NCBI GenBank assembly: GCA_965222225.1 | Contig: CBDCTK010000002.1 | Span: 3,808,001-3,872,000, forward strand | Length of the DNA: 64,000 nucleotides | DNA from: Candidatus Poribacteria bacterium | GTDB lineage: Bacteria; Poribacteria; WGA-4E; JAJDTR01 | Direction of reading: 5' to 3' | Shown here: positions 1 through 64,000 of the stretch, in pieces | How the letters are laid out: the number at the start of each line of letters is the position of its first letter | Position numbering within the stretch: position 1 is the stretch's first letter | The notes under the pieces: generated by a model | The model's input: the letters and a program-made list of their open reading frames with translations, nothing else | Databases searched by the model: none | Told to the model about the DNA's origin: nothing | Made by a program: the position numbers and the translations under genes

Positions 1-537
1 TGTGCGGTAATTGAACGGTTGGTTGCCGCCGGTGCCTGCGACGGTTTTAACCTGCCCCGACGGAAAATGCTCTGGCAGCTCTGGATACTCGATCGCTGGC
101 GTGAACACAACCTCGCCATTGAACCACAACTCGCGTCTCCAGACCTTCCGAAACTAGACGCTTGGGAGGAACTCGATTGGGAATACGCTGCTCAGGGGTG
201 TTCACCGCGCTCTCATCCAATGCAACTCATGCGAGCGAGGCTCAAGAACAACGTATGTCCGAGTGATAAATTGAAGGCACTGAGGGACGGTATCAGGATA
301 TGTGTGGCTGGGCTCGTGATCTGTTTGCAGCGGCCGCCTACCGCCAAGGGGTTCGCATTTCTAGTACTAGAGGACGAGAACGGCTTACTGAATGTAGTTA
401 TTACGCCACAGGTCTATCAACAGTATCGCTCAATCTTCAAACTTTCACCCTTCGTGTCTGTGCGCGGTTTTGTGCAACGTCGGGACGGAATAATTCATGT
501 GAAAGCCCGATCGTTTGAACGGTTGGTTTGGGACTAA
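1..537 (+). CDS. dnaE2: Error-prone DNA polymerase III alpha subunit, C-terminal part (OB fold); 5' truncated by window edge
   Basis: Frame open from base 1; 'AAGACDGF..RRKMLW', 'HPMQLMR' and 'VAGLVICLQRPPTAKGFAFLVLEDENG' match the DnaE2 C-terminus. Confidence 0.85.
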   Translation, partial: CAVIERLVAAGACDGFNLPRRKMLWQLWILDRWREHNLAIEPQLASPDLPKLDAWEELDWEYAAQGCSPRSHPMQLMRARLKNNVCPSDKLKALRDGIRICVAGLVICLQRPPTAKGFAFLVLEDENGLLNVVITPQVYQQYRSIFKLSPFVSVRGFVQRRDGIIHVKARSFERLVWD

Positions 538-752
538 TGCTGACTCTGTTGGCACAGAAAGGAATGCGTCGCGCTGCAGAAGTATTTTGGAAAGACGCCT
601 AATCAAAAGCTAGTTGAATGGCGTAAACGCAGCGGATAGGTTCGGGGCAATCGCAGCTGGCTTCGGCCAAGAAGAGAGTCCTCTACCTCGCTAGAAAACA
701 TGGATTAGAATTGGCATCGCGAGGGAAATCAATGGAAAGCGAGTTCGTTGAC

Positions 753-1673
753 TCAATGCACTGATTGGACGAGTCGTACCGTTGCCCCTGTTGCGTCAAT
801 AGGCAAAATCTTGACATCACAAGCAACTTGATGTCGGGCGAAAGCCCGAGACATCTTCTCGGCAACCTCATGCATCGCGGTTGTGCAATAGGCGGCAACC
901 GACGGTCCTGCTCCACTCAGCGCAACGCCAAACGCACCTGCCTGCGTTGCCGCTTCCGCGATTTCATCGTAACCGGGTATTAGCGGAATTCGGTAGGGCT
1001 GATGGAGTCGATCGTTCATCGCTTGTGATAACATCTCGAAGTTCCGCGTCGCAACGGCGGCGACCAGCAATGAACTACGACTCACATTAAAAACCGCATC
1101 GTTGAATTCGACCGATTTGGGCAAAAGCCGGCGTGCGTCCTTGGTTGACAGTGGGAAGTCCGGAATTGCCAGCACAACATGGAGATCCGTACCGCAATCC
1201 AACTTGAGCGTGTGGACGACATCCGAGTCCATTACGGAAACAACCAAACTCCCTAGCAGCGAGGCAGCTACATTATCGGGGTGCCCATCAATTTCGCACG
1301 CGAAATTGAGGAGTTCGGAGTTCGAGAATGGCTCTCCACAAAGCACGTTTGCCGTCAACAGACCGCCAAGGATGGCAGTCCCGCTACCTCCCAACCCACG
1401 GGTTGCCGGAATTCCGTTCGTTAGAGATAATCTAAGCCCTTTGGGTTGGTTTCCGCTGCGTTTGTAGATTAGTTCTGCCGCTTGGAAGCTGATATTTTCG
1501 CTAGTGCCGGGAATCTTGTCCGCGTCGATCCCGGATACAACAACTTCCTTGCCGCTTGCCGTTTCTTCTAACTCGACACTGCTATACAGTTGGAGCGCAA
1601 GCCCAAGCACGTCAAAGCCGGGGCCAAGGTTGGTCGTACTAGCAGGGATACGCGCAATCGCTTTACGAGACAT
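753..1673 (-). CDS. thrB: Homoserine kinase
   Basis: PASTTNLGPGFDVLG, GHMP motif PATRGLGGSG, DGHPDNVAAS, DRLHQPYR, LSGAGPS. Confidence 0.95.
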   Translation of the reverse strand: MSRKAIARIPASTTNLGPGFDVLGLALQLYSSVELEETASGKEVVVSGIDADKIPGTSENISFQAAELIYKRSGNQPKGLRLSLTNGIPATRGLGGSGTAILGGLLTANVLCGEPFSNSELLNFACEIDGHPDNVAASLLGSLVVSVMDSDVVHTLKLDCGTDLHVVLAIPDFPLSTKDARRLLPKSVEFNDAVFNVSRSSLLVAAVATRNFEMLSQAMNDRLHQPYRIPLIPGYDEIAEAATQAGAFGVALSGAGPSVAAYCTTAMHEVAEKMSRAFARHQVACDVKILPIDATGATVRLVQSVH

Positions 1674-1677
1674 ACAC

Positions 1678-2844
1678 CTAGGTTATTTTTGCAATCCCTG
1701 CTTCCATACGGTTTAGGGCTTCATGGATATTTTCCAAGGAGTTTGCGTACGAAAGTCGTAAATACCCGTCGCCGAACTTTCCGAACGCCGTTCCCGGCAA
1801 AAGCGCGACGCCAACTTCATTGAGCAGATGGTCGGCGAGATCGCGACAAGAAAGCGGGAGTTGCGTCACGTTAGGGAATACGTAAAACGCCCCGAGCGGC
1901 TTGCGACAACTGATTCCCTCAAGTGCGTTTAGACCGTCGACAATGGCGTCGCGACGAATCTTGAATTCGGCAGCCATATTCGCCACAAAGTCTTGTGGAC
2001 CTTTTAGGGCTTCAATACCCGCAATCTGAATAAACGTGGTTGTACAGGAAGTGGAGTTAATTGTCAACTGGGTGATCTTATCGGCTATGGGCTTAGGCGC
2101 GATGCCGTAGCCTAACCTCCAGCCGGTCATTGCGTAAGTCTTCGAGTGCCCTTCAATCATGATTGTTCGTTCTTTCATGCCGGGACGATTGATTACGCTG
2201 TCGTGTGTGCCTTCGTAGAGTAGGCGAGAATAGACTTCGTCGGTGAGGACGTAGAAATCGTGTTTGATTGCCAACTCCGCAATCGCGTCGAGATCTTCCT
2301 CTAAAAGGATCCCGCCCGTCGGGTTTTGGGGCGAATTGATAATTAGCAGTTTTGTCTTGTCTGAAATAGAACTAACGAGGTCATCAATACGAAAACGGAA
2401 ATCAACTTCCTCGCGGAGCGGGAGCGCGACGGGGGTGGCGCCAATGAAGTTGATAACGGACTCATAGATTGGAAATCCCGGCTCCGGATAGATGACTTCG
2501 TCGCCCTCGTCAACCAACGCCAAGATGGTGAAGAACATAATCGGTTTTGCACCGGGTGTCACCGTAACCTCGTCCGGATGAATCTCGACACCTCGAGTTT
2601 CCGAGATATGTTCTGCCACGACTTCGCGAAACTCCAGCAATCCCGCAGACGGACCGTAGCCCGTATGCCCATCCTTCATTGCCTTGAATGCTGCCTCACA
2701 GATGTTCATTGGTGTTATGAAGTCGGGCTGCCCAATCTCAAGGTGGATAATATCTCGTCCTTGGGCTTCAAGGGCTTTCGCTTTGGCGAGTACCTCGAAC
2801 GCCGACTCAGTCCCCAGACGGTCCATACGAGCCGCAAAATTCAT
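1678..2844 (-). CDS. PLP-dependent class I/II aminotransferase (aspartate aminotransferase-like)
   Basis: NSPQNPTG, DEVY, SKTYAMTGWRLG; ATG at 2844 after purine-rich RBS. Confidence 0.92.
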   Translation of the reverse strand: MNFAARMDRLGTESAFEVLAKAKALEAQGRDIIHLEIGQPDFITPMNICEAAFKAMKDGHTGYGPSAGLLEFREVVAEHISETRGVEIHPDEVTVTPGAKPIMFFTILALVDEGDEVIYPEPGFPIYESVINFIGATPVALPLREEVDFRFRIDDLVSSISDKTKLLIINSPQNPTGGILLEEDLDAIAELAIKHDFYVLTDEVYSRLLYEGTHDSVINRPGMKERTIMIEGHSKTYAMTGWRLGYGIAPKPIADKITQLTINSTSCTTTFIQIAGIEALKGPQDFVANMAAEFKIRRDAIVDGLNALEGISCRKPLGAFYVFPNVTQLPLSCRDLADHLLNEVGVALLPGTAFGKFGDGYLRLSYANSLENIHEALNRMEAGIAKIT

Positions 2845-2992
2845 TTGGTTGTCTTCCCCCTCACACAATTTATGAATGTAGGTCGTAGCCGCAATGACTC
2901 AGGTAACCATGACAGACTTGATCTCGCGGGCACGACAAACGCAGAGCCATCTCCGACTGTCCGTTTTCGTGGCGGTCAAATTCTGAAGAGGC

Positions 2993-4024
2993 TTACCTAT
3001 ACTGCATAACCAGGCCGTTGTTACCGGTAACCCAAGCTCTTTCGCCTCTTACGAAAATGTCCTTTACGGGGACTTTGGAAGCGTCGGGGTCACTTATATC
3101 TTGCTTTTCCCATGTTTTACCGCCATCCATGGTGTGAATGATTACGCTAACCCCGAAATCTCCACCAACTGCCCACCCCGCGGTGTCCCTGGCAAACTGG
3201 ACACTCAGAAGGTGTTCCTCTGTGCCGCTGCTCTGGCTCTCCCATGTATCTCCACCGTTGGTGGTGTGAAGAATGACGCCATTCTCCCCAACTGCCCAAC
3301 CTGTTGAAGCGTTAATAAAGAAAACGTCTTTCAGGATATCCTCAATGTGGGTTGGCTGGTCTACCCAATTTTGGCCGCCATCGACCGTTTTTTGGATTAA
3401 GCCATCTTGGCCTCCCGTACGCGGACTGAGCCTCACGCCTGCCACCCAGCCTGTGGAATTATCGGCAAAGTGAATCACATTGAAAACGCTTGTATCGTCT
3501 TCGCCGACTCCGCTGCCAGCTTCACCGCCGCGAAGAATCTTCCACGTATTGCCGCCATTCGTCGTTTGAAGAATGGTTTCGCCCATTCCGACTACGAAAC
3601 CGTTCGTCGGGCTCACAAAAAAGAGGCTGTAGAGGTCGTTACCAACCTTGCTAGTTTGAATGTCCCAGCGCTCACCGCCATCCTTGGTGGCGACAATCGT
3701 GCCCTCGGCGCCAATCGCCCAACCGTGTTTTTCGTCGTAAAAGTAGACAGCCGACAAATTCTTATTGACATCAACCTCGGCTTTCGACCATGTTCTGCCG
3801 CCGTCTTTCGTGTGACCGATGAACCCCGGGTAGTCCATGTCAAAGACAGAACTTCCAACTACCCATCCCTCTTTTGAACCAGTGAACGCGATCGAGAAGT
3901 AATCCCTTATTTCGGGGTCCTGCTTCTGCATCACACCCCACTCTCCCTCCGCGTAACAGAATCCGCAACTGATTACGAGCAATATAATGGCTCCGGTTTG
4001 AAGCCATCCCCGTTGGTGTATCAT
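2993..4024 (-). CDS. Secreted YCF48/BNR-repeat beta-propeller protein
   Basis: Signal peptide; repeated 'GWAVG..G.I..T.DGG.TW' units. Confidence 0.85.
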   Translation of the reverse strand: MIHQRGWLQTGAIILLVISCGFCYAEGEWGVMQKQDPEIRDYFSIAFTGSKEGWVVGSSVFDMDYPGFIGHTKDGGRTWSKAEVDVNKNLSAVYFYDEKHGWAIGAEGTIVATKDGGERWDIQTSKVGNDLYSLFFVSPTNGFVVGMGETILQTTNGGNTWKILRGGEAGSGVGEDDTSVFNVIHFADNSTGWVAGVRLSPRTGGQDGLIQKTVDGGQNWVDQPTHIEDILKDVFFINASTGWAVGENGVILHTTNGGDTWESQSSGTEEHLLSVQFARDTAGWAVGGDFGVSVIIHTMDGGKTWEKQDISDPDASKVPVKDIFVRGERAWVTGNNGLVMQYR

Positions 4025-4326
4025 TAGAATTTACCCCTTCCTTAATTTTTGCCTTAGTATAGCACTCATTCAAAAATAGTGTCAACGCAAAAAAACCTTA
4101 GTAGTAAGGCAATCGCGTCTGATATTGGGTGGAAGGATGGAAGCTGAGAAACGGGAACGATATGAAGGAAAGAATGGACGCGAATCACACAGTAGTAAGC
4201 TGCCCACCAACTTTTTTTCCCTTCTTAGGAGGAGATTTTCAATCATCAAATCGCAGAAGAGAGATTCGACAGTTGAGTGAAAGGGCGAAGGAGGATTTGA
4301 CGACTGTCAATCTCTGTCCCTTAATG

Positions 4327-5724
4327 CTATTTGGCGACGATTATCGTACCCGTTTTGAAGCTGTCACCGATCTGCATCTGGTATACATACACGCCGCTTT
4401 CAACGACCTCGCCGTCTTCGTCCTTACCGTCCCATTCCAATTCGTTGTCGTCGGGACCTCCTCTCAATTCCTTGACCATTGCTCCGTCAATATCGAAAAT
4501 CAGTACAAAGAATTCGCCCTCGGCCCCCTCAATCACACGGGCGGGGAACACAATGCGGTTGAAGGCGGAATTATCCGATAACGGCAGGAACGGATTCGGC
4601 GCGGGAGAATCAAGGATGCGATGTTGCTCAGCCTTCGACGGAGATTCGTTTCCCGCCTCGTCAATGGCTTCGACAGCATAGAAAAAGATACCGACTCCGA
4701 GTATACGATTGTCGGAAACCTCGTATTCTGTCCTGTCCGGGTCGGCAAGAATTTCTCCGTTGATTAGCGGGGTTAACTGATTAATCGACGAACCGAAAGA
4801 AACCCGATATCTTGTCACGTCAAGGCTTGGACTACGAGACCATGTTACTTTGATTGCATTGCCGGCGCTAACAAGATTCAACCTTGCAGGCGGTTGGGGG
4901 GCAGCGGTATCGGGACGAACGGTGATGTTGTTATTTCTTGAGCGGTCAGATCGTAACAGTGGAGTCTTATATGCCTCGATAGCATACGCGTGGAGACCGG
5001 GTGAAACATCAATATCGCGGAAAACAGTTGACAACCGATCGTCAATATTGATTAACAGCTCGTTGTCACGATAAATAAAGTATCCAATCACATCAAGGTC
5101 TTCCGATTCTCTCCAGTTGGCAATAACATCATTCTCCCCTGGTGCATCTCTTTTAACGGTAAGTCCTTGGACGGCGGCGGGCGGTACATTGGGAATGACT
5201 TCGAGGGTAAAATCATCATTATTCACCTTTCCGTCAGCTTGTCCCGGTTTAATGAACTCCCCGATAGGGTGATCCGCCGGGTTTCTCAACCGCGCCTTGA
5301 AAGTCACCGTTTGGGTGACCGGACTGGGTGTCTGGCAATCAAAGGCAATTTGATATACAGAGTTACTAAAATCGGCAATCGGCGTACCGAAAACAATCCG
5401 CAGGGAATTCCCGCTGAATTCGGCAGTTACAGTCTGTCGCTCTCCATCGCGCAGAATCCACCGAATATCGGCTGTTTCAGCGATAAATTCGTTTGGCAGT
5501 AAAATGTCGATAGTCCGAATTTCCTCTCCCGGCTCCGCCTGAGATCGATCAATGATCATCGTCACTATCAGCGCCACGGTTGAATTTGCAACCACGACCC
5601 CCTGATCGTCGCCCACGACGTTGATTTCACCCACCGAGGTGACTGCGGAATTGCCACTTGTCACGGCTATGAGCATTAGAATTGGGATGAGGCGGGTGAA
5701 GGATTCTCGCTGTGTCTTCGTCAT
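4327..5724 (-). CDS. Secreted fibronectin type III protein with FlgD-Ig/T9SS-like C-terminal domain
   Basis: Signal peptide; FN3-like 'W..S...DV.GY.IYR' and 'YAVEAIDEAGNES'; terminal 'PNPF...WDGKDEDGEVVESGVYVY...GTIIVAK'. Confidence 0.75.
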   Translation of the reverse strand: MTKTQRESFTRLIPILMLIAVTSGNSAVTSVGEINVVGDDQGVVVANSTVALIVTMIIDRSQAEPGEEIRTIDILLPNEFIAETADIRWILRDGERQTVTAEFSGNSLRIVFGTPIADFSNSVYQIAFDCQTPSPVTQTVTFKARLRNPADHPIGEFIKPGQADGKVNNDDFTLEVIPNVPPAAVQGLTVKRDAPGENDVIANWRESEDLDVIGYFIYRDNELLINIDDRLSTVFRDIDVSPGLHAYAIEAYKTPLLRSDRSRNNNITVRPDTAAPQPPARLNLVSAGNAIKVTWSRSPSLDVTRYRVSFGSSINQLTPLINGEILADPDRTEYEVSDNRILGVGIFFYAVEAIDEAGNESPSKAEQHRILDSPAPNPFLPLSDNSAFNRIVFPARVIEGAEGEFFVLIFDIDGAMVKELRGGPDDNELEWDGKDEDGEVVESGVYVYQMQIGDSFKTGTIIVAK

Positions 5725-5820
5725 TTATTTCCCCTTGATAACTATACGAGATTAGAGATTGCCGAAAAACCAAACCTAAAAACCAACCGTAAACCCCTCA
5801 TGATTGTGCATTCTTCTCTG

Positions 5821-6768
5821 TCAAAATATCAGGTTGAATGAAACGCGCTGTGTCGTATTGTCCTCAAGGTGGCCCGTGAGAATTTGAAACGCATAATCAA
5901 GTTGCACGTAAGTTGCAATTTTCACACTTCCACCCAGAGCGAGAGTCGTCGCGCTGTTGATGGTGTTCTTGATGCCATAGCCAGCGCGAACGGCGACGGA
6001 TTTGTTTAACCATACTTCCGCGCCGGCGCGAACGTGATTTTCACCGTTCCGAATCTCTACTTCAACAAGCCCTAGCCCCGACCTCAAAATCTCACGCAGA
6101 GATTCCTGCTGAGTGTTATCGGCTATCCCCGCAAGGTTGTATGCGAGACCGATTCGGAAACTGACGGGAACACTATCCGCATTGGTCGAATCAAAAACGC
6201 TCACATCCGCGGGCACTAGGTTTTCCGCTGACAAACCGAGACTTAAACCTGCCGACGATTTTACGATGACACCCACATCCGCGGAGAAAGCGGAGGCAGA
6301 TGTGCCGCTTCCCGCAGACAGTTGTCTCACGAATTCTTCATACTCGTCAAAGTTGATTCCGAAAGACTTCAGGTTCAAGCCTATCGCGAATTTTTCGGTA
6401 AAAGCCTTCCCGTAGGAGAATTGCAGAGTCCGTTCAGTATAAATTTCCGAGTTCTCACTCAGAATTCCGATACTTGCTCCCAGCGTACCCGCGCCGCCGA
6501 GTGGTAGGACACTACCGAAATACTGGTAATTTATCAGCCCCTGGAACCGTTGGGCTAACGTTGCGTTGACGTAGGTTTTGTCAATGAAACCTAACCCCGC
6601 AGCGTTATAATTCGCCGCACTGCCATCATCCGCAAGTGCAACAAACGCTCCTCCCAGTCCGAGAGGACGGGCACCCACTCCAATGTCTCGGAATGCACCA
6701 AGAGCGGTCGACGTGTAGGTGCAGGCGATCAAGCCAACTGCACAGACGACAACTTTCAAATTCGCCAT
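5821..6768 (-). CDS. PorV/PorQ-family outer-membrane beta-barrel
   Basis: GVGARPLGLGGAFVALADDGSAANYNAAGL N-terminal motif; alternating beta-strands; terminal Phe. Confidence 0.8.
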   Translation of the reverse strand: MANLKVVVCAVGLIACTYTSTALGAFRDIGVGARPLGLGGAFVALADDGSAANYNAAGLGFIDKTYVNATLAQRFQGLINYQYFGSVLPLGGAGTLGASIGILSENSEIYTERTLQFSYGKAFTEKFAIGLNLKSFGINFDEYEEFVRQLSAGSGTSASAFSADVGVIVKSSAGLSLGLSAENLVPADVSVFDSTNADSVPVSFRIGLAYNLAGIADNTQQESLREILRSGLGLVEVEIRNGENHVRAGAEVWLNKSVAVRAGYGIKNTINSATTLALGGSVKIATYVQLDYAFQILTGHLEDNTTQRVSFNLIF

Positions 6769-6892
6769 GTCTTGCTCCTTAACTGAGGTTCAACGTATTT
6801 CTATACGCGACTATGTTGCGTGGATATCCTAAATCTTCACAGATTGTGGCGTGGCGTCTCCCACAATCTCGTGCGGAAATCGTAACTGATGA

Positions 6893-7579
6893 TTATGCGT
6901 TCGCTCCGGTCATCGGCACAAAACGGACTCCGGTGATTACTGTCTGTTTGATTCCCCGTTCCGTCTTTCGAACCAGGACAAGCTCTTGATTCAAAGTACC
7001 AATCGGGAGTACTAACCTGCCGCCGATTGCAAGTTGATTGATGAGCCGATGCGGAACTTCCTTTGGTGCCGCTGCCACAAGAATCCCGTCGTAGGGTGCG
7101 TGCTCTTGCCATCCGTAGTAGCCATTGCCAATCTTCAGATGAATATTCTGATAACCAAACGTGTTGAGACGCTGTTGCGCATCTTTCGCGAGATTCTCTA
7201 TGATTTCTACGGTGTAAACCTGCTCAACGATTTCCGCTAACACAGCAGTTTGATAGCCGCAACCGGTGCCGATTTCGAGCACTTTGAAAGCCGGCTGCAG
7301 TTCGAGAAGCTCTGTCATCTGAGCAACGATGTAAGGTTGAGAAATGGTCTGGTTGTCAGCAATCGGCAAGGCATGATCGGCATAAGCCTCGCTCAGAAAC
7401 GATGGCTCAACAAACCGATGTCGAGGAACCTTGCTCATCACCTCCAACACGCGTGGATTGGCAACTCCACGATCGTGAATCTGCTTACGAACCATCTTGT
7501 GCCTTAATTTGGCATAGTTATTCTCTGCGACGTGAGGCGTGTTCCGGGACTTTCGGACATTGAAGCGCATTGTCATCAC
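6893..7579 (-). CDS. pcm: Protein-L-isoaspartate(D-aspartate) O-methyltransferase
   Basis: VPRHRFV, QTISQPYIVA, VLEIGTGCGYQTA, APYDGILV, VRFVPM; exact start uncertain. Confidence 0.95.
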   Translation of the reverse strand: MMTMRFNVRKSRNTPHVAENNYAKLRHKMVRKQIHDRGVANPRVLEVMSKVPRHRFVEPSFLSEAYADHALPIADNQTISQPYIVAQMTELLELQPAFKVLEIGTGCGYQTAVLAEIVEQVYTVEIIENLAKDAQQRLNTFGYQNIHLKIGNGYYGWQEHAPYDGILVAAAPKEVPHRLINQLAIGGRLVLPIGTLNQELVLVRKTERGIKQTVITGVRFVPMTGANA

Positions 7580-7735
7580 CTCGGGACTTACGCACTTCGG
7601 TTTGCAGTAGATTGTCGATTTACCCCTGCTATGGAATCTTCTCGGCGATTTGATGGTCGAAGATCGCTCCTACAACAGAAGATCTCATCTTTGATTGCCC
7701 AGAGATGGCTTTGCCGATCATTGTTTAGACAATCT

Positions 7736-10075
7736 CTAATCATTGACCTCTATTGCGTAGGGCGTCAAGAGGAAGGTCCGGTGTCCTTGCAGTAGGCCCA
7801 AAAGAGATCTGCGCTGTCTGCCATCGGAACTGCTAACCAATGTCTTTGCGGAGTTGTAAGCCGTGATCCATCGGGTAAGCCAATTTTCGCGCGGTAATCG
7901 GACAAGTTCAACCTCTCGTTTTTCTAATCCGGCTTTCTTCCGTGCGACCGAGAGTGCGAGATTCAGCCCGCCCAGTTCATCAACGAGTCCATTTTCCAGC
8001 GCTTGTTTGCCTGTCCAAATACGACCTCTGGCAATATGATCGACCTCCTCCTTTGTCATGTCTCGAGCCACCGCCACTTTCATGACGAAGTCGTCGTAAA
8101 TCTCGGCAATCTGCTGGCGAACAATGGTGCGTTCCTCCGGCGGATAGTCTCCGTAGTCCGTGTAGAAATCGGCGTGCTTTCCGCGCTTGATGATTTCCTT
8201 GTGAACGCCAATCTTGTCGTACAAACCTTTGAGGCTGTATTTCCCGCCAATAACGCCGATCGAGCCGGTGATTGTTCCTGGCTCGGCAATGATAACATGC
8301 GCTGGGACAGCGATATAATAGCCGCCCGATCCGGCCACATCACCCATTGAGACAATTAACGGTTTAGCCTCTTTCAGGTGCGTCAATTCCCGCCAGATAA
8401 TGTCCGCTGCGATGACCAACCCTCCGCCGCTGTCAATCCGCAAAACAACCGCCTTGATTGAAGGATCTTCACGCACGGATCGAATTGCACGCGCAATTGT
8501 GGAGGAACCCATGGCATGGGTTCCCGTGAACGGATCCGAAAAACTATCGCCGGTAACCATCGTTCCGTGGGCTTCAATGATTGCGATCTTGGGCAATGGG
8601 ACCTCCCAGTCGGGTTGGTATATCTCGGTGTTCAGATATGCCTTTGCTTTCACCAGTGAATACGTTTTGCCCGTCAATTTTTCTATTATGGCTTCCAACT
8701 CATCGCGATACACAAGCCGATCGACGACACCATTTTCAACCGCCTGCTTTGCCGTAAAGGGGCCCTGATCAATTTGTTCCTTTATTTGGTCTTGCGTTAA
8801 GTTTCGATCGGCGGCGATTGAGTCGCACACTTGACTGTACAGATCGTCCAGAATCGAGTTTTGGACTTCCCGGTGTGCATCGGACATGCGCTCCCGAGTA
8901 AAAAGATCCGATGCCGATTTGTAGTCGCCGATGTGTTCAAGATTCGCTCGGATGCCCAGCTTGTCCAGTGTTTCTTTGTAGAACGAACTCTCGGATCTCA
9001 GCCCAATTAACCGTACTTCTCCAGACGGATGAAGGATGATTTGGTCACACGCCGAGGCGACAATGTAACTCCCCGTGGAATAGTTGTGCGCATAGCAAAT
9101 CGTACGTTTGCCAGCTGCTTTGAAATTCATAACCGCGTCGCGAATCTCCTGCAACCGCCCAACGCCGTAGTCACTGCTCCCAATCCTGATGAGTGCCCCC
9201 GCGACGTCAGGATCGCGCTTTGCAATCCTCAGTGTTTTTGTGACATCGCGCATCTGAGTCTCAAGGAAGATTTTGCTTCGCATCCGAGGTTTGTTTTGAT
9301 CGACGTTGGAGAAGTGAATGTAGCCAAGGCCGTCTTGATGTTCCCGATTGTCATTGAAACGATTATAGGTTCCCAATCCTGTCTGACCTAACGTCAAACC
9401 GAAACGGATGTCGAAGGCACCATGCCTGTTTAGACTCGCTCGCACTAGCACTGCTTGCATCGGACGGAGTTCAACGGAGTAGTCAAGATCCACACCTTTG
9501 GCATTCTCCGTCTTGCGAGCGTCAAAGGAGAGGGTTACGCGCCAAGTCCTTGGTCGGATTGCCAATCCGAAATCATACGACCGATTTTTGTCGAGGAGCT
9601 TCGGTCGATTCAAATCTCTCGCAACAAAACCAAGCGAAAGAAATCGGCGACGCAACATCAGTCCGAGCGACAGGGAAGAGAACTTGTCGTAGCTTTCCTC
9701 ATCGGAATTTATCCAACTATAACCCGTTCCCCAATAAAGTGAGCCCCAGAGGCGGCTTCCGCTAGAAGCGGTATATCGAGTAAAATCAACATTTCTAGGG
9801 GCACCTGCGAGCTCTATGCCGAACCCCATATTTGGGCTGGAGATTAAGAAGGCATCATCCCCGCTTGAGGCGCCGCTGTAGGTGCGCAGGTAATATAAAC
9901 TGTACCCTCTGCTGACGGCAAGCCCCGCAGGATTGAAAACGGTTGCCAGCGAATCGTCACTCACGGCGACGGAATTAGAGGGAAGTGGTGTCTGTGTTTT
10001 GGGTGTGGCAGCTGCGAGGTGGGGGATAGCCAATATAAGAAGTGCGGCAATAATGACAGTTTTCGGACGACTCAA
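7736..10075 (-). CDS. sppA: Signal peptide peptidase SppA (two S49 domains) with N-terminal beta-barrel-like extension
   Basis: GDYKSA, VVLRIDSGGG, SMGDVAGSGGYY, TITGSIGV, GRIWTG; TTG start. Confidence 0.88.
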   Translation of the reverse strand: MSRPKTVIIAALLILAIPHLAAATPKTQTPLPSNSVAVSDDSLATVFNPAGLAVSRGYSLYYLRTYSGASSGDDAFLISSPNMGFGIELAGAPRNVDFTRYTASSGSRLWGSLYWGTGYSWINSDEESYDKFSSLSLGLMLRRRFLSLGFVARDLNRPKLLDKNRSYDFGLAIRPRTWRVTLSFDARKTENAKGVDLDYSVELRPMQAVLVRASLNRHGAFDIRFGLTLGQTGLGTYNRFNDNREHQDGLGYIHFSNVDQNKPRMRSKIFLETQMRDVTKTLRIAKRDPDVAGALIRIGSSDYGVGRLQEIRDAVMNFKAAGKRTICYAHNYSTGSYIVASACDQIILHPSGEVRLIGLRSESSFYKETLDKLGIRANLEHIGDYKSASDLFTRERMSDAHREVQNSILDDLYSQVCDSIAADRNLTQDQIKEQIDQGPFTAKQAVENGVVDRLVYRDELEAIIEKLTGKTYSLVKAKAYLNTEIYQPDWEVPLPKIAIIEAHGTMVTGDSFSDPFTGTHAMGSSTIARAIRSVREDPSIKAVVLRIDSGGGLVIAADIIWRELTHLKEAKPLIVSMGDVAGSGGYYIAVPAHVIIAEPGTITGSIGVIGGKYSLKGLYDKIGVHKEIIKRGKHADFYTDYGDYPPEERTIVRQQIAEIYDDFVMKVAVARDMTKEEVDHIARGRIWTGKQALENGLVDELGGLNLALSVARKKAGLEKREVELVRLPRENWLTRWITAYNSAKTLVSSSDGRQRRSLLGLLQGHRTFLLTPYAIEVND

Positions 10076-10533
10076 ATTCTTTCCTTCCTAATCAGGTCGT
10101 TTGCACAGCGGGCGGGCCCTTGCACTTAAAGTTACTACCCGATTAAACCCGTCGACGGAGACACCGTCCCGTGTGATGTGGCGCATGATTGACTTCTCGC
10201 GCATTATACCACCAAAGCCGGGTGTTAGCAATTCAAATTTCTTACGCATTCCCGTGAAATGCGCGCCGGATCGCCACATTAAGATGGGGGCCTTGCTATC
10301 ATCAAATTCGCGACTTCTTGTCTTTTGGGTTTCTCCTCTTTGGATCAACCTCGCGCCAATCTCACCATGCTCTTATTTCTACGGATTTTGCGCAGGGCAT
10401 GTCACCGCACATTGCAGAGCAGCTTGTTGATGTGCTAAAATTCATCAGGCATCGGTAATTCTGCTCTCCGGGGATAAATCGCTGATTCACCTAGCATTAA
10501 AACCTTCGACGGAACGGGACCTAGATTTGAGAA

Positions 10534-11607
10534 ATGGATAGGAATTTCACCGCTCTACCAATCATTAGCTTGTTTCTGTTGCTTGGGCGCATCCCAAGTG
10601 CGGGCGACATCCGTGCCATCGCGGCAGAAGTAGATTATTCACGGGACTCCATTCAGACACTACTACCTTTTGATGCGATTCCGGCAATCAGGAATCCACG
10701 GTTTGTAACTGCGAATGAAGCGAAATTGGGCGATGATGCTCCGGTTATCGGAGTGAATTTCAACGGCGAGCAGCATGCCTACTCGATTTATCTGCTAAAC
10801 GGACACGAAATTGTCAACGATGCTGTCGGCGGAATTAAGATTGCGACCACGTGGTGACCGTTGTGTAATTCGGCTATCGTGTATAGCCGCGAACTTGACG
10901 GACAAACCTACACATTCGGTGTCTCCGGCAAACTCTGGCGTGATGCACTTGTCATGTACGACCATCAAACTCGATCGCTTTGGTCTCACATCACGGGCGA
11001 AGCCATACAGGGAAAACTAAAAGGAAAAAGCCTAAAGACATTGGCGGCGATGCCCAAAATCAGCTGGAAAACATGGCGCTTGAATTTCCCGGCGACAAAG
11101 GTACTTTCTGTGCCGGTCAATTATTCCGATAAATCTTTCTTGATTGAGGAACAAAGGCGCGACAGCTACGCGGAATATCACGTCGGTCCAGAGACAGGCG
11201 TGAGCGGTATGCAGTATTCCGACACCCGTCTAAACAATAAGGAACTGGTAGTAGCCGTGAAACATCATGACCAGCACCGGGCTTACCCATTTTCGGTGTT
11301 TGAACCTAAGCCAATCGTCAATGACGATATCAATAATATCCCGATACTGGTGTTTCACGATCAAAACTCCGGCGCTACCGCTGTGTACAAACGCACACTT
11401 GATGGATTGCCGTTAGTCTTCGAGTGGTCCAAAGATTATTTTGCCGTGGATAGCTCCGAAACGATCTGGAACCTCATCACCGGTCTTGCAACAGAGGGTA
11501 AGTACAAAGAGAAGCAGCTGGAACGGTTGCCTTCAATCAACCTTTACTGGTTCGCTTGGGCACGTTACCATCCCGAAACGACGGTTTACAATCAACGAAA
11601 TCGATAA
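10534..11607 (+). CDS. DUF3179-family selenoprotein (UGA at 10855-10857 read as Sec; TW-U-PLC)
   Basis: Two ORF-track pieces are in frame, separated only by TGA at the Cys position of the CPLC motif; DAIPAI, EIVND, FGVSGKL, MYDHQTRSLWS, YWFAW motifs. Confidence 0.85.
10868..10893 (+). promoter_or_regulatory. Putative bacterial SECIS hairpin
   Basis: CGGCTAT-cgtgt-ATAGCCG (10871-10889), extendable by TTC/GAA; loop begins 20 nt after the UGA with G at loop position 2. Confidence 0.65.
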
Positions 11608-11627
11608 CCTATTGAGTGATACAGGCC

Positions 11628-11658
11628 GTAGGTTGGGTTGAACGCAGTGAAACCCAAC
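11628..11658 (+). repeat. REP family A (GTAGGTTGGGTTGAAC-N3-GTGAAACCCAAC)
   Basis: GTAG-led imperfect palindrome; further copies at 14456-14486, 28018-28048(-), 40010-40204, 44644-44872, 51983-52128 and partial copies elsewhere. Confidence 0.85.
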
Positions 11659-11751
11659 TGTTTTCACTGCCAAATGCGCAATTGCGCTACTATTACAACC
11701 TATCACCCAAGGTAAAGCAATGAGTACGTAGGATTGTGAGGCAAGATTGAA

Positions 11752-12711
11752 TTGATGAATGCATTTGAAAAGGAAATTGCACGCTACAACGGAAACGGAC
11801 TTGGTGCCTTAGACATCAATACGATTCAGGTCAATATTGGTCTACGGTGTAACTTGGAGTGCGTCCATTGTCACGTCGTGTCCTCTCCACGTCGAAAGGA
11901 GGCGATGGATTGGTCTACGATGGAGCATGTGATAGCGGCTGCGGAGAACGTGCGTGCCAAGCTCGTCGACATAACCGGAGGCGCCCCGGAAATGCATCCT
12001 CACTTCCGGCGATTTATTGCTGCGTTGCGCGGAAAGAACCTACCCGTAATGGTGAGGACGAATCTGACAATCTTGCTTGAAAGCGGGTTTGAGACCTTGC
12101 CGGGGTTTTTCCGTGACCATCAGGTCGAACTTTGTGCATCGCTGCCCTGTTACTTGGAGGAAAACGTGGATTCACAACGCGGCACCGGAATTTTCAAAAA
12201 AAGCATCCAAGCGCTAAGAATACTCAACAGCTGCGGATACGGCAAAGTCGCTCACCTGCCCTTGAATCTCGTCTATAATCCGATAGACGGCACGCTCCCG
12301 CCAAATTCCCTCGAACTTGAGGCGGATTATAAGCATGAACTGCGGGAGAGATTCGGGATCGAATTTTCCCGTCTGCTGACCATTACGAACATGCCAATCG
12401 GTCAATTTCGCAGCGATTTGAAGCGGGAGAATAAACTCGAAGATTATAACCGACTGCTTCGAGACTCTTTTAATCCGGGGACATTGGACGGATTGATGTG
12501 CCGTCACCAGATTCATGTGGGCTGGGATGGACGGTTGTACGATTGCGATTTCAATTACGCGCTGAAACTGCCTGTAGGTGAGGGACTTCCTCAAACTATT
12601 AAAGAGTTCAATTCGCACTTGCTGATGAATCGAGCGATTCAAACGGAATTCCACTGTTTCGGATGCACGGCAGGCTGCGGATCGTCCTGCGGCGGCGCAT
12701 TGGTCGAATAA
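11752..12711 (+). CDS. arsS: ArsS-family radical SAM protein (arsenosugar biosynthesis type, DUF3641 C-terminus)
   Basis: QVNIGLRCNLECVHCHV, DITGGAPEMHP, ASLPCY, LYDCDFN, HCFGCTAGCGSSCGGAL. Confidence 0.85.
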   Translation: MMNAFEKEIARYNGNGLGALDINTIQVNIGLRCNLECVHCHVVSSPRRKEAMDWSTMEHVIAAAENVRAKLVDITGGAPEMHPHFRRFIAALRGKNLPVMVRTNLTILLESGFETLPGFFRDHQVELCASLPCYLEENVDSQRGTGIFKKSIQALRILNSCGYGKVAHLPLNLVYNPIDGTLPPNSLELEADYKHELRERFGIEFSRLLTITNMPIGQFRSDLKRENKLEDYNRLLRDSFNPGTLDGLMCRHQIHVGWDGRLYDCDFNYALKLPVGEGLPQTIKEFNSHLLMNRAIQTEFHCFGCTAGCGSSCGGALVE

Positions 12712-12723
12712 CCGGACAAAGAA

Positions 12724-14307
12724 TTATTCGTAGATATTCCTCATCTGCCACGCGTCGAGCGAATTCAGCGTCATGTCTTGACTTTGGGAACGTATCGAGA
12801 CGCCGGTGCTATCCTCCCGCCCGGGATATACGCGTACCGCGACACACTGTTTGCCGTTGACGAATACCTCGACGACGCTTCTGTCAACAAACACGCGCAG
12901 CTTGAGCGACTCCTCTGTTCCGATTAACACGGGCGCCGTCTCGGGAGGCCGAGGACGTGCGTCGGGAAGCGTAGACGAATAGGACGAATCGATTGTAATC
13001 ATGCTGTGGCGCAGATTTCCTCCTGTGTCCCGATTCCTGAAACCTCGGTTTCTGAAGAACACGATTCGAGTAAACTCCTCTTTGTCCGGTGACCGAAAGA
13101 CGTTGAGCTCAACCATACCGGTTGTTGGTGCGTCTGTCGGCTCGATTTCAGCGATGAGTTCCATTGAATTTCCACGGATTTCGTCAAACACAACTTCCTG
13201 ATTGACAGGGAGTTTCGTCCTGCCAACGTGCTGATGGTTGTATCGCAACGATTCGATGTCTCCCGCGGGTTCCATCCCCAGATCGTTCTCTCCTATCAAC
13301 GTCAAACGCCGCGGCAACGACATAATTTGATTCCAGCCTTTGGTGTCTCTGCCCGGATTCATGTTGAAGATGATAATCAGACCACCGTTGCCGTCTGGGG
13401 TAGCTGATGGCGCGTGCGATGCGGAAGGGGTTGATGCTCCGAAAGTGAATTTACCGTGGGCAGTGACGACGAATTTGTCCCGATCCTTATCGTAATCGCC
13501 CAATAGGTACTGTCCGCCGCTCATGTGGCTGAAGAACGGTAAGATATGGCGATCGCCGATTTGCCAGAAATACGGACAGGCGCCGTCATCTCCCACCAGT
13601 GTGAAGCGGTCGTCTTCGACGAACGGATGCAGATATTCCCACGTTGCCAAGTCCTTGGAGCGGAACAGGAAATTGGCGCGCACAGACGCGCCGCCGGGAC
13701 CGTTCGGCAGCGTCCCGCCCGAAAGGGAGTAGTACATTCCATCTTTTTTCCAGATGCACGGATCGAATACTCGATACGGGAGCGGCGACCCGTCGGGGCT
13801 TTTGTTCGGAATAACAGCTTTGCCGGTAACCTTCTCCCAATTCAACAAAAGGGGATCGCTGGACACGGCAACCATGTTGCCCACCTCTGTTCCGTGATAC
13901 ATCGCGATAACCCGATCTTCCTCAACGAACGCAGAGCCGGAGTAACAGCATCTTTCAGGGTTGGGGTAGATTGCATAGGGCAGATCTCGCCAGTGGATTA
14001 AGTCATCGCTGATGGCATGCCCCCAATGTTGGCGCGAATCCTCCGGAGGATAGGCTTGATAGAAAAGGTGCCAGCGTCCCTTCCAGAAACAGATGCCGTT
14101 TGGATCGTTGAGAGTGTGCTCCGGGTTGACGTAGTGATAGATTGGTCGGTGCTTGTCCCCGGAGAATGCTTTGCGTGCCTCGATTAGCCTCAGCATCAGC
14201 GGATTGGTTTTGAGTTGCGCTTCCTGCTCTTCAATTGTGGTGGCAAACGTATATTTCGGAACTTTTGAGATGTAGTCGGGTTGTGTTGCCGTTTCAGCTT
14301 GTTTCAT
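12724..14307 (-). CDS. Glycoside hydrolase family 32-like protein with atypical catalytic motifs
   Basis: LNDPNG, HLFYQ, WGHAISDDLIHW, YSGS, VDRSVVEVF; FDP and GACP replace RDP and WECP. Confidence 0.85.
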   Translation of the reverse strand: MKQAETATQPDYISKVPKYTFATTIEEQEAQLKTNPLMLRLIEARKAFSGDKHRPIYHYVNPEHTLNDPNGICFWKGRWHLFYQAYPPEDSRQHWGHAISDDLIHWRDLPYAIYPNPERCCYSGSAFVEEDRVIAMYHGTEVGNMVAVSSDPLLLNWEKVTGKAVIPNKSPDGSPLPYRVFDPCIWKKDGMYYSLSGGTLPNGPGGASVRANFLFRSKDLATWEYLHPFVEDDRFTLVGDDGACPYFWQIGDRHILPFFSHMSGGQYLLGDYDKDRDKFVVTAHGKFTFGASTPSASHAPSATPDGNGGLIIIFNMNPGRDTKGWNQIMSLPRRLTLIGENDLGMEPAGDIESLRYNHQHVGRTKLPVNQEVVFDEIRGNSMELIAEIEPTDAPTTGMVELNVFRSPDKEEFTRIVFFRNRGFRNRDTGGNLRHSMITIDSSYSSTLPDARPRPPETAPVLIGTEESLKLRVFVDRSVVEVFVNGKQCVAVRVYPGREDSTGVSIRSQSQDMTLNSLDAWQMRNIYE

Positions 14308-14595
14308 AAGGCAGTCTTCCTCTCGTTAGATATTCGCTATCGTTGGTTCGCGTGCTACCGTGGGCGGCTCGCGGTCTAGATATTATCTTCCAGAATCTAG
14401 CAAATGACAATCACAAAATGATGCTCCTCATCTCAAGAGCATGGGTACCAATCCCGTAGATTGGGTTGAATACAGTGAAACCCAACAATTTAACTTGCCA
14501 TTTTTGCTTGGTAAAGAAACCTCAGAATCAGGTAGAATATGCGATAATTTCAACTTGTCGAATGAATGAGGTCAACTTTCACGCGGAGAGAACCG

Positions 14596-15648
14596 ATGAT
14601 TGAAGTTGAAAATCTCACGAAGAATTACGGGCCGTTTCGTGCATTAGAGGACGTTTCGTTTCGTATAGACAAGGGAGAAGTGGTGGGTTTTCTCGGTCCC
14701 AACGGCGCAGGCAAGACCACCACCATGCGTATCTTGACGTGTTTTATGCCCGCGAGTAGCGGGAGAGCGGCTGTTGCCGGATACGACATTTTCAAGGAAT
14801 CTCTGGACGTTCGCAAGCGTATCGGCTATCTGCCCGAGAACATACCGCTCTATCCGGAGATGACCGTTTCCAAGTATCTCAAATACATCTCGAAGATTAA
14901 GGGGTTGCCGCGCAGCCGTCGTGCAGATCGATTGGATACGGCGATTGAGGCTTGCGGTTTGACGGAACGTCGGCATCAGATTATCGGTCAGTTGTCCAAG
15001 GGATACCGACAGCGTGTTGGCTTGGCACAAGCCTTGATTCATGATCCGGATGTGATGATATTCGACGAGCCGACATCCGGTTTGGATCCTCGCCAAATCA
15101 TCGAAATCAGGGAACTCATCAAGGAACTTGGCAAGGAACATACAATCATCCTCAGTACGCATATTCTGCCGGAAGCGAGCATGACCTGTGAACGTTTGAT
15201 TGTGATTAACGAGGGGCGAATCGCGGGCGATGTCAAATTGGCGGAGGGGAGGCCCATCTCAGTTGATACAGGCGCGGATGTTGAATCGAATCTCATTGAG
15301 GGGAAAACGCTCTACCTTGAGGTTAGCGCACCGGTTGAAGAGGCCACGACCGCCCTCGAATCTGTGCCGAGTGTGAATCGAGTAGAAAACCGAGGAACGA
15401 GTGAAAGCAATAATCCCGTCTTTCACGTGAGTTACACTGCGGAGACGGATGTTCGTGCGGAAGTCGCCGCTACGATTATTCGAAACGGGTGGAGTTTACT
15501 GGAGATGCGCTCAATCGAAATGACACTTGAAGAGGTTTTTCTACGCTTGACGACGAGCACCGACAATGAATCGGAACAATTGAGCGAGGATGTGAATCAT
15601 CCTGAAAATGACCAGAATCAAACGGCACAAGTAGACATCGAAGATTAG
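14596..15648 (+). CDS. ABC transporter ATP-binding protein (GldA/ABC-2 type)
   Basis: GPNGAGKTT, LSKGYRQRVGLAQAL, DEPTSGLD, LSTH. Confidence 0.92.
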   Translation: MIEVENLTKNYGPFRALEDVSFRIDKGEVVGFLGPNGAGKTTTMRILTCFMPASSGRAAVAGYDIFKESLDVRKRIGYLPENIPLYPEMTVSKYLKYISKIKGLPRSRRADRLDTAIEACGLTERRHQIIGQLSKGYRQRVGLAQALIHDPDVMIFDEPTSGLDPRQIIEIRELIKELGKEHTIILSTHILPEASMTCERLIVINEGRIAGDVKLAEGRPISVDTGADVESNLIEGKTLYLEVSAPVEEATTALESVPSVNRVENRGTSESNNPVFHVSYTAETDVRAEVAATIIRNGWSLLEMRSIEMTLEEVFLRLTTSTDNESEQLSEDVNHPENDQNQTAQVDIED

Positions 15649-15696
15649 ATGGTGTAAAATACGGCTTGCTAGTGAATCGGAGAGCTAGGAGATTAA

Positions 15697-15999
15697 ATGC
15701 CAACGTGGGAAGAGAAAATTTGGAAATTGCCGGCAATCATCATTTTCATGGCTGGGTTGATGTTGCCCTTGATGGTCGCAGTGTTGGCGATTGACGATCA
15801 GTCTACGGGACTAGGTAAACATCTACACATGCTATTTGGAATTGCGATTGCGCTTGTTGGTTTAACCACCGTGGGGATTGTCGTTCCACACATAATCATT
15901 GTTTTCCGCGAACGAAAATCTGCCGACTGGCAAAGGGAGATCGGGGACCTGAAACAGGAAATTGAAACGCTTAATCAGAATCAGGTTGCGAAGTCTTAA
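15697..15999 (+). CDS. Small two-TM membrane protein
   Basis: AGGAG RBS; two hydrophobic segments and a coiled-coil tail; ends 2 nt before the next gene. Confidence 0.6.
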   Translation: MPTWEEKIWKLPAIIIFMAGLMLPLMVAVLAIDDQSTGLGKHLHMLFGIAIALVGLTTVGIVVPHIIIVFRERKSADWQREIGDLKQEIETLNQNQVAKS

Positions 16000-16001
16000 C
16001 G

Positions 16002-18845
16002 ATGAAAACGTGGGCGAAGTTGTCGTTTATCGGGTTTCTCGCTCTGCTGATTAACAGCGCTTACCTCATCAGTTCCGGGGAGCCGACCCTATTTTACATC
16101 TTCAACGTCCTACTCCATGTCGTGATCGGGTTGGTGTTGGTGATTCCGTTTGTCGTGTATGTCGGCAGATATATCACGGGTATGCCAATCCTTGGCAAGG
16201 CGAGTGCGTCATGTTTGGCGATCGGCGTCATCTCCGGCGGATACCTGATGGTTGTTGGCGCGACACGGCCCTATCGGTGGCTACTTATCTTGCACATCGC
16301 CACAACAACGCTTGGCGTGCTCCTGTTCATCGTCCACCTAATTGCGTTATCAAGGCGACCGAACGCGACAATTTCCCTACAAAAAGCCGCAAAAACCGCG
16401 GGCGCAATTCTCGTTATCTGCATTCTTTTTTCCGTCGTCGCAAGGATTGCGGGACATTATCGCCCAAACCCCGACTATCTCGTAAAGAATCCATCTTCAC
16501 CCCCAACCAGCATGTATGAAGAGGGCGGAGGCAGCGGTGGGCATTTTTTCCCCGGCTCCGTCGAGACCTACGCCGGAGGCCTCATTCCCACCGATTTCTT
16601 CCTAACTTCGCATACCTGCGCCGAGAGTAACTGCCATACCGACATCTACAACCAGTGGAATGAATCGGCGCATCACTTTGCTTCCTTCAACAATCAATGG
16701 TATCGCAAGTCGATAATGTACATGCAAGACGTGAACGGCATTCAACCGTCGAAGTGGTGCGGTGGGTGCCATGACCTCGCTGTCCTGCTCAACGGCGTGA
16801 TGGATAAACCGATTCGGGAAAATCTGCATACGCCCGCAGCGCAAGCCGGATTGACATGTGTGGCATGCCACTCCATCGAAAAGGTTAAAGACACGATGGG
16901 CAATAACGGATACGTGATGAAATATCCGCCGTTGCACAAGATAGCAGCCAGCGAAAACCCGTTGGTCCGCAAGTTCCATAACTATCTTATCCGTCTCGAC
17001 CCGGAACCCCACAGGAAGAGTTTCCTGAAGCCCTTCCATCGCGAGAATACCGCCGAATTCTGCTCTACCTGCCATAAGGTGCATCTGGATGAACCGGTTA
17101 ACAATTTCCGTTGGTTCCGCGGTTTTGACGACTACGACCAGTGGCAATCCAGCGGCGTCTCCCATCAGGGGGCGTTGTCCTTCTATTACCCTGAAAGCCC
17201 CAAGAAATGTACTGATTGCCACATGCCGCTTGTCGCGTCGACAGATGCGGGAAACGTTGATGGCAAAGTCCACAACCATCGCTTTCCAGGTGCGAACACC
17301 GCGCTGCCCTTTGTAAACAAGCATGATGAGCAACTGAAAACCGTTACGGAGTTCTTGCAGAATAAGCAGGTGACTGTGGATATCTTTGCGTTAAGTGGCG
17401 CAACGCCGATTCAGCTCGCAAAAGAGAATCGTGCAGTAAATCGTCCATCCGTGCTAAGTATGACAGGAGAGGAAGATACGCACGGACATGCCGCCGGGAC
17501 GCTAACGGACATATCGACAATCGTCGCACCGATTGATGAATCTAATGCAACAGTGAAGCGTGGCGAGGAGGTTCGAGTAGACGTGGTGGTTCGCACGAGG
17601 GGGGTGGGCCATCGCTTCCCAGCCGGAACAATTGATGCTTTCGATATCTGGTTGGAGCTGAAGGCGACCGATGAAAATGGGAGAGTTATTTTCTGGAGCG
17701 GACAGGTGGAGGCCAAAGACGGGGACGGTCCGGTTGACCCAAGCGCGCACTTCTATCGAGCGTACATGTTGGATGAACATGGAAATCTAATCAACAAACG
17801 CAACGCGTGGGCAACGCGGACGGTTCTTTACGCGCGAACGATTCCTCCGGGGGCGGCGGATACGGTGCACTATCGCCTAGCGGTGCCGCCCGACTGCGGT
17901 GATAAGATTTATCTCCACGCGAAATTAAACTATCGCAAATTCAATTGGTGGCATACGCAGTGGGCGTATGCGGGCGTTCGAGATCCCGAGGACACCGATT
18001 TTCAGGTCGATAAGGGATACGATGACGGGCGATGGGTGTTCACCGGCGATACATCGGATGTTGGCGGCAAAATCAAGGCGATTCCCAATTTGCCGATTGT
18101 TGTCATGGCGGAAGACAAAACGACGCTAACGGTTATCGGCGCCGATGCAATCAAGCCCAAGGACGAGGTTGCCGCCGGAGAGGGGCTGAGTGAGCGTTGG
18201 AACGATTACGGAATCGGCTTATTCCTTCAAGGCGATCTCAAGGGGGCGGAAGCCGTGTTTACCAAAGTTACGGAACTTGAACCGAATTACATGGACGGGT
18301 GGGTCAACATCGCGCGATGCCGAATTCGGGAAGGGGATATGAGGGGTGCCGACGAAGTACTTCTCAAAGCCTCTGAGATTCAGAAGACGCTGCCTGCGCA
18401 CAGCCCGCATCGCGCAAAGGTGCATTACTTTTATGCGCTCACCAAAAAAGCCGCCGGTGACTATGATGAAGCGATTCGGCATTTGCGAATCGCCGCGGCG
18501 CAATTCCCGCGAGACCGAACCGTGCGTAATGAAATTGGACGCCTGCTCTTCCTACAGCGCAAGTACGAGGAAGCGATTGAGGAATTTCAGAAGACGGTAG
18601 CAGTTGACCCGGAAGATTTGAATGCGCACTACAACATGATGCTCTGCTATCGTGCCCTGAAGAATTCGTCAATGGCGGCGAAGGAACAAAAATTGTACAT
18701 GCGGTTTAAGGCGGATGAATCCGTTGATTCGATTACCGGTATAACGCGCCGCGCAGACCCCCATGCGAATCTTGAGCGCCAGCGAATCCATGAACACACG
18801 TCGGCATTGAAAGCGCCATTGAACACTCACAATTCAAGTTACTGA
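16002..18845 (+). CDS. Membrane-anchored multiheme cytochrome c (c554-like) with C-terminal TPR repeats
   Basis: About 5 N-terminal TMs; CAESNCH, CGGCH, CVACH, CSTCH, CTDCH; GHRFPAG; TPR helices. Confidence 0.85.
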   Translation: MKTWAKLSFIGFLALLINSAYLISSGEPTLFYIFNVLLHVVIGLVLVIPFVVYVGRYITGMPILGKASASCLAIGVISGGYLMVVGATRPYRWLLILHIATTTLGVLLFIVHLIALSRRPNATISLQKAAKTAGAILVICILFSVVARIAGHYRPNPDYLVKNPSSPPTSMYEEGGGSGGHFFPGSVETYAGGLIPTDFFLTSHTCAESNCHTDIYNQWNESAHHFASFNNQWYRKSIMYMQDVNGIQPSKWCGGCHDLAVLLNGVMDKPIRENLHTPAAQAGLTCVACHSIEKVKDTMGNNGYVMKYPPLHKIAASENPLVRKFHNYLIRLDPEPHRKSFLKPFHRENTAEFCSTCHKVHLDEPVNNFRWFRGFDDYDQWQSSGVSHQGALSFYYPESPKKCTDCHMPLVASTDAGNVDGKVHNHRFPGANTALPFVNKHDEQLKTVTEFLQNKQVTVDIFALSGATPIQLAKENRAVNRPSVLSMTGEEDTHGHAAGTLTDISTIVAPIDESNATVKRGEEVRVDVVVRTRGVGHRFPAGTIDAFDIWLELKATDENGRVIFWSGQVEAKDGDGPVDPSAHFYRAYMLDEHGNLINKRNAWATRTVLYARTIPPGAADTVHYRLAVPPDCGDKIYLHAKLNYRKFNWWHTQWAYAGVRDPEDTDFQVDKGYDDGRWVFTGDTSDVGGKIKAIPNLPIVVMAEDKTTLTVIGADAIKPKDEVAAGEGLSERWNDYGIGLFLQGDLKGAEAVFTKVTELEPNYMDGWVNIARCRIREGDMRGADEVLLKASEIQKTLPAHSPHRAKVHYFYALTKKAAGDYDEAIRHLRIAAAQFPRDRTVRNEIGRLLFLQRKYEEAIEEFQKTVAVDPEDLNAHYNMMLCYRALKNSSMAAKEQKLYMRFKADESVDSITGITRRADPHANLERQRIHEHTSALKAPLNTHNSSY

Positions 18846-18889
18846 TCCCTTCATGAACTTATTTCTGCTTTCACGATTCTATCCCCACC

Positions 18890-20437
18890 ATGTTTACTAA
18901 AATGCAGTTCAGGTTAGCGTGCGTGATTATCTTGGCCGCGCTTGGAATCTCATACGCGGCTCACGCCGATAGGGGTGATGATATACTCTCCTTAATCCAG
19001 CCTGAAGCTCTCGAAGCCCACATCGTCGCGCTACAGGAGAATATAAAACAGGGACGGTCGCAAATCGCGTTCCGTACACGGAGTGCCTATAATCGTGAAG
19101 CTTCGGACAACGCCACCGAATATATCGCTTCCCAATTTCAGAGGTCGCTCAAGCTAGATGTTAGCTTTGAAGATGTCGGTGGCTTGAAGAACGTTGTCGC
19201 CACATTACCCCCTCGCCTCGAACCAACAAGCAATCGGATTTTTGTCCTCTGCGCTCATTACGACTCAAAGGCGGATCGTGACCGCGAGTGGAATCCCTTG
19301 ATTTCAGACGCACCGGGTGCGGACGACAACGCAACGGGAGTTGCGGCGATGCTTGAGATTGCGCATGTTTTAAGCCAGTTCGACTATGAACACGAGTTGC
19401 GATTTATCGCTTTTGCCGGAAAAGAGGTCGGATTGTTAGGTAGTAAATACCATGCCCGACATGCATCGGAGGCGAACCAAAATATTATGGCAGCGCTTAA
19501 CCTTGATATGATCGGTTTCAATTGGAAAAGTGATCAGGCTGTGGTCGTCCAGGACGCTCCGTCCCGATGGCTTAGCGATGTGTTTCGGCTTGCTAACAGA
19601 TGGTATGCTCTTGGATTGGAGATTCGAGATGCACGGGCTGAACTGGCTGAAAATGGAGATCACACATCGTTCTGGGCAAACGACTACCGCGCGATAACGC
19701 TCACTGAGAGCGAAATTCCACGGATCGATTCAGAAGGATATCGCGCCAATCCGTTTTATCACACGCCAGACGATACCGTTGACAACGTGAACGTCGAACT
19801 GGTCCAAAAAGTCGCTCAACTTACACTCGTAACACTAAATTGCCTGGCAAGCATGCCATCCGAACCCCATGCGGCAATGCCACGAGTGATGGTCGACCCG
19901 CAACCCTTGGTCAGGCAGAATCCAATGCAAATCACCGGTCAATTTGAAGCCCCTTTTCCAATCTACATCATCGTGCATCCGGGCAACATAGCGGCTCAAG
20001 TTGATCGGGAGAGCAGTACCTTCACGGCAACAGTTCCCTTGAAAGCCGGAGCAAACCAAATTCGTGTCGCGGCAATACATGCGCTGGGCGCTCGTTCGGT
20101 TGAACAGACTATCGTATTCGAGCCCGATTTTGAATGGGAAAGTGCACTCGTCTTTCCGAATCCGTCGCGGAAGACGGATGAATTGGTAGTATTCCGGGCG
20201 GAGGCAAATTTGCCAATTGAAGAAATGAAGGTGTTCGTTTATTCGTCGGACGGCACGCTGGTAAAGCGAATTACCGGAGTTCCCGATCGAGCGGATTCGC
20301 GACTTTGGCGTGCGTGGTGGAACCGAAAGATTGTCTACGGTCTTCAGGCAGCAACAGGAATTTATGTCTGTCGATTCGAAATCCTCGCGAAAGGCAATAC
20401 ATATTGGCGGCATCGAAAGCTGGCGATTCTCCAGTAG
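18890..20437 (+). CDS. Secreted M28 metallopeptidase-like protein with FlgD/T9SS-like C-terminal domain
   Basis: AHYDS, GADDNATG, GKE (usually GEE), LDMIG, YHT; C-terminal FPNP...GIYVC. Confidence 0.8.
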   Translation: MFTKMQFRLACVIILAALGISYAAHADRGDDILSLIQPEALEAHIVALQENIKQGRSQIAFRTRSAYNREASDNATEYIASQFQRSLKLDVSFEDVGGLKNVVATLPPRLEPTSNRIFVLCAHYDSKADRDREWNPLISDAPGADDNATGVAAMLEIAHVLSQFDYEHELRFIAFAGKEVGLLGSKYHARHASEANQNIMAALNLDMIGFNWKSDQAVVVQDAPSRWLSDVFRLANRWYALGLEIRDARAELAENGDHTSFWANDYRAITLTESEIPRIDSEGYRANPFYHTPDDTVDNVNVELVQKVAQLTLVTLNCLASMPSEPHAAMPRVMVDPQPLVRQNPMQITGQFEAPFPIYIIVHPGNIAAQVDRESSTFTATVPLKAGANQIRVAAIHALGARSVEQTIVFEPDFEWESALVFPNPSRKTDELVVFRAEANLPIEEMKVFVYSSDGTLVKRITGVPDRADSRLWRAWWNRKIVYGLQAATGIYVCRFEILAKGNTYWRHRKLAILQ

Positions 20438-20552
20438 AAGATTACATTCCCGCTTCTACGCTGCAATCCTTGTTCAGTCGCTTGATGTATCCGTTCTCCC
20501 GATCTTGACCAAAGAACCAATCGACATAAGCCTATGAGGCTCAAGACAGACT

Positions 20553-22010
20553 CTAAAACCAGCGTTCGACCACAACTTTCTTCTGCGTGAAGAAATCAAT
20601 CGCGTCACCCGCCTGACCGTGGAGGTCGCCGAAGAAACTTTCCTTCCACCCGCTGAACGGGAAGAACGCCATCGGCGCTGCGACGCCGACATTTATCCCG
20701 ATATTTCCAATCTGGGCTTCGTAGCGGAATTTGCGTGCCGCAGCCCCGCTACTGGTGAAAAGACACGCCATATTCCCGTATTTTCCGCTGTTTATCAATT
20801 TAATCGCATCGTCAACGGTTTCCGCATGGATGAGACCTAGCACGGGACCAAAGATTTCGGTGGATGCAATGTCGCCATCCGGATTCAAGTTCTGCAAGAC
20901 CGTCGGACGCACAAAATTTCCACCCTCAAAGCCCGAGATGAGTGGATGCCGCCCGTCCACCAACACGTCGGCGCCTTCGTCGGCGCCCCGCTGAATCAAC
21001 CCCTCGATACGAGTTTTGCTTTCTAGCGTTATCACGGGCCCCATCTCAACACCTTGCTCTAACCCGTATCCGACGGCTCGAGACGCAGCCGCATCGGCGA
21101 TGGAGTTCGTGAACCAACCCTTCGCCTCACCGACAGTGACGGCGAGAGACGCCGCCAGACACCGTTGTCCCGCACACCCGAAAGCGCTTTCACCCACGGC
21201 ATGGATGACCTCCTTCTCGTCAGCGTCGGGAAGGACAAGAATCGGGTTTTTCGCGCCGCCTTGGCATTGGGCGCGCTTGCCGTTCGCCGTTGCTCGCGCG
21301 TACACATACTTGGCGGTAGCCGTTGCCCCGACAAAACTGATAGCCCGTATAGTGGGATGATCGAGGATGGCATTGACAGTATCCGCGGCGCCGTTTACGA
21401 GATTCACCACGCCCATGGGCAAGCCTGTCTGTTCCAGTAGGCGAAAGACCTTCTGCATGGTTATGGGTACTTTTTCGGACGGTTTGACGATATACGTATT
21501 TCCGCAGGCTATGGCATACGGCAAAAACCAGAACGTAATCATGCCTGGAAAGTTGAAAGGCGCGATTGCCGCACACACGCCGACCGGCTGCCGAATCATG
21601 AACTCGTCAATTCCCGAGGCGATGTCCTCCAAATTCGTGCCCTGCATCATTGTCGGAATGCCGCAGGCGACTTCCACATTTTCGATTGCCCGGCGCATCT
21701 CACCCTTAGCCTCGACGAGCGTTTTCCCAGATTCCATGGTAATCGTGCGGGAAATGTCGTCAAGATTGTCTTCGAGCAACTGTTTCAGCTTGAAGAGGTA
21801 CTGTATTCGCTCCGTCGGTGGCGTATGCCGCCACTCGTCAAGCGCCGACGCGGCTGCTTGTGCGGCGATGTCCACCTCCGCCGCCGGGGATAGCGGCACC
21901 TTGGCTAACACCTCAGCGGTCGCCGGATTCGTGACATCCAGAAATTCATGATTGGCGGGTGTCAGCCACTCATTGTTGATATAGTTTTGTAGTGTATTTT
22001 CTGCTGCCAT
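20553..22010 (-). CDS. mmsA: CoA-acylating methylmalonate-semialdehyde dehydrogenase
   Basis: [49 protein letters not shown]. Confidence 0.92.
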
Positions 22011-22256
22011 GGGTAATCTCCTCAATTCTTGTTATCTCACCCAAGTTGCCAACCTTTCTCGTAGGTCGGGCTTCTATCCCGACCCACTCAACGAGGAACA
22101 TTGCAAACTGAGACTATGCGATCGAAATCAAGTCAAATATCGCCCGCAGTGGATTGCCAAATCCACTGCCTTAGGTGCGGGAAACTGGTAATTAGAACGA
22201 AATACAATACTCGAAAAGTGAAAATCCCGGAATCTCTGAATTGGTAGCAACTTGGG

Positions 22257-23213
22257 TTATCTCAGTATCGACTTTAGAGTTTCGGTATCGAGGTTTGCTC
22301 CGGTCACCACCATTACCACATCCTCGTTTGCAAGGTCGCTTTTGAGTTTACAGGCGGCGACAAGTGTCGCCGCGGCTGCCGCTTCAACTAAATTGTGTGT
22401 GTATCGCAGCATCATCCGAATTGCCTCCCGCATTTCCTCCTCGCTAACCAAAACGATTTGGTGAATTCCATCTTTGAGAATTGAAAACGGGAAATCGGAC
22501 GGCACGCGCGTCGCCAATCCATCGGCAATGGTTTGGCACGAGTCAGTCTGAATCTTCCTCCCCGCCTTCCATGAGAGGTAAATCGCGGGTGCGTTTTCCG
22601 CCTGCACTCCGATAATCTTTACGTCTGGATTGACCACGCGAGCCACCGTAATCGCTCCACAAGCGCCCGATCCTCCGCCAATCGGCACGATAATCGCGGT
22701 CACATCCGGGAGTTCCTCAAAGATTTCGAGAGAGTATGTCCCTATGCCGTGGAAGAGCGCCGGTTCGCTGAGCGGGTTGACATAGTAGTGCCCTCGTTCT
22801 GCTTGCAGTTCCCCGCACAACTCGCGAGCTTCATCAAAATCGGCGCCTCTCTCAATTAGCTCGGCGCCAAGGGCACGCACTGCACTATTTTTCTCCGGAT
22901 TGTTTCCGTACGGCAGGACAACGGTTGCATGAACGCCGAACTGTTTTGCCGCATACGCAATGGATTGCCCGTTATTCCCGCTGGTAACGGTTATCACGCC
23001 TCGCCGTTTCTGCGGTTCCGGAAGCTGGCTCATGAAATTTAAGCCGCCTCGAACTTTGAAGCTTCCTGTCGGTTGATGGTTTTCGTGTTTGATATAGGCG
23101 TTAAAACCTAGTAAGTCGGACAACTCCGAGTAGCGGACTAAAGGGGTCGGTTTAAGGAAGCGGTAGACAACCCGACGTGCGGCGACGATGTCATGAAATG
23201 TGACAGAATTCAA
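22257..23213 (-). CDS. PLP-dependent threonine/serine dehydratase family protein
   Basis: KHENHQPTGSFKVRG, SGNNG, VPIGGGSG, TIADGL; TTG start after GAGGGG. Confidence 0.88.
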   Translation of the reverse strand: MNSVTFHDIVAARRVVYRFLKPTPLVRYSELSDLLGFNAYIKHENHQPTGSFKVRGGLNFMSQLPEPQKRRGVITVTSGNNGQSIAYAAKQFGVHATVVLPYGNNPEKNSAVRALGAELIERGADFDEARELCGELQAERGHYYVNPLSEPALFHGIGTYSLEIFEELPDVTAIIVPIGGGSGACGAITVARVVNPDVKIIGVQAENAPAIYLSWKAGRKIQTDSCQTIADGLATRVPSDFPFSILKDGIHQIVLVSEEEMREAIRMMLRYTHNLVEAAAAATLVAACKLKSDLANEDVVMVVTGANLDTETLKSILR

Positions 23214-23417
23214 TGAACCCCTCTTGACTGGCGGCGGCGATGACCTAACGATGGCTGTGTGTCCGCGAGGATGGTTCTTGTAAGTGCAGGCGATGTTTGA
23301 TACAATGATAGCAGTTATCGAAAACGGTGTCAAACGAATTGATTATCACGGATTGTGTGGGATGGAGTGTTGGGTTTCACTCGGATTTCGGCGCTTTTTG
23401 GGCGAAGGGGAGAAAAA

Positions 23418-24398
23418 ATGCGATTCAAGTTGACACCTAGATCTATACTGTTTGCGGTGCTGTGTGTCTGTCTGACGAGTGGGGAGCTGTGGTTGAGAAA
23501 CGGACTCGCCTTCAACACAGGTCGAATTGTTTTTACATCCATGAGAGATGGCACCAATGAAATCTATGTAATGGATGCCGATGGAGGAAACCAAGAAAGA
23601 CTGACAAACCATCCAACGTATGACTTCGATCCGGATTGGTCTTCTGACGGGAAGAAGATTGCATTCGTTTCCACCCGAATCGGCAACGGTTTTAAAATCT
23701 ACGTAATGGACGCCAATGGAAAGAACCCGATTAGACTGACAAGTGAACTGTCGGAGAAGCAGCCAGACTGGTCTCCCGATGGGCAAAAGATCGCTTTCAC
23801 CGTCCTCCCAGATAAAGAAGATTTGGTACCTCATATCGCCGTGATGGATGCTGATGGAAATAATCGTGTGAGGCATGAAGACCACGCGATGGAGCCATCA
23901 TGGTCTCCCGATGGGGAAGCGATTGCATTCGTATCCTGGAGACATGGGGGCAATGAAATTTACATGATAGGCGCTGACAGACAGGGGCTTAAAAGGGTGA
24001 CGCGCGATTTGGAACCTAAAAACAGGCCATCGTTTTCTCCCGACGGACAACGGATTGCATACTATGCCTGGCACGAAGGCGAAGGATTCGATCACATCTA
24101 TGTGGTGGACACTGATGGTAGAAATCGCAAAAGGCTTACGCACAATCAAGAGCATCATTCGCAGCCCGCATGGTCTCCTGATGGACAGACGATTGCATAT
24201 GTGATGTCTAACGATATTTTTTTCGGCGGAGCAACGATTCACTTGATGACCGCCGATGGAAAATATCTTAAGCAACTTAGCGATGTCCATGATGCACACG
24301 ATTATCAGCCCGACTTTAGCCCGATAGGACTAGCTGTGTCCCCCACTTCCAACAAAATCACAATCTGGGGGAGGCTTAAGCTCGACATTGTGCAATAG
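23418..24398 (+). CDS. Secreted TolB/PD40-repeat beta-propeller, paralog 1
   Basis: Repeated P.WSPDG..IAF; C-terminal AVSPTSNKITIWGRLK. Confidence 0.88.
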   Translation: MRFKLTPRSILFAVLCVCLTSGELWLRNGLAFNTGRIVFTSMRDGTNEIYVMDADGGNQERLTNHPTYDFDPDWSSDGKKIAFVSTRIGNGFKIYVMDANGKNPIRLTSELSEKQPDWSPDGQKIAFTVLPDKEDLVPHIAVMDADGNNRVRHEDHAMEPSWSPDGEAIAFVSWRHGGNEIYMIGADRQGLKRVTRDLEPKNRPSFSPDGQRIAYYAWHEGEGFDHIYVVDTDGRNRKRLTHNQEHHSQPAWSPDGQTIAYVMSNDIFFGGATIHLMTADGKYLKQLSDVHDAHDYQPDFSPIGLAVSPTSNKITIWGRLKLDIVQ

Positions 24399-24430
24399 TA
24401 CACTTCATGAATTGCCATCTTGTAGGGTGC

Positions 24431-24467
24431 GATCAAAGGAACGAATAATGATTGCGATAGAGATCCC
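24431..24467 (+). repeat. 37-nt structured micro-element inserted in a REP
   Basis: GATCAA AG GA AC GAATA AT GA TT GCGATAG AG ATCCC interrupts GTAGGGTGC..CTGCGCACC. Confidence 0.85.
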
Positions 24468-24632
24468 CTGCGCACCAGCCTTTGAAAGCGCCAGCGACGC
24501 GACGGGTCATTGAAAACCTCGCCAGCGTTGAGGGCGTCGCTTAATGGTTGGAAGTGCGTCCAAACAACTCACGTTATTGCGCTCTAAACCAGATTTTCAC
24601 CGCTCATTTTATCCACAACTAAGGAGGGCAAA

Positions 24633-25607
24633 ATGCAATTCAAACTGACACCTAGACTTATACTGTTTGCGGTGCTGTGTGTCTGTCTGACGAGTGAGGA
24701 ACTGTGGTTGAGAAACGCACTCGCCTTCAACACAGGTCGAATTGTTTTCACTTCCCTGAGAGATGGCAACACTGAAATCTATGTAATGGATGCAGATGGA
24801 GGAAACCAAGAAAACCTGACAAACAATCCAGCGTACGACCATGTTCCGGATTGGTCTCCTGACGGGACGAAGATTGCATTCGTTTCCGACCGAAACGGCG
24901 GCGCATCTCAAATCTACGTAATGGATGCCGATGGAAAGAACCCGATTAGACTCACGGACGGACGGCGGCATAAGTCACATCCAGACTGGTCTCCTGATGG
25001 ACAAAAGATTGCATTCACCGTCAACCCGGGTTGGATAAACGATTGGGTACATCATATCGCCGTGATGGATGCTAATGGAAATAATCGTGAGAGGCTTGAA
25101 GACCAGGCGTCGGGGCCATCGTGGTCTCCGGATGGAAAACAGATTGCATTCGTGTCCTGGAGAGACGGGAACGGTGAAATTTACGTGATAGGCACTAACG
25201 GACATGGGCTGAAAAGAGTGACGCACGATTTAGTAGGTCAACACAGACCGTCGTTTTCTCCCGACGGACGACGGATTGCATACATTGCGGAGCACGAAGG
25301 ATTCCTTCACATTTATGTAGTGGACTCCAATGGAAAGAATCTACAGAGGCTTACGCACAATGAAGAGAATCATTGGGGGCCCGCATGGTCTCCTGATGGA
25401 CAGACGATCGTATATTACGTCTGGGACGGCATCTTGGAGGGAAATCTTCACGGCACGATTCACTTGATGGCCGCCAATGGAAGATATATTAGACAACTTA
25501 GCGATGCGCGCGATCATAATCCCGACATTAGCCCGCTAGGATTAGCTGTGTCCCCCGCTTCCAGCAAAATCACAATCTGGGCGAGGCTGAAGAACCTGTT
25601 TGAATAG
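24633..25607 (+). CDS. Secreted TolB/PD40-repeat beta-propeller, paralog 2
   Basis: Near-identical N-terminus to paralog 1; PD40 repeats; AVSPASSKITIWARLK. Confidence 0.88.
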   Translation: MQFKLTPRLILFAVLCVCLTSEELWLRNALAFNTGRIVFTSLRDGNTEIYVMDADGGNQENLTNNPAYDHVPDWSPDGTKIAFVSDRNGGASQIYVMDADGKNPIRLTDGRRHKSHPDWSPDGQKIAFTVNPGWINDWVHHIAVMDANGNNRERLEDQASGPSWSPDGKQIAFVSWRDGNGEIYVIGTNGHGLKRVTHDLVGQHRPSFSPDGRRIAYIAEHEGFLHIYVVDSNGKNLQRLTHNEENHWGPAWSPDGQTIVYYVWDGILEGNLHGTIHLMAANGRYIRQLSDARDHNPDISPLGLAVSPASSKITIWARLKNLFE

Positions 25608-25748
25608 TGGAAAGTCATTTCTGGTTGTAATGAAAGCGCGAATGCCCTCTTGTATGATTTCTCACGGATTTCAGTTTAATCCAACCTACGCACCAAGTAA
25701 TAACCTACTCAAATTCAATATTGAAAAAAACCATCAAGGAACTTCAAT

Positions 25749-26783
25749 ATGCCAAGAGAACTTGTTGCTATCTCTTTACGAAACCCGGTCCTCCGCGAGT
25801 ATGAGGAGTCGGAACTCAAGCCCGAAGAGGTCAGGATAAGAAGCCTCTTCTCGGCGCCCAAACACGGGAGTGACCTTCGCACCTATCGGGCGGATACCAA
25901 AGATTATTCGAAGCCGTTTGATAAAGAGCGGCGCCTCCATGCCGGAACACCAAAATCCCCGACGTTTCCAATGAAATTGGGGAATATGACGGCAGGACAC
26001 GTTGTTGAAGTCGGGGGAGAGGTGACCGATTTTGAGGTAGGAGACCGCGTATTCGGATACCTGCCCATCCGTGAAACCCATACCGTTGATGCGCAGAGAT
26101 TGAAGAAAGCGCCCGATGGAATGGCACCCGAAGCCATCGTCTACTCGGATCCGGCCGGAGTAGCGCTCGGAGCCATCCGCGAGAGCAAACTGCGTATCGG
26201 CGATCGTGTTTCCGTGCACGGACTCGGCGCTATCGGGCAGATGGCGCTGCAGCTTGCTCGACTTCAAGGCGCGCGGTGGATAGCGGCAACCGATCCAATC
26301 CCGCTGCGCTGTGAGCTCGCCAACAAGCATGGCGCCGATCTTGTCGTTAATCCGGTCGCTCAAGACGCGGGCTTCGTCATCAAAGATCAGACGGACAAAA
26401 TCGGCGTAGATGTTGCCCTTGAGACGAGCGGGAACTATGCCGCTTTGAACGATGCATTGCGTGCCGCGGGTTATGGCGGGACGATTGTCTCGTCGGCGTA
26501 TTATACCGGCGACTCCCACGCTCTGAGTCTTGAAGGCGAATGGCACCGAAATCGGCTCACGATTATCTCCAGTCGAGATGTGAGTCAGCCCCTTCGTGAC
26601 CATCCGCTGTGGGATTCCAAACGCATCCATCAAGAGGCGTTTGCGCTGCTGCAGGAGGGGCGGCTTTCGGTGGAGGGTTTAATCCATCCTATCGTCACCT
26701 TCGACGAATCGGCTGAAGCCTACCGCGAAATCGACGAAGCGCCGGAGCTTAGCATTAAGCTGGGAATTCGGTACGATATCTAA
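25749..26783 (+). CDS. MDR-family (zinc-type) alcohol dehydrogenase
   Basis: GHVVEVGGEV..FEVGDRV, GLGAIG Rossmann motif. Confidence 0.85.
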   Translation: MPRELVAISLRNPVLREYEESELKPEEVRIRSLFSAPKHGSDLRTYRADTKDYSKPFDKERRLHAGTPKSPTFPMKLGNMTAGHVVEVGGEVTDFEVGDRVFGYLPIRETHTVDAQRLKKAPDGMAPEAIVYSDPAGVALGAIRESKLRIGDRVSVHGLGAIGQMALQLARLQGARWIAATDPIPLRCELANKHGADLVVNPVAQDAGFVIKDQTDKIGVDVALETSGNYAALNDALRAAGYGGTIVSSAYYTGDSHALSLEGEWHRNRLTIISSRDVSQPLRDHPLWDSKRIHQEAFALLQEGRLSVEGLIHPIVTFDESAEAYREIDEAPELSIKLGIRYDI

Positions 26784-26799
26784 CAAAGGAGATCATGAT

Positions 26800-27843
26800 T
26801 TGCAACTTCTATCGAATGAAGTCATCTATCACGATGGCAAACACAACGCGTTTACGTCCATGGTGCGTTGGAATGACAAATACTGGGTAGCCTTCAGAAA
26901 CGGCGCCTCTCACAAATCCGATGACGGTCGCCTCATTGTCATGAATTCAAGCGATCTGGTGACGTGGTCTGAGCCGCAGGAGGTCATCGACACCGATATC
27001 GACGACCGGGATCCGGCTGTATTCGTTTGCGATGATCGGTTATTCCTTGTCAGTATGTCCTACGAACGCAAGCTGCATGAGGGGGAAAAGCAGCGGCGCC
27101 TCGTTAGTATGAGAAGCTACGTCGTCAGCAGCAGCGATGGCGTAAACTGGACGCAACCGCAAATGGCTTTGCCGGAGCATCGGGTCATCTGGTGGGTATC
27201 GTCTGGTCCCGACGCACTCTATGGGTCTGTGTACGGTGCGGGTACGGCGAACGAAGGCGCCGATTATTTTCGGTGGACGGAACTCTGGCGGAGTACGAAC
27301 GGATTAGAATGGGAGAAGGTTGGCATCATTTCCGACGAAAATCGGGCGACGGAGTGCGCGCTGGCTTTTCTACCGGACAAGCGGTTGGTTGCTTTTGTAA
27401 GGCACGATGAACACGACAAGCCGGAGATCAAGATTGCTTCGCCCCCATATCGTGAATGGGAGACCGCCGTGGAACTCGGTTTCAGGAACAATGGACCCGC
27501 TATCGGACGTGTCGGGGATAAGCTGGTAACCGCGACCAGAGCCATATTCGAAGATCCCAACACACCACTCGCGGATGACCTCTGCAGAGAACGGCGAAGG
27601 GGCATGATTATGGGCGTGTTCGATCCGGATACGCTCCAATGGGAGCCTGCCTTGGCGATTCCCCACGCCCGCGGGGTTATGAGTCCCAACGATCCGGACG
27701 GTCACGCGGACTCGGGCATGAATTGGCCCGATGTGTCGTATGCCTCTATCATGGACTTGGGCGATGGAAACTTCGTGATGATTTATTATGAAGGGTTTAA
27801 GGGCCCGCCCTCCGATATTCGTGCGGCAATGCTAAGGATGTAG
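26800..27843 (+). CDS. Sialidase/BNR-like beta-propeller protein
   Basis: HNAFT...FRNG..H, DDRDP, S.DG..W boxes, DVSYA; TTG start after AGGAG. Confidence 0.7.
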   Translation: MQLLSNEVIYHDGKHNAFTSMVRWNDKYWVAFRNGASHKSDDGRLIVMNSSDLVTWSEPQEVIDTDIDDRDPAVFVCDDRLFLVSMSYERKLHEGEKQRRLVSMRSYVVSSSDGVNWTQPQMALPEHRVIWWVSSGPDALYGSVYGAGTANEGADYFRWTELWRSTNGLEWEKVGIISDENRATECALAFLPDKRLVAFVRHDEHDKPEIKIASPPYREWETAVELGFRNNGPAIGRVGDKLVTATRAIFEDPNTPLADDLCRERRRGMIMGVFDPDTLQWEPALAIPHARGVMSPNDPDGHADSGMNWPDVSYASIMDLGDGNFVMIYYEGFKGPPSDIRAAMLRM

Positions 27844-28133
27844 GTAAGTTTTAATACTAAGGTTGGTCTACTGAAGCGACTAGGAAGGCTGGGGTTGGAA
27901 GCATGGAAGAGGGGAAGAGTGGAAGGTTCGCTCCGACGGGGCCCTCAAACCTCTGGAGCGGCATCATGGGAGCCAAAAGCTAGATAAAGCCTAACTAAAT
28001 GTGTCAAGCTAGCTAGAGTTGGGTTTCACCGTGTTCAACCCAACCCACAGGCTACACATCTCTTTTGATGTCTTCCCAACGGAACGTCTTGCCTTCAGCT
28101 AGATGCTTCTTTGCAGCTTCAAGAAATGAAATT

Positions 28134-28183
28134 TGTACCGCAATCTGTTAGTTTGCGTTCACAATCTAACAGATTGTGTTACA
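28134..28183. repeat. REPIN family B upstream of RAYT
   Basis: GTACCGCAATCTGTTAGTTTGCG plus inverted CACAATCTAACAGATTGTGTTAC. Confidence 0.85.
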
Positions 28184-28206
28184 TTCCGTGTAGAATAGAG
28201 AAACGG

Positions 28207-28929
28207 ATGAGCCATTTTGATCGCAAACTGTTCTACCAGCGTAACCTGCCGCATATACAACCGCCGGGTGCAACTTTCTTCGTCACGTTCAACCTTGCAG
28301 GTTCCCTACCACGAGCCGTACTGCAGCAGCGGAACGCAGAGAAACGCCAACTTGACGCAGAAAAATCGCACCTTCTAAAGTTGCACGGTGCCTCTCATTT
28401 CGAGGTGGTCGGAGATATAACATCTGAGCAAAAACAGGAACATCGTGAATGGAACCGGCGGTGGTTCCGAAAGTTTGAAACAGCGTTGGATAATGCACAA
28501 AGTGGGCCTCTATGGCTCAAAGACGAGCGGATTGCTAAAGAGGTAGCAGAGAGCCTGCGCTACCGAGATGGGAAAGTATACCGCTTGGACGCTTATTGCA
28601 TCATGGCAAATCATGTACATGTTGTGTTTGCTCCACTTGCAATACAACCTTCCGAAGAGGCGCAAACTAACAGTTTGCGGTACAACACACTTGCCTCCAT
28701 TATGCAATCGCTCAAAGGTTACACAGCGTGGAAGGCTAATCGTGTATTAGGGCGCAGTAACGCATTCTGGCACCATGAAAGTTACGATCATAGTGTGCGG
28801 AACACAAGCGAGTGGCAACGGATTGTCACCTACGTTCTCAATAACCCTGTAAAAGCGGGTTTAATCAAGGATTGGGAAAAGTGGCAGTGGAGTTATTTCC
28901 GGGGCTTTCACGGTATCGCAAACTGTTAG
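28207..28929 (+). mobile_element. REP-associated tyrosine transposase (RAYT, IS200-like HUH Y1 nuclease)
   Basis: RNLPH, TFFVTF, YCIMANHVH (HUH), SLKGYTA, FWHHESYDHSVR, YVLNNPVKAGL; REPINs on both flanks. Confidence 0.92.
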
Positions 28930-29083
28930 TTTGCGGCCACAATCCAACAGATTGTGCTACAGAAAGAGAGACAGTTCAACAGCATGAGTAGCATTCTCGT
29001 ACCGCAAACTGTTTGTGTGCGTTCACAATCTAACAGATTGTGGTACAGAAGAGAGACGGTTTAATAGCATGAATAGGATTCTT
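28913..29083. repeat. Two tandem ~86-bp units, each containing a family-B REPIN, downstream of RAYT
   Basis: GTA(T/C)CGCAAACTGTT...CACAATC(C/T)AACAGATTGTG..ACA + GAAGAGAGAC.GTT.AA.AGCATGA.TAG.ATTCT, twice. Confidence 0.85.
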
Positions 29084-29325
29084 TGATGTCGCCCCAGTAA
29101 TTTAGCTACCGGTTTTTCGCTCCAGAGAAGCAGTGTGTTTGTAAAATGTGCACAGTTTCTATTCTTCCTAGTCAATGCGTAAGATGAACTTCCATATTGA
29201 AACTTGCTCAAATGTTTTAGATGTCAGGATATATGGCATATAGCCCGATTCCCGTCGAATCTCCAAAATCGGCACTGAGTCTGGATGTGTTGTTCAAGAG
29301 GTACAACTAGCAAAGGAGTTAACTC

Positions 29326-30273
29326 GTGAACCAATCATTCAACGTCCCCCGACGCAGGTGGGGCAAAAGCGAAATCTCGATTCCGGTCATCCCGTTCGGC
29401 ACGCAGGGATTCGGCAACAATTTTGGTCATGTCACCGACGACGAAGCCTGCGAACTCATGCGGCACTCGATAGATATCGGAATAAACCATTTCGATACCT
29501 CGCTCTGCTACGGCGACTCGCAGCGCAAGGTCGGCGTCGCGCTCAAGAGCGGCGCCATCAGGCGCGACGAGATCGTCCTAAGCGCGCGAATCTGTTGTAA
29601 TTTCACATACGAGTGGAACGGAACGGATTTCGAGCGGAATTCAAAGGATCCCGACTATTCCTCCGACTACGCTATGGCAAATATCGAGAAACAGCTGGAG
29701 CTAACGGGAACCGACCATTTCGACGCCATGTCTATCCACGACCCGGTCGAAATCGAGCCGACCTTGGCGAAGGAGGGAACGTTCGAATGCCTCAAGAAGT
29801 TGAAATCCCGCGGCATCGTCCGTAATATCGGGTATGCAATGAATCCGCACGATTTCCATCTCACGGCAATGGAAACGGGCGAGGTGGACGTGCTGCTCAC
29901 GTTCAACGACTACAATCTGTTCGGCACGACCGCCGCGGATGATATTCTTCCCGCCGCCGCGGAACGAGACATCGGCGTGCTTAACGGATGGTCGATAAAA
30001 CGGGGGCTTTTGACGGGAATCGATCTCTCCGGACGCGATCGAAGTAATTCGGAGGTCGATCGGGCAATCAAGATGCGTCAGTGGTGCATTGACAACGGCT
30101 ACAGCCTATTGGCGATGGCGCTGGGGTTTTGCTTGCGGGAGGAGCGCATCCACGGCAACCCCATCGGCAGCCTGAACATCGAACAGTTGGAACTGAACGC
30201 GCGAGCGGTGAGCGAACCGTTGCCCGAGGGCGCGCTTGACCGATTTTTGGAACAGGAGTGGGCCAAGTCGTGA
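29326..30273 (+). CDS. Aldo/keto reductase
   Basis: GINHFDTSLCYGDSQRKVG, IHDP; GTG start after AAGGAG. Confidence 0.85.
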   Translation: MNQSFNVPRRRWGKSEISIPVIPFGTQGFGNNFGHVTDDEACELMRHSIDIGINHFDTSLCYGDSQRKVGVALKSGAIRRDEIVLSARICCNFTYEWNGTDFERNSKDPDYSSDYAMANIEKQLELTGTDHFDAMSIHDPVEIEPTLAKEGTFECLKKLKSRGIVRNIGYAMNPHDFHLTAMETGEVDVLLTFNDYNLFGTTAADDILPAAAERDIGVLNGWSIKRGLLTGIDLSGRDRSNSEVDRAIKMRQWCIDNGYSLLAMALGFCLREERIHGNPIGSLNIEQLELNARAVSEPLPEGALDRFLEQEWAKS

Positions 30274-30378
30274 GGCGTGTATGTTGAGCGCTTCACTTGA
30301 GGAGGATGCGCAGACAGTTCTATCGCGCTCCTTATTCAGTCACTTGATCCCTACAGTAGAAACTAATTCGAGGAGCAA

Positions 30379-31845
30379 ATGCCAAAAAGACCGAACGTAC
30401 TTCTTATTATCACCGATCAGCAGCGTTACGACACGCTCCACTGCGGCGGACAGGAGGCTATCGAAACGCCGCATATCGATTGGCTTGCCCAGCGCGGAGT
30501 CCGCTTCACGCGAGCGTTTTGCGCCACGCCAATCTGTTCGCCCGCCAGAGCGTCACTCCTGTCGGGGATGTATCCACATCAGCACGGAATGGTAGCAAAT
30601 CATCAGCCTCGACCGGGATGCGATCAGATGCACCTCAGCCCGGATGTCAAGCTAATCGCCGATTATCTGAAACCGGAGGGCTATACCTGCGGCTATACCG
30701 GAAAATGGCACCTCGGCACCGGCAGCGACCGGCGGGGTTTTGGCGACTATGTAGCCCGCCACTTCGATTTCGATACGGATACCCCGGAAGAAAACGAGGC
30801 GATAACCCACGCACGCGCTATCGGGATTGAACTTCCCGGCAGGCGGCAGGGCACCGAGGCGAATCCGGCGACGTTTAACGAAAGGACGCGGGTCGGTCCT
30901 AGCCTGATGCCCCTTGCGGATCACGCGGCGACGCTCATGTGTAATCGCGCCATGACATTCATTCAGGGGCAACAGCACAGCGACGATCCGTTCATGCTCG
31001 TCTACAGCACGCACGAGCCGCACTCGCCATTTGTCTCGCCGCGACCGTTTGACACGATGTACCAGCCCGAGGACATGCCGCTGCCGCCGACCTTTACCGA
31101 CGTTTCATTCCATCCGCACACCAAACGGCGCCAGGACAATCAACTCAAGAAGATAAACGAAATGGGTCTCACCGAGTCGGAGATGCGGGAGATTGTGGCT
31201 GCCTATTTTGGACAGGTGAGTTTCTGCGATCACCTCGTAGGGCGATTGGTTGCCGCTCTCATAGACACCGGACAACTTGATGATACCCTCGTCATCTTTA
31301 CCTCTGATCACGGCGAGATGATGGGCAGGCACAATATGCTGTTGAAGGGAGCGGCGGTGTTTGAGGACTTGGTGCGAATACCGCTGCTCGTCGTGCCGCC
31401 CGGCGGGCTCGATTCGGAGGGCGTAGACCCGGGACTTGTTTCGCACATCGATCTGATGCCCACGATTTTCGACTGGTGCGGCGCGAAAACTCCGACCGGC
31501 TTGGACGGGATGTCGCTGCGCCCGCAAATTGAGGGTTCTCCCGACACGAGAAAGCTTGACCGAGCACGCGCGGGCGTGGTCACCGAGTTTCATTCCTGCA
31601 ACTGGACAAATCCGATTGGACCGTTACGTATGTGGCGCACCGAGGAGTGGAAATATGTCGAGTCGTATCACGGCGATCACGAGCTTTATCACCTCGCCGA
31701 CGACCCGCATGAGTGCCGCAATCTGATTGACGATCCCGCGGCATCCGACGTGCTGGCATCGCTGAGGGATGGCTTGCGCGACTGGTGCGAGCGCACCGGG
31801 GATACCTGGCCCGATGTCGTCATCCCGCCGGAAAAGCCGAAGTAG
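30379..31845 (+). CDS. Sulfatase (Cys-type, S1)
   Basis: PNVLLIITDQQR, CSPARASLLSG, GKWHLG, PHSP, TSDHGE. Confidence 0.93.
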   Translation: MPKRPNVLLIITDQQRYDTLHCGGQEAIETPHIDWLAQRGVRFTRAFCATPICSPARASLLSGMYPHQHGMVANHQPRPGCDQMHLSPDVKLIADYLKPEGYTCGYTGKWHLGTGSDRRGFGDYVARHFDFDTDTPEENEAITHARAIGIELPGRRQGTEANPATFNERTRVGPSLMPLADHAATLMCNRAMTFIQGQQHSDDPFMLVYSTHEPHSPFVSPRPFDTMYQPEDMPLPPTFTDVSFHPHTKRRQDNQLKKINEMGLTESEMREIVAAYFGQVSFCDHLVGRLVAALIDTGQLDDTLVIFTSDHGEMMGRHNMLLKGAAVFEDLVRIPLLVVPPGGLDSEGVDPGLVSHIDLMPTIFDWCGAKTPTGLDGMSLRPQIEGSPDTRKLDRARAGVVTEFHSCNWTNPIGPLRMWRTEEWKYVESYHGDHELYHLADDPHECRNLIDDPAASDVLASLRDGLRDWCERTGDTWPDVVIPPEKPK

Positions 31846-31912
31846 GTTGCGGTTCACGGAATGGTAGGCGGTGCCCACCCTACTACACATGAAGTCGAAA
31901 AGGGGAAGATTC

Positions 31913-32764
31913 ATGCCCATCACCGCTAAAGAGAAACGCGAGCAACTCATTCGCGAAGGCTTCTGCATCTTCGAGAACGTGTTGGGGCCGGAGATGTTGA
32001 CGAAGCTAAACGCAATGAGCGAATGGACTATCGCGCAGGAGGATCCGGGTCACTTCGATCAGTACCGTGCGCAGGGATGTATCATTCCCTACTGGCGGTA
32101 TCCCCACCCCGCTTTTGCCGAGCCAATCGTTTATCCGCGCGCGATTGAGGTTTTCGCCGAACTCGGATTCGACCATCCCACGGTCTGGAGCGGATTTGTG
32201 ATTAGCAAACCGCCGCACGCGCCGCCACTGTTCTGGCATCAAGACGGCGTGCTGTGGGAACACCCCATCAGTTACACCGTTCAGCCGCAGCAATATTTTA
32301 TGATGTATTACTTGGTTGACACGAACCGTCATAACGGGTGTTTGCGCCTGGTACCCGGCTCCCACCTCAAACGTCACGCGCTACACGACCTGCTTCCGAG
32401 GGATGACGACGGCGTCAAAAGCGCGGCTAACCTGGAGCACGCCGCCTTCCGGTACACCGAAGGCGAAGTCGATGTGCCCGTCAAGGCAGGCGATGTCGTC
32501 ATCGGCGACTCGCGTCTGATGCACTCCGCCCACGCCAATCAAAGCGACCAACGGCGCACGGTGCTCACTATCTGGTATTGGCCCTGCTACGACGAGTTGC
32601 CGGAGGATGTCAGGAAGTTGATTGCCTCGCACGTCACGCAAAGCACCGATTGGTGTCGTTGGGTCGAGCAGACGCGGGATGTCACGGCGCCATTTATACC
32701 AGTTTACAACGGGGACGCCGAGCCGCCGCCGTGGAACAATTCGCCAAGCGAAAACCTACGATAA
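31913..32764 (+). CDS. Phytanoyl-CoA dioxygenase (PhyH) family 2OG-Fe(II) oxygenase
   Basis: WHQD, NGCLRLVPGSH, MHSAHAN..R. Confidence 0.9.
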   Translation: MPITAKEKREQLIREGFCIFENVLGPEMLTKLNAMSEWTIAQEDPGHFDQYRAQGCIIPYWRYPHPAFAEPIVYPRAIEVFAELGFDHPTVWSGFVISKPPHAPPLFWHQDGVLWEHPISYTVQPQQYFMMYYLVDTNRHNGCLRLVPGSHLKRHALHDLLPRDDDGVKSAANLEHAAFRYTEGEVDVPVKAGDVVIGDSRLMHSAHANQSDQRRTVLTIWYWPCYDELPEDVRKLIASHVTQSTDWCRWVEQTRDVTAPFIPVYNGDAEPPPWNNSPSENLR

Positions 32765-32817
32765 CGACATTGAAGGGACTAGGAAGAATAGAGATTGACC
32801 GAGAGGACAACGAGGGA

Positions 32818-32898
32818 GATAGAGATCCCAAGAATCCGGCGGACGTGAATGGGGTTGTCAATGTATTTGATTTAGTGTTTGTGGCAAATCGATTCTGA
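32818..32898 (+). pseudogene. Orphan dockerin-like C-terminal fragment
   Basis: 'PADVNGVVNVFDLVFVANRF*' resembles a dockerin repeat (DVNGDG.VN..DL) missing residues; no plausible upstream gene. Confidence 0.5.
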
Positions 32899-32943
32899 TC
32901 ATGGCAGTGGACAGTAGAAACCGAATTTGAACGGAGATTATGT

Positions 32944-33732
32944 ATGGCGAACTATATTTCGAAGGTGAAATGGCAACATTACCGCGAGGAGGGGTATGCC
33001 CGAATTGGTCGGGTGGCAACTGATGAGGAACTTTCAGCGCTCCAAAGCCGAATTGATGATATCATGCTCGGCAAAGCGCCGTTGGACTATGACCGGCTGA
33101 TGATGCAACTCGACCGTGAACCGGGCACGGAGGGGCCGGGACCTCAAACTAACGGTCACAAAGGGGCGACGCTGTCGTATCGAAAGATTCAGTCGCTTGA
33201 GTTCGATCCGCTTTTCCTTTCATACTTGCAGAAACCGGTTTTCCGCGAGGCGTGCGCGAAGGTGTACGGCGACGAAACTCGCATCACCTGCTATCGAGCG
33301 ATGTTTATGAACAAACCGGCGCGTGAAGGCACTCAGCTGAACTGGCATCAAGACCGATGGTCGCATCTTGACCGGGAGCCGTTACTTACCATCTATACGG
33401 CGCTTGACCCGGCGACGGCGGAGAACGGTTGTGTCCGGATTATTCCGAACTCTCATCGTAACCTTGTCCCCCTGACTCGACCTGACGAACGCCGCGCCCA
33501 GGTGGAGAGGATTGTAGCGGAGTCCGAGTCGATTCCGCTTGAGTTGGAAGTGGGCGATGTCGTGCTGCTGCACAATTGGATGTTTCACAGCTCCGGGGTG
33601 AATTCTAGCGATGTGCCGCGCCGAGCGTTTAGCGTGTGCTACATGCCCGCGGAAACGAAGTCTAGCGAAGGGCTAACGTATTCGCGAATTTTTGGAGATG
33701 GGGCGTTGTCGGTTAGCCAATTAACCGGATGA
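32944..33732 (+). CDS. PhyH family dioxygenase
   Basis: WHQD, ENGCVRIIPNSH, HSSGVN...RRAFS. Confidence 0.9.
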   Translation: MANYISKVKWQHYREEGYARIGRVATDEELSALQSRIDDIMLGKAPLDYDRLMMQLDREPGTEGPGPQTNGHKGATLSYRKIQSLEFDPLFLSYLQKPVFREACAKVYGDETRITCYRAMFMNKPAREGTQLNWHQDRWSHLDREPLLTIYTALDPATAENGCVRIIPNSHRNLVPLTRPDERRAQVERIVAESESIPLELEVGDVVLLHNWMFHSSGVNSSDVPRRAFSVCYMPAETKSSEGLTYSRIFGDGALSVSQLTG

Positions 33733-33951
33733 AAGTGGCTAAGAGTACGCTCCGAGAGCCTGCTTTTGTGATGGGCGGCGAAGCGATTTTTGGTGATTTG
33801 AGAGGAAGAGGCGCCGCAGTTTGACAATAATGCAAGGCCTGAGGTGAGTTAAATCGGACAGATTAACAATAGAAATTCCGGAGAGAAACACCAAAACAAC
33901 GTGTGTTTAACGTGTGTTTATAGTAAAATCAATAGTTATTTATTCACTGAG

Positions 33952-34020
33952 GTAGGTTCGGTTTCCTAACCGAACCGGTATTTATCCAGTGTCGCAGGTG
34001 CGGTTGGAAACCGCACCTAC
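33952..34020. repeat. REPIN (GTAGGTTCGGTTTCCTAACCG ... GGTGCGGTTGGAAACCGCACCTAC)
   Basis: Two inverted GTAG-ended hairpins. Confidence 0.75.
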
Positions 34021-34057
34021 CGAAATATGTGTAAATGTGAATAGAGTTGGCCATACA

Positions 34058-34687
34058 ATGTCCCAATCCATCAATATAGAATTCATATGCGACCAACTGC
34101 GCCTGAAGGACCAGAAACTCGCCGAGGTCATTGATATCGTTGGTGCGTGCACCCTAGCTCCCGGGTGCGCCGCCTTCAATTTCTTGTGCGATGCCATTAT
34201 CCGTCAGCAACTCTCAAAACATGCCGCCAACACGATAATTCATCGCTTTCATGAACTTTTTGACTGCGGAAATCCCACGCCAAAGCAACTCCTGGCTCTA
34301 CCAAAGCAGGAAATACTTGATGCGGGCATATCGAATCGGAAGTGCGGATACCTAATGGATTTGGCGCACAAAACCGAAACGCAACAGCTAAACTTCTCGA
34401 CACTCGAGGAAAAGAATGATTGTACTATTCGACGCCTCCTCAAGGAGGTGAAAGGTATAGGCGATTGGACTGTTGACATGTATTTGCTTTTCGGTCTTGG
34501 CAGGATTGACGTGTTTCCCGTGAACGATCTCGCGCTGCGGAAATCAATGTCCTCTCTTTACGGTTTGACCGTCAAAGACCTCGAAGGTGCTAAGAAAGTA
34601 GCACAGAAATGGAAACCATACCGCAGTATTGCTAGCCTGTACATGTACAAGCATGGAGATTTGCAAACCCAAGAAACCCGCACTTGA
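34058..34687 (+). CDS. alkA: DNA-3-methyladenine glycosylase II (HhH-GPD superfamily)
   Basis: AIIRQQLS, VKGIGDWTVDMYLLFGLGRIDVFPVNDL, WKPYRS. Confidence 0.85.
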   Translation: MSQSINIEFICDQLRLKDQKLAEVIDIVGACTLAPGCAAFNFLCDAIIRQQLSKHAANTIIHRFHELFDCGNPTPKQLLALPKQEILDAGISNRKCGYLMDLAHKTETQQLNFSTLEEKNDCTIRRLLKEVKGIGDWTVDMYLLFGLGRIDVFPVNDLALRKSMSSLYGLTVKDLEGAKKVAQKWKPYRSIASLYMYKHGDLQTQETRT

Positions 34688-34782
34688 ATGTTAGCGGTTT
34701 CGTATGGATTTCCGTTCAACCTAACCTACATAACTGGGGTATAGCCGCGCTAACGGCTTTGCTACAGAGGTTCGTCATAGAA

Positions 34783-34808
34783 GTAGGGAACGCAGATCTG
34801 CGTTCCCT
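34783..34808 (+). repeat. REP family C (GTAGGGAACGCAGATCTGCGTTCCC)
   Basis: Palindrome; second copy at about 58380-58404. Confidence 0.75.
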
Positions 34809-34835
34809 GAACTCGTATGCGCCCACGAGCGGCTC

Positions 34836-35705
34836 TCATCGAGAATGCTTTATCCGTCCCCACGTTGTAGCGAGTTTGTCAATAGACTCCACTGCGGTGG
34901 TGCCGCCTACCGTTTGGGCCATGTCGGCGTTGATCTCGTCCGCGCTGAGCCACCGATCCCACATCTTGAAATTGACCGCCGAACAGTTGCACGCTTGAAC
35001 CTGTTCTCCTGCACTATTGGCAAATAACGCGTGCAGGTTCATCGGGCGTTCGGGGTCAAAGGTTACCTCGGACGGCACTTCACCTGTCATCTCGCCATCA
35101 AGATAAAACGTCACCACAATCCCGCTTTCAAAGGCGACGTGCATGAAACGCCAACGGCCTTGACCGAGATCCAAACCGGTATCCGCGATGGACTCGTGAT
35201 CTTCCCGCACGCCGATGACGGGCTGCATGATATTCACATTGTCAATCCATCCCCAATCGCCCTCGTCAAAGGGAAGCATCACGCGCATGGTCTGGTTCTC
35301 TTCCGGGGCATTGGAATGGATGCCGTACATGTGATGTTCCTCCGCCTCGCCGGGAAACCGGCTGCCGTTGATTCTCACCAACGAGGTCCACGTCCAATTC
35401 TCAAGGAAAACCACGGGAGCCTCGTCAAGGGGTTCATCGTTGGCGAAAACCGCGTGGGAATCGGGCACTGTGTAATATTTCGTGAAGAAGGACATGCCGG
35501 CAACCTCCACCGTGCCCTCTTCAAGTTTGGGATGGTCGTCGGTTTGCGGCACTGCGCCGCCAGCGGAACCGCTGTTTGCCCACGTCTCGGCATCGTCATC
35601 CTGTGTGTTGGCGTCAAAAAACAGTACGGGCGGTTGCGCGAGCGCCATCGGGCACGCCAGTACAACGATGAAGAGTAGGCTCAATGTTCATCTTGTGTGT
35701 GTCAT
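34836..35705 (-). CDS. Secreted LamG/ConA-like protein with C-terminal AVESIDKLATTWGRIK; nonsense codon at codon 6
   Basis: ATG at 35705 after AGGAGG reads MTHTR*TLSLL...; open from TTG at 35684; FYLDG and WDRWLSADEI are LamG-like. Confidence 0.7.
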
Positions 35706-35825
35706 GGTAAACCTCCTTTTATCCTTTCACTTTTTTCGTGTTGAGGGTTGGAATTAGCAGTAAGAGAAATGAGGAAATTGGAGGTTTGACGTTCACAAAT
35801 CCTACGCTAGTGCTTGTCGCTTTAG

Positions 35826-35989
35826 CTCGACTTTGTACAAACGTACAGCGGTTGGGTTGTACGGAAAGCCATACAACACCAAACCCGTAGGCGGGGCATC
35901 TTGCCCCGCCATGCAACACCGAAATTCGAGTGACACCCAACACATTATCTGCATGATACTGGAAACCGCTACCGACTTTTTCAGTCGAG
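35826..35989. mobile_element. MITE with CTCGACT... termini (degenerate copy)
   Basis: Left end CTCGACTTTGTACA, right end AGTCGAG, flanked by TTTAG on both sides. Confidence 0.55.
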
Positions 35990-35993
35990 TTTA

Positions 35994-36177
35994 GAACCTG
36001 TTTGGAAAGTACATTTGCAGGGCGCGCACTGCGATCAACTGACTGGATAAGAAAGGCGATAGCTAATCCCGTGCGATAGAAGTCCCGATAGGTGTATAGC
36101 AGGCGACCACAAAAGCATGAAAAAGCCGCGCCCAAAGTGACTGAAATTGCTTTGCCACCTATTATTCAAACAGGCTC
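35994..36177. mobile_element. IS5/IS1031-like MITE, copy 1
   Basis: GAACCTGTTTGGA...TTCAAACAGGCTC, TTA target duplication. Confidence 0.8.
36033..36086 (+). repeat. 37-nt micro-element plus extra 3' half, inside the MITE
   Basis: GATCAA CT GA CT GGATA AG AA AG GCGATAG CTA ATCCC GT GCGATAG AA GTCCC. Confidence 0.8.
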
Positions 36178-36224
36178 TTAAGGTTTTTGCTAGTCACTAA
36201 ACACTTTCTCCAATTCTTAATGCA

Positions 36225-36683
36225 CTACCTCAATTCGTCGATGCCCAAAACCCAGTTGTTCCATTTGCGATCCGGGAAACCGCCTAGGGATCGGTAGAAT
36301 TCCTCGGCAGCGATGTTCCCGGTCATGACAGTCCAAATCAGTTCAGCCGCACCAATGGACTTGGCATGCGAAATCACTGCCGCCATCAAGGCCTTTCCCG
36401 CTCCCATATGTCGTGCTGCCTCAACAACAAACAGTTCTTTGAGCACGAGCTTTGGTCGAAGGGTGTAGGTCCAAAGAATCGGATATGTGACAGCCATCCC
36501 GACGAGATCATCGTCTTGTTCAGCAACAAATGCGGTGAATAAACGCGCATCGCCAAAACCATGCCGAAGGATGCTCTCCCGTGTCACGGCAAACTCGTTG
36601 ATATAGTCCTCAAACCTCGCAAGCTCCTGCATGAGTTCGAGCAAACGATCAGCGTCTTGCTGATTAGCCAATCTAACGCGCAT
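36225..36683 (-). CDS. GNAT family N-acetyltransferase (SSAT-like)
   Basis: ELARFE, ELFV...RHMGAGKALM, N..A..FYRSLG. Confidence 0.88.
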   Translation of the reverse strand: MRVRLANQQDADRLLELMQELARFEDYINEFAVTRESILRHGFGDARLFTAFVAEQDDDLVGMAVTYPILWTYTLRPKLVLKELFVVEAARHMGAGKALMAAVISHAKSIGAAELIWTVMTGNIAAEEFYRSLGGFPDRKWNNWVLGIDELR

Positions 36684-36905
36684 TTAGTGGTACCGGTCCT
36701 TGAGGAAATCGTTGAGGTAGCCCAACCCTCCATGCGACATCCACGGAATGGGCGATTTGGCAAGTGCCGGAGCCGCGTATTCCAACACAGAGCGCATATT
36801 GATGTCTTCACGACCTTCGGCAGCAATAAAGTAAATCTTCAGACTGATGCCGTCGAAGTGGGCCAGGCCGTGCGATTTGTATTGTCTTTTCTTGTATTGC
36901 CCCAT
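36684..36905 (-). CDS. Short hypothetical protein, possibly truncated
   Basis: GGAG RBS upstream; stop abuts the GNAT ATG. Confidence 0.4.
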   Translation of the reverse strand: MGQYKKRQYKSHGLAHFDGISLKIYFIAAEGREDINMRSVLEYAAPALAKSPIPWMSHGGLGYLNDFLKDRYH

Positions 36906-37280
36906 ACGTCGGTTTCTCCCAATTACTATCTAATTCGGATTTTACGATAGGCGTCTGACCAGCCCACATCTTATAATCCCGATTCAAAGAGACGAATTCA
37001 AACCGAGACGATACCACCCCTTATGTTGACTACTTGGGTAATCCGCTGTATCCTGTGTCATAAGGACAGACCTTTATTGCTGCTCGGTCTTGTTCACCGA
37101 ACGATGATTGTGTGCGCCACGGCTTTGTGTCAGGGCGTTCTCGTTTGTAGCGGATTAAAATAATCCATTGCACTACGGACTGTCAAGGTTCAGGAAAAAA
37201 AGATACTATAGTCATTGCAACTAAGAATTACACATGTGTTTATTAACATACCCAAATTCCCACCCATTCCCGTAGGTCGG

Positions 37281-37317
37281 GATCAACCGAACGAATAGTG
37301 AGGGCGATAGAGATCCC
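37281..37317 (+). repeat. 37-nt micro-element in REP GTAGGTCGG..CCCGACC
   Basis: GATCAA CC GA AC GAATA GT GA GG GCGATAG AG ATCCC. Confidence 0.88.
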
Positions 37318-37411
37318 TTCCAGCCCGACCCGCTCAATGGGAAACGTCGCAAACCGGGAGATTGTGAGCTAAGTCGAGTCAATCAATGCTCATATGTGTA
37401 AATATAAATGA

Positions 37412-37654
37412 CTATAACTGCGTAATAATTCGATAAGAAGGACTTGCCGGCAACGTCAACGGTTCCCTCTTCGAGCTTGGGCGCCTCCTCGGTTTGAGGC
37501 ACCGCGCTGCCAGCGGAACGGCGTTTACCCGCGCCTTATCCTCGCGTACCTGTGTGTTGGCGTCATAGAACAACAAGGACAGTTGAGCGAGCGTCATCGG
37601 TCATGCCAATACAACGATGAAGAATAGGCTCAATGTTAACCTTGTGTGTGTCAT
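37412..37654 (-). pseudogene. Degenerate 5' duplicate of the LamG-like gene
   Basis: MTHTRLTLSLFFIVVLA*PMTLAQ..FYDANTQ, then frameshift; ~120 bp upstream also duplicated. Confidence 0.8.
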
Positions 37655-37822
37655 GGTAACACTCTTTTTATCTTTTCAATTATTTCGTGTTGTGGGTTGG
37701 AATTAGCAGTAAGAGAAAAGAGGGGATTGGAGGTTTGACGTTCAAACATCCTCTGCTAGTGGTTATTGCTTTGAAGTACGGAACAACAGTCGCGGAAGCT
37801 CCTACAGAGAAATGGTGGGGCG

Positions 37823-37905
37823 GGGACCTCTATCGCAAGGGATTTGCTATGGGATCTCTATCGCATTCGCTAATCGCTCATTTGATCCTATCCGGTCGCT
37901 TGATC
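37823..37905 (-). repeat. Nested micro-elements
   Basis: Complete inner unit at 37851-37887 inside split outer unit(s). Confidence 0.85.
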
Positions 37906-37944
37906 CCAGTCTACAGACTGTCATTGTATCACAATCTGCGACTG

Positions 37945-38934
37945 TTATAGTAGTCCGGCGGCGCGGAGCACCGTCTCCTGCACGGTAAATTCGTGGTCTA
38001 GCGAGCGGTCGGGAGACTTCTCGCCGCGGATGTCCGCCACAAGCGCCTTGAGATCGCCGATATGAGACGGTCGTTTCTCAATCTCTACCCGCTGCCAACC
38101 TTCGGCATAGCCATCCCGATCTTCATCAAGACACAGCCGAAGCGCCGGCGGATCTACCGGTTCGAGTATCGCGCTGCCGCGCGTCCCGTAAACCTCCAAT
38201 CGCCTTGATTCACCCGACGATACCTCTGCCGCTGCGGACTCGATGGTCGCCATTGCGTCCGGATATTCAAAGACGGCGGCGGTGTTATCTTGTGCCCAGG
38301 GGAAGGTACTGTCCAGGTTCTGCGAGAAAGATGTCACGCGCTCGGGTCGCCCCAGCAGCGCGACGATAATGTCGATAAGATGGGGGGCGAGAATGAACAT
38401 GATACCGCCCTCGCGTTCGCCGCGGGAATCCCACCGCGCCCACAGGGATTCATCGGAGCGGCGCGTCGAGATGCGTCCGCGAACGGAGAATAGCTTTCCC
38501 AGTCTCCCGGAACTTGCCCAATCAAGGACGAACTGGAATCCTGCGTTATAGCGGAACATATAGCCGAGTTGGACACACAGCCCCTTCTCGCGTGCAATGT
38601 CCAATATCGACCGGAACGCCTCCAAATCGTCGCCTGCCGGCTTGTCGAGCCAGACGTGCTTTCCATGTTCAACCGCTGCCCGCGCAAACTCGAGGTTTTC
38701 GGACACCCGTCCCTGCGCCGCGACTCCCACAATGCTCTCGTCGTCCAGTATCTCCGCCGCGGACGACAACCAGTGAACGCCCTCAAACGCGTCGTTGGTG
38801 CCGAGTGTTTCGCGAGATTGCGCGGACGGTTCATAAATGCCTACGAAGTCGACATCCTCGCTTGTCTTCAGCGTCCGCGCCTTGCTGGGGGCGTGGTCAT
38901 GCGAAATGCCGAATTGTGCAAACCTGAGTCTCAT
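37945..38934 (-). CDS. Gfo/Idh/MocA oxidoreductase, paralog 1
   Basis: GKHVWLDKP, QLGYMFRY, GGIMF..PHLID, VYGTRG. Confidence 0.9.
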   Translation of the reverse strand: MRLRFAQFGISHDHAPSKARTLKTSEDVDFVGIYEPSAQSRETLGTNDAFEGVHWLSSAAEILDDESIVGVAAQGRVSENLEFARAAVEHGKHVWLDKPAGDDLEAFRSILDIAREKGLCVQLGYMFRYNAGFQFVLDWASSGRLGKLFSVRGRISTRRSDESLWARWDSRGEREGGIMFILAPHLIDIIVALLGRPERVTSFSQNLDSTFPWAQDNTAAVFEYPDAMATIESAAAEVSSGESRRLEVYGTRGSAILEPVDPPALRLCLDEDRDGYAEGWQRVEIEKRPSHIGDLKALVADIRGEKSPDRSLDHEFTVQETVLRAAGLL

Positions 38935-39101
38935 TCTGCCTTGCCTCCATAAAATTTGAGTTTAGTGACGGACAGTGGCTTAATTTTAAAAGATAATAGA
39001 ACTTGCACAGTAACAGGAGGTCGCTCCTACAAGTATTGTAGCGTCGAAACAGCGAATAAGCTGCCCTACGGCAATCTCTTAGGTGTTCAATCACGCAAGT
39101 C

Positions 39102-39930
39102 CTATAGCAGCCCGACTGCGCGGAGCACCGTCTCCTGCACGGTAAATTCGTGGTCTAGCGAACGATCGGGGGACTTCTCGCCGCGGATATCCGCCACAAG
39201 CGCCCGGAGACTCTCGACATAACGCGGTCGATCCTCTACTTCCACCCGCTGCCACCCTACGGCATAACCATCCCGATCTTCGTCAAGGCACAGCCGCAGC
39301 GCCGGCGGTTCCAGCGGTTCGATTATCACGCTGCCGCGGGTTCCGTAGACCTCAAAGCGTCTCGATTCTTTCGTCGACACTTCCGACGCGGTAGACTCGA
39401 TGGTCACCAAGGCGTCAGCGTATTCGAAGACAGATGTGGTGTTGTCACGGTACCAAGGGACGACATGGTCCAAGTTCTGCGAGAAGAATTCCGCGCGTTC
39501 GGGCCGTCCCAGTATGGCGACGACAATGTCGATAAGGTGACACGCGAGGATGAACATAATGCCGCCCTCGCGCTCGCCGCGCGAATCCTTCAGTTTCCAT
39601 GATGCGGGATCCGAGCGGCTCGACGAGATGCGTCCGCGAATTGAAAATATATCGCCCAGTTTCCCGGAATTCGCCCAATCAATGAGGAATTGGAATCCCG
39701 CGTTGTAACGGAACATGTAACCGAGCTGGACGCACAGCCCTTTCTCGCGTGCAATGTCCAGAACCGCGCGGAACGCCTCCAGATCATCGCCCGCCGGTTT
39801 GTCAAGCCAGACGTGCTTTCCGCGCTCAAGCGCCGCCCGCGAAATCGACATCGTCGTTTGATTTCATCGCGATCGCCTTGCCGGTGGCGTGGCCGTGCGA
39901 GATGCCGTACTGTGCAAACCTCAATTTCAT
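39102..39930 (-). pseudogene. Gfo/Idh/MocA paralog 2 with a 161-bp frameshifting deletion
   Basis: 829 bp versus 990 bp for both neighbours; MKLRFAQYG...DVDFAG joins RAALERGKH out of frame. Confidence 0.88.
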
Positions 39931-40009
39931 TCAGGGTTGCCTCCATAAGATTTGAGTTTAGTCACGGAGATGGCTCAATGCTAAAAGATAATGGAACTCA
40001 CGCAGCAAT

Positions 40010-40204
40010 GTAGGTTGGGTTGAACGAATAAACACCAATCTCTATCTACGCCAAGAGGATGGCAGTCCTTAAATGGACACCCCATATGTGTAACGATAGA
40101 GTGAAACCCAACTCAATCTAACTACAACCAAATGTTGGGTTTCACTCCCAGAATCCAAATGTAATACTTGATATGTTTCATTTGCGTTGTTCAACCCAAC
40201 CTAC
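40010..40204. repeat. Family-A REPIN with expanded loops
   Basis: Two inverted REPs whose 3-nt loops are replaced by 75 and 43 nt. Confidence 0.8.
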
Positions 40205-40221
40205 GTCCAACTTGTGGTGGT

Positions 40222-41211
40222 TCATAGCAGCCCAACTGCGCGGAGCACCGTTTCCTGTACGGTAAATTCGTGGTCTAGCGAGCGGTCGGGCGATTTTTCG
40301 CCGCGGATGTCCGCCACAAGCGCCCGGAGGCTGTCGATATAGCGCGGTTGATGCTTCACGTCCACTCGCTGCCAACCTTCGGCATAACCGTCCCGATTTT
40401 CGTCAAGACACAGTCGCAGCGCCGGCGGTTCGAGCGGTTCGAGTATCACGCTGCCGCGGGTTCCGTAGACCTCCAAGCGTCTTGATGCACTCGACGACAC
40501 TTCCGATGCGGTCGACTCGAGCGTAACCATTGCGTCCGGATATTCGAGGACGGACGTGGTGTTATCACGAAACCAAGGGAAGGTATGGTCCAAGTTCTGC
40601 GAGAAAAATGTCGCGCGTTCGGGGCGCCCGAGTATGGCGACGATGATATCGAGAAGGTGACATGCGAGAATGAACATAATGCCGCCTTCGCGTTCGCCGC
40701 GGGAATCCCATCGTGTCCACGAGGCCTCGTCCGAACGGCGCGTCGAGATGCGTCCGCGAATTGAGAATATATCGCCCAGTTTCCCGGAATTTGCCCAATC
40801 GAGGAGGAACTGAAATCCCGCGTTATATCGGAACATATAGCCGAGTTGGACACACAGCCCCTTTTCGCGTGCGATGTCCAGAACCGCGCGGAACGCCTCC
40901 AGGTCGTCGCCTGCCGGTTTGTCGAGCCAGACGTGCTTGCCACGTTCAACCGCCGCGCGTGCGTATTCGAGGTTTTTGGACACCCGTCCCTGTACCGCGA
41001 CCCCCACAATGCTCTCATCCTCCAACATCTCCTCCGCGGACGAGAACCAGTTAACCCCCTCATACGCCTCATTGGCGCCGAGTGTAGCGCGAACTTCCGT
41101 TGACGGTTCATAAACGCCCGCGAAATCGACATCGTCGTTTGTTTTCAGTGTCTTCGCCTTTCCGCTGGCGTGGTCGTGCGAGATGCCGTATTGTGCAAAC
41201 CTGATTTTCAT
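40222..41211 (-). CDS. Gfo/Idh/MocA oxidoreductase, paralog 3
   Basis: Same motifs as paralog 1, 329 aa. Confidence 0.9.
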   Translation of the reverse strand: MKIRFAQYGISHDHASGKAKTLKTNDDVDFAGVYEPSTEVRATLGANEAYEGVNWFSSAEEMLEDESIVGVAVQGRVSKNLEYARAAVERGKHVWLDKPAGDDLEAFRAVLDIAREKGLCVQLGYMFRYNAGFQFLLDWANSGKLGDIFSIRGRISTRRSDEASWTRWDSRGEREGGIMFILACHLLDIIVAILGRPERATFFSQNLDHTFPWFRDNTTSVLEYPDAMVTLESTASEVSSSASRRLEVYGTRGSVILEPLEPPALRLCLDENRDGYAEGWQRVDVKHQPRYIDSLRALVADIRGEKSPDRSLDHEFTVQETVLRAVGLL

Positions 41212-41393
41212 TCTGCCTCACCTCCATCTAAATTGAATTTAGTAACGGATGAATCCTTGAACCGTGTTAATTCTTGCCGAATGTCCGTCGTACTGTCAAG
41301 CAAATTCAGCGGAAGCGACAGAACAATCGTACCGAAGGGGGGAGATTCGGGATCTGACGATTGTTCATTCCAAAAGAAATCGCGACCGGGAGA

Positions 41394-41487
41394 GGATCTC
41401 TATCGATAAAAGGAACGGACAGTGACTACGATAGTATCCTACTCACTACGGGATTTACTATCGCCTTCACTATTCGTTCAGTTGATC
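41394..41487. repeat. Nested micro-elements in both orientations
   Basis: Forward unit 41405-41440 inside a reverse remnant; reverse unit 41450-41487 next to GCTCCTAC. Confidence 0.85.
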
Positions 41488-41575
41488 GCTCCTACGGTTG
41501 GTAGCGATTGTTGTTGACCGAGAAGCGAAAGCGGGGTAAAATTCTCCCGCATTTGTCATATGGAATCACCTCTAA

Positions 41576-41786
41576 GAGCCTGTTTGAATAATCGGTGGCA
41601 AAGCCATTTTTAGTTATTTGTCGGAAGTTTTTTCATGTTTTCATTGTTGGCTGCTACATACCTGTCGCCCTGCTGGGGCTTAGGTGCACGGGGTTTTTGG
41701 TGTTTCTATACACCTTCCGCCCCTCTGGGGCTTTAGATGCTAGTGCGCAGTGCGCACCCTACAAACTGTACTTTTCAAACAGGCTC
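41576..41786. mobile_element. IS5/IS1031-like MITE, copy 2 (211 bp)
   Basis: Perfect 13-bp TIR GAGCCTGTTTGAA/TTCAAACAGGCTC, TAA target duplication. Confidence 0.9.
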
Positions 41787-41850
41787 TAAGAGTGATGGAG
41801 AGCATTGACTTTAACCAAATCGAATGATGCCGCATCCGAAGGGTTTGAAG

Positions 41851-43227
41851 ATGGCGGAAGAAACACGTTACCTTGTCCTGGATTCGCGAATCATCGCCGA
41901 CGTTGAGGGGGCAAAACTCACGCTTGGTGAAGTGGCAAAACACCCTGCGAACCCGCTCTTCACCGAGGAGAAACCGTGGGAACCCCGCTACGACAACGTC
42001 TACGCCGATGTCATTTATGACGACGACGAAAAAACCTATAAGTGTTGGTACAACCCGTTTATCGTTGACGCGCGGGTGACCAGCACGCCTCCGGAACGGC
42101 GCCATCCCGACATCATAAAGTACAACGATGTGAAACCGACGGATCGAGAGATAGGGCTATGCTATGCGGTCTCAAAGGACGGAATCCATTGGGAAAAACC
42201 GAATCTGGGCATGGCTGAGTTCGAGGGGGACAAAAGGAACAACATCGTCACGCGCCGCCGCGGCGTCGCAGGCATTTACAAGGATGGCCGCGATCCCGAT
42301 CCGACGAGACGCTACAAGATGTTTTTCTCCGCGAGCAGGGGTACGTTCGTGGCGTTCTCTCCGGACGGCTTGCATTGGGGCGAGCAAATTCCCGTACCGG
42401 GGCACGAGGGCGGTAATCGGCCAAGCGCGTTCTGGTCACCGCATCTCGGCAAGTATGTCGTAATCACCCGACGCAATTCGGATCTCGGCAGGCGCCAAGT
42501 CACGCAGACCGAGTCGTCCGACTTTGTGACCTGGAGGCGGGAGAGGAGCATTCTGGAGGGACCGACTCAGCAACTGCAAACCCACGACATGATTGTCTTT
42601 CCGACGTGCGGCTTGTACATCGGATTGGTAGGGGTGATGGTGTTTCCGGAGGAGGATTCCGATCGTGGAGTGAAGCAGCACGCCGAACTGGCGTGGAGCC
42701 CTGACACCGTCACCTGGCACCGGATACAGGAGGGCACTCCGTTTATCGGACACAGCCCCGCCGAGAAAGAACGGTACGGGGAAACACCTTACGACTGGGG
42801 CACCATCTTCGCCGCCGCGCCGATCTTCCATGACGATGAGGTCCGAATCTATTACGGTGCGGGCGACTGGCACTTCTTCGAATGGCGGAACGGCTACCTC
42901 GCGCTGGCGACGCTCAGACCCGATGGCTGGGCGGGATACGAGCCAATCGCTGCTAAAAGCACGGCGGTGGTTACGACGGAACTAGTGGATTTCGACGGGG
43001 AGACGCTTGGGGTAACCGCCGACGTGGACGATGGCGGCTCGGTTCACGTTGAGGTAGTTAATGAGGAGAACGAGTGCTTGGCGGCGATCCAACCTATTGT
43101 TGATACCGTCACTGACGGTCAAGTGGCGTGGGAGGCAGATGAATCCTTTGTCAGCCTGAACAGTAAGCGTGCGCGTCTGAGATTTCGGCTGCGCAACGCC
43201 AAACTGTACGGCTTCCAGACATGGTAG
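41851..43227 (+). CDS. Beta-propeller glycoside-hydrolase-like protein (GH43/32/130 clan-like)
   Basis: KHPANP, YAVSKDGIHWEKP, SPDGLHW, IYYG, LATLRPDGW. Confidence 0.65.
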   Translation: MAEETRYLVLDSRIIADVEGAKLTLGEVAKHPANPLFTEEKPWEPRYDNVYADVIYDDDEKTYKCWYNPFIVDARVTSTPPERRHPDIIKYNDVKPTDREIGLCYAVSKDGIHWEKPNLGMAEFEGDKRNNIVTRRRGVAGIYKDGRDPDPTRRYKMFFSASRGTFVAFSPDGLHWGEQIPVPGHEGGNRPSAFWSPHLGKYVVITRRNSDLGRRQVTQTESSDFVTWRRERSILEGPTQQLQTHDMIVFPTCGLYIGLVGVMVFPEEDSDRGVKQHAELAWSPDTVTWHRIQEGTPFIGHSPAEKERYGETPYDWGTIFAAAPIFHDDEVRIYYGAGDWHFFEWRNGYLALATLRPDGWAGYEPIAAKSTAVVTTELVDFDGETLGVTADVDDGGSVHVEVVNEENECLAAIQPIVDTVTDGQVAWEADESFVSLNSKRARLRFRLRNAKLYGFQTW

Positions 43228-43242
43228 CCATATGTAGGGTGG

Positions 43243-43278
43243 GATCAAGGGAGCGAATAGCGACCGCGATAGAGTTCC
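43243..43278 (+). repeat. Micro-element in REP GTAGGGTGG..ACTGCCCACC
   Basis: GATCAA GG GA GC GAATA GC GA CC GCGATAG AG TTCC. Confidence 0.88.
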
Positions 43279-43437
43279 ACTGCCCACCAGCCTTTTTCCT
43301 TGTGCGTCTGATTGGACGTTCACCTTCAATTATTCCGCAATGTTTGTCGATTCGAATCGAAATGATTATGATGTAAACCGTATATCCGGTCTAACTAGAA
43401 TTCTTCCGATGCCCGGGACGGGCGAGAGGAACCAGAA

Positions 43438-44502
43438 ATGTCAGAAGCAATACCTTTTAATATCCCGATGATTGACCTATGCGACGAGACAGAGCGTCAT
43501 GTGATCATCGCCCAAGGCACCCCTGAAAGCTACAAAGGGCACCCCACGACGCTCCTGATGCCGGACCAAAAAACCATGTTCTGCGTCTATCCGCTGGGTC
43601 ACGGCGGACCTTCGGCGGTTCTCCAGCGGAGCGACGATGCCGGTCTAACGTGGTCGGATCCGCTGCCCGTTCCGGAGAACTGGAAGACGGCGACCAATTG
43701 CCCGGCGATCTTCCGATTTGTCGGGCCGGACGGCGTGGAACGGCTGTTTGTTTTTGAGGGTTTGAAAAAGATGCGTCAGTCGGTGTCGCTCAACCGCGGC
43801 GAGACGTGGACGCCGTTCGAGGAGAACGGACTGAAAACGGAAATGCCCTTCACCACGATTATCGAAGTCTCCGGGAACCGATTGATGGGCGGATGGAGCC
43901 GGCAGGGACCGACGCTCATCAGCTTCTCCGACGATGGCGGCTTGACGTGGTCGCCCGAACGGGTGCTGGTTGAGAGCGGCGGGAAGTTCCCCGATTCAAA
44001 GCCGTGCGAGCCGGCGTTTGTGCGCTCGCCCGACGGGAAGGAAATCGCGTGTGTGTTGCGGGTCAGCAGCAGTATGAAATGCCGCTCTCTCGCAGTGTTC
44101 AGCGAGGACGAAGGGGAATCGTGGACGGATCCGGTGGAGCTTGACCGCACGATGACGGGGGACCGCCACCAACCGCGCTACTCGTCGGACGGACGTCTCC
44201 TCATCCCCTTCCGCGATAGGACGCTGCACAGCCCAACCTGGGGCCACTTCGTGGCGTGGGTGGGAACGTACGACGATATTCGCAACTGTCGAGCCGGGCA
44301 GTATCGCCTCAAACTGCTGCACAGCTACGACGAGGTGAAAAAGCATGACACCGGCTACCCTGGTGTGGAACTTCTGCCGGACGACACGCTTGTCGTGACG
44401 ACGTATGTCAAGTATAGACCCGGTCCTGAGAAGCAGTCCGTGGTCAGTGTACGGCTAAAGCTGGAGGAGATTGACGCTAAGGCGAAGAGCATGCGCGGTT
44501 AA
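43438..44502 (+). CDS. Sialidase-like BNR/Asp-box protein, copy 1
   Basis: SDDAGLTW, SDDGGLTW, SEDEGESW, CEP, DTGYP. Confidence 0.8.
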   Translation: MSEAIPFNIPMIDLCDETERHVIIAQGTPESYKGHPTTLLMPDQKTMFCVYPLGHGGPSAVLQRSDDAGLTWSDPLPVPENWKTATNCPAIFRFVGPDGVERLFVFEGLKKMRQSVSLNRGETWTPFEENGLKTEMPFTTIIEVSGNRLMGGWSRQGPTLISFSDDGGLTWSPERVLVESGGKFPDSKPCEPAFVRSPDGKEIACVLRVSSSMKCRSLAVFSEDEGESWTDPVELDRTMTGDRHQPRYSSDGRLLIPFRDRTLHSPTWGHFVAWVGTYDDIRNCRAGQYRLKLLHSYDEVKKHDTGYPGVELLPDDTLVVTTYVKYRPGPEKQSVVSVRLKLEEIDAKAKSMRG

Positions 44503-44643
44503 ACCATGGGAAAGACCATAATCAACCCCCGTTTCAAAACAAAATCTTGGAATCGGTTTAGAATTGCCGCCTAACTCGTATCTCTAATTTGCTGTAGGAG
44601 CGATCTCCGAATCGCGACCCTCGGTTTGCGGTAACGCGGTTCT

Positions 44644-44872
44644 GTAGGTTGGGTTGAACGGTCAAACACGAATCCGTGCCAAAGCGGAGGGAGAATCTGA
44701 CTTACAACAACATCCGCCTGTGGATAGACAAAGTGAATCCCAACACCGTATTTCCCGAGTAGCGTATCTGTCGGTTTTCTCTATGCTTGGTGAGGCTATG
44801 AGCGCCATCAAGCACCGGAACGTACGCGAAGGTTTAGGGGTTTGTTGCTCGTTTCCGTTCAACCCGACCTAC
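44644..44872. repeat. Family-A REPIN with expanded loops
   Basis: GTAGGTTGGGTTGAAC-73 nt-GTGAATCCCAAC ... GTTCAACCCGACCTAC. Confidence 0.75.
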
Positions 44873-44981
44873 GAAATATCGCTGAGAAGTTATACCATCT
44901 TGCTTAAATAACAGTGCATATAGTGCTTTCCATGGTCTATTTTGACAACTGTTTCCCTTCACGCGAAACCCCGTATGCGGG

Positions 44982-45070
44982 AATCAAGCGAGTGAATAGC
45001 GAGTGATCAAGGGAGTGGCAAGCGACCGCGATAGAAATCCCATAGAAAATCCTGTGCGATAGAAGGTCCC
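44982..45070 (+). repeat. Nested micro-elements next to a family-B REP half
   Basis: Inner unit 45005-45041; followed by ACTGTTAGTTTGCG. Confidence 0.85.
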
Positions 45071-45247
45071 ACTGTTAGTTTGCGGATTCCAAAATCTAAC
45101 GGATTAGGCAGAATGCGCGGATGATGGAATATTGCCACGAACAACCGAATTTCATGAATCCAATCGGATAGGACCTACGCAAATCTTTCCCATTACGCAT
45201 TATGTATTTCGAGACATTCAGTTACGGAAACCCCAAAGGAGTAAAAC

Positions 45248-46312
45248 ATGTCAGAATCGATACCTTTTAACATCCCAATGATCGACCTGTGCGACGAGAC
45301 GCACCGCCACGTGATTATCGCCCAAGGCACGGCTGAAAGTTACAAGGGGCACCCTACGACGCTGCTGATGCCGGACCAAAAAACGATGTTCTGCGTCTAT
45401 CCGTTGGGGCACGGAGGACCTTCCGCGGTGCTCCAGCGCAGCGACGATGCCGGTCTGACGTGGTCGGATCCGCTGCCCGTCCCGGAGAACTGGAAGACGG
45501 CTACCAACTGCCCGGCCATATTCCGATTTGTCGGGCCGGACGGCGTGGAACGGCTGTTTGTTTTTGAGGGTTTGGGAAAGATGCGCCAATCCGTGTCTCT
45601 TGACCGCGGTGAGACGTGGACGCCGTTCGAGGAGAACGGACTGAAAACCGCAATGCCCTTCACCACCATTATCGAAATCTCCGGGAACCGCTTGATGGGT
45701 GGATGGAGCCGGAAGCCATCGACGCTTATCAGCTTCTCCGACGATGGCGGCTTGACATGGTCGCCCGAACGGGTTCTGGCTGAGAGCGGCGGGAAGTTCC
45801 CCGATTCAATGCCGTGCGAGCCGGCGTTTGTGCGCTCGCCCGACGGGAAGGAAATCGCGTGTGTGTTGCGGGTCAGCAGCAGTATGAAATGCCGCTCTCT
45901 CGCAGTGTTCAGCGAGGACGAAGGGGAAACGTGGACGGATCCGGTGGAGCTTGACCGCACGATGACGGGTGACCGCCACCAACCGCGCTACTCGTCGGAC
46001 GGACGTCTCCTCATCCCCTTCCGCGATAGGACGTTGAATAGCCCGACGTGGGGCCACTTTGTGGCATGGGTGGGAACGTATGACGATCTGCGAAATTGCC
46101 GAGCGGGGCAGTATCGTCTCAAACTGCTGCACAGCTACGACGAGGTGAAAAAGCATGACACCGGCTATCCCGGGGTGGAACTCTTGCCGGACGACACGCT
46201 TGTCGTGACGACGTACGTCAAGTACAGACCGGGACCTGAGAAACAGTCCGTGGTCAGTGTGCGGTTAAAGCTGGAGGAAATTGACGCCAAGGCGGCTAGC
46301 GGGAGGGGTTGA
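45248..46312 (+). CDS. Sialidase-like BNR/Asp-box protein, copy 2
   Basis: Same 354-aa length and near-identical to copy 1; 3' flank also duplicated. Confidence 0.8.
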   Translation: MSESIPFNIPMIDLCDETHRHVIIAQGTAESYKGHPTTLLMPDQKTMFCVYPLGHGGPSAVLQRSDDAGLTWSDPLPVPENWKTATNCPAIFRFVGPDGVERLFVFEGLGKMRQSVSLDRGETWTPFEENGLKTAMPFTTIIEISGNRLMGGWSRKPSTLISFSDDGGLTWSPERVLAESGGKFPDSMPCEPAFVRSPDGKEIACVLRVSSSMKCRSLAVFSEDEGETWTDPVELDRTMTGDRHQPRYSSDGRLLIPFRDRTLNSPTWGHFVAWVGTYDDLRNCRAGQYRLKLLHSYDEVKKHDTGYPGVELLPDDTLVVTTYVKYRPGPEKQSVVSVRLKLEEIDAKAASGRG

Positions 46313-46636
46313 GCCGTGGTGGAAAGATAGTAATCAACCTCCGTTTCTTAGTGAAATTGTATGGCTGGTTTAGAATTGCTGCTTAAATCGTATATCTTAT
46401 TTGCTGTAGGAGCGATCTCCGAATCGCGACCCTAGGTTTGCTGTAACGCAATTCATTCCGTATCCGATTGGTAGTTCACTTGCCTGTAGACCGCAATATG
46501 TGTAAATATTAACGTAAATGAATATAGATGCTATTGCGTTGTCCTGAGAACGTTGTGAATTGAGGTTCGGACGGTGGATGTGGTATACTTTATATTCGCC
46601 TAAACCACGGATTTTGAACAAAGGAGTGTGTAATCT

Positions 46637-47434
46637 ATGTCTATGCAACAGTTGCGCACGCTGACGGAGGAACAGGTGGCGCAATTCAAACTCAACGGTT
46701 TTCTAGCGGTTGAGAATGTTCTATCAACCGAAGAAGTGGAAACTCTCGCGGCGCATAGTGACCTTATTGCCGCCGGCAAGGCAAAGAATATCCCGGACAC
46801 TAGCATTCAAATTGAACCGGCGATTCGCAAGAACGGGAAACCTATCGAAAACCAGGTTTTATCGGTACGCAAACTATATAACTTGGCGGTGTATGATGAC
46901 GTGATGTGGAGTCATGTCACCAATCCCAAAGTTGTGGACATCATTGCCGACCTGCTGGGCACCGATGACATCAAGATGTACGGCGATCAGTTTTTCATGA
47001 AATCGCCCAAGGGAGTCGGCTCCGCGCAGCCGTGGCACCAGGATTCCGCCTCTTGGCGCGACATCTTTCCCATGGATCTGGTGAGTGCGTGGACCTCCCT
47101 AGACCATGCCACCGAGGAGAACGGGTGTTTGAACTTTCTCCCGGGGACGCATCGCTGGGGTATGGTGCGAGGCGAGCGGCTTAAGGTATTTTTGGACGAC
47201 CTCGGCGGGAAGCAGTGGCCCATCGTACTGGCGCCGCTCACCCCCGGCAGCATCAGTTTCCATCACAGTCTTACGCTGCACATGAGCAACGCCAACCTCT
47301 CGGGCAAGCGGCGGCGCGGCTACGCGATACACTATATGCGCGCGGCTTCATGGAAAGATGAATCGGTAACGGACGCGCCGAAAATGCCCCCATTCAAGTC
47401 GGTGAGGGGCAGATCGTTCCCCGGACGGGTATAA
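46637..47434 (+). CDS. PhyH family dioxygenase
   Basis: WHQD, ENGCLNFLPGTH, LHMSNAN...RRG. Confidence 0.9.
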   Translation: MSMQQLRTLTEEQVAQFKLNGFLAVENVLSTEEVETLAAHSDLIAAGKAKNIPDTSIQIEPAIRKNGKPIENQVLSVRKLYNLAVYDDVMWSHVTNPKVVDIIADLLGTDDIKMYGDQFFMKSPKGVGSAQPWHQDSASWRDIFPMDLVSAWTSLDHATEENGCLNFLPGTHRWGMVRGERLKVFLDDLGGKQWPIVLAPLTPGSISFHHSLTLHMSNANLSGKRRRGYAIHYMRAASWKDESVTDAPKMPPFKSVRGRSFPGRV

Positions 47435-47630
47435 GCCTATCTCAACCCGTAGACACGACGCGCAAAGTGATACGGGGACGCTCTTCGCAGCGATGTAAAA
47501 ACTGGCTATGAGCCGACAAAATAGTGGATAAGAAACTGAGTTTTCAAGAAAAAACTCGGTTTCTACGTGGAGTCCAGTCCGAAGTGTTTCTACGATTGCA
47601 GATTCGCAACGAAGGAGATTTATCGAGTTA

Positions 47631-48680
47631 ATGAGTAAATTACGAGTTGGTATAATTGGTTTGGGCGGAATAGGTGATTCCCACTGCGACGCCATAGCGG
47701 CGCTTGACAATGTAGAGGTCGTCGCTGTCGCCGACCTTTTGGAGGAGAAGCGACGTGAAAGCATGGAGAAGTACAATGTCTCCAAGGGGTATGCGTCTCA
47801 CACCGAGTTGCTGAAGGACGACAACGTCGACGCCGTGGCTATCACGCTGGGACATCAACTCCATCATCGCCTCACTGTGGATGCTTGCAACGCCGGCAAG
47901 CACGTATTGGTAGAGAAGCCGATGGCGATTAGTCTGGAACAGTGCGACGAAATGATTGAGGCTGCCGCCGCCAACGATGTCAAGCTGATGGTTGGGTATA
48001 CACAACACTTTTATGGCACAAGCCTGAAGGCAAAGGAGATTCTCGATTCGGGCGCGCTTGGTCCGCTAATCACCGCTGTCTGCTATATGTCCAAGAACTG
48101 GGGTTACTCCTGGCGCCGTCCGCAGTACCGAAGCCGCTACCACGGCGGGGGTATGTGGATCACCAATGGCGTTCATGTGGTAGATCGCCTTACGTGGGTG
48201 ATGGCGTCGCAGGCGGCGTCCGTATCGGCGTCTATCGGTGCGCGCGCGCACTATCAGGCAAGCGACGATTCCGCCACCGCCTTCATTCGATACAAGAACG
48301 GTCTCGCGGGTGTCGCGGTTGCAGTAGGCTACGCTGACGGCGCGCCGAGTTACGAATGCCATGTGATTTGCGCCAACGGATCGCTGCGATTCAGTCAACA
48401 CGGCGAAAAGTTTGTCAAGGTCGGAAAGGGCGATAAATGGGGAGACGTGCCATTTGATGATCCGCCATTTGAGTTCCAAAACGAGTGGAAAGCGTTTGCC
48501 GAAGCGATTGAGCAGAACATAGAGCCGCCAACGCACGGGGAATGGGGTCGCCACATTATGGAGATTATGTTCGCGGCGGAGGAATCGGCGATTACGGGCA
48601 TGGAGATGGAGCTGGAAGATGTTGGCTGGAGCAATCAACGGTCTGGCTCGCCCGTAACCCGCAACCACGGCTGGATTTAA
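47631..48680 (+). CDS. Gfo/Idh/MocA oxidoreductase
   Basis: GIIGLGGIG, GKHVLVEKP, GGG...NGVH. Confidence 0.92.
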   Translation: MSKLRVGIIGLGGIGDSHCDAIAALDNVEVVAVADLLEEKRRESMEKYNVSKGYASHTELLKDDNVDAVAITLGHQLHHRLTVDACNAGKHVLVEKPMAISLEQCDEMIEAAAANDVKLMVGYTQHFYGTSLKAKEILDSGALGPLITAVCYMSKNWGYSWRRPQYRSRYHGGGMWITNGVHVVDRLTWVMASQAASVSASIGARAHYQASDDSATAFIRYKNGLAGVAVAVGYADGAPSYECHVICANGSLRFSQHGEKFVKVGKGDKWGDVPFDDPPFEFQNEWKAFAEAIEQNIEPPTHGEWGRHIMEIMFAAEESAITGMEMELEDVGWSNQRSGSPVTRNHGWI

Positions 48681-48825
48681 GGCTGTAACAATTAATGCCT
48701 CGCCCACATCCTCATTTCCCGTGTGCGGAGCATCGTGCCTTTCCGGCATCCCCATTTCCTGTAGGCGGGGCATCTTGCCCCGCCCGTGACCTCCGTTGGA
48801 GCGCAGCATTGAGTTGAATTTAACA

Positions 48826-48879
48826 AGATCTCTATAGAGTTCCCTAATCCGTCACTTGATCCTATCCAATCGCTTGATT
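48826..48879 (-). repeat. Nested micro-elements in a family-A REP
   Basis: Inner unit 48826-48861 plus outer 5' half abutting GTTCAACCCAACCTAC. Confidence 0.75.
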
Positions 48880-48942
48880 GTTCAACCCAACCTACGATGG
48901 TCGCGAGCTGGAGCTCGCTCCTACAACCCTGGAGGAATTAAC

Positions 48943-49956
48943 ATGAAACGCAACAGCGACCTCCTGCAACACTTCATGGAGCAAAAGCCGTCGTTAGCCC
49001 CAAAACTGGCGTGGCAGGCGACTTCCGTTGAAGAACATCGGGCGTGGCGCCGGGGTTTTGCACGGCGATTGCGTACGCTCTTGGGACGTACACCCCCCGC
49101 AGTGCCTCTCCAAGTTGACTGTGTCGAAGAAGTGGAGACAGAGGGATTCACGCGGCGCAAACTCTACATCCGTTCCGAGGAACACTACTGGGTGCCGGCA
49201 TACCTTTTTCTGCCGAAACATCGGCGTGACGCGGCGCCCGCCATCGTTTGCTTGCACGGTCACAGCGGTATATATCCTTACATTCGCGACGGAAGCGAAG
49301 AACAGCGGGCAAAGTCCAAGAAACTCGATCTGGATTACGCTCCCTACTTTGCCGAAAACGGATATGTGACCATTGCCCCCGTCCAGCGCGGTTGGAATGA
49401 GACCTCCGAGAGTGTCAGTCACAAAGGAAGTGGTTGTCAGCGGATGGTAATGAACAGCTTTCTTACCGGCATGACGCCCGTCGGCTTGCGATGCTGGGAC
49501 GCCTCGCGTCTCGTCGACTACCTGCGGACGCTGGAAGCCGTCGACTCGTCGCGTATCGGCGTCGCAGGGCTGTCGGGCGGCGGTACGATCGCTCTGTTCT
49601 GGGCGGCGATTGAGCCGAGAATCAGGCTCGCCATCGTCGCCGGATACTACTGCACCTTTGCCGATTCCATTTACTCTGTTCATCACTGCCTATGCAACTG
49701 CGTTCCGCACATGCTGGAATGGGGCGAGATGCGGGAGGTCGCCGCCCTGATTGCGCCTCGGCCGCTCCTCGTCATCAGCGGCACGAAGGATCCCATCTTC
49801 CCGATTGAAGCCACTCGACGGGCGTATTCGGACTTGGAACCGGTTTATAATCTCCTCGACGCCCGTCGGGATTTGGAAAAGGACTTCTTTGACGGACCGC
49901 ACGCGTGGAGCAACCGAAAGACGCTGCCTTTCCTCAAGAAGCATATAGGGATTTGA
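48943..49956 (+). CDS. Alpha/beta hydrolase (dienelactone hydrolase/acetylesterase-like)
   Basis: CLHGH, GLSGGG nucleophile elbow, DPIF, GPH. Confidence 0.85.
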   Translation: MKRNSDLLQHFMEQKPSLAPKLAWQATSVEEHRAWRRGFARRLRTLLGRTPPAVPLQVDCVEEVETEGFTRRKLYIRSEEHYWVPAYLFLPKHRRDAAPAIVCLHGHSGIYPYIRDGSEEQRAKSKKLDLDYAPYFAENGYVTIAPVQRGWNETSESVSHKGSGCQRMVMNSFLTGMTPVGLRCWDASRLVDYLRTLEAVDSSRIGVAGLSGGGTIALFWAAIEPRIRLAIVAGYYCTFADSIYSVHHCLCNCVPHMLEWGEMREVAALIAPRPLLVISGTKDPIFPIEATRRAYSDLEPVYNLLDARRDLEKDFFDGPHAWSNRKTLPFLKKHIGI

Positions 49957-50076
49957 AACGCCCAGCCCAGCCATCCACACTGACATGACACGTCCCGCCC
50001 TTCGCTGTTGAACGGTTTGAATTGGCGTGAAGACATTGGGGTAGGTTACACGGGCGGTCATCTGATACAAACCTAA

Positions 50077-50286
50077 GAGCCTGTTTGAAAAGTACAGTTT
50101 GTAGGGTGCGCACTGCGCACCAGCCTCTAACAGCCCCGGAGGGGCGGAAGGTGTGTAGAAACACCGAAACCCTGCGTACCTAAGCCCCAGCGGGGCGACA
50201 GGTATATAGCGGGCAAATACACAAACATGAAAAACTGTCTTCAAATGACTAAAAATAGCTTTGCTGCCGACTATTCAAACAGGTTC
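50077..50286. mobile_element. IS5/IS1031-like MITE, copy 3 (inverted relative to copy 2)
   Basis: GAGCCTGTTTGAA...TTCAAACAGGTTC, TAA duplication; internal sequence homologous to 41576-41786. Confidence 0.9.
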
Positions 50287-50439
50287 TAAGATAGCCTTTA
50301 GTTGAACGTGCAAATTGTACTCATTTGGTCAATAATAGGGATTTTGAGATGAACACCTCCGCTCTGCACGCCAAAGCGGCTCGTGCTGATTGATAGATCT
50401 GTGCTTGAGGTATTCATCATTGATGCGGAGGCCAGTGTT

Positions 50440-50753
50440 ATGTCAGGATTGCGCAAAGAGCTGACACAGAAGCTTAATTTAATACCAGACGTTTATGTTA
50501 ATCTATGGAAAGATTCCGATTTGCTCTGTGTGTTCTATAAAGATAAAGAAGTAGCTCACTTCCAAGGTAACAATGAGCTAGATATAAGGCTAACAAGGGC
50601 TGTTATAAACGTGAAGGGCTTTCGCCCCCGAAGAACACAACTAGCCACCTAGGCAGGTCCAAAAATTCAACGTGGATAGTGCAAGGATTCAGGCGTTCTG
50701 CGCATGTGGATGAAATGGTAAGGTTAGTTAGAATAGCTATTAAACAGCTTTGA
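50440..50753 (+). pseudogene. Frameshifted DUF5519-like small protein
   Basis: KEVAHF..NNELDIRLT continues, after a 1-nt frameshift near 50608, as REGLSPP...SHLGRSKNSTWI...LVRIAIKQL*. Confidence 0.65.
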
Positions 50754-51061
50754 CTTAAGGGAGTTATAAGTTGACGGTAGGCTCATTGAGGCATTTCCTT
50801 CGTCAACCCTCGTTTTCTAGACGTTTATTATTCGGCTTGAATCCAGTGAATATCGGGTTTGAGCCGTTTTTTTGCCCATCAAACTAAGGGTTTTTGAACT
50901 TCTAACCCAACAATCCTTGTTGATTCGGGCGTACAATCCGGGTGAAATGGCTATCATCTAATGAAGATTGTTGGTTTCATCCTTAAGCGGTTTTCTGCTA
51001 TAATCTTGCGGGACGGCAGAATCCAACAACCGATCTATAATACGCACCGAGGGGACTGATT

Positions 51062-51925
51062 ATGCAAGACTTTCGGAAACCATTCCCGGCTTTGACGCCC
51101 ACCCAACGTCTGCATCTTGAGGTTTACGGCTACGTTGTCATCGAAAAAACGCTGTCGGAAGAACGAGTCGCCGCACTGCTTGATAAAATCTATGAGATTG
51201 AAACCTTCTTTCGCGAAACCGGAGAGTATCCGTACGGGCTCGTCGCGAATGCGCACAGCAAAACCGATCCGAATTATTTCCGTATCGATAATCTCCCGCA
51301 CATTGCCGAGTGTTTCTTCGAATACTTAACCGATCCGTATTTGGTCGGGCTTGCCCAAGAAATCGTCGGCACGCACGTCCGGCTGTTGCAATCCGATGCC
51401 CATATTATTCGGTATCCGCCGGAAAAGATGGAGCGGCAGAACTACGGATTTCACGGCGGGTGGCACGCCGAATTTGGCCGCACGACGAACGGTCTGTACC
51501 ACTGTCCGTTCATCAAAACGCTCTCCAATTTAACGGACTTGGACGAGGAAGACGGGGGCACGGCTGTTATTGCGGGTAGTCACAAGCTGTGCGGAATCCA
51601 ACGACAGGACATCATCGAGGTAGGGTTGCAAGATCCCGAAAAACTGATCCATCACGTCGTTGCTCCGGCGGGATCGACACTCCTACTTTTTGAATCCCTC
51701 TTGCATTCGGGCGGAATATGCACTTCGGGTAAGGAGCGCGTCTTTATTCTTGGCGGGTACTGGCCCTCAATGTTCCAACCGCATCAAGGGTATGAGCCGA
51801 ATGAGGAATTTTTGAAGACGATTCCCGAGGAGTATCATCCGGTGCTGACCGGCAGCAGGTGTTTCCAATTGGAGAATTTCACACGAGAACTTGGCACGCC
51901 TGCTGAAAAATATCCGTTCGATTAG
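51062..51925 (+). CDS. PhyH-like dioxygenase
   Basis: GGTAVIAGSH, PAGSTLLLFESLLHSG; HGG in place of HxD. Confidence 0.8.
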   Translation: MQDFRKPFPALTPTQRLHLEVYGYVVIEKTLSEERVAALLDKIYEIETFFRETGEYPYGLVANAHSKTDPNYFRIDNLPHIAECFFEYLTDPYLVGLAQEIVGTHVRLLQSDAHIIRYPPEKMERQNYGFHGGWHAEFGRTTNGLYHCPFIKTLSNLTDLDEEDGGTAVIAGSHKLCGIQRQDIIEVGLQDPEKLIHHVVAPAGSTLLLFESLLHSGGICTSGKERVFILGGYWPSMFQPHQGYEPNEEFLKTIPEEYHPVLTGSRCFQLENFTRELGTPAEKYPFD

Positions 51926-51993
51926 CTTGCAAATCATTGTAATAATCTACCGTTCACCGTTTCTAGGAGATTCTAAACGGATTTGGGTTTCAC

Positions 51994-52112
51994 GGGACCT
52001 CTATCACGCGGGATTTACTATCGCTTTCGCTATGGGATTTACTATCGCACTCGCTGTCCGCTCGGTTGATCGTTCGTTTGATCTCAGTCAATCCTATTTC
52101 GGTCGCTTGATT
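51994..52112 (-). repeat. Deepest nest of micro-elements (3-4 levels) in a family-A REP loop
   Basis: Four 5' ends and three 3' ends between TTGGGTTTCAC and CTTCTACCCAACCTAC. Confidence 0.85.
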
Positions 52113-52167
52113 CTTCTACCCAACCTACAGCTATTTAAGTCCTATGAAATACGCTAAAGGATAGACA

Positions 52168-53346
52168 ATGCACACGAAAAATAAACCCAGCAAAATCACA
52201 CTTGGGGCGCTATTGGCGCTCGCCATATTGTCGGGAATACCACTACTGAGTCGTGCGGTGGAAGCCCATCAGCAGAACGTCGAGATTGTGGGCAAAGCCT
52301 CGGTCAACCACGTGCCGAAATTTACGACACCCGGCACAATCAGCGCAACAGGAATTGTCGAAGTGAATGACAATATCGGCATTGGGACGACGGATCCGGA
52401 GAATAAAGTGCACATCTTCGGGAACGTTCTTCAGGTGGAGAGCGGAGGACCCGCGCTATGGTTAAAGGAAAGCGATCAACAGAGCTACCGAGCGGACTAC
52501 GGCTACTGGCGGATTATCGCCGACCACAACGCGCTATTCTTCGAGGTTTGGGAGAACGGGAACGGTAAACCGGGGCATGAGTTCGACATTCAGGATGAGT
52601 TCATGTCCTTTCAGCGAACCCAGACCACCGTACCGTTGGCGAACCATATCATTCAGTGGAATTACGATTTTTACGGTCAAGGGGTGCGAGATCTCAACAT
52701 CGGCGCCAACTGGGCGCAACCAAGCCGGCCCCAGAAGCCCCGCACGTTGTCGCTGATGTCGCTCAATGGCGAAATCAATGAGCTTGTCTACGCCATGCGC
52801 ATTCTTCCGAACAATGCGCGCCCACACGTCATATTCCCCAGTGGTAATATCGGTATCGGCGAAACTCGTCCGGAGAACCTCCTCACCATGAAGCGGTCTT
52901 CCGAGACGGATCCCATCGCGGATGGGTGGACGACATACAGCTCAAGACGATGGAAGACGGACATCAAGCCCCTTGACGGTGCGTTGGACAAAGTTCGGCG
53001 ATTGCGCGGCGTGTCTTTCGACTGGCGCGCCGATGGAAAGCAGGACATCGGGCTGATTGCCGAGGAAGTGGGCGAAGTGGTACCCGAGGTGGTTGTGTAC
53101 GAAGAAAACGGGCATGACGCCAAGTCGGTGGACTATGCGCGTCTGGTTCCCCTGTTGGTGGAGTCTATCAAGGAACAGCAGGAGGTGATTCGGAAGCAGG
53201 ACGCCGCGTTGACCGAGCTCAACGGCAGAATGGCTAAAGTTGAAGCCGCGTTGCGGAAATTTCAGAAAGCGGCAGTTTCGCAGATAGGGGTTGAACAAGG
53301 GGTTGTGCAGCCGCTCGGCAGGTTGCATAGCCGCGAATCAAATTGA
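52168..53346 (+). CDS. Secreted tail-fibre-like protein with intramolecular chaperone auto-processing (peptidase S74) domain
   Basis: Signal peptide; NIGIG..P repeats; SSRRWKTDI, GLIAEEV..VVPEVV, VDYARLVPLLVESIKEQQ. Confidence 0.85.
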   Translation: MHTKNKPSKITLGALLALAILSGIPLLSRAVEAHQQNVEIVGKASVNHVPKFTTPGTISATGIVEVNDNIGIGTTDPENKVHIFGNVLQVESGGPALWLKESDQQSYRADYGYWRIIADHNALFFEVWENGNGKPGHEFDIQDEFMSFQRTQTTVPLANHIIQWNYDFYGQGVRDLNIGANWAQPSRPQKPRTLSLMSLNGEINELVYAMRILPNNARPHVIFPSGNIGIGETRPENLLTMKRSSETDPIADGWTTYSSRRWKTDIKPLDGALDKVRRLRGVSFDWRADGKQDIGLIAEEVGEVVPEVVVYEENGHDAKSVDYARLVPLLVESIKEQQEVIRKQDAALTELNGRMAKVEAALRKFQKAAVSQIGVEQGVVQPLGRLHSRESN

Positions 53347-53364
53347 TTGGCAGGATAAAGCGAG

Positions 53365-54390
53365 ATGAAACAGGCACTGCGTTCCACCGTGTTTTTCCAA
53401 AAGGCGCTCGGATCGTTGTTAGGTGGCTTAATCGGAGACGCCATAGGGACACCGACTGAGAACATGCGTTATCCCGAAATTGAAAAGCAGTTCGGTTGGG
53501 TAGCGGATTTTGAATGCGATGGAACCGACGACACGGTAATGAAATACCTCTTGGCAGAGGCGCTTATCCGCACCGAGGGGTACGCGACCTATGACGATTG
53601 GGCTCAGGTCTGGCTTGACCAATGGGACGACATTTTTGGCGTTAAGGTCAACAAATTTTTCCAGTCAGTGCTGCATACTGCGGTTAAATTACGTCGCCAC
53701 TGTATCCCTAGAATGGCAGCGCTGGGTAACATGCCCAGTTCGAGTTCGGCGATGTGTATCGCACCGGTAGGGATTGTAAATGCTTGCAACCCGCGGCAAG
53801 CAGCGGAGCAAGCCTACAACTTGGCAAGTCTCATCCACATCCACGATGTCTCATTTTGCCAAGATGGCGCGGCTGCGATTGCTGCTGCGGTCGCCTCGGC
53901 ATTTTATCCGGCAGCAAGCGTTGACTCCATTCTTGACGCGGCGCTCAACGCCGTAGTGCCGGTAAGTGGCGAGGAAATGTTGGAGCTTATCACCAAGGCG
54001 CTGACAACAGCAAGTGAGACGAAGGATTACAGGACATTCCGGCAAACTGTATACGCCAATGAGGGGCATTTCTTCCGTCGGATTGCCTGTGACTCGCGGG
54101 AGACGGTTCCCATGACTCTGGCACTTTTCCGCCTCGCTGAAGGGAATGTGGAAAAAATGGTAACCTACGGTGCCAACTTTGGACGCGATGCGGACACGAT
54201 TTCCACTATGGGCGGGGCGATCGCCGGAGCTTATCAGGGCATCAAGGGAATTCGATCGGACTGGGTGCAGAAAGGGCGTCAGTTCACCAGCGTCGATCAG
54301 GATGAACTAGCGGAACGGCTCGTCATCACGGCGCGTGCCAAATTTGATTCGCAGGAGTTGGTGCGACAAGGGTTTACCGCGATCTTGTAA
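53365..54390 (+). CDS. ADP-ribosylglycohydrolase family protein
   Basis: GDAIGTPTE, TDDT, MCIAPVG, GRDADTI..MGGAIAGA. Confidence 0.9.
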   Translation: MKQALRSTVFFQKALGSLLGGLIGDAIGTPTENMRYPEIEKQFGWVADFECDGTDDTVMKYLLAEALIRTEGYATYDDWAQVWLDQWDDIFGVKVNKFFQSVLHTAVKLRRHCIPRMAALGNMPSSSSAMCIAPVGIVNACNPRQAAEQAYNLASLIHIHDVSFCQDGAAAIAAAVASAFYPAASVDSILDAALNAVVPVSGEEMLELITKALTTASETKDYRTFRQTVYANEGHFFRRIACDSRETVPMTLALFRLAEGNVEKMVTYGANFGRDADTISTMGGAIAGAYQGIKGIRSDWVQKGRQFTSVDQDELAERLVITARAKFDSQELVRQGFTAIL

Positions 54391-54437
54391 GGCTTGTGTT
54401 AAGTTGGAAGGACTTACGCAATTCGGTTTGTAGGAGC

Positions 54438-54607
54438 GATCAAGGGAGCGAATAGCGACTGCGATGGAGATTCCTTTATTGCGCGTCTTCTGTAGGAGCG
54501 AGTTTCACTCGCGACAGAAAGTCGTGGCCGGAAGAGGATTTCTATCGCACGGGATTGTCTATTGCACTCCTTATCTAGTCGCTTGATCGTTCTCCACTTG
54601 TTTGATC
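54438..54607. repeat. Forward micro-element (54438-54474) and reverse nested pair (54535-54607)
   Basis: Inner unit 54551-54588 replaces the second GA of an outer unit. Confidence 0.85.
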
Positions 54608-54732
54608 GTTGATGGCGCCCTGCAAAAAAAGGGTTGGTGCGCATTGCGCGCCCTACAGGACGGTCGTGCAATGAGAATAACGATTGTAGAAAGAAAGAGA
54701 ATCAGAGATTTGAAGATTGAACGGAGATTATC

Positions 54733-56349
54733 ATGATGAAAACGTTAACGTTCATCCTTATCGGTCTTGTCTGCGGATTCGTGTCGGTAACACCCCTTGC
54801 GGGCGAAGAGGTCAAGCTGATTGGTGTCGATCAAGGTGCGACGAACAGCCACATGTCCGTCGATATTATCGGAGACTCCATCATTCTCGGGGGCCAAATA
54901 TTGGCGCACAACATGAAGGACAGCTTCGCGACAATTTTCACATGGGATGCGAAAAGCTGGAAACGGACAGCGGAACTTCACCCCGGTGACCGCGACCCGG
55001 CGAACCCCGGCGCTGGCGACTTTGGATGGTCGGTCGCCGTTGACCGCATCCGTTGGTGGGGCATCACGAACTATGCTATCGTCGGAGCACCGCTGGACGA
55101 TGCTGCCGGCGCTAAGTCCGGATCGGCTTATATCTACGCCCGCACCGGAAACAACTGGAAACAGCAGGTGAAACTTATCGCCGATGATGCAGCAGCTGGC
55201 GACGCTTTCGGGTATGCCGTCTCCGTTTACGGAACCACGGCGGTCGTCGGTGCACCGAAGGACGATGACTCCGGCAGCAACTCGGGTTCAGCCTATGTGT
55301 TCGTGCGCGATGAGAACAGTTGGACGCAACATTCGAAACTCGTGCCGCAAGATTTGGGCGGATCCGATGCTTTCGGAGAGGCAATCTTAATCGTAGAGGA
55401 CACCGTTATCATCGGGGCGCCCGGACATACGCACGGTGAAATAAGATTCGCAGGTGCCGTCTACGTCTTCGTACGCGAAGGCGTGGCGTGGCTGCAAAAA
55501 GCCAAACTCACGGCAGACGACGCAGCAGCCAGCGATCGATTCGGAAATGTCCTCGCCATGAGCGGAAACACCCTCATCGTTGGGGCGCCATTGCGTGATA
55601 CGCAGGCAGGAAAAGACGCGGGCGCCGCCTACGTTTTCTCTCGCGACGGCGACCTCTGGAAACAGAGGGAGAAGCTCAAAGCCAAGAGCACACGGAAGAA
55701 CGACCATTTTGGCACCAGCGTCGCAACCACCGGAAAAATTGCCATCATTGGAGCGAATTTGCACGAAGAAAACGCGCTCGCCTCAGGTGCGGCATATTCC
55801 TTCGTAAATGTTGACGGGGTCTGGGAGGAAAGGGACAAGGTCGTGCCCGCGGACGCCGGTTTAAACACCCGTTTCGGCACGTGGGTCGCCATGAGCGGTA
55901 ACACTGTCGTTGCGTCTGCCGGGGTGACGCCGCACCCCGTCGCCGGAAGAAGTACCGGAACGGCAGCCTATGTGTATAATAGCATAGAGGATTTCAACAC
56001 ACCTCCGTACGCTGTTCGACCCGTTGGTTTAACCGTGACGACGCTAGGCAAGCTGAAGCGCACGGCGCTTTATCAGAACTTCCCCAATCCGTTCAACCCG
56101 GAAACATGGTTGCCGTATCGTCTGGCGGCAGATGCTCCGGTGACGTTTCGCATCTACAACACCCAAGGGCAACCGGTGCGAGAGTTGGATTTGGGCAGCC
56201 AAGCGGCGGGTGATTATCTGTCCCTAGAAGCGGCTGCCTATTGGGATGGCAGGGACGAATTGGGCGAGATTGTTTCGAGCGGCGTCTATTTCTACACGCT
56301 TCAGGCTGGCGTGTTCCAAGCCACGCGGCGGATGCTAATTTTGAAATAG
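54733..56349 (+). CDS. Secreted FG-GAP repeat protein with T9SS-A/FlgD-like C-terminal domain, paralog 1
   Basis: Repeated FG.AV...G.T..VGAP...GAAY; QNFPNPFNPETW...WDGRDELGE.VSSGVYFY. Confidence 0.88.
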   Translation: MMKTLTFILIGLVCGFVSVTPLAGEEVKLIGVDQGATNSHMSVDIIGDSIILGGQILAHNMKDSFATIFTWDAKSWKRTAELHPGDRDPANPGAGDFGWSVAVDRIRWWGITNYAIVGAPLDDAAGAKSGSAYIYARTGNNWKQQVKLIADDAAAGDAFGYAVSVYGTTAVVGAPKDDDSGSNSGSAYVFVRDENSWTQHSKLVPQDLGGSDAFGEAILIVEDTVIIGAPGHTHGEIRFAGAVYVFVREGVAWLQKAKLTADDAAASDRFGNVLAMSGNTLIVGAPLRDTQAGKDAGAAYVFSRDGDLWKQREKLKAKSTRKNDHFGTSVATTGKIAIIGANLHEENALASGAAYSFVNVDGVWEERDKVVPADAGLNTRFGTWVAMSGNTVVASAGVTPHPVAGRSTGTAAYVYNSIEDFNTPPYAVRPVGLTVTTLGKLKRTALYQNFPNPFNPETWLPYRLAADAPVTFRIYNTQGQPVRELDLGSQAAGDYLSLEAAAYWDGRDELGEIVSSGVYFYTLQAGVFQATRRMLILK

Positions 56350-56376
56350 TAGCACCCACGCAGTTGACCCGCCAAG

Positions 56377-56685
56377 CTCGACTTTGTACAAAAATACAAT
56401 TCTGAATTGCCATCTTGTAGGGTGCGCACTGCGCACCAGCCTTTGAAAGCTCCAGCGCGAGATCAAACGAGTGAATAACGAGGGATCAAGCGACTGGATA
56501 GGGAGCGTAGAAGTCCCATAGCAAATCCCGTGCGATAGAGATCTCGACAGGTTGCATAGTATCAGGAACCGCTTGAGACTTTTTCAATGGTCAACCAAAA
56601 AGACCAAATGTCTAAAATCTCCTCCATTTTTCTTCAACGCTTGATTGACACCGTTTGTTATCCCGCTTAAATGTACAAAGTCGAG
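56377..56685. mobile_element. MITE with perfect 14-bp TIR CTCGACTTTGTACA
   Basis: CTCGACTTTGTACA...TGTACAAAGTCGAG; carries a REP and nested micro-elements; related ends at 35826 and 58412. Confidence 0.75.
56461..56544 (+). repeat. Nested micro-elements
   Basis: Two GATCAA starts and three 3' ends. Confidence 0.85.
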
Positions 56686-56730
56686 TTAAACAGTTACGTA
56701 CAAACAATATAGCACGGCAAGGAGATGGTC

Positions 56731-58359
56731 ATGAAAACGACTCAGTTTATCCTCATCAGTCTTGTTGTTGGCATCGCCATGGGGAGCGCCAGTCACGCCG
56801 CCGAAGGCGAAATCAAGCTCATCGGAGCTGAGGAGGGAGCACGCAATAGAACACGTATGCCCGCCGATGTTGTCGGAAATGTCATAATCGTCGGCGTACA
56901 TGATGTGGATGTCAACAACATTCCCGGCGCGGGCAGAATCTACACACGGAATCGGACAAAGTGGGAACAGACCGCGGAACTCATCGCCCACGACCGCAAT
57001 CTAGATCAAGCCAAGCCGGGGCAGCCGGGATTCGGGTTCGCCGTCTCCATCAGCGGTCGTCCCGGGAGGACAAGCGCGGACTATGCCATCATCGGAGCGC
57101 CGGGCGACGACGACGCCGGGAAAAACGCCGGGGCAGCCTACATCTACGCTTTCAACGGGAAAGACTGGAAACAGGAGGTGAAACTTACCGCTGTGGACTC
57201 AGAAGCGGGAGACGCTTTCGGGTATGTGGTCTCGGTTGATGGGACCACTGCGGCGGTTGGCGCGCCCAAGGACGATGATGCCGGCAGCAATTCGGGGGCA
57301 GCTTTTGTCTTAGTGCGCGATGCGAATAGATGGAAGCAGCATGCGAAGCTCATCCCCAAAGATTTGGCGAAATCGGACGCACTGGGTGAGGCAGTCGACA
57401 TTCAAGGGGACACCGTAATCGCCGGGGCGCCCGGGCACACTCATGGCGGCGTAAGGTTCGCCGGCGCCGTTTACGTTTTCGTGCGTGATGGGGATGCGTG
57501 GAAGGAACAAGCTAAACTCACGGCCGACGATGCGGCACCTAGCGACCGATTCGGAGTTTCGGTTGGCATTGAAGGCGACACTGTCATCGTCGGATCGCTG
57601 CTGAACGATGCTGGCGGTAAGAAAGATGCCGGCGCCGCTTACATCTTTGTCCGTGACGGAAACAACTGGAAACAGCAGGCAAAACTGATTGCACCGAAGA
57701 AGCGAAAGGGCGACCATTTCGGTGCAGCGGTTGCCACCACCGGTAAGATTTCCGTCGTTGGCGCACCGCTCCGCGAAGAGGGCGGACTCGGCGCGGGTGC
57801 CGCGTATTCATTTGTTAACGTTGACGGCGTCTGGAAAAATGCGGAAACGGTTGTGCCCGAGGGCGCCGCGCCAAACCTCGTTTTCGGCTCCGCGCTTGCC
57901 ATAAGCGGCGATACGATTGTCGTTGCTGGCGGTGCCGCCCCTGAAGTCGCTGCCGGATTCGGTAATGGTACAGCGGCATACGTTTATAGCGGGGAGAAGC
58001 ACTTTGGCACACCACCCTTCGCTGTCGAGCCGTTTGGATTGAAGATCGCAACGCTGGGACAGGTCAAACGCACCGCGCTCTTTCAAAATTTTCCCAATCC
58101 GTTCAACCCGGAAACATGGTTGCCGTATCGTCTGGCGACAGATGCTCCGGTGACGTTTCGCATCTACAACACCCAAGGGCAACCGGTGCGAGAGTTGGAT
58201 TTGGGCAGCCAAGCGGCGGGTGATTATCTGTCCCTAGAAGCGGCTGCCTATTGGGATGGCAGGGACGAATTGGGCGAGATTGTTTCTAGCGGCATCTATT
58301 TCTACACGCTTGAAACTGGGGCGTTCCAAGCCACGCGACGAATGCTGATTTTGAAGTAG
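56731..58359 (+). CDS. Secreted FG-GAP repeat protein, paralog 2
   Basis: As paralog 1; AAGGAG RBS. Confidence 0.88.
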   Translation: MKTTQFILISLVVGIAMGSASHAAEGEIKLIGAEEGARNRTRMPADVVGNVIIVGVHDVDVNNIPGAGRIYTRNRTKWEQTAELIAHDRNLDQAKPGQPGFGFAVSISGRPGRTSADYAIIGAPGDDDAGKNAGAAYIYAFNGKDWKQEVKLTAVDSEAGDAFGYVVSVDGTTAAVGAPKDDDAGSNSGAAFVLVRDANRWKQHAKLIPKDLAKSDALGEAVDIQGDTVIAGAPGHTHGGVRFAGAVYVFVRDGDAWKEQAKLTADDAAPSDRFGVSVGIEGDTVIVGSLLNDAGGKKDAGAAYIFVRDGNNWKQQAKLIAPKKRKGDHFGAAVATTGKISVVGAPLREEGGLGAGAAYSFVNVDGVWKNAETVVPEGAAPNLVFGSALAISGDTIVVAGGAAPEVAAGFGNGTAAYVYSGEKHFGTPPFAVEPFGLKIATLGQVKRTALFQNFPNPFNPETWLPYRLATDAPVTFRIYNTQGQPVRELDLGSQAAGDYLSLEAAAYWDGRDELGEIVSSGIYFYTLETGAFQATRRMLILK

Positions 58360-58468
58360 TTGAAACTTCCTTAATGAGTGTAGGGAACGCAGATCTGCGT
58401 TCCCAACTACGCTCGACTTTGTGCATTTGTAAGGTGGGCACTCTGCCTTACATTTTTATGTAGGAGGG

Positions 58469-58505
58469 GATCAAGCGAACGGATAGTGAGTGCGATAGAG
58501 ATCCC
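58469..58505 (+). repeat. 37-nt micro-element in REP GTAGGAGGG..TTGCCCCG
   Basis: GATCAA GC GA AC GGATA GT GA GT GCGATAG AG ATCCC. Confidence 0.88.
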
Positions 58506-58638
58506 ATTGCCCCGATGTTTTATCTATAGCGTGCCATTATCCCTGTCGGAATATTTCCCTCATCAAGAAACACTCATTTTTCACTCTATGACTAGCTTTG
58601 AGAAAGTGTTACTTGGTAAAAGTTCAAAGGAGATGGTC

Positions 58639-60267
58639 ATGAAATTGACTCAGTTTTTCCTCATCAGTCTTGTTGTTGGCATCGCCATTGGGAGCGCCAG
58701 TCACGCCGCCGAAGGCGAAATCCAGCTCATCGGAGCTGAGGCCGGAATACGCAATAGAGGTCGAATGCCCGCCGATATTGTGGGAGATGTCGTAATCGTC
58801 GGCGTGCATAATGTGGACCACGACAAGTTTCCGGGCGCCGGCAGAATCTACACACTGAATCGGAATAAGTGGGAACTGACCGCGGAACTTACCCCTCATG
58901 ACCGAAAACTGAATATACCGAATCCGGGGCAGCCGGGGTTCGGATACGCTGTCTCAATCAGCGCGCCGCCAGGACGCAGAAACGCGGACTATGCCATTAT
59001 CGGAGCGCCGGGCGATGACGAAGCCGCAGAAAACGCCGGGGCAGCCTACATATACGCCTTCAACGGGCATGACTGGCAACAGGAGGTGAAACTTACCGCT
59101 GCCGACGCGGGGCAGAGAGACGCTTTCGGGTATGTGGTCTCGGTTGATGGCACAACCGCGGTGGTTGGCGCGCCCGGGGACGATGATGCCGGCAACAATT
59201 CCGGGGCAGTTTATGTCTTCGTCCGCGATGCGAACGGATGGAAACAGCACACCAAGCTCGTCCCCAAAGATTTGGCGAAATTGGATGCATTCGGTGATGC
59301 GGTCGGGATCCAAGCGAGCACCCTTATTGTCGGGGCGACCGGGCACACACATGGCGGCGAAAGATTCGCAGGCGCTGTTTTCGTCTTCGTCCGCGATGGC
59401 GATACGTGGAGGATGCAAGCCAAACTCACGGCTGACGATGCGGGTGCCGGTGACCAGTTCGGCGCTTCGGTTGGCATGGAAGGCGACACTATTATCGTAG
59501 GAGCCAAAAAGCACGATTCCGACGGCATAAAAGACGCCGGCGCCGCATATATTTTTCAGCGCGACGGAAACACTTGGAAACAGCAGGCAAAGCTAACTGG
59601 GCCAAAGAAGCGAAACGGGGATCACTTCGGAACAGGCGTTGCCACGAGCAGGAATATCGCGATCGTTGGCGCGCCGCTCCGGGAAGAGGGCGGACCCAGC
59701 GCGGGTGCCGCGTATTCCTTCGTGAATGTTGACGGCGTCTGGAAGAATGCTGCAACGGTGGTGCCCGACGTCGCACATCCAAACCTCTTTTTCGGCTCCG
59801 CGATCGCCATAAGCGGCGATACTGTCATTGTCACTGGCGGAGACGGACCGGAAAAGGGCGTCGGAGTCGGTAACGGAATAGTGGCGTATGTTTATGGTGG
59901 AGCAGAGCACTTCAATACCCCGCCTTTCGCCGTCGAGCCATTTGGTTTGAAGGTCACAACTTTGGCTCACCTCAAACGCACTGCACTCTATCAAAACTTC
60001 CCCAATCCGTTCAATCCGGAAACCTGGCTGCCGTATCGTCTGGCGACAGACGCACCGGTAACGTTTCGTATCTACAACATCCAAGGGCAACCGGTGCGAC
60101 AGTTGAATCTGGGCAGGCAAACAGCGGGTGATTATCTGTCCCGAGAAACGGCTGCGTATTGGGATGGCAGGGACGAATTGGGCGAGATGGCTTCCAGCGG
60201 CGTCTATTTCTACGCGCTTGAAGCTGGGGCGTTCCAGGCTACGCGACGGATGCTGATTTTGAAGTAG
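58639..60267 (+). CDS. Secreted FG-GAP repeat protein, paralog 3
   Basis: As paralog 2; start chosen from RBS and paralog alignment. Confidence 0.88.
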   Translation: MKLTQFFLISLVVGIAIGSASHAAEGEIQLIGAEAGIRNRGRMPADIVGDVVIVGVHNVDHDKFPGAGRIYTLNRNKWELTAELTPHDRKLNIPNPGQPGFGYAVSISAPPGRRNADYAIIGAPGDDEAAENAGAAYIYAFNGHDWQQEVKLTAADAGQRDAFGYVVSVDGTTAVVGAPGDDDAGNNSGAVYVFVRDANGWKQHTKLVPKDLAKLDAFGDAVGIQASTLIVGATGHTHGGERFAGAVFVFVRDGDTWRMQAKLTADDAGAGDQFGASVGMEGDTIIVGAKKHDSDGIKDAGAAYIFQRDGNTWKQQAKLTGPKKRNGDHFGTGVATSRNIAIVGAPLREEGGPSAGAAYSFVNVDGVWKNAATVVPDVAHPNLFFGSAIAISGDTVIVTGGDGPEKGVGVGNGIVAYVYGGAEHFNTPPFAVEPFGLKVTTLAHLKRTALYQNFPNPFNPETWLPYRLATDAPVTFRIYNIQGQPVRQLNLGRQTAGDYLSRETAAYWDGRDELGEMASSGVYFYALEAGAFQATRRMLILK

Positions 60268-60409
60268 TTGGGACTTGCGCAGATGATGCGGCTGAACATG
60301 GTTGGGGAAAGAGAAGAAGGAATCCGGCGATTTGAAGATTGAAGATTGTTGCAACAAGCCTACTATGGGAGCAAGTTTTGCTAACGACAGGAGGTCGCGA
60401 TCGGGAGAA

Positions 60410-60480
60410 GGATCTCTATCAATCAACTGACCGAACAAGGAAGGCGATAGAAAATCCCACTCCCTATCCATCGTTTGATC
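60410..60480. repeat. Forward micro-element (60421-60458) nested in a reverse one
   Basis: GGATCTCTATC[AATCAA...ATCCC]ACTCCCTATCCATCGTTTGATC. Confidence 0.85.
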
Positions 60481-60546
60481 CCCGACAGAAGGCGCGAAAA
60501 AATTCGCTACTACGGACCGAGCAGTTAGGGAGTGCGCCGAGCAGGG

Positions 60547-61224
60547 CTAGGATTTGATGACTTGATTATGGGAGTGTGTTCCCCGAACTGAAACGAGTGG
60601 GTAAACCAAGCATCGTTTGCCAAGAAGTGTACCGGGATTCAAAACCGAATTGCATCCGACTTGTGTACCGTCGTCGATGATTGCGCCGAGTTTCTGCTGC
60701 CCGGTCGGGTATCGGTTTCCATCAAGATCTCGAATCGTGACCTCAGTCTTTACGATCTTCTTGTTCGAGAGTTTTGTGCCTGCCCCCAGATTCACGTCGG
60801 AACCGAGTATCGAATCGCCGATGTAATTCCAATGGCTCACGCTAACACCGTCCATCAGTATGGAATGTTTAACCTCGGTTGAATGGCCAATGATGCAGTT
60901 TCTACCGATTACGGCATGGTCACGAACATACGCCCCATGCCGAATCTCTGCCCCATCACCAATGATCGCCGGACCCTTGATATAGGCGTTCGGTTCGACG
61001 ACCACGTTTTTTCCGAGAATCACATCCTGCCCGACAACCGCCCCCTGCATGACATGCGCACCGGGAGACGACGATAATTTCGCCACTTTGCCGGTGATGT
61101 ATTCCTCCAGTCGAAGCAGCGCCTCCCAGACATAGACATCCCCATCAAATAGTTCGCGATGCTCAAACCGGGCAAGTTCAAAAAGAGCCTCGGGAAACAC
61201 TATCCCTCGGGAATGGGCTGGCAT
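60547..61224 (-). CDS. Left-handed beta-helix acetyltransferase (stand-alone GlmU C-terminal-like)
   Basis: Hexapeptide repeats; GHSTEVKHS, HWNYIGDSILG..VNLGAGT, KLGAII, VGCNSVLNPG; follows glmS. Confidence 0.8.
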   Translation of the reverse strand: MPAHSRGIVFPEALFELARFEHRELFDGDVYVWEALLRLEEYITGKVAKLSSSPGAHVMQGAVVGQDVILGKNVVVEPNAYIKGPAIIGDGAEIRHGAYVRDHAVIGRNCIIGHSTEVKHSILMDGVSVSHWNYIGDSILGSDVNLGAGTKLSNKKIVKTEVTIRDLDGNRYPTGQQKLGAIIDDGTQVGCNSVLNPGTLLGKRCLVYPLVSVRGTHSHNQVIKS

Positions 61225-61235
61225 GCCGTCTCCTC

Positions 61236-63017
61236 TTATTCGACGGTAACGCTCTTGGCAAGGTTACGTGGCTGATCAACGTCTAGTCCTCGGTGCACGG
61301 CAACGTAATAGGCGAACAGTTGGAACGCCACGGCAATGAGAATCGGGCTGGCGAATTCGTGAATTTGGGGCAGGTAAATGGTATCTTGGATCAATCCCTC
61401 AATCTCCAAATCGCCTTTCGTCGCAATCGCGATAATCCTTCCTTTTCGCGCGTGAACTTCTTGAATGTTGGATAGCATTTTTTCGTGAACATCCGACTCC
61501 GATACGATGCAGACGACGGGCATGTCCTCATCGATCAGTGCAATGGCGCCATGCTTCATCTCTCCGGCGGGATACCCCTCGGCATGGATATAGGAGATTT
61601 CCTTGAGCTTGAGCGCTCCCTCTAGCGCGCTAGGGTAGTTGATATGCCGCCCAAGATAGAGAAAATGATTGAATGTCAAGTAGCGTTTTGCGATGTGTTC
61701 GATAGAAGCGGATTGGGTCAGAACCTTCTCAACTTGCGCCGGCAAATTGAGTATGTCGTGTAGGAGCGCTTCGGTCCCATCGACACCAAGAAGCTGCCGC
61801 AGGTGTGCCACGTAAATCGCGAAGAGGGAGAGAACGGCGTACATGTTGATGGTGACATCGACCTCCCGCGTAATGGAGCTGCCGATGACGTTGGTTATCG
61901 CGATTGTCGTCGCGCCGTGCTCTTTGGCGTAGCGAACCGCCGCCAGCGTGTCGGTGGTTTCACCGGACTGAGAAATCGCAACGACTAGTGTACGGGGGGT
62001 GATGACTGGTGAACTGTATCGAAATTCGCTCGACATATCTACCGACGCAGGGATGCGAGCGAACTTTTCGATGGTGTATTTTCCGACAAAACCTGCGTGA
62101 TATGCCGTGCCGCAACCGAGGAAAACAATCTGATTAATCTTATCGGGATTCCCAAGGCTGTCGCGGAGAAGTTCGAGCTCCGGGAAAACGACCCTGCCTG
62201 CTTGGATGCGTTCACTGGTGGTTTGCCGCAGGGAACTCGGCTGTTCCATGATTTCTTTAATCATGAAATGGGGATATCCCTCTTTTTGAACTTGCGATAT
62301 GTCCCAATTAACAGTCGTAGCGGTGCGTTGAATCGACTTACCGGTTAACGTTGAGATTCGAACGCTATCCATAGTGATGTCAACAATCTCATCATCTTCA
62401 ACGTAAACGACTTCGTTGGTATGCTCAAGCATTGCCGTGACATCACTCGCAACAAGGAACTCATCCGTTCCGAGTCCAATCAACAGCGGGCTGCCTTTTC
62501 GTGCGGCGACCATGCACGTCGGTTCGTTTGCCGAGATAACGGCGATTGCGTAATTTCCTTCAACCTGCTGCAAGGCACGTTGAATCGCTTGAAGGAGGTT
62601 GCCTTTGTAGAAACTCGCTATCAGATGGGGCAGCACCTCCGAGTCGGTTTCAGATTGAAATCGGTGCCCGGCGGCTTCGAGATATGTCTTGATGTGGCGA
62701 ACATTCTCAATGATTCCGTTATGTACGACCGCAATCTCTTTATTTGAATCGAAATGCGGATGGGCGTTTATTTTATTCGGGATGCCGTGCGTAGCCCATC
62801 GGGTGTGTCCTATGCCAACATTCCCGATGCACTGCTCCGATTGAAGTTGATCGACTAACTGTCCCAGTTTTCCCTGCGACTTCTGAACGAATATCCCGGC
62901 ATCATTGAGAACCGCGAGACCTGCGGAATCGTATCCGCGGTACTCCAACCGGCGTAAGCCGCCAATAAGAATGTCCGTGGCTTGCCGTTTACCGATGTAT
63001 CCGATAATGCCACACAT
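61236..63017 (-). CDS. glmS: Glutamine-fructose-6-phosphate transaminase with an internal in-frame deletion
   Basis: MCGIIG, LEYRGYDSAG, GHTRWATHG, SQSGET, EGALKLKEISY, DQPRNLAKSVTVE. Confidence 0.93.
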   Translation of the reverse strand: MCGIIGYIGKRQATDILIGGLRRLEYRGYDSAGLAVLNDAGIFVQKSQGKLGQLVDQLQSEQCIGNVGIGHTRWATHGIPNKINAHPHFDSNKEIAVVHNGIIENVRHIKTYLEAAGHRFQSETDSEVLPHLIASFYKGNLLQAIQRALQQVEGNYAIAVISANEPTCMVAARKGSPLLIGLGTDEFLVASDVTAMLEHTNEVVYVEDDEIVDITMDSVRISTLTGKSIQRTATTVNWDISQVQKEGYPHFMIKEIMEQPSSLRQTTSERIQAGRVVFPELELLRDSLGNPDKINQIVFLGCGTAYHAGFVGKYTIEKFARIPASVDMSSEFRYSSPVITPRTLVVAISQSGETTDTLAAVRYAKEHGATTIAITNVIGSSITREVDVTINMYAVLSLFAIYVAHLRQLLGVDGTEALLHDILNLPAQVEKVLTQSASIEHIAKRYLTFNHFLYLGRHINYPSALEGALKLKEISYIHAEGYPAGEMKHGAIALIDEDMPVVCIVSESDVHEKMLSNIQEVHARKGRIIAIATKGDLEIEGLIQDTIYLPQIHEFASPILIAVAFQLFAYYVAVHRGLDVDQPRNLAKSVTVE

Positions 63018-63563
63018 TTTTTGCTCCTTTGCGCCTAGCATAAAGCGCCCTGTTTTCTTGGGGAGCCGCTACAACTCCGCACAAAAAGAACGACGGACAA
63101 AACACGATTGCAGACTCACCTAAATTCTCTCCTGCGGTGTTCCTTTGAGCCGAATATACGCAAATGCGCTTATGGAGATTTTGAGCAAACGCCATGCCAA
63201 CTGTTTCGGATGGGTGGGGACAACTTTAAGCTGCACGGATCCAATCTTTCATAGGTCGAGAATGCGCGGAGCGCCCGCTCTTTGCGCATATATGCGCCCG
63301 CGACTCATCTTTTCGGCACAACTCCGAAATTGCTACTTCCTACACGTTTTAAACCCGTTGATACTGTGGCAAATTTTCACAGTATCCGTTTGGACACGCC
63401 TCAATCCCGCATCTTGGGATTGGAAGGATGGAAGCGTAGAAGGTTGGAAGATTCGCTTCCATACCTCCTCAATCCTCTGCAGCGAAAGGTTGAGCATTCC
63501 AACCTTGATGGAAAACCGATGGATTTTCAATGGGGAGCAAATCAGGTTATATAGCCAGCTATT

Positions 63564-63971
63564 CTACAATTCAATTGGAGGACGGTTGAAACGAGAACGA
63601 ATTCTGTTTAGCGTGTTCAGCACGAGCGGACGAGCAATCAGCTTGCGTTCCAATTTTTGCTTGCCGGGAAAATCGCAAAGAATGACACCCACGAGAATGG
63701 CGGCGGTACCTTGACCGGGCGTGAATAACATTACCACCCCCGCGATCAAGGCAATCACACCGATGACGTTTTTCAGAACTCGCAGAGAACTTCTGAGAAT
63801 GGGGTTTTTTATGCGATTTATATGAGCTTTGTGCCTGAAATAGTCCGGAGGGAGGGAGATGATGAATGCGGAGAAGCCTATGACAGTTAAGATTGCCGTC
63901 AGAGCGGAGAGAATGACAATCCAGAGCCAGTATTTTAGAGCCCAAGCAACGATGAGTTTAATTACAGACAA
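63564..63971 (-). CDS. PGPGW-type small membrane protein
   Basis: LPPDYF, GVVMLFTPGQG, DFPGK..LERKL. Confidence 0.75.
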   Translation of the reverse strand: MSVIKLIVAWALKYWLWIVILSALTAILTVIGFSAFIISLPPDYFRHKAHINRIKNPILRSSLRVLKNVIGVIALIAGVVMLFTPGQGTAAILVGVILCDFPGKQKLERKLIARPLVLNTLNRIRSRFNRPPIEL

Positions 63972-64000
63972 TAACCTGTTCCTGATTTGACAACCCGATA

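Follow-up and report, generated by a model that had tools for sequence, protein, structure and literature searches.

A mobile hairpin repeat of roughly 35 bases that inserts into REP palindromes of Candidatus Poribacteria

The genome of a Candidatus Poribacteria bacterium carries a non-autonomous mobile element of 34–37 nt, which represents a new family within the kind of very small mobile repeats. The family is real, abundant and recently mobile, and as a hairpin repeat of roughly 35 bases it is among the smallest mobile DNAs known. Coordinates refer, unless another contig is named, to the window, i.e. the whole stretch of 64,000 nt analyzed here (contig CBDCTK010000002.1, positions 3,808,001 to 3,872,000). 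The unit is built from (G)ATCAA, a 17-nt hairpin and GCGATAGAGATC(C). Its copy at 24431 is 36–37 nt long and reads GATCAAAGGAACGAATAATGATTGCGATAGAGATCCC, and the consensus is G1 ATCAA x y GA n n G R ATA n' n' GA y' x' G24 CGATAGAGATC C(C). ATCAA and GCGATAGAGATC are the invariant parts, while the motif GTAG is absent from the unit and is carried by the host sequences. As far as literature searches on REPs and MITEs of Poribacteria reach, the unit is undescribed, and no Rfam family matches it.

Using a degenerate 32-nt core, 979 ungapped copies with up to 3 mismatches were counted in the 5.7-Mb genome (183, 314, 315 and 167 copies at 0, 1, 2 and 3 mismatches), against none for the reversed-pattern control, so that the unit occurs far beyond chance. 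A strict expression recovers 324 genome copies, 320 of which are exactly 36 nt long. The genus comprises ten genomes, five of them seen as single-contig chromosomes; the genome under study is termed G000 below, and the relatives used for comparison are G001, G002, G003, G005 and G009. All 9 other genomes of the genus harbor 328–826 copies at no more than 1 mismatch. In the genome collection the exact pattern occurs in at least 98 stretches, and all 80 matches listed belong to Candidatus Poribacteria MAGs. A covariance model detected the unit in 17/151 sampled genomes of the phylum with a patchy distribution: 8/8 in genus g1, 1/1 in g2 (3 copies), 4/4 in g4, 2/20 in g6 and 1/1 in g11, and 0/100 in family f2. 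Within the genomes searched, the unit is thus confined to some Candidatus Poribacteria. Viral contigs gave 0 matches, and carriage by phages was accordingly rejected.

The following loci of the window carry the comparison of empty and filled sites.

24431..24467, plus strand: micro-element copy (GATCAA, hairpin AGGAACGAATAATGATT, GCGATAGAGATCCC) with 0 mismatches to the 32-nt core; its G1 may be the target's
24422..24476, plus strand: filled REP-A (GTAG plus palindrome GGTGCGCACTGCGCACC), left arm 24422-24430, right arm 24468-24476
56417..56437, plus strand: intact empty REP-A GTAGGGTGCGCACTGCGCACC in the paralogous spacer, from the sequence as read
56461..56545, plus strand: nest of two units, 85 nt, outer copy GATCAAACGAGTGAATAACGA..GTGCGATAGAGATCTC, 24 nt downstream of the intact REP-A, read by eye
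22061..22084, plus strand: empty REP-E GTAGGTCGGG^CTTCTATCCCGACC, from the sequence as read
37272..37330, plus strand: filled REP-E, copy 37281-37317, AGGTCGGG / CTTCCAGC
31863..31883, minus strand: empty REP-D-like unit GTAGGGTGGG^CACCGCCTACC, from the sequence as read
43234..43288, plus strand: filled REP-D, copy 43243-43277, with a paralogous empty site at 31863 and an orthologous empty site in G005
58469..58505, plus strand: copy in a GTAGGAGGG..CCCCGA REP, from ortholog comparison
44594..44608, plus strand: empty REP-C GTAGGAG-CGA-TCTCC, from ortholog comparison; the same empty sequence lies at 46406-46420
45005..45040, plus strand: nested copy, situated after G24 of an older one; G001 is without just the 23-nt head-plus-hairpin module
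30318..30349, minus strand: core copy with 1 mismatch after CTGTAGG, in a spacer that is unalignable in relatives
36033..36064, plus strand: core copy at a second REP-A site (after GCGCACTGC), followed by orphan tails

Seven further copies came from a pattern scan of the window.

37856..37887, minus strand: nested copy, within the loop region of another one
41456..41487, minus strand: copy after CCGTAGGAGC (REP-C)
48830..48861, minus strand: decayed nested copy with 3 mismatches
52040..52071, minus strand: copy within a multi-copy nest
54438..54469, plus strand: copy after TGTAGGAGC (REP-C)
54557..54588, minus strand: decayed nested copy
60421..60452, plus strand: copy inserted after ..CTCTATC into another copy, on the opposite strand of the latter

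The earlier note, made from the window alone, had proposed three pairs of empty and filled sites, and both its quoted sequences and the pairs are present where it placed them. In the first pair, the letters of 24422-24476 are GTAGGGTGC, the unit as G ATCAAAGGAACGAATAATGATTGCGATAGAGATCCC, and CTGCGCACC. In the nest at 56461-56545, a decayed inner copy together with an orphan tail interrupts the outer copy behind its 3' stem, and the nest is hosted by a REP-F-like unit (GCTCCAGCGCG..CGACAGGT) whose homologue at 24488-24507 is uninterrupted. Since the two loci share their flanks while REP-A and the next REP are filled oppositely, the 24422 and 56404 loci represent, reciprocally, the empty and filled versions of two adjacent REPs. 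In the second pair, the copy at 37281 is a 35-nt insertion between G and C of the empty site at 22061, with 0 nt lost. The third pair, formed by the sites at 31863 and 43243, is joined by an orthologous comparison: at 43243, G005 is empty (GTAGGGTGGG followed by CACTGCCCACC), and relative to it G000 carries 34 additional nt, ATCAAGGG..GAGTTC, cleanly and precisely inserted between the G and the C (GTAGGGTGGG^CAC). G003 is filled at this locus, and G001 and G002 have a different spacer. Across the genome, the paralogue comparison yielded empty counterparts for 152 copies (472 pairs).

The loci at 24410 and 56404 are spacers within tandem arrays of genes of about 330 aa (23355-24398, 24633-25607 and many paralogues), whose products by eye resemble PD40/TolB-type beta-propeller repeats. 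An 801-nt query around the 24410 locus finds 58–87 matching places per sister genome.

Syntenic stretches from four sister genomes provided the orthologous evidence, and differences between empty and filled states were found at 43243, 58469, G001:22507 and G002:32657. At 58469, G001 has zero copies, G000 one and G005 two, the second being nested in the loop of the first. A 35-nt copy present only in G001 replaces the CGA of a REP-C loop which is empty in G000 (44594-44608), G002 and G005; identity around it amounts to 97.5–98.5% in the left flanks and about 90–91% in the right flanks. Another copy, in G002, sits in the opposite strand of a copy that G005 has uninterrupted. Altogether, orthologous empty sites at no fewer than five loci bear out the view that these are true insertions, and copies were inserted, and possibly excised, after the species of the genus had diverged. 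Contigs from Logan (four runs, four studies) break off at the repeats (e.g. 37234/5 and 43262), and their joints are cross-repeat artefacts. The empty REP-C lies in a 27-nt stretch found twice, 1.8 kb apart (44590-44616 and 46402-46428), in a locally duplicated region.

The stems of the copies bear on a further explanation, according to which the unit is a long-loop REP variant spread by RAYT activity and without mobility of its own. Its favorable points are the single dominant stem class in each of two REP families (AGAT in 26/46 filled REP-A sites, GGGC in 25/44 REP-F sites) and the presence of RAYT-like genes. However, 3–16 stem classes occur per REP site, for instance 12 in 46 REP-A copies and 16 in 21 REP-C copies, and so many compensated classes at one site require repeated insertions. 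The unit also occurs in at least six unrelated REP families, 319/979 copies lie inside other copies, and a few lie in ORFs. Sister genomes moreover have empty orthologous REPs, by which this explanation is largely refuted, and we regard it as very improbable. The two dominant stem classes suggest that filled REPs have also been amplified as REPs.

Landing is always 3' of a G, mostly at S-G^C and with no longer fixed word, almost always in one orientation and at one fixed position per REP family. The targets belong to at least six GTAG-type or RAYT-linked families; already within the window, copies lie in REP-A (24431, 36033), REP-C (41456, 54438), REP-D (43243), REP-E (37281), the GTAGGAGGG type (58469) and a REP-F-like unit (the 56461 nest), in agreement with the proposal of at least five families. 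The proportion of left REP arms that continue into ATCAA is 17–41% (REP-A 51/198, REP-D 21/124, REP-B 21/51, REP-E 9/29, REP-F 17/74). GTAG lies no more than 16 nt upstream on the folding strand in 268 copies, and CTAC lies downstream in 51; an upstream GTAG is found at just 5.65% of intergenic G^C steps. Some flanks are chimeric, with a REP-A left arm and a REP-F right side.

The unit is also a target of itself, and four or five fixed positions are used within its own copies. The copies directly inside another copy comprise 292 same-orientation nests (128 after G24, 43 after G13, 43 after G20, 52 after A17/N18, 14 after A10, 12 at others) and 27 inverted nests at CTATCG^C, which again corresponds to the duplex step G24/C25. 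This G^C step at the 3' foot of the hairpin, outside the loop, is thus the most used site (128 + 27 copies). Recognition of hairpin shape, as the earlier note had supposed, is not supported by these observations: the constant feature is the G (S-G^C) on the GTAG strand, the top site is outside the loop, and stems of at least 6 in the flanks of 635 non-nested copies reach 5.7% versus 1.4% with shuffled partners, only weakly above the control. Flank complementarity was dropped as proof of hairpin targeting because of this weak enrichment. What the targets share is a G (usually S-G^C) whose context is fixed, and not the loop as such. A guide-like link between stem letters and target was likewise dropped, as no flank-stem pair is among the 15 highest values of mutual information.

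Orphan modules occur genome-wide (648 heads without tail and 373 tails without head, at up to 1 mismatch), and runs of CATAGAAATCC-like orphan tails as well as orphan heads are found in the window, e.g. at 45037-45075 and 56505-56545. The 23-nt head-only difference between G000 and G001 at 45005 points to a separate loss or gain of the modules.

No target duplication was found among the 979 copies for k = 2–8 and ten boundary settings, the best result being 87/979 identical flanking k-mers versus 56 expected at k = 2. This argues against DDE cut-and-paste with staggered cuts, and the claim of a non-DDE mechanism is upheld to this extent. Features of DDE-type MITEs are likewise missing at the ends of the unit, which share only GGATC/GATCC and have no terminal inverted repeats of 15–30 bp. 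A serine-recombinase or GATC-crossover model was rejected since the empty sites contain neither GATC nor a shared core dinucleotide.

The 5' joint is exact, with G always followed by ATCAA. At the ragged 3' joint, GAGATC is followed by between one and three C or T residues. In the paralogue pairs the apparent loss of target is 0 nt (15), 1 (17), 2 (33), 3 (8), 4–5 (34) or at least 6 (21), the larger values being inflated by paralogue divergence; 19 further pairs (147 in total) give negative losses, which are mostly tandem or nest artefacts and in four cases overlap only 1–2 nt. Insert length minus loss stays at about 34–35 nt. A loss of 2–3 nt had been proposed as a rule, and this does not hold in general, the range being 0–4 nt; a real loss of 3 nt was, however, seen in G001. 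The GC thought to be lost in two of the three pairs equals the first G and the last C of the unit, so that these pairs can equally be read as clean insertions between G and C, as seen at the G005 site; the proposed loss is thus partly an artefact of how the ends were parsed.

Crude ORF proxies (at least 90 aa) cover 82% of the genome and contain only 187/979 copies; many such ORFs are 90–150 aa long and built from repeat arrays. That no ORF is hit is correct for the window, where no copy lies inside a convincing gene and three overlap just the ends of crude ORF proxies. The statement fails genome-wide, where 15/979 copies lie more than 150 nt inside ORFs of at least 150 aa. All inspected in-ORF copies (10/10) read in a stop-free frame, e.g. 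GSSDRIGSAIGN, which fits selection removing other insertions and favors the purifying selection that had been offered as the alternative reason for the absence from ORFs. In a 2419-aa ORF (G000:C2:2921257-2921391), 72 extra nt including one unit (C2:2921272) are in frame; this patch is absent from G005 (99% identical flanks) and from four other genomes. The native gene already reads GGATCAAG at the patch point, and 15 nt past the patch are diverged.

These joints and the in-ORF patch could also be seen as the work of host repair or template switching at REP hairpins at which the DNA breaks or replication stalls, pasting copies from other copies as filler or by gene conversion; the unit would then have no transposition machinery of its own. 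Target loss varying between 0 and 4 nt, ragged 3' joints, chimeric flanks, the 23-nt head-only difference at 45005 and the many orphan heads and tails would all be in line with such pasting, as would the copy at C2:2921272, which sits where the native gene has GGATCAAG and is accompanied by another 36 nt and a diverged patch. Repair would not readily account for the exact 5' joint, at which ATCAA always follows G, nor for the strong orientation rule; microhomology at clean sites is just 1 nt on each side, and no donor with matching flanks was found for the 72-nt patch. On balance, we consider repair an improbable source of the copies.

Four stem pairs co-vary according to mutual information (11-19, 8-22, 7-23 and 12-18, from 1.17 to 0.50 bits, the next value being 0.31). 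In a set of 130 copies drawn from several genomes and differing in their hairpins, 93.1% of the cells are paired versus 61.9% after shuffling, and double-sided stem changes number 202 versus 36, with 0/500 shuffles as high. The combinations G9-A21, A10-G20, G13-A17 and A6-G24 are conserved in 918–947/979 copies. The folding strand therefore forms three sheared G-A pairs and four co-varying Watson-Crick or G-T pairs; this single co-varying hairpin spans positions 7-23, and beyond it only a 4-5-nt complementarity of the GATC ends was noted by eye. Over the four stem pairs, G-T occurs 245, 30, 31 and 134 times (total 440) and A-C 11, 18, 14 and 17 times (total 60). Wobble is thus tolerated on one strand only, which indicates that one particular single strand folds. 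The GATCAA (top) strand out-folds its complement in 888/979 copies with RNA parameters and in 791/979 with DNA parameters, at mean energies of -4.95 and -1.36 kcal/mol, respectively. Selection thus acts on one specific single strand, either RNA or ssDNA, to fold.

Between same-direction genes, 335 copies are sense and 285 antisense. Orientation follows GC skew: at values under -0.01 there are 263 plus and 104 minus copies, and at values over 0.01 these numbers are 102 and 220, respectively. The top strand thereby coincides with the C-rich strand in 483/689 copies at an absolute skew above 0.01 (70:30), a bias whose significance is overstated by nested copies that are not independent. Orientation could be linked to replication rather than to transcription, though selection after insertion could give the same bias. 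Along the 5.6-Mb contig C2, the sign of GC skew flips about ten times and the orientation of the unit flips along, reflecting either many inversions or assembly joins.

If the folding strand were RNA, a transcript of the unit would adopt the fold and then be converted back into DNA where G^C steps are exposed. RNA-mediated spread has reportedly been proposed for cyanobacterial SDRs by Elhai and co-workers. One-sided tolerance of wobble pairs and the stabler fold with RNA parameters would be expected under such a route, and tandem G-A pairs like those of the unit are a well-known motif of RNA; the raggedness of the 3' joint and the small losses of target would fit copying. Orientation shows no bias relative to neighboring genes and yet a 70:30 bias relative to GC skew, and the lack of any Rfam match likewise speaks against RNA. 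The one RVT_1 match in the genome is weak and has no copy beside it, for which reason a link to retrons or reverse transcriptases was dropped. Spread through RNA thus seems hardly probable to us.

As the best explanation, at a probability of roughly 0.4, we propose that the unit is a non-autonomous element moved in trans as ssDNA by a HUH/Y1 or similar enzyme. A ssDNA nicking-joining enzyme is favored by the absence of duplications, the strand-specific folding, the orientation rule and the replication-linked bias. The folded single strand would be the recognized form, and a HUH/Y1 enzyme (IS200/RAYT-type) or a similar nicking-joining enzyme would move the unit as ssDNA during replication. The unit would thereby act as a parasite of the REP-RAYT system, and filled REPs would afterwards be co-amplified as REPs. 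Several observations oppose a HUH/Y1 enzyme: none is tied to the unit; the unit departs from IS200/IS605 in its single hairpin, its ragged 3' joint and its small losses of target; and the folding strand is mostly on the leading-strand template. The strand polarity of IS608 (Ton-Hoang et al. 2010) is reportedly the opposite of that of the unit.

A bolder and rather doubtful version of this proposal makes the unit a 34-nt hyperparasite, the smallest autonomous-looking mobile DNA, which hijacks the nicking and joining of REP hairpins and can leave precisely. It would carry one G-A-rich hairpin and two end motifs of 5–12 nt and nothing else, and RAYTs or an unrecognized enzyme class would act on the nascent lagging strand. 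Precise departure is suggested by the locus at 43243, where G005 is empty while G000 and the more distant G003 are filled.

Candidate machinery for transfer as ssDNA is present in the genome, which has five Y1_Tnp loci, and the REPs flanking them are themselves targets of the unit. An intact 157-aa RAYT-like Y1 gene is flanked in 12 loci by its own REP, GCCCCAG[AC]GGGGCGACAGGTG. This REP, at the 3' end of the gene, contains the unit as an insert in 3 loci only (G000, G001 and G005) and is empty in 8, with one locus unoriented. Searches recovered the gene from each of the 9 other genus genomes, and 36/61 genomes of the order, some from genera without the unit, contain homologues of it. Y1 number 4, which is flanked by GTAGTAGGCAC-type REPs, occurs in 2/8 other sampled genomes of the genus, as does Y1 number 2 (likewise 2/8), and both were rejected as drivers because their distribution does not follow the unit. 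None of the three Y1/RAYT genes compared therefore tracks the unit. Inverted copies beside three Y1 genes had prompted the idea that the unit is the RAYT's own REP, which was abandoned as relatives show a different REP there. No tnpA-like gene in the genome is bounded by ends of the unit, and beyond 200 nt the distances from head to tail form no size class; an autonomous long version was rejected for want of a size peak in these distances.

A 247-aa Y1_Tnp protein without flanking repeats is encoded on the minus strand at G000:C2:2563965-2564705 (L114 1120-1863). It is 99% identical in G005 and was not found in six other genus genomes, apart from a fragment in G009, and this distribution suggests a recent transfer. 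At about 41572-41790 the window contains a different repeat, about 220 nt long and without relation to the unit; it occurs in dozens of places in each of five sister genomes at 79–91% identity, has very high contig depth in all four runs, and is probably another non-coding mobile element.

To our knowledge, how repeats of less than 100 nt move has been an open question since the cyanobacterial SDRs of 2008. The present family combines about a thousand copies in a genome with datable gains across ten related genomes, a sharp structure and target rule, and a visible interplay with REP-RAYT systems, so that oligonucleotides and recombinant Y1 proteins can be used to test the question despite an uncultured host. 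The units also matter for the assembly and annotation of sponge-symbiont genomes, as short-read contigs break there and arrays create spurious ORFs.

Among known systems, IS200/IS605 elements and PATEs share with the unit the absence of duplications, dependence on a hairpin, landing 3' of a short target, possible precise loss and a replication-linked strand bias. Subterminal hairpins at both ends, precise joints and a target fixed at 4–5 nt are typical of IS200/IS605 elements. The unit, in contrast, has one hairpin, a target reduced to G (S-G^C) and a ragged 3' joint, no autonomous parent was found for it in the genome, and its strand polarity is opposite to that reported for IS608. Insertion sequences targeting REPs, such as IS1397/ISKpn1 and IS110/IS1111 members including ISPpu9/10 (cited in PMC3116915 and PMC3733652), likewise use REP palindromes as specific, orientation-dependent targets. 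They exceed 1 kb and encode their own transposase, whereas the unit has 35 nt and codes for nothing.

REP/REPIN-RAYT systems resemble the unit in being short extragenic hairpin repeats with hundreds of copies, single-strand folding and no duplication, in the Y1 transposase genes of the genome, and in rare in-frame copies in ORFs. Rare in-frame copies in genes are described for REPs and RPEs, as are REPs inside other palindromes, in PMC3733652. Unlike REPs and REPINs, the unit has no GTAG or CGTC tag, sits inside REPs and is not the repeat flanking any examined Y1 gene; its adjacent or nested copies are direct (292) and not inverted (27) as in REPINs.

By their description, the closest known kind is the small dispersed repeats (SDRs) of Nostocaceae. 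SDR1-8 were reportedly described by Elhai et al. in 2008, with sizes said to be 21–27 nt. SDR5 lies between nt 3 and 4 of HIP1 GCGATCGC according to PMC4390886, and SDR-like repeats are reported only in Nostocaceae according to PMC5861425. The unit differs from SDRs in its length of 34–37 nt, in occurring in another phylum and in having GTAG REPs rather than HIP1 as hosts; HIP1 is not enriched in the genome (120 copies). Compared by description, both are tiny, non-coding and self-nesting, keep a hairpin through compensatory changes, insert precisely into a short palindrome without evident duplication, and have no known enzyme.

Follow-up and report, generated by a model that had tools for sequence, protein, structure and literature searches.

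A repeat of about 36 nt, dispersed through the metagenome-assembled genome of a sponge symbiont belonging to Candidatus Poribacteria, is mobile, and ranks among the smallest mobile DNA elements observed in bacteria. Its copies share an interrupted hairpin whose four variable pairs covary. At up to three mismatches the genome holds 1082 full copies (none in the reversed-sequence control), of which 518 are strict. Most copies (948 of 1079) lie outside crude ORFs, which make up 81% of the genome, and their density (0.73-1.06 per kb) is alike in convergent, tandem and divergent intergenic regions.

Among the Poribacteria genomes searched, only those of two genera have the repeat in abundance, with hundreds of copies per genome in nine other genomes of the genus and in four genomes of a second one, and with the same conserved blocks in both; it was not found in most of the Poribacteria genera searched. 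The records that carry it include long-read chromosomes and short-read contigs from differing projects. This abundance in two genera, in many independently assembled genomes and partly at orthologous positions in related ones, refutes the idea of a sequencing or assembly artefact (adapter or barcode). A search of Rfam with the repeat matched no family, in line with the earlier reading, made from the sequence alone, which had not recognised it as a described element.

Within the window (the whole stretch of 64,000 nucleotides that was analysed), the pattern RATCAA-NN-GA-NN-GRATA-NN-GA-NN-GCGATAG, with up to two mismatches, matched 13 times against 0.00 expected (100 shuffles), and a covariance model gave 18 matches at E up to 1, all within 24429 to 60482 (Table 1). 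The 13 copies named in that sequence-only reading do exist, 12 of them at up to two mismatches and the one at 41405 at three mismatches only; its minus-strand positions differ from ours by 7-8 nt because it counted the tail, and one good copy, 30320(-), had escaped it.

Table 1. Copies of the repeat in the window, with one transposase gene given for context
Position	Strand	Feature	Score and surroundings
24431..24467	+	Full copy, stems AG,AC,AT,TT	57.3 bits; within GTAG-type REP: GTAGGGTGC / element / GCGCACCAGCC
28208..28929	+	Y1 (RAYT-like) transposase gene, context only, not part of the repeat	NF047646, E 4.6e-16
30313..30349	-	Full copy, absent from the sequence-only reading	50.3 bits; GTAGG directly upstream on own strand
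32791..32830	+	Degenerate copy	Covariance model 26.8 bits, E 3.7e-4
36033..36085	+	Full copy, then leftover tail (N4-GCGATAG-AAGTCCC) of older split copy	53.0 bits
37281..37317	+	Full copy within REP-like palindrome	60.6 bits; GTAGGTCGG / element / ...CCCGACC
37815..37906	-	Nested group, inner full copy core 37858-37887	55.8 bits; on own strand, outer-copy head upstream of inner copy, two tail pieces downstream
41403..41440	+	Degenerate copy (41405 above), tail to tail with 41451..41487	26.8 bits, 3 mismatches
41451..41487	-	Full copy	59.3 bits; GTAGGAGC upstream on own strand
43243..43278	+	Full copy inserted in REP	55.4 bits; GTAGGGTGGG^CACTGCCCACCAGCC
44981..45075	+	Nested group: outer-copy head (AATCAAGCGAGTGAATAGCGAGT), inner full copy 45005-45041, two tail pieces	51.0 bits
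48824..48863	-	Degenerate copy	Covariance model 23.4 bits, E 0.0022
51985..52120	-	Nested group: three older-copy heads, inner full copy (core 52042-52071), three tail pieces	53.3 bits
54438..54474	+	Full copy	57.4 bits; GTAGGAGC upstream
54530..54610	-	Full copy, core 54559-54588	50.2 bits; on own strand, older-copy head upstream, tail piece downstream
56482..56518	+	Diverged copy	Covariance model 36.3 bits, E 2.6e-6
58469..58505	+	Full single copy	59.2 bits
60421..60457	+	Full copy, AATCAA variant	51.6 bits; inverted tail (GGATCTCTATC) directly before

Fold and covariation

The unit reads (G)ATCAA-N1-GA-N2-G(A/G)ATA-N3-GA-N4-GCGATAG, followed by a tail of 7-9 nt whose last letters are TCC(C). 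Its GATCAA strand is an interrupted hairpin, probably extended by three invariant outer pairs (A2-T28, T3-A27, C4-G26), inward of which come an AA/GC internal loop, the covarying pairs 7:23 and 8:22, a tandem G.A/A.G, the covarying pairs 11:19 and 12:18, and a loop closed by G13.A17.

The four variable pairs of the 1082 copies make up 4328 cells, and pairing holds in 4088 of these (94%), 3606 being Watson-Crick and 482 G.T, with 85 A.C and 155 other cells unpaired; the Watson-Crick count is about twice the mean of the shuffle control (about 1649, maximum 1720). When mutual information was compared for all column pairs within +/-30 nt, these four were among the five highest, the fifth consisting of adjacent columns in the tail. 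The variable pairs of the second genus are paired in 96.7% of 152 cells, which 0 of 500 shuffles reach. The covariation first proposed from the window is thereby borne out in a larger set. In the window itself, 13 copies (12 of the 13 originally listed together with 30320(-), the degenerate 41405 copy being left out) have standard pairs in 49 of their 52 N1:N4 and N2:N3 cells (94.2%), against 54.3 +/- 5.8% after shuffling (0 of 500 reach the observed value) and 19-54% with slid partners; the recount gave the same totals as the original hand tally, 44 Watson-Crick, 5 G.T and 3 mismatches.

The facing GA dinucleotides, also noticed at the outset, are conserved, with G.A in 1004 and A.G in 1033 of the 1082 copies, and G13.A17 is kept in 1036. 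The excess of G.T over A.C cells, and of T.G (42) over C.A (10) at pair 4:26, points to the GATCAA strand as the one that folds, as first proposed. The description of the stems as hypervariable, with no two the same, was an overstatement: alphabets are restricted (no T at position 7, no A at 8, no T at 11, only C/T at 12 and G/A at 18) and dominated by pairs linked through transitions, and the most frequent stem variant is found in 53 strict copies. Folding with DNA nearest-neighbour parameters, which do not credit sheared G.A, gave no lower energies than shuffled sequences do (-0.6 to -1.9 kcal/mol); with RNA parameters the covarying structure of the top strand is the minimum-energy fold in three of four copies (-4.4 to -8.5 kcal/mol), the z-scores being weak (-0.16 to -1.66).

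Turnover, targets and orientation

Orthologous empty sites and nested insertions show that this is a very small mobile element, as had been supposed. The site of the 43243 copy is an intact, empty REP in the congener G005, where the intergenic region is otherwise near-identical, and is filled in G003; in the G005 orthologue of the 58469 copy, another copy is nested after G13. Downstream of an IS200-like gene lies a hairpin that is filled in G000, in G005 and at one of the two G001 gene copies, and empty in G002, in G012 and at the other G001 gene copy. An older copy is found split by another one 163 times, and its separated halves still pair (588 of 627 pairs). When 38 orthologous intergenic regions that hold a copy in G005 were compared with G000, 20 proved to have none there; just 7 copies have kept identical stems, while 48 are confined to G005 and 19 to G000. 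Gain and loss of copies are quick, and few copies are common to neighbouring species.

New copies sit immediately 3' of a G, without target duplication, in targets with hairpin-forming ability. Most of these are REP stem-loops or copies of the repeat itself, in which the 3' half is hit and nested arrays arise; CCCCAGNGGGG hairpins are targets as well. At the 5' end the junction is exact, with the sequence ...(G/C)G^ATCAA and often GCG^ATCAA, and in 156 of the 163 nested cases the first G of the insert can double as the target G. The 3' junction is ragged, usually with 0-4 target nucleotides missing and with tails of 7 or 9 nt. The absence of a GTAG end, noted earlier, is true of the repeat itself, but GTAGG lies 0-4 nt upstream of 173 of the 1082 copies, because these sit inside GTAG-type REP hairpins.

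The orientation of copies follows replication skew, not genes. The GATCAA strand is on the C-rich strand in 728 of 1079 copies (67%), rising to 74% where |skew| > 0.02, and this bias is present in every gene-arrangement class; intact GTAG REPs of the same genome have it too (84 of 126). In tandem gene contexts, 341 copies are co-oriented with the flanking genes and 292 opposed. Nested inserts have the orientation of their host copy in 163 cases and are inverted in 21, an excess that may come partly from there being more G on the top strand.

Possible routes of spread

We lean, tentatively and with less than even confidence, towards a family of non-autonomous single-strand hairpin elements that a Y1 (HUH) transposase mobilises in trans. 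A copy would have to retain the shape in order to be copied again, and stem letters would drift by compensatory changes, often via G.T, with pairing kept, which would produce the covariation. The weakest step is that the substrate would be single-stranded DNA at replication forks, handled in trans by one of the genomic Y1 enzymes of RAYT/IS200 type. The genome has seven Y1/RAYT-like loci and several GTAG REP families. No cognate enzyme for the repeat was found. Of the Y1 loci examined, five have different repeats, or no repeat, at their flanks; the gene in the window, whose match to NF047646 (59 bits) falls short of the cut-off (80), has a distinct repeat of its own on either side (CCGCAAACTGTTAGTTTGCGG..CACAATCTAACAGATTGTG). 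As for the IS200-like gene, the repeat copies that adjoin it are secondary insertions, its orthologues occur in genus g6, where a test of three genomes revealed no repeat, and none were found in two of four genus g4 genomes, though these carry the repeat. Several further observations sit uneasily with a Y1 enzyme, namely the single hairpin instead of two, the lack of a GTAG guide in the repeat, the lack of a stable predicted fold with DNA parameters, and the 3' loss of 0-4 nt, which the known seamless chemistry of IS200/IS605 does not predict. By the usual skew rule, the lagging-strand template is the G-rich strand. The active strand of IS608 and ISDra2 is described as lying on the lagging-strand template (PMC6006769), and the folded strand of the repeat, being on the C-rich strand, is opposite to that expectation.

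A different route, which we find unlikely though not negligible, would be primed copying: a 3'-OH ending in G, which could be that of a nascent strand stalled at a hairpin, would be extended along a small, structured template (RNA or ssDNA) with a fixed length. Either a reverse transcriptase or a polymerase that switches templates would carry out the synthesis, which would then rejoin the chromosome imprecisely. The exact 5' junction after a shareable G, the ragged 3' junction with its two tail lengths, targets whose hairpins are places where synthesis would stall, the minimum-energy RNA fold and the lack of a cognate Y1 gene would all suit such a process, as would the G.A-closed GNRNA-type pentaloop and tandem G.A, which are a typical RNA motif. 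However, simple template switching leaves the sharply defined ends unexplained, the RNA z-scores are weak, and the co-orientation with genes is so slight that transcription does not set orientation. Improbable, in our opinion, is a structured motif serving the host (one bound by a nucleoid or RNA-binding protein, for instance, or a hairpin that stabilises transcripts), with spread as a by-product of recombination and shape selected by the host. The location of most copies outside ORFs and the persistence of the family, with like conserved blocks, in two genera are consistent with this, and REPs offer an analogy in that they have such secondary roles in other bacteria; but congeners show very high turnover, copies are destroyed by the insertion of other copies, density is similar whatever the gene arrangement, orientation follows replication skew, and most Poribacteria genera searched lack a detectable repeat.

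We give hardly any credence to the boldest idea of the sequence-only reading, that the paired positions are re-randomised and self-templated at each synthesis. The 270 distinct stem variants among the 1082 copies could be cited for it, as could the same REP site, where the copies found across paralogues and in two species differ in their stems yet remain compensated. Repeated insertion at a hot spot explains the latter, however; tails and nesting differ there too; the alphabets are restricted, with 37 all-Watson-Crick variants seen; and five orthologous copies keep the same stems in two species (by eye; G000 entries 3011855, 3011968, 4080090, 2036685 and 2036647), although identical copies are as few as stated above. 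Fold-back copying would, moreover, make G.A/A.G and G13.A17 complementary and leave no G.T, yet these positions are conserved as they stand and G.T makes up 11% of cells; self-templating is not supported.

Comparison with known systems

Integron attC sites are recognised as a folded single strand, with shape conserved over sequence and hence covariation in the stem. The Poribacteria repeat is like them in its shape-kept, covarying stems, but it lacks R/L boxes (GTTRRRY), is much shorter, and occurs as about 1000 solitary dispersed copies and not in cassette arrays. With IS200/IS605 and their miniature derivatives (PATEs) it has in common a one-strand hairpin that defines mobility, insertion beside a short target without target duplication, and replication-linked orientation; it differs in having one hairpin and not one per end, a target that is a single G, a ragged 3' junction and, relative to IS608/ISDra2, the opposite folded strand.

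Its closest analogues are REPs and, by published description, SDR5. SDR copies nest in one another, as ours are seen to do. Elhai et al. (2008, Genome Res 18:1484) reportedly dealt with these small dispersed repeats of Nostocaceae. SDR4-6, and especially SDR5, are described as very small (<40 nt), high-copy, dispersed, judged mobile and with no known enzyme (PMC5861425, PMC4390886), all of which resembles the present case. SDR5 is said to insert precisely between the third and fourth nucleotide of GCGATCGC, i.e. GCG^ATCGC (PMC4390886), which recalls the frequent GCG^ATCAA junction of our repeat, itself containing GCGAT twice. SDRs differ in their cyanobacterial host and their length of 21-27 nt against 36 nt; HIP1 is not enriched in the Poribacteria genome (120 sites in 5.7 Mb), and the Poribacteria repeat has a documented G.A-interrupted hairpin in which four pairs covary. 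REP/REPINs with their RAYT (TnpA-REP) are likewise short, extragenic, high-copy hairpin repeats, and the GTAG REPs of this very genome have the same strand bias. REPs are, however, defined by GT[AG]G 0-2 nt from the hairpin foot, a fully paired stem of 7-20 nt, inverted doublets and a cognate flanked transposase gene (PMC6006769), none of which the Poribacteria repeat has: it is not itself a REP but parasitises REP hairpins.

Structure and covariation of the element

The sequence-only reading had listed 13 copies of a repeat with paired dinucleotides. A search of the window with the pattern RATCAA-NN-GA-NN-GRATA-NN-GA-NN-GCGATAG, allowing up to two mismatches, gave 13 matches, with none expected from 100 shuffles; twelve of them belong to that list, one is a good copy that it did not include, and its remaining member is degenerate (Table). 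A covariance model gave 18 matches in the window, all within 24429-60482. The pair tally made by hand is recovered with identical totals in the 13 pattern matches: 49 of 52 cells are paired, compared with 54.3 +/- 5.8% after shuffling (0 of 500 shuffles attain the observed value) and with 19-54% when the partners are slid by one to three columns. The assembly (5.70 Mb, two contigs, 50% G+C) contains 518 strict copies and 1082 with up to three substitutions, and the same three-substitution search of the reversed, uncomplemented genome sequence found no copies. In these sponge-symbiont genomes, roughly 0.7-0.8% of the sequence consists of the repeats.

Numbering from the G of GATCAA, the stem pairs 7:23, 8:22, 11:19 and 12:18 of the 1082 copies comprise 3606 Watson-Crick, 482 G.T, 85 A.C and 155 other combinations (4328 cells), whereas column shuffles of the same copies give 1649 Watson-Crick pairs on average and 1720 at most, so that the covariation noticed in the window holds genome-wide. 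When all column pairs within +/-30 nt are ranked by mutual information, the top five include these four. G.T exceeds A.C about six to one, and the GATCAA strand, the one that had been proposed to fold, is therefore the strand selected to pair. The facing purines are G9.A21 in 1004 copies, A10.G20 in 1033 and G13.A17 in 1036. Tandem sheared G.A pairs find a favourable context in 5'-Y-GA-R-3', which is present in about three quarters of the copies.

The stems had been called hypervariable. Their letters do vary with pairing kept, but their alphabets are restricted (position 7 avoids T, 8 avoids A, 11 avoids T, 12 is only C or T and 18 only G or A) and 37 all-Watson-Crick variants are seen, the commonest in 53 strict copies. 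The allowed pairs are mostly linked by transitions through G.T (C-G, T-G and T-A at 12:18; G-C, G-T and A-T at 7:23), which is the outcome that ordinary compensatory evolution would give. The more speculative suggestion, that the paired positions are re-randomised and self-templated, is disfavoured: the orthologous copies inspected keep their stems, the alphabet is restricted, and neither the conserved G.A positions nor the 482 G.T pairs could come from fold-back copying.

The hairpin structure is supported by covariation, not by energy. Energy minimisation of the top (GATCAA) strand under RNA parameters yields the covarying hairpin, extended by the three invariant pairs A2-U28, U3-A27 and C4-G26, as the best fold in 3/4 copies (-4.4 to -8.5 kcal/mol), and at pair 4:26 T.G is found 42 times and C.A 10 times. 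Folding with DNA parameters predicts nothing stable for the element and lends the hairpin no thermodynamic support; the fold z-scores are weak with both DNA and RNA parameters. An outer GATC/GATC stem was ruled out, as the GATC of the tail is not conserved. In Rfam, no family matched at the gathering score over the whole window, or at E <=1 over window positions 41300-45300, in keeping with the view that this was not a described element.

Insertion, turnover and strand

The element is gained and lost quickly, and its proposed mobility is borne out by empty orthologous sites and by copies split by other copies. One window copy (43243) lies within a REP, a GTAG-type stem-loop repeat; in the congener G005 the orthologue is an intact REP, GTAGGGTGGGCACTGCCCACCAGCC, in an intergenic region otherwise almost identical, and in the relative G003 the site is filled by a copy. 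The hairpin CCCCAGAGGGG^CGACAGGTG, downstream of an IS200-like gene, is filled in the genome that holds the window (G000), in G005 and beside one of the two copies of the gene in a third relative, G001; it is empty beside the other G001 copy and in two further relatives, G002 and G012. Another window copy (58469) is single in G000 and has a second copy nested after its G13 in G005. Altogether, the flanks of 174 of the 1082 copies can be rejoined into an older copy, and in 163 such split copies the separated halves pair at 588 of 627 testable stem pairs, so that the halves are one hairpin divided by insertion. When 400 kb of G005 were compared with G000, 38 intergenic regions were anchored by unique flanks, and in 20 of them the element is present in G005 and absent from G000; over the same 38 regions, only 7 copies have identical stems in the two species, whereas 48 copies are found in G005 only and 19 in G000 only. 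The flanking genes are 80-95% identical, and the alignments differ by insertions, nesting and whole-repeat replacement. The repeats reshape intergenic regions between species, with consequences for how Poribacteria genomes are assembled, binned and compared. A motif that serves the host is, in our opinion, very unlikely.

At the 5' junction, which is exact, the insert comes after a G (position 13, 18, 20, 24 or 26 of the outer copy in nested cases), and in 156 of 163 nested cases its own first G can be read as the target G. The 3' junction is ragged, with 0, 1, 2, 3 or 4 target nucleotides missing in 25, 54, 60, 22 and 2 of the 163 cases. Of the 76 inserts after G24, 38 have 7 nt and 34 have 9 nt between the GATAG of the insert and the ATAG of the outer copy. 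All these counts are approximate, as they vary with the division chosen between tail and target. No target duplication was found at insertion sites, and a GATC duplication in particular is ruled out by empty sites that have no GATC. The insertion sites in REPs are GTAGGGTGGG^, GTAGGGTGCG^, ..CACTGCG^, GTAGGCGGGG^, GTAGGTGCG^ and CCCCAGNGGGG^, an example of a REP target sequence being GTAGGGTGGGCACTGCCCACC; at one REP site, different paralogues have copies with different stems, which points to repeated site-specific insertion. Nested inserts have the orientation of the outer copy in 163 cases and are inverted in 21, an excess that the greater number of G on the top strand may partly explain. 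Directly 5' of GATCAA, the commonest triplets are TGC and AGC (118 and 115 of 1082).

Two neighbourhoods may be mentioned here. A composite repeat of about 220 nt in the window, of which all 10 genomes of the genus have many copies (78-93% identity among the copies listed), contains one GTAGGGTGCGCACTGCGCACC REP and two CCCCAGNGGGG hairpins, all three being frequent landing sites of the micro-element. A segment of the main contig around a partial gene for a RAYT (TnpA-REP, a Y1 or HUH transposase) is unusually dense in GTAGGGTGCGCACTGCGCACC REPs and micro-elements.

Crude ORFs take up 81% of the contig, yet 948 of 1079 chromosomal copies are outside them; copies are about equally dense in intergenic regions of the convergent, tandem and divergent kinds (0.73-1.06 per kb). 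With the elements masked, the GATCAA strand is on the C-rich strand in 728 of the 1079 (67%), and in 523 of 710 (74%) where |skew| > 0.02. This bias, scored against local GC skew, holds within each gene-arrangement class, co-orientation with genes being a weaker effect, and intact GTAG REPs of the same genome have it too (84 of 126). The skew of the 5.6-Mb main contig changes sign at least six times, which reflects either many inversions or assembly joins, and the orientation of both elements and REPs tracks local skew. By the usual skew rule, the C-rich strand is the lagging strand.

Host range, candidate enzymes and mechanism

An adapter or assembly artefact, a concern raised at the outset, is excluded: among the matches listed, the element occurs in long-read chromosomes and in short-read contigs from different, independent projects. 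In a collection of species-representative genomes, all 80 exact matches listed are in Candidatus Poribacteria bacterium MAGs. A cyanobacterial origin, guessed from a GCGATC motif, was thereby set aside, HIP1 not being enriched either. Among 31 relatives, G000 included, the nine other genomes of the genus have 280-761 copies, all four genomes of g4, a genus of another family, have 111-126, one further genome has 2 and 16 have none. Sampling 151 genomes of the phylum showed abundant copies in two genera only (g1 and g4) and 1-14 copies in four other genomes; searches of 38 genomes of genus g3 and 57 of genus g9 found none. One genome of genus g6 (G132) has 14 copies in a genus otherwise without the element; these could be a recent acquisition and a possible handle on a gene that travels with it. 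The second genus gave 44 matches, 38 of them distinct, with 96.7% of 152 cells paired (attained by 0 of 500 shuffles), although these matches had been picked with a structure-aware model. Viral contigs gave no element matches and JGI metagenome contigs two.

Seven Y1/RAYT-like loci were examined in the genome, and no cognate enzyme was identified among them. Five have other flanking repeats or none, and a 93-aa Y1 fragment has element copies on both sides. The RAYT-like gene of the window, for which no Pfam match was found at 0.01, was rejected as mobiliser, being flanked by a different repeat doublet, CCGCAAACTGTTAGTTTGCGG..CACAATCTAACAGATTGTG; this REPtron-like arrangement represents a separate repeat family, also found in intergenic regions of congeners. 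Other Y1 loci lie among GTAGGGTGCGCACTGCGCACC, GTAGGAGCGATCTCC..GGTCGCGA or GTAGTAGGCA..TGCC repeats. The IS200-like gene is intact (157 aa; PF01797, 84 bits) and has micro-elements on both sides. We reject its product too: the flanks that this gene keeps from genus to genus are CCCCAGNGGGG..AGGTG hairpins, and the neighbouring micro-elements are secondary insertions, those beside the orthologous gene being missing in G002 and G012. A further ground is that gene and element differ in phyletic distribution, orthologues of the gene being present in g6, where three genomes tested showed no element, and not found in two of the four g4 genomes, which do carry the element. We also looked for a longer, autonomous master with element ends as its boundaries, and rejected it: neighbouring copies enclose 354 intervals of 400-4000 nt, and the top repeated ones, on which the examination centred, hold an ordinary IS1595-family IS and LRR and HEAT genes. 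This IS, unrelated to the micro-element, encodes a 284-aa DDE transposase and is present in at least six near-identical copies with ends GGAATTAGTAGC...ACTAAGTCCC and 8-bp target duplications. Side by side in the window there are also two paralogous genes, of 538 and 544 aa, for which NCBIfam gave no match at E 1e-10; in G005 the two copies cross-match at about 81%.

Features of the window and of the main contig (G000:C2)
Feature	Position	Remarks
Degenerate element copy	41405	3 mismatches; 26.8 bits (covariance model)
Good element copy absent from the sequence-only list	30320	(-)
RAYT-like Y1 gene	28208-28929	NF047646, E 4.6e-16, below cut-off
Two-hairpin repeat CCGCAAACTGTTAGTTTGCGG..CACAATCTAACAGATTGTG	~28138-28185, 28918-28965, 29002-29050	flanks Y1 gene
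Composite repeat	41572-41790	
Adjacent paralogous genes	54733-56349, 56725-58359	
Segment dense in REPs and micro-elements	G000:C2:1527000-1585000	
Partial RAYT gene	G000:C2:1545693-1545926	
IS200-like gene	G000:C2:3080258-3080728	
IS1595-family IS copies	G000:C2 987000-988750, 5351800-5353400, 5359450-5361450	examples

The landing site is hairpin-prone DNA after a G, including the element's own copies; pairing is kept on one strand, and there is a replication-strand bias as in REPs. Pairing is probably kept because only shape-competent copies are copied again. We tentatively think, with somewhat less than even confidence, of an ssDNA element handled in trans by a Y1 transposase. Primed copying is, to our mind, less likely, although an RNA-like motif, an exact start after G and a ragged 3' junction all speak in its favour. 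We are more doubtful about a minimal replicator moved by no transposase of a known family. Such a replicator would be a structured template, about 36 nt long and recognised by nothing but the shape of its G.A-interrupted hairpin; it would be copied, at stalled hairpins of one replication strand, onto any 3'-OH whose last base is G, with imprecise rejoining afterwards. If true, this would be a new way for DNA to move, polar and based on primed synthesis, and would explain Elhai's small dispersed repeats (SDRs) in cyanobacteria too. For the movement of tiny repeats the family is an unusually clean data set: copies number about 1000 in G000 and recur in at least 13 related genomes, the 5' junctions are exact, nested insertions can be scored, covariation fixes the structure, and the replication-strand bias is shared with REPs; the mechanism is therefore testable with oligonucleotides and a few genome-encoded Y1 proteins.

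Comparison with known repeats

With REP/REPIN-RAYT systems the element shares its small size, high copy number (here 1082) and mostly extragenic position. REPs are defined (PMC6006769) by GTAG or GTGG 0-2 nt 5' of the hairpin foot and by a basal stem of 7-20 fully paired nt with a loop of 2-5 nt, whereas our element has no GT[AG]G at its hairpin foot and helices of 3 + 2 + 2 bp with 2x2 mismatches between them. The earlier remark that it lacks the GTAG end is right for the element itself, but not for its surroundings: GTAGG ends 0-2 nt before GATCAA in 30 of the 1082 copies and 0-4 nt before in 173, these copies being inside GTAG REPs that supply it, and the hairpin foot of the element lies a further 1-6 nt inside from the GATCAA start. 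A REPtron, in which the repeats flank a single cognate tnpA-REP gene, was not found for the element among the seven Y1 loci, and in contrast to the inverted doublets of REPINs and BIMEs at fixed spacing, neighbours separated by less than 400 nt share an orientation in 279 cases and are inverted in 84, with no preferred spacing.

Miniature elements derived from IS200/IS605 have subterminal hairpins at both ends and insert seamlessly 3' of a specific tetra- or pentanucleotide, whereas the present element has one hairpin, its targets have only a G in common, and 138 of 163 nested cases lack 1-4 target nt at the 3' junction under the scoring chosen. The active strand of IS608 and ISDra2 is the lagging-strand template (PMC6006769); by the usual skew rule, this would be opposite to the C-rich strand towards which the folded strand is biased here.

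Elhai's SDRs of Nostocaceae are the nearest analogue, to judge by descriptions of them. Their copies reportedly nest in one another, and they are shorter, 21-27 nt compared with about 36. We know of no established mechanism of movement for them or, generally, for repeats shorter than about 40 nt. SDR5 is reported to insert precisely at GCG^ATCGC of HIP1 (PMC4390886, PMC5861425). Here the insert follows a G, the targets are REPs and other hairpins, and HIP1 is not enriched. In literature judged by titles and abstracts, no description of such a repeat in Poribacteria was found. The micro-elements of Poribacteria form a real and striking new family of mobile hairpin repeats of very small size.

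Follow-up and report, generated by a model that had tools for sequence, protein, structure and literature searches.

A 37/38-nt hairpin repeat that nests within its own copies in a genome of Candidatus Poribacteria

A stack of repeat fragments at positions 51983–52128 of a 64,000-nt window of a Candidatus Poribacteria genome (the window is the whole stretch of DNA that we analyzed, and coordinates refer to it unless stated otherwise) is a real nest of a 37/38-nt hairpin repeat, probably built by strand-specific insertions and later eroded, with some of the resulting composites perhaps copied in their turn. A preliminary description of the window, made from its letters, had proposed that a micro-element repeatedly inserts into itself, and this idea is partly supported, across the genome, by 207 nested units, fixed cut positions in their hosts, and 32 inverted inserts.

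Results

The repeat unit and its distribution

We searched the genome (G000; 5.70 Mb in 2 contigs) for the unit consensus, GATCAA-N1N2-GA-N3N4-G-RAYA-N4'N3'-GA-N2'N1'-GC-GATAG-N3-4-TCCC, allowing up to 5 substitutions and using the reversed genome as a control. The 2023 raw matches were reduced to 1072 units after duplicate removal, and the reversed genome yielded 0. Contiguous copies of this non-coding unit were either 37 nt (750 copies) or 38 nt (322 copies) long, and the unit core is the most frequent 12-mer in the genome, with 284 copies. Units occupy about 1% of the genome and, according to a crude ORF map, about 5% of its non-ORF DNA, a share that makes them relevant to the assembly and annotation of metagenome-derived genomes.

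About 25 positions of the unit are near-invariant, and these are accompanied by four stem pairs, free in sequence but complementary, that surround a tandem G.A/A.G. The four variable pairs covary, each with 3–4 standard pair types, in 75 types of N1–N4 combination, and 93.6% of the stem pairs are intact in solo copies. At pair 7-23, CG was counted 290 times, GT 265, GC 228, and AT 222. Wobbles at this pair are one-sided (265 G.T versus 2 T.G and 8 A.C), indicating that the pairing belongs to the GATCAA strand. The middle of the stem is filled by GA/GA in 946 of the 1072 copies. Nearest-neighbor DNA folding did not yield a stable hairpin for the unit (energies of −0.8 to −2.6 kcal/mol with z about 0), and folding of the unit, the two-layer nest, and the whole stack on both strands gave no stable structure; the predicted stem finds its support only in covariation, not in folding energy. 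Each copy carries a mark in its four free but paired bases, so that insertion order, slippage, and conversion become traceable.

In a survey of the phylum, exact pattern matches numbered 329–859 in ten genomes, 114–137 in four, and at most 14 in all others; the element is abundant (at least 114 matches) solely in the 14 genomes of two genera. Viral contigs contained 0 exact matches to the 30-nt unit pattern. In G010, a 3.8-Mb genome of genus g2 in the same family, the unit pattern matched exactly only 2 times and the Y1 transposase family not at all; this is a single case.

The nest at 51983–52128

An ORF of 287 aa ending at 51925 and one of 392 aa starting at 52168 enclose the nest. On the minus strand, 51983–52128 reads as a GTAG-type REP hairpin whose loop carries one intact 38-nt unit together with unit fragments, and the segments listed in the preliminary description agree with the sequence letter for letter. 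The loop lies between the 5′ arm of the REP host hairpin with its GTAG tag (GTAGGTTGGGTAGAAG, 52113–52128) and the 3′ arm (GTGAAACCCAA, 51983–51993). The relative G004 has the same REP at the orthologous place, with an uninterrupted, empty loop (GAAG|GTAGCAA). An Rfam search of 51800–52300 returned no match at E values up to 1. The sequence runs that contain this stretch of DNA include sponge metagenomes.

Proceeding inward from the 5′ arm on the minus strand, an HMM parse assigned the left piece of the outermost unit (AATCAAGCGACCGAAATAG, 52094–52112, read 52112–52094) to model positions 1–18/19 with one extra A, and the adjoining left fragment (GATTGACTGA, 52084–52093) to positions 1–10. The left piece of a second-layer host (GATCAAACGAAC, 52072–52083) follows; it covers positions 1–12 and ends at a cut in its own hairpin loop. 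The innermost complete 38-nt unit (GATCAACCGAGCGGACAGCGAGTGCGATAGTAAATCCC, 52034–52071) has 1 mismatch at constant positions and 3 of 4 stem pairs. Beyond it lie the right piece of the second-layer host (ATAGCGAAAGCGATAGTAAATCCC, 52010–52033, positions 15–38), which forms a 24-nt direct repeat with 52034–52057 (91% identity with a spacing of 24 when 52010–52031 is compared with 52034–52055), and the right piece of the outermost unit (GCGTGATAGAGGTCCC, 51994–52009, positions 22–38 in the HMM parse). The tally is three left pieces and two right pieces.

The second-layer host (52010–52083) was cut after nt 12 and lost 2 nt. Removing the inner unit and restoring two bases had been said to rebuild the next unit; this operation does restore the constant positions, with a penalty of 2, but it brings back no more than 1 of the 4 stem pairs. 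For the outermost layer, the order in which the segments had been listed implied that GCGTGATAGAGGTCCC was the partner of GATTGACTGA, which fails because the N1N2 of GATTGACTGA, CT, does not pair with the GC of GCGTGATAGAGGTCCC. It pairs with neither of the remaining right pieces, making GATTGACTGA an orphan whose matching right piece is absent. The N1N2 of the outermost left piece, GC, pairs with the N2'N1' of GCGTGATAGAGGTCCC, also GC, and AATCAAGCGACCGAAATAG and GCGTGATAGAGGTCCC together read as a host that was interrupted after nt 18 and has lost 3 nt. Pairing AATCAAGCGACCGAAATAG with GCGTGATAGAGGTCCC is the better reading of the outermost layer.

Insertion of units into units

Nests were sought throughout the genome by excising complete units in silico and looking for a split unit around each, with a limit of 5 on mismatches plus lost constant positions. 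Of the 1072 units, 207 lay inside a split host, 24 of those hosts lay in a further host, and 4 lay one layer deeper, which adds up to 235 host units in as many as three layers, 28 of them in the deeper ones. Hosts were cut after nt 23 (113), 19 (34), 12 (27), 17 (23), or 18 (16), and these five main positions cover 213 of the 235 hosts, the cut being elsewhere in 22. Mapping the insertion positions within the host, as had been proposed, returned a few fixed sites, after nt 12, 17–19, and 23. Either 2 nt (131 hosts) or 3 nt (74 hosts) were lost in 205 of the 235, with other outcomes in 30; the bases missing from split hosts were GC or GCG, GA, and GG or GA, and a target duplication was present in 3 of 235. 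Inserts had the same orientation as the host in 203 of 235 cases and were inverted in 32. The junction signature of the nt-23 cuts had 139 matches in G000, 40–55 in each of four genomes of the second genus, and 0 in controls.

Among the 105 hosts that were cut inside the hairpin, left–right pairing at N1/N2 was retained at 174 of 210 positions, compared with a permuted mean of 130 and maximum of 146 in 2000 permutations. The two arms of the host paired with each other in 67 of 91 cases, and its left arm paired with the arm of the inner unit in 17 of 91. Identical N1–N4 in inner unit and host, by which the preliminary description would have recognized slippage duplication as the origin of nests, occurred in only 1 of 207 nests against 8.0 expected, which argues against that origin. 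In G005, another species of which 400 kb were analyzed, 22 of 98 units were nested, with the same cut classes and matching types in 0 of 22.

Inner copies were nearer to the consensus than outer ones, in line with the order of events that the nests had been proposed to record. Mismatches per constant position rose from 2.7% (119/4347) in inner units to 3.6% (145/3985) in first-layer hosts and 4.9% (26/535) in deeper hosts, and the proportion of intact stem pairs fell from 97.7% to 89.0% and 81.5%, respectively (paired Wilcoxon test on inner-versus-host distance to the consensus, P = 2 × 10−4). These results support the view that units serve other units as true targets with fixed insertion positions. 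The stronger claim that a unit is a preferred target holds as far as position-specific targeting is concerned (235 hosts), but units are filled about as often as REP sites and not more: about 18% of units are hosts by a strict count, compared with 18–50% filled at three REP sites.

Other composite arrays in the window

The window contains further composite arrays, whose outer bounds are approximate. The array at 37823–37905 (minus strand) consists of a left piece (positions 1–18), a complete unit (37851–37887), an orphan c piece (ATAGCAAATCCC), and a right piece (22–38). On the plus strand, the array at 44982–45070 consists of a left piece (1–23), a complete unit (45005–45041), a right piece (27–38), and an orphan right piece (22–38), and the array at 56461–56545 of a left piece (1–23), an inner unit without CGA, a right piece (27–38), and an extra right piece starting at position 22. 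The nests that had been reported at 37823, 44982, 48826, and 56461 are genuine composite arrays, but none of the four is perfectly balanced. Contigs X11, X1, and X2 carry an additional CGA behind 56507 (plus strand) that completes the GCGATAG of the inner unit; its presence in three other populations indicates that this unit has lost 3 nt in the assembled genome.

At 60421–60458 (plus strand), a unit is inverted inside another, minus-strand unit. Across the genome, the inverted inserts stand after host nt 23 in 27 of 32 cases, and the 22 inverted inserts that are contiguous units are all 38 nt long, with 12 of the 22 ending in TCCT.

Orphan pieces and population variants

The commonest array shapes in the HMM parse were lone units (352), balanced arrays (113, of which 99 were single and 14 double), right-surplus arrays (134), and left-surplus arrays (72). 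Isolated 12-nt left and right matches (426 and 90, respectively) were mostly at chance level and were left out of the evidence. The ends of orphan pieces coincide with those of matched pieces, and these shared start and end positions indicate that orphans are what is left of former nests. In unbalanced arrays, pairing within the complete unit is preserved (74/78 and 67/74), and orphans pair with that unit at chance level. Chimeric units in unbalanced arrays did not exceed chance, a result that neither proves nor disproves slippage. In genus g4, the second genus, we observed stacked 23-nt hairpin pieces before one complete unit and no stacked right pieces (L047 in G012 and L051 in G027); these are both of the 2 arrays that passed the display filter out of 8 loci scanned.

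Contigs from other populations and assemblies cover the nest. Over 51741–52654, contig X2 from a closely related population is 24 nt shorter and has 1 substitution. Within this interval, a 24-nt period is found in just one repeat, the direct repeat inside the nest, and we infer that the 24 bases missing from X2 are one copy of that repeat. Contig X11, from another study, spans 50712–52509 with 40 substitutions in 1798 nt and 0 gaps; being more diverged yet ungapped, it suggests that the longer version probably predates the shorter. Contig X9 (4156 nt), an independent assembly from a run that contained all sampled words, is identical across 50258–54413, with 0 differences. The identity of X9 and the absence of gaps in X11 argue that the nest is not a collapsed-assembly artefact, the second explanation that the preliminary description had set against nesting.

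No unit-sized presence/absence difference appeared among the differences listed for the covered parts of 20 kb in four populations, where contigs break at repeats. Empty/filled pairs between G000 and its nearest relative, G005 (400 kb), were tried and set aside, as the intergenic DNA is too diverged for single layers to be compared. As a record of events, the nests keep a rough age order, as had been proposed, but unbalanced arrays outnumber balanced ones and composites were perhaps copied. The interpretation in the preliminary description is partly supported: nests were built by insertion and retain a rough age order, and slippage and possibly composite copying blur the record.

REP target sites

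REP families occur both empty and filled within the genome, and insertion replaces the bracketed 2–4 nt of the sites given here, which all begin with G. GCACTGC[GC]ACCAGCC was empty 60 times and filled 18 times, with at least 8 unit types; AGGCGGG[GCAT]CTTGCCC was empty and filled 15 times each; AGGGTGC[GCA]CTGCGCA was empty 65 times and filled 14 times; AGGGTGG[GCA]CTGCCCA was empty 48 times and filled 4 times; CAGCGGG[GCG]ACAGGTA was empty 10 times and filled 3 times; and TAGGAGC[GA]TCTCCGA was empty 46 times and filled 3 times. Several sites host at least 6–8 unit types at exactly one place, and others nearly one type: 12 of 14 units at AGGGTGC|..|CTGCGCA and 9 of 9 at AGAGTGG|..|ACAGGTA are of a single type. 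The left flanks of insertion sites vary (..TGC, ..GGG, ..AAC, ..ATA). Units are oriented like the REP tag: GTAG lies at most 16 nt upstream of 344 of the 1072 units, and the mirror case, CTAC downstream, was found for 26 of 1072.

The GTAG-tagged REP families GTAGGGTGCGCA.., GTAGGCGGGG.., GTAGGAGCGATC.., and GTAGGTTGGGTTGA.. are present in tens of copies each. Some REP-plus-unit combinations recur almost unchanged at numerous loci, as though copying had involved the filled REP itself.

Strand orientation and the candidate enzyme

With units masked, 958 top-level units could be scored; the GATCAA strand was locally the C-rich one in 683 of them, and unit orientation was correlated with GC skew (Spearman −0.58, P = 4.5 × 10−6, 53 bins of 100 kb). 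Empty GTAG-REPs have an orientation bias equal to that of the units (C-rich strand, about 70%). The bias of units relative to flanking ORFs is weak (370 versus 296, crude ORF map). Examples in the window are the units at 24431, 36033, and 58469. Along the 5.6-Mb contig C2, GC skew flips sign many times across 100-kb bins and two replichores are absent, a patchiness that could reflect rearrangements or metagenome mis-joins.

The Y1 transposase family (PF01797) has 5 matches in G000 and is present in 155 of the 176 genomes of the phylum. Since the element reaches high copy number in 14 genomes only, the enzyme assignment has no phyletic support, and we rejected the distribution of Y1 transposases as a tracker of the element because the phyletic ranges do not match. 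A Y1/HUH REP-associated transposase is the prime suspect as candidate enzyme.

Discussion

The skew-linked orientation of units, their strict strand choice, and their structure-only conservation point to a DNA-level, replication-linked, single-strand process that acts in trans. In the reading that we consider probable, different units would insert one after another in a strand-specific, structure-directed manner, with inner units younger than outer ones; each insertion exchanges 2–4 target nt starting with G, without target duplication. Direct repeats made by stacking would then be trimmed by replication slippage or conversion, leaving orphan left or right pieces such as those at 51983–52128, and some composites would themselves be copied. 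Most likely the process acts on DNA and is linked to the single strands present at replication forks, and the activity may come in trans from an enzyme that works on REPs as well, for which a Y1/HUH protein is the candidate. We know of no transposition chemistry that replaces 2–4 target nt. The hairpin-forming strand of the unit is mostly the C-rich one, which, if GC skew has its usual meaning, is opposite to the strand that IS608-type elements use.

A bolder form of this reading is that the unit is a 37-nt single-strand substrate, the smallest structure-defined mobile DNA yet seen outside cyanobacteria, which a host hairpin-recognizing enzyme pastes in one orientation into REPs and into the unit itself while exchanging 2–4 bases; we regard it as doubtful. 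If it were true, the stem bases would be a natural barcode, the stacks would be readable records of insertion order, and the 2–4-base exchange would be a chemistry not described for any transposase. The rules themselves, namely fixed cuts, replacement of 2–4 bases from G, strict strand choice, and the link to GC skew, can be tested at the bench.

It is conceivable, with a probability that is low but deserves attention, that only a few founding nests arose by insertion and that host plus insert, or REP plus unit, was then copied whole. Nests cut after nt 12 lend themselves to this explanation: 23 of 27 hosts have AC at N3N4, and 15 of 21 inner units are CTGT or CTGC, types that make up only 36 of the 207 inner units overall, and the same host–inner pairing recurs in 2 of 2 such nests of G005. 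Moreover, the 74-nt composite at 52010–52083 has numerous look-alikes, about 80–89% identical, in G000 and in genomes of the same genus, and two of the REP sites carry a near-single unit type (12/14 and 9/9). These non-random nt-12 combinations mean that a nest may have been copied whole rather than built in place, and if composites were copied whole, most nests would be uninformative on events at their own locus. Wholesale copying is hard to reconcile with the 177 distinct combinations of cut, orientation, host, and inner unit among 207 nests, or with the other REP sites that carry at least 6–8 unit types at one place; the association of host and inner unit within a cut class does not exceed that in shuffles (14 versus a mean of 11.7), and sequence-directed targeting would give an equal association. 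Spread through RNA, in which the unit would be transcribed, folded as RNA, and copied back into DNA so that right orphans are 5′-truncated copies, is unlikely. Such a route has reportedly been proposed for cyanobacterial small dispersed repeats, and it would suit the G.U-type wobbles on one strand only, the strictly strand-specific orientation, and the excess of right-surplus over left-surplus arrays (134 versus 72). However, orientation tracks local GC skew and not the direction of flanking ORFs, and orphan right pieces begin at a few fixed positions instead of scattered truncation points.

Tandem growth of 12–24-nt modules (a, b, and c) by slippage, with no insertion of whole units, would make sense of the internal periodicity of the unit (GATCAA.., GATAG.., GATAG..), of the 24-nt direct repeat in the nest across which X2 is 24 nt shorter, and of how common unbalanced arrays are. 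A counterpoint to insertion is that the nt-23 cuts can also be read as modular arrays, as in the left–left–unit arrays of genus g4. Yet adjacent modules differ in their N1–N4 (the same in 1 of 207 nests, and in 0 of 22 in G005), 32 inserts run opposite to their hosts, the halves of a split hairpin still complement each other on either side of the insert, and in unbalanced arrays the complete unit keeps its own pairing while orphans remain at chance level, leaving this origin very improbable. Slippage fits the erosion of nests and is largely refuted as their origin. Repeat collapse or mis-joining in a long-read metagenome might be suspected in a metagenome-assembled genome with patchy GC skew, but with X9 identical over 50258–54413, X11 spanning the nest ungapped, and the nesting rules holding in nine other genomes of the genus, the probability of an assembly artefact is negligible.

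To our knowledge, self-nesting micro-repeats have been described solely in Nostoc-type cyanobacteria, and the literature matches listed in our search held no description of repeats of this kind in Poribacteria. The small dispersed repeats SDR1–8 of Nostocaceae, reportedly described by Elhai and colleagues in 2008, are said to be 21–27 nt long and to insert in other short repeats; some SDR families reportedly sit inside their own copies in complex nested insertions, and their predicted structure is said to be backed by compensatory changes. Like SDRs, the Poribacteria unit is tiny, dispersed, non-coding, and high in copy number (1072 copies), and it shares with them a covariation-backed stem (four pairs) and self-nesting (235 hosts, three layers). 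In this comparison, which is by description only, the unit is longer (37–38 nt versus 21–27 nt), and it targets GTAG-type REPs and three fixed spots in itself, where 2–4 target nt are replaced. The SDRs of Nostocaceae appear to be its closest known analogue, and the phenomenon seems to resemble the self-nesting repeats of cyanobacteria, with unusually clear rules. That a seemingly unrelated unit behaves alike in Poribacteria living in sponges suggests a more general, unexplained route by which very short DNA is moved. One study found no SDR-like repeats outside Nostocaceae among HIP1-rich cyanobacteria (PMC5861425), and another article (PMC3184786) makes no mention of SDRs. A cyanobacterial origin of the genome was considered and rejected, as PsaA/PsaB are absent and GCGATCGC has only 240 occurrences.

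The unit also invites comparison with GTAG-tagged REPs and REPINs, which are mobilized by RAYT (Y1 HUH) transposases (excerpts of PMC3733652 and PMC3116915). The excerpted text of PMC3733652 further describes GTAG-REP sub-families with alternative complementary stem residues, one of them with an unpaired GA in the stem, and REPs inserted within other palindromes. The unit is likewise a high-copy intergenic hairpin with skew-linked orientation, in a genome with five Y1 gene matches. In contrast to REPs, imperfect palindromes of 20–40 nt with GTAG or a near variant at their foot, it contains GATAG twice and has no GTAG tag before its stem, the tag being that of the surrounding REP; its stem of 2+2 bp around G.A/A.G falls short of a stable stem-loop; and it does not form inverted dimers, occurring as a guest inside REPs. 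The excerpts of PMC3733652 and PMC3116915 contain no account of repeats that nest in themselves at fixed positions and cost the target bases.

Unlike a MITE, the unit has ends (GATCAA../..TCCC) that are not inverted repeats, and its targets lose 2–4 nt and are not duplicated. Elements of the IS200/IS605 type, with their miniature derivatives, are strand-specific and hairpin-dependent, lack terminal inverted repeats and target duplication, are linked to replication forks, and enter on the 3′ side of a constant tetra- or pentanucleotide, with all target bases retained. The unit is equally strand-specific (344 versus 26 for the GTAG tag; 203 of 235 inserts in host orientation), without inverted repeats or duplication, but its left flank is not fixed, it replaces 2–4 nt, and its structured strand is mostly the C-rich one. 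BOX elements of pneumococci consist of A-Bn-C modules whose number varies between copies, and the arrays described here are likewise made of short modules in varying numbers; the difference is that the modules of the unit carry different complementary variable bases, may be inverted, and interrupt one another's hairpins. In contrast to a tandem repeat made by slippage, adjacent copies have the same variable bases in only 1 of 207 nests in G000 and in 0 of 22 in G005.
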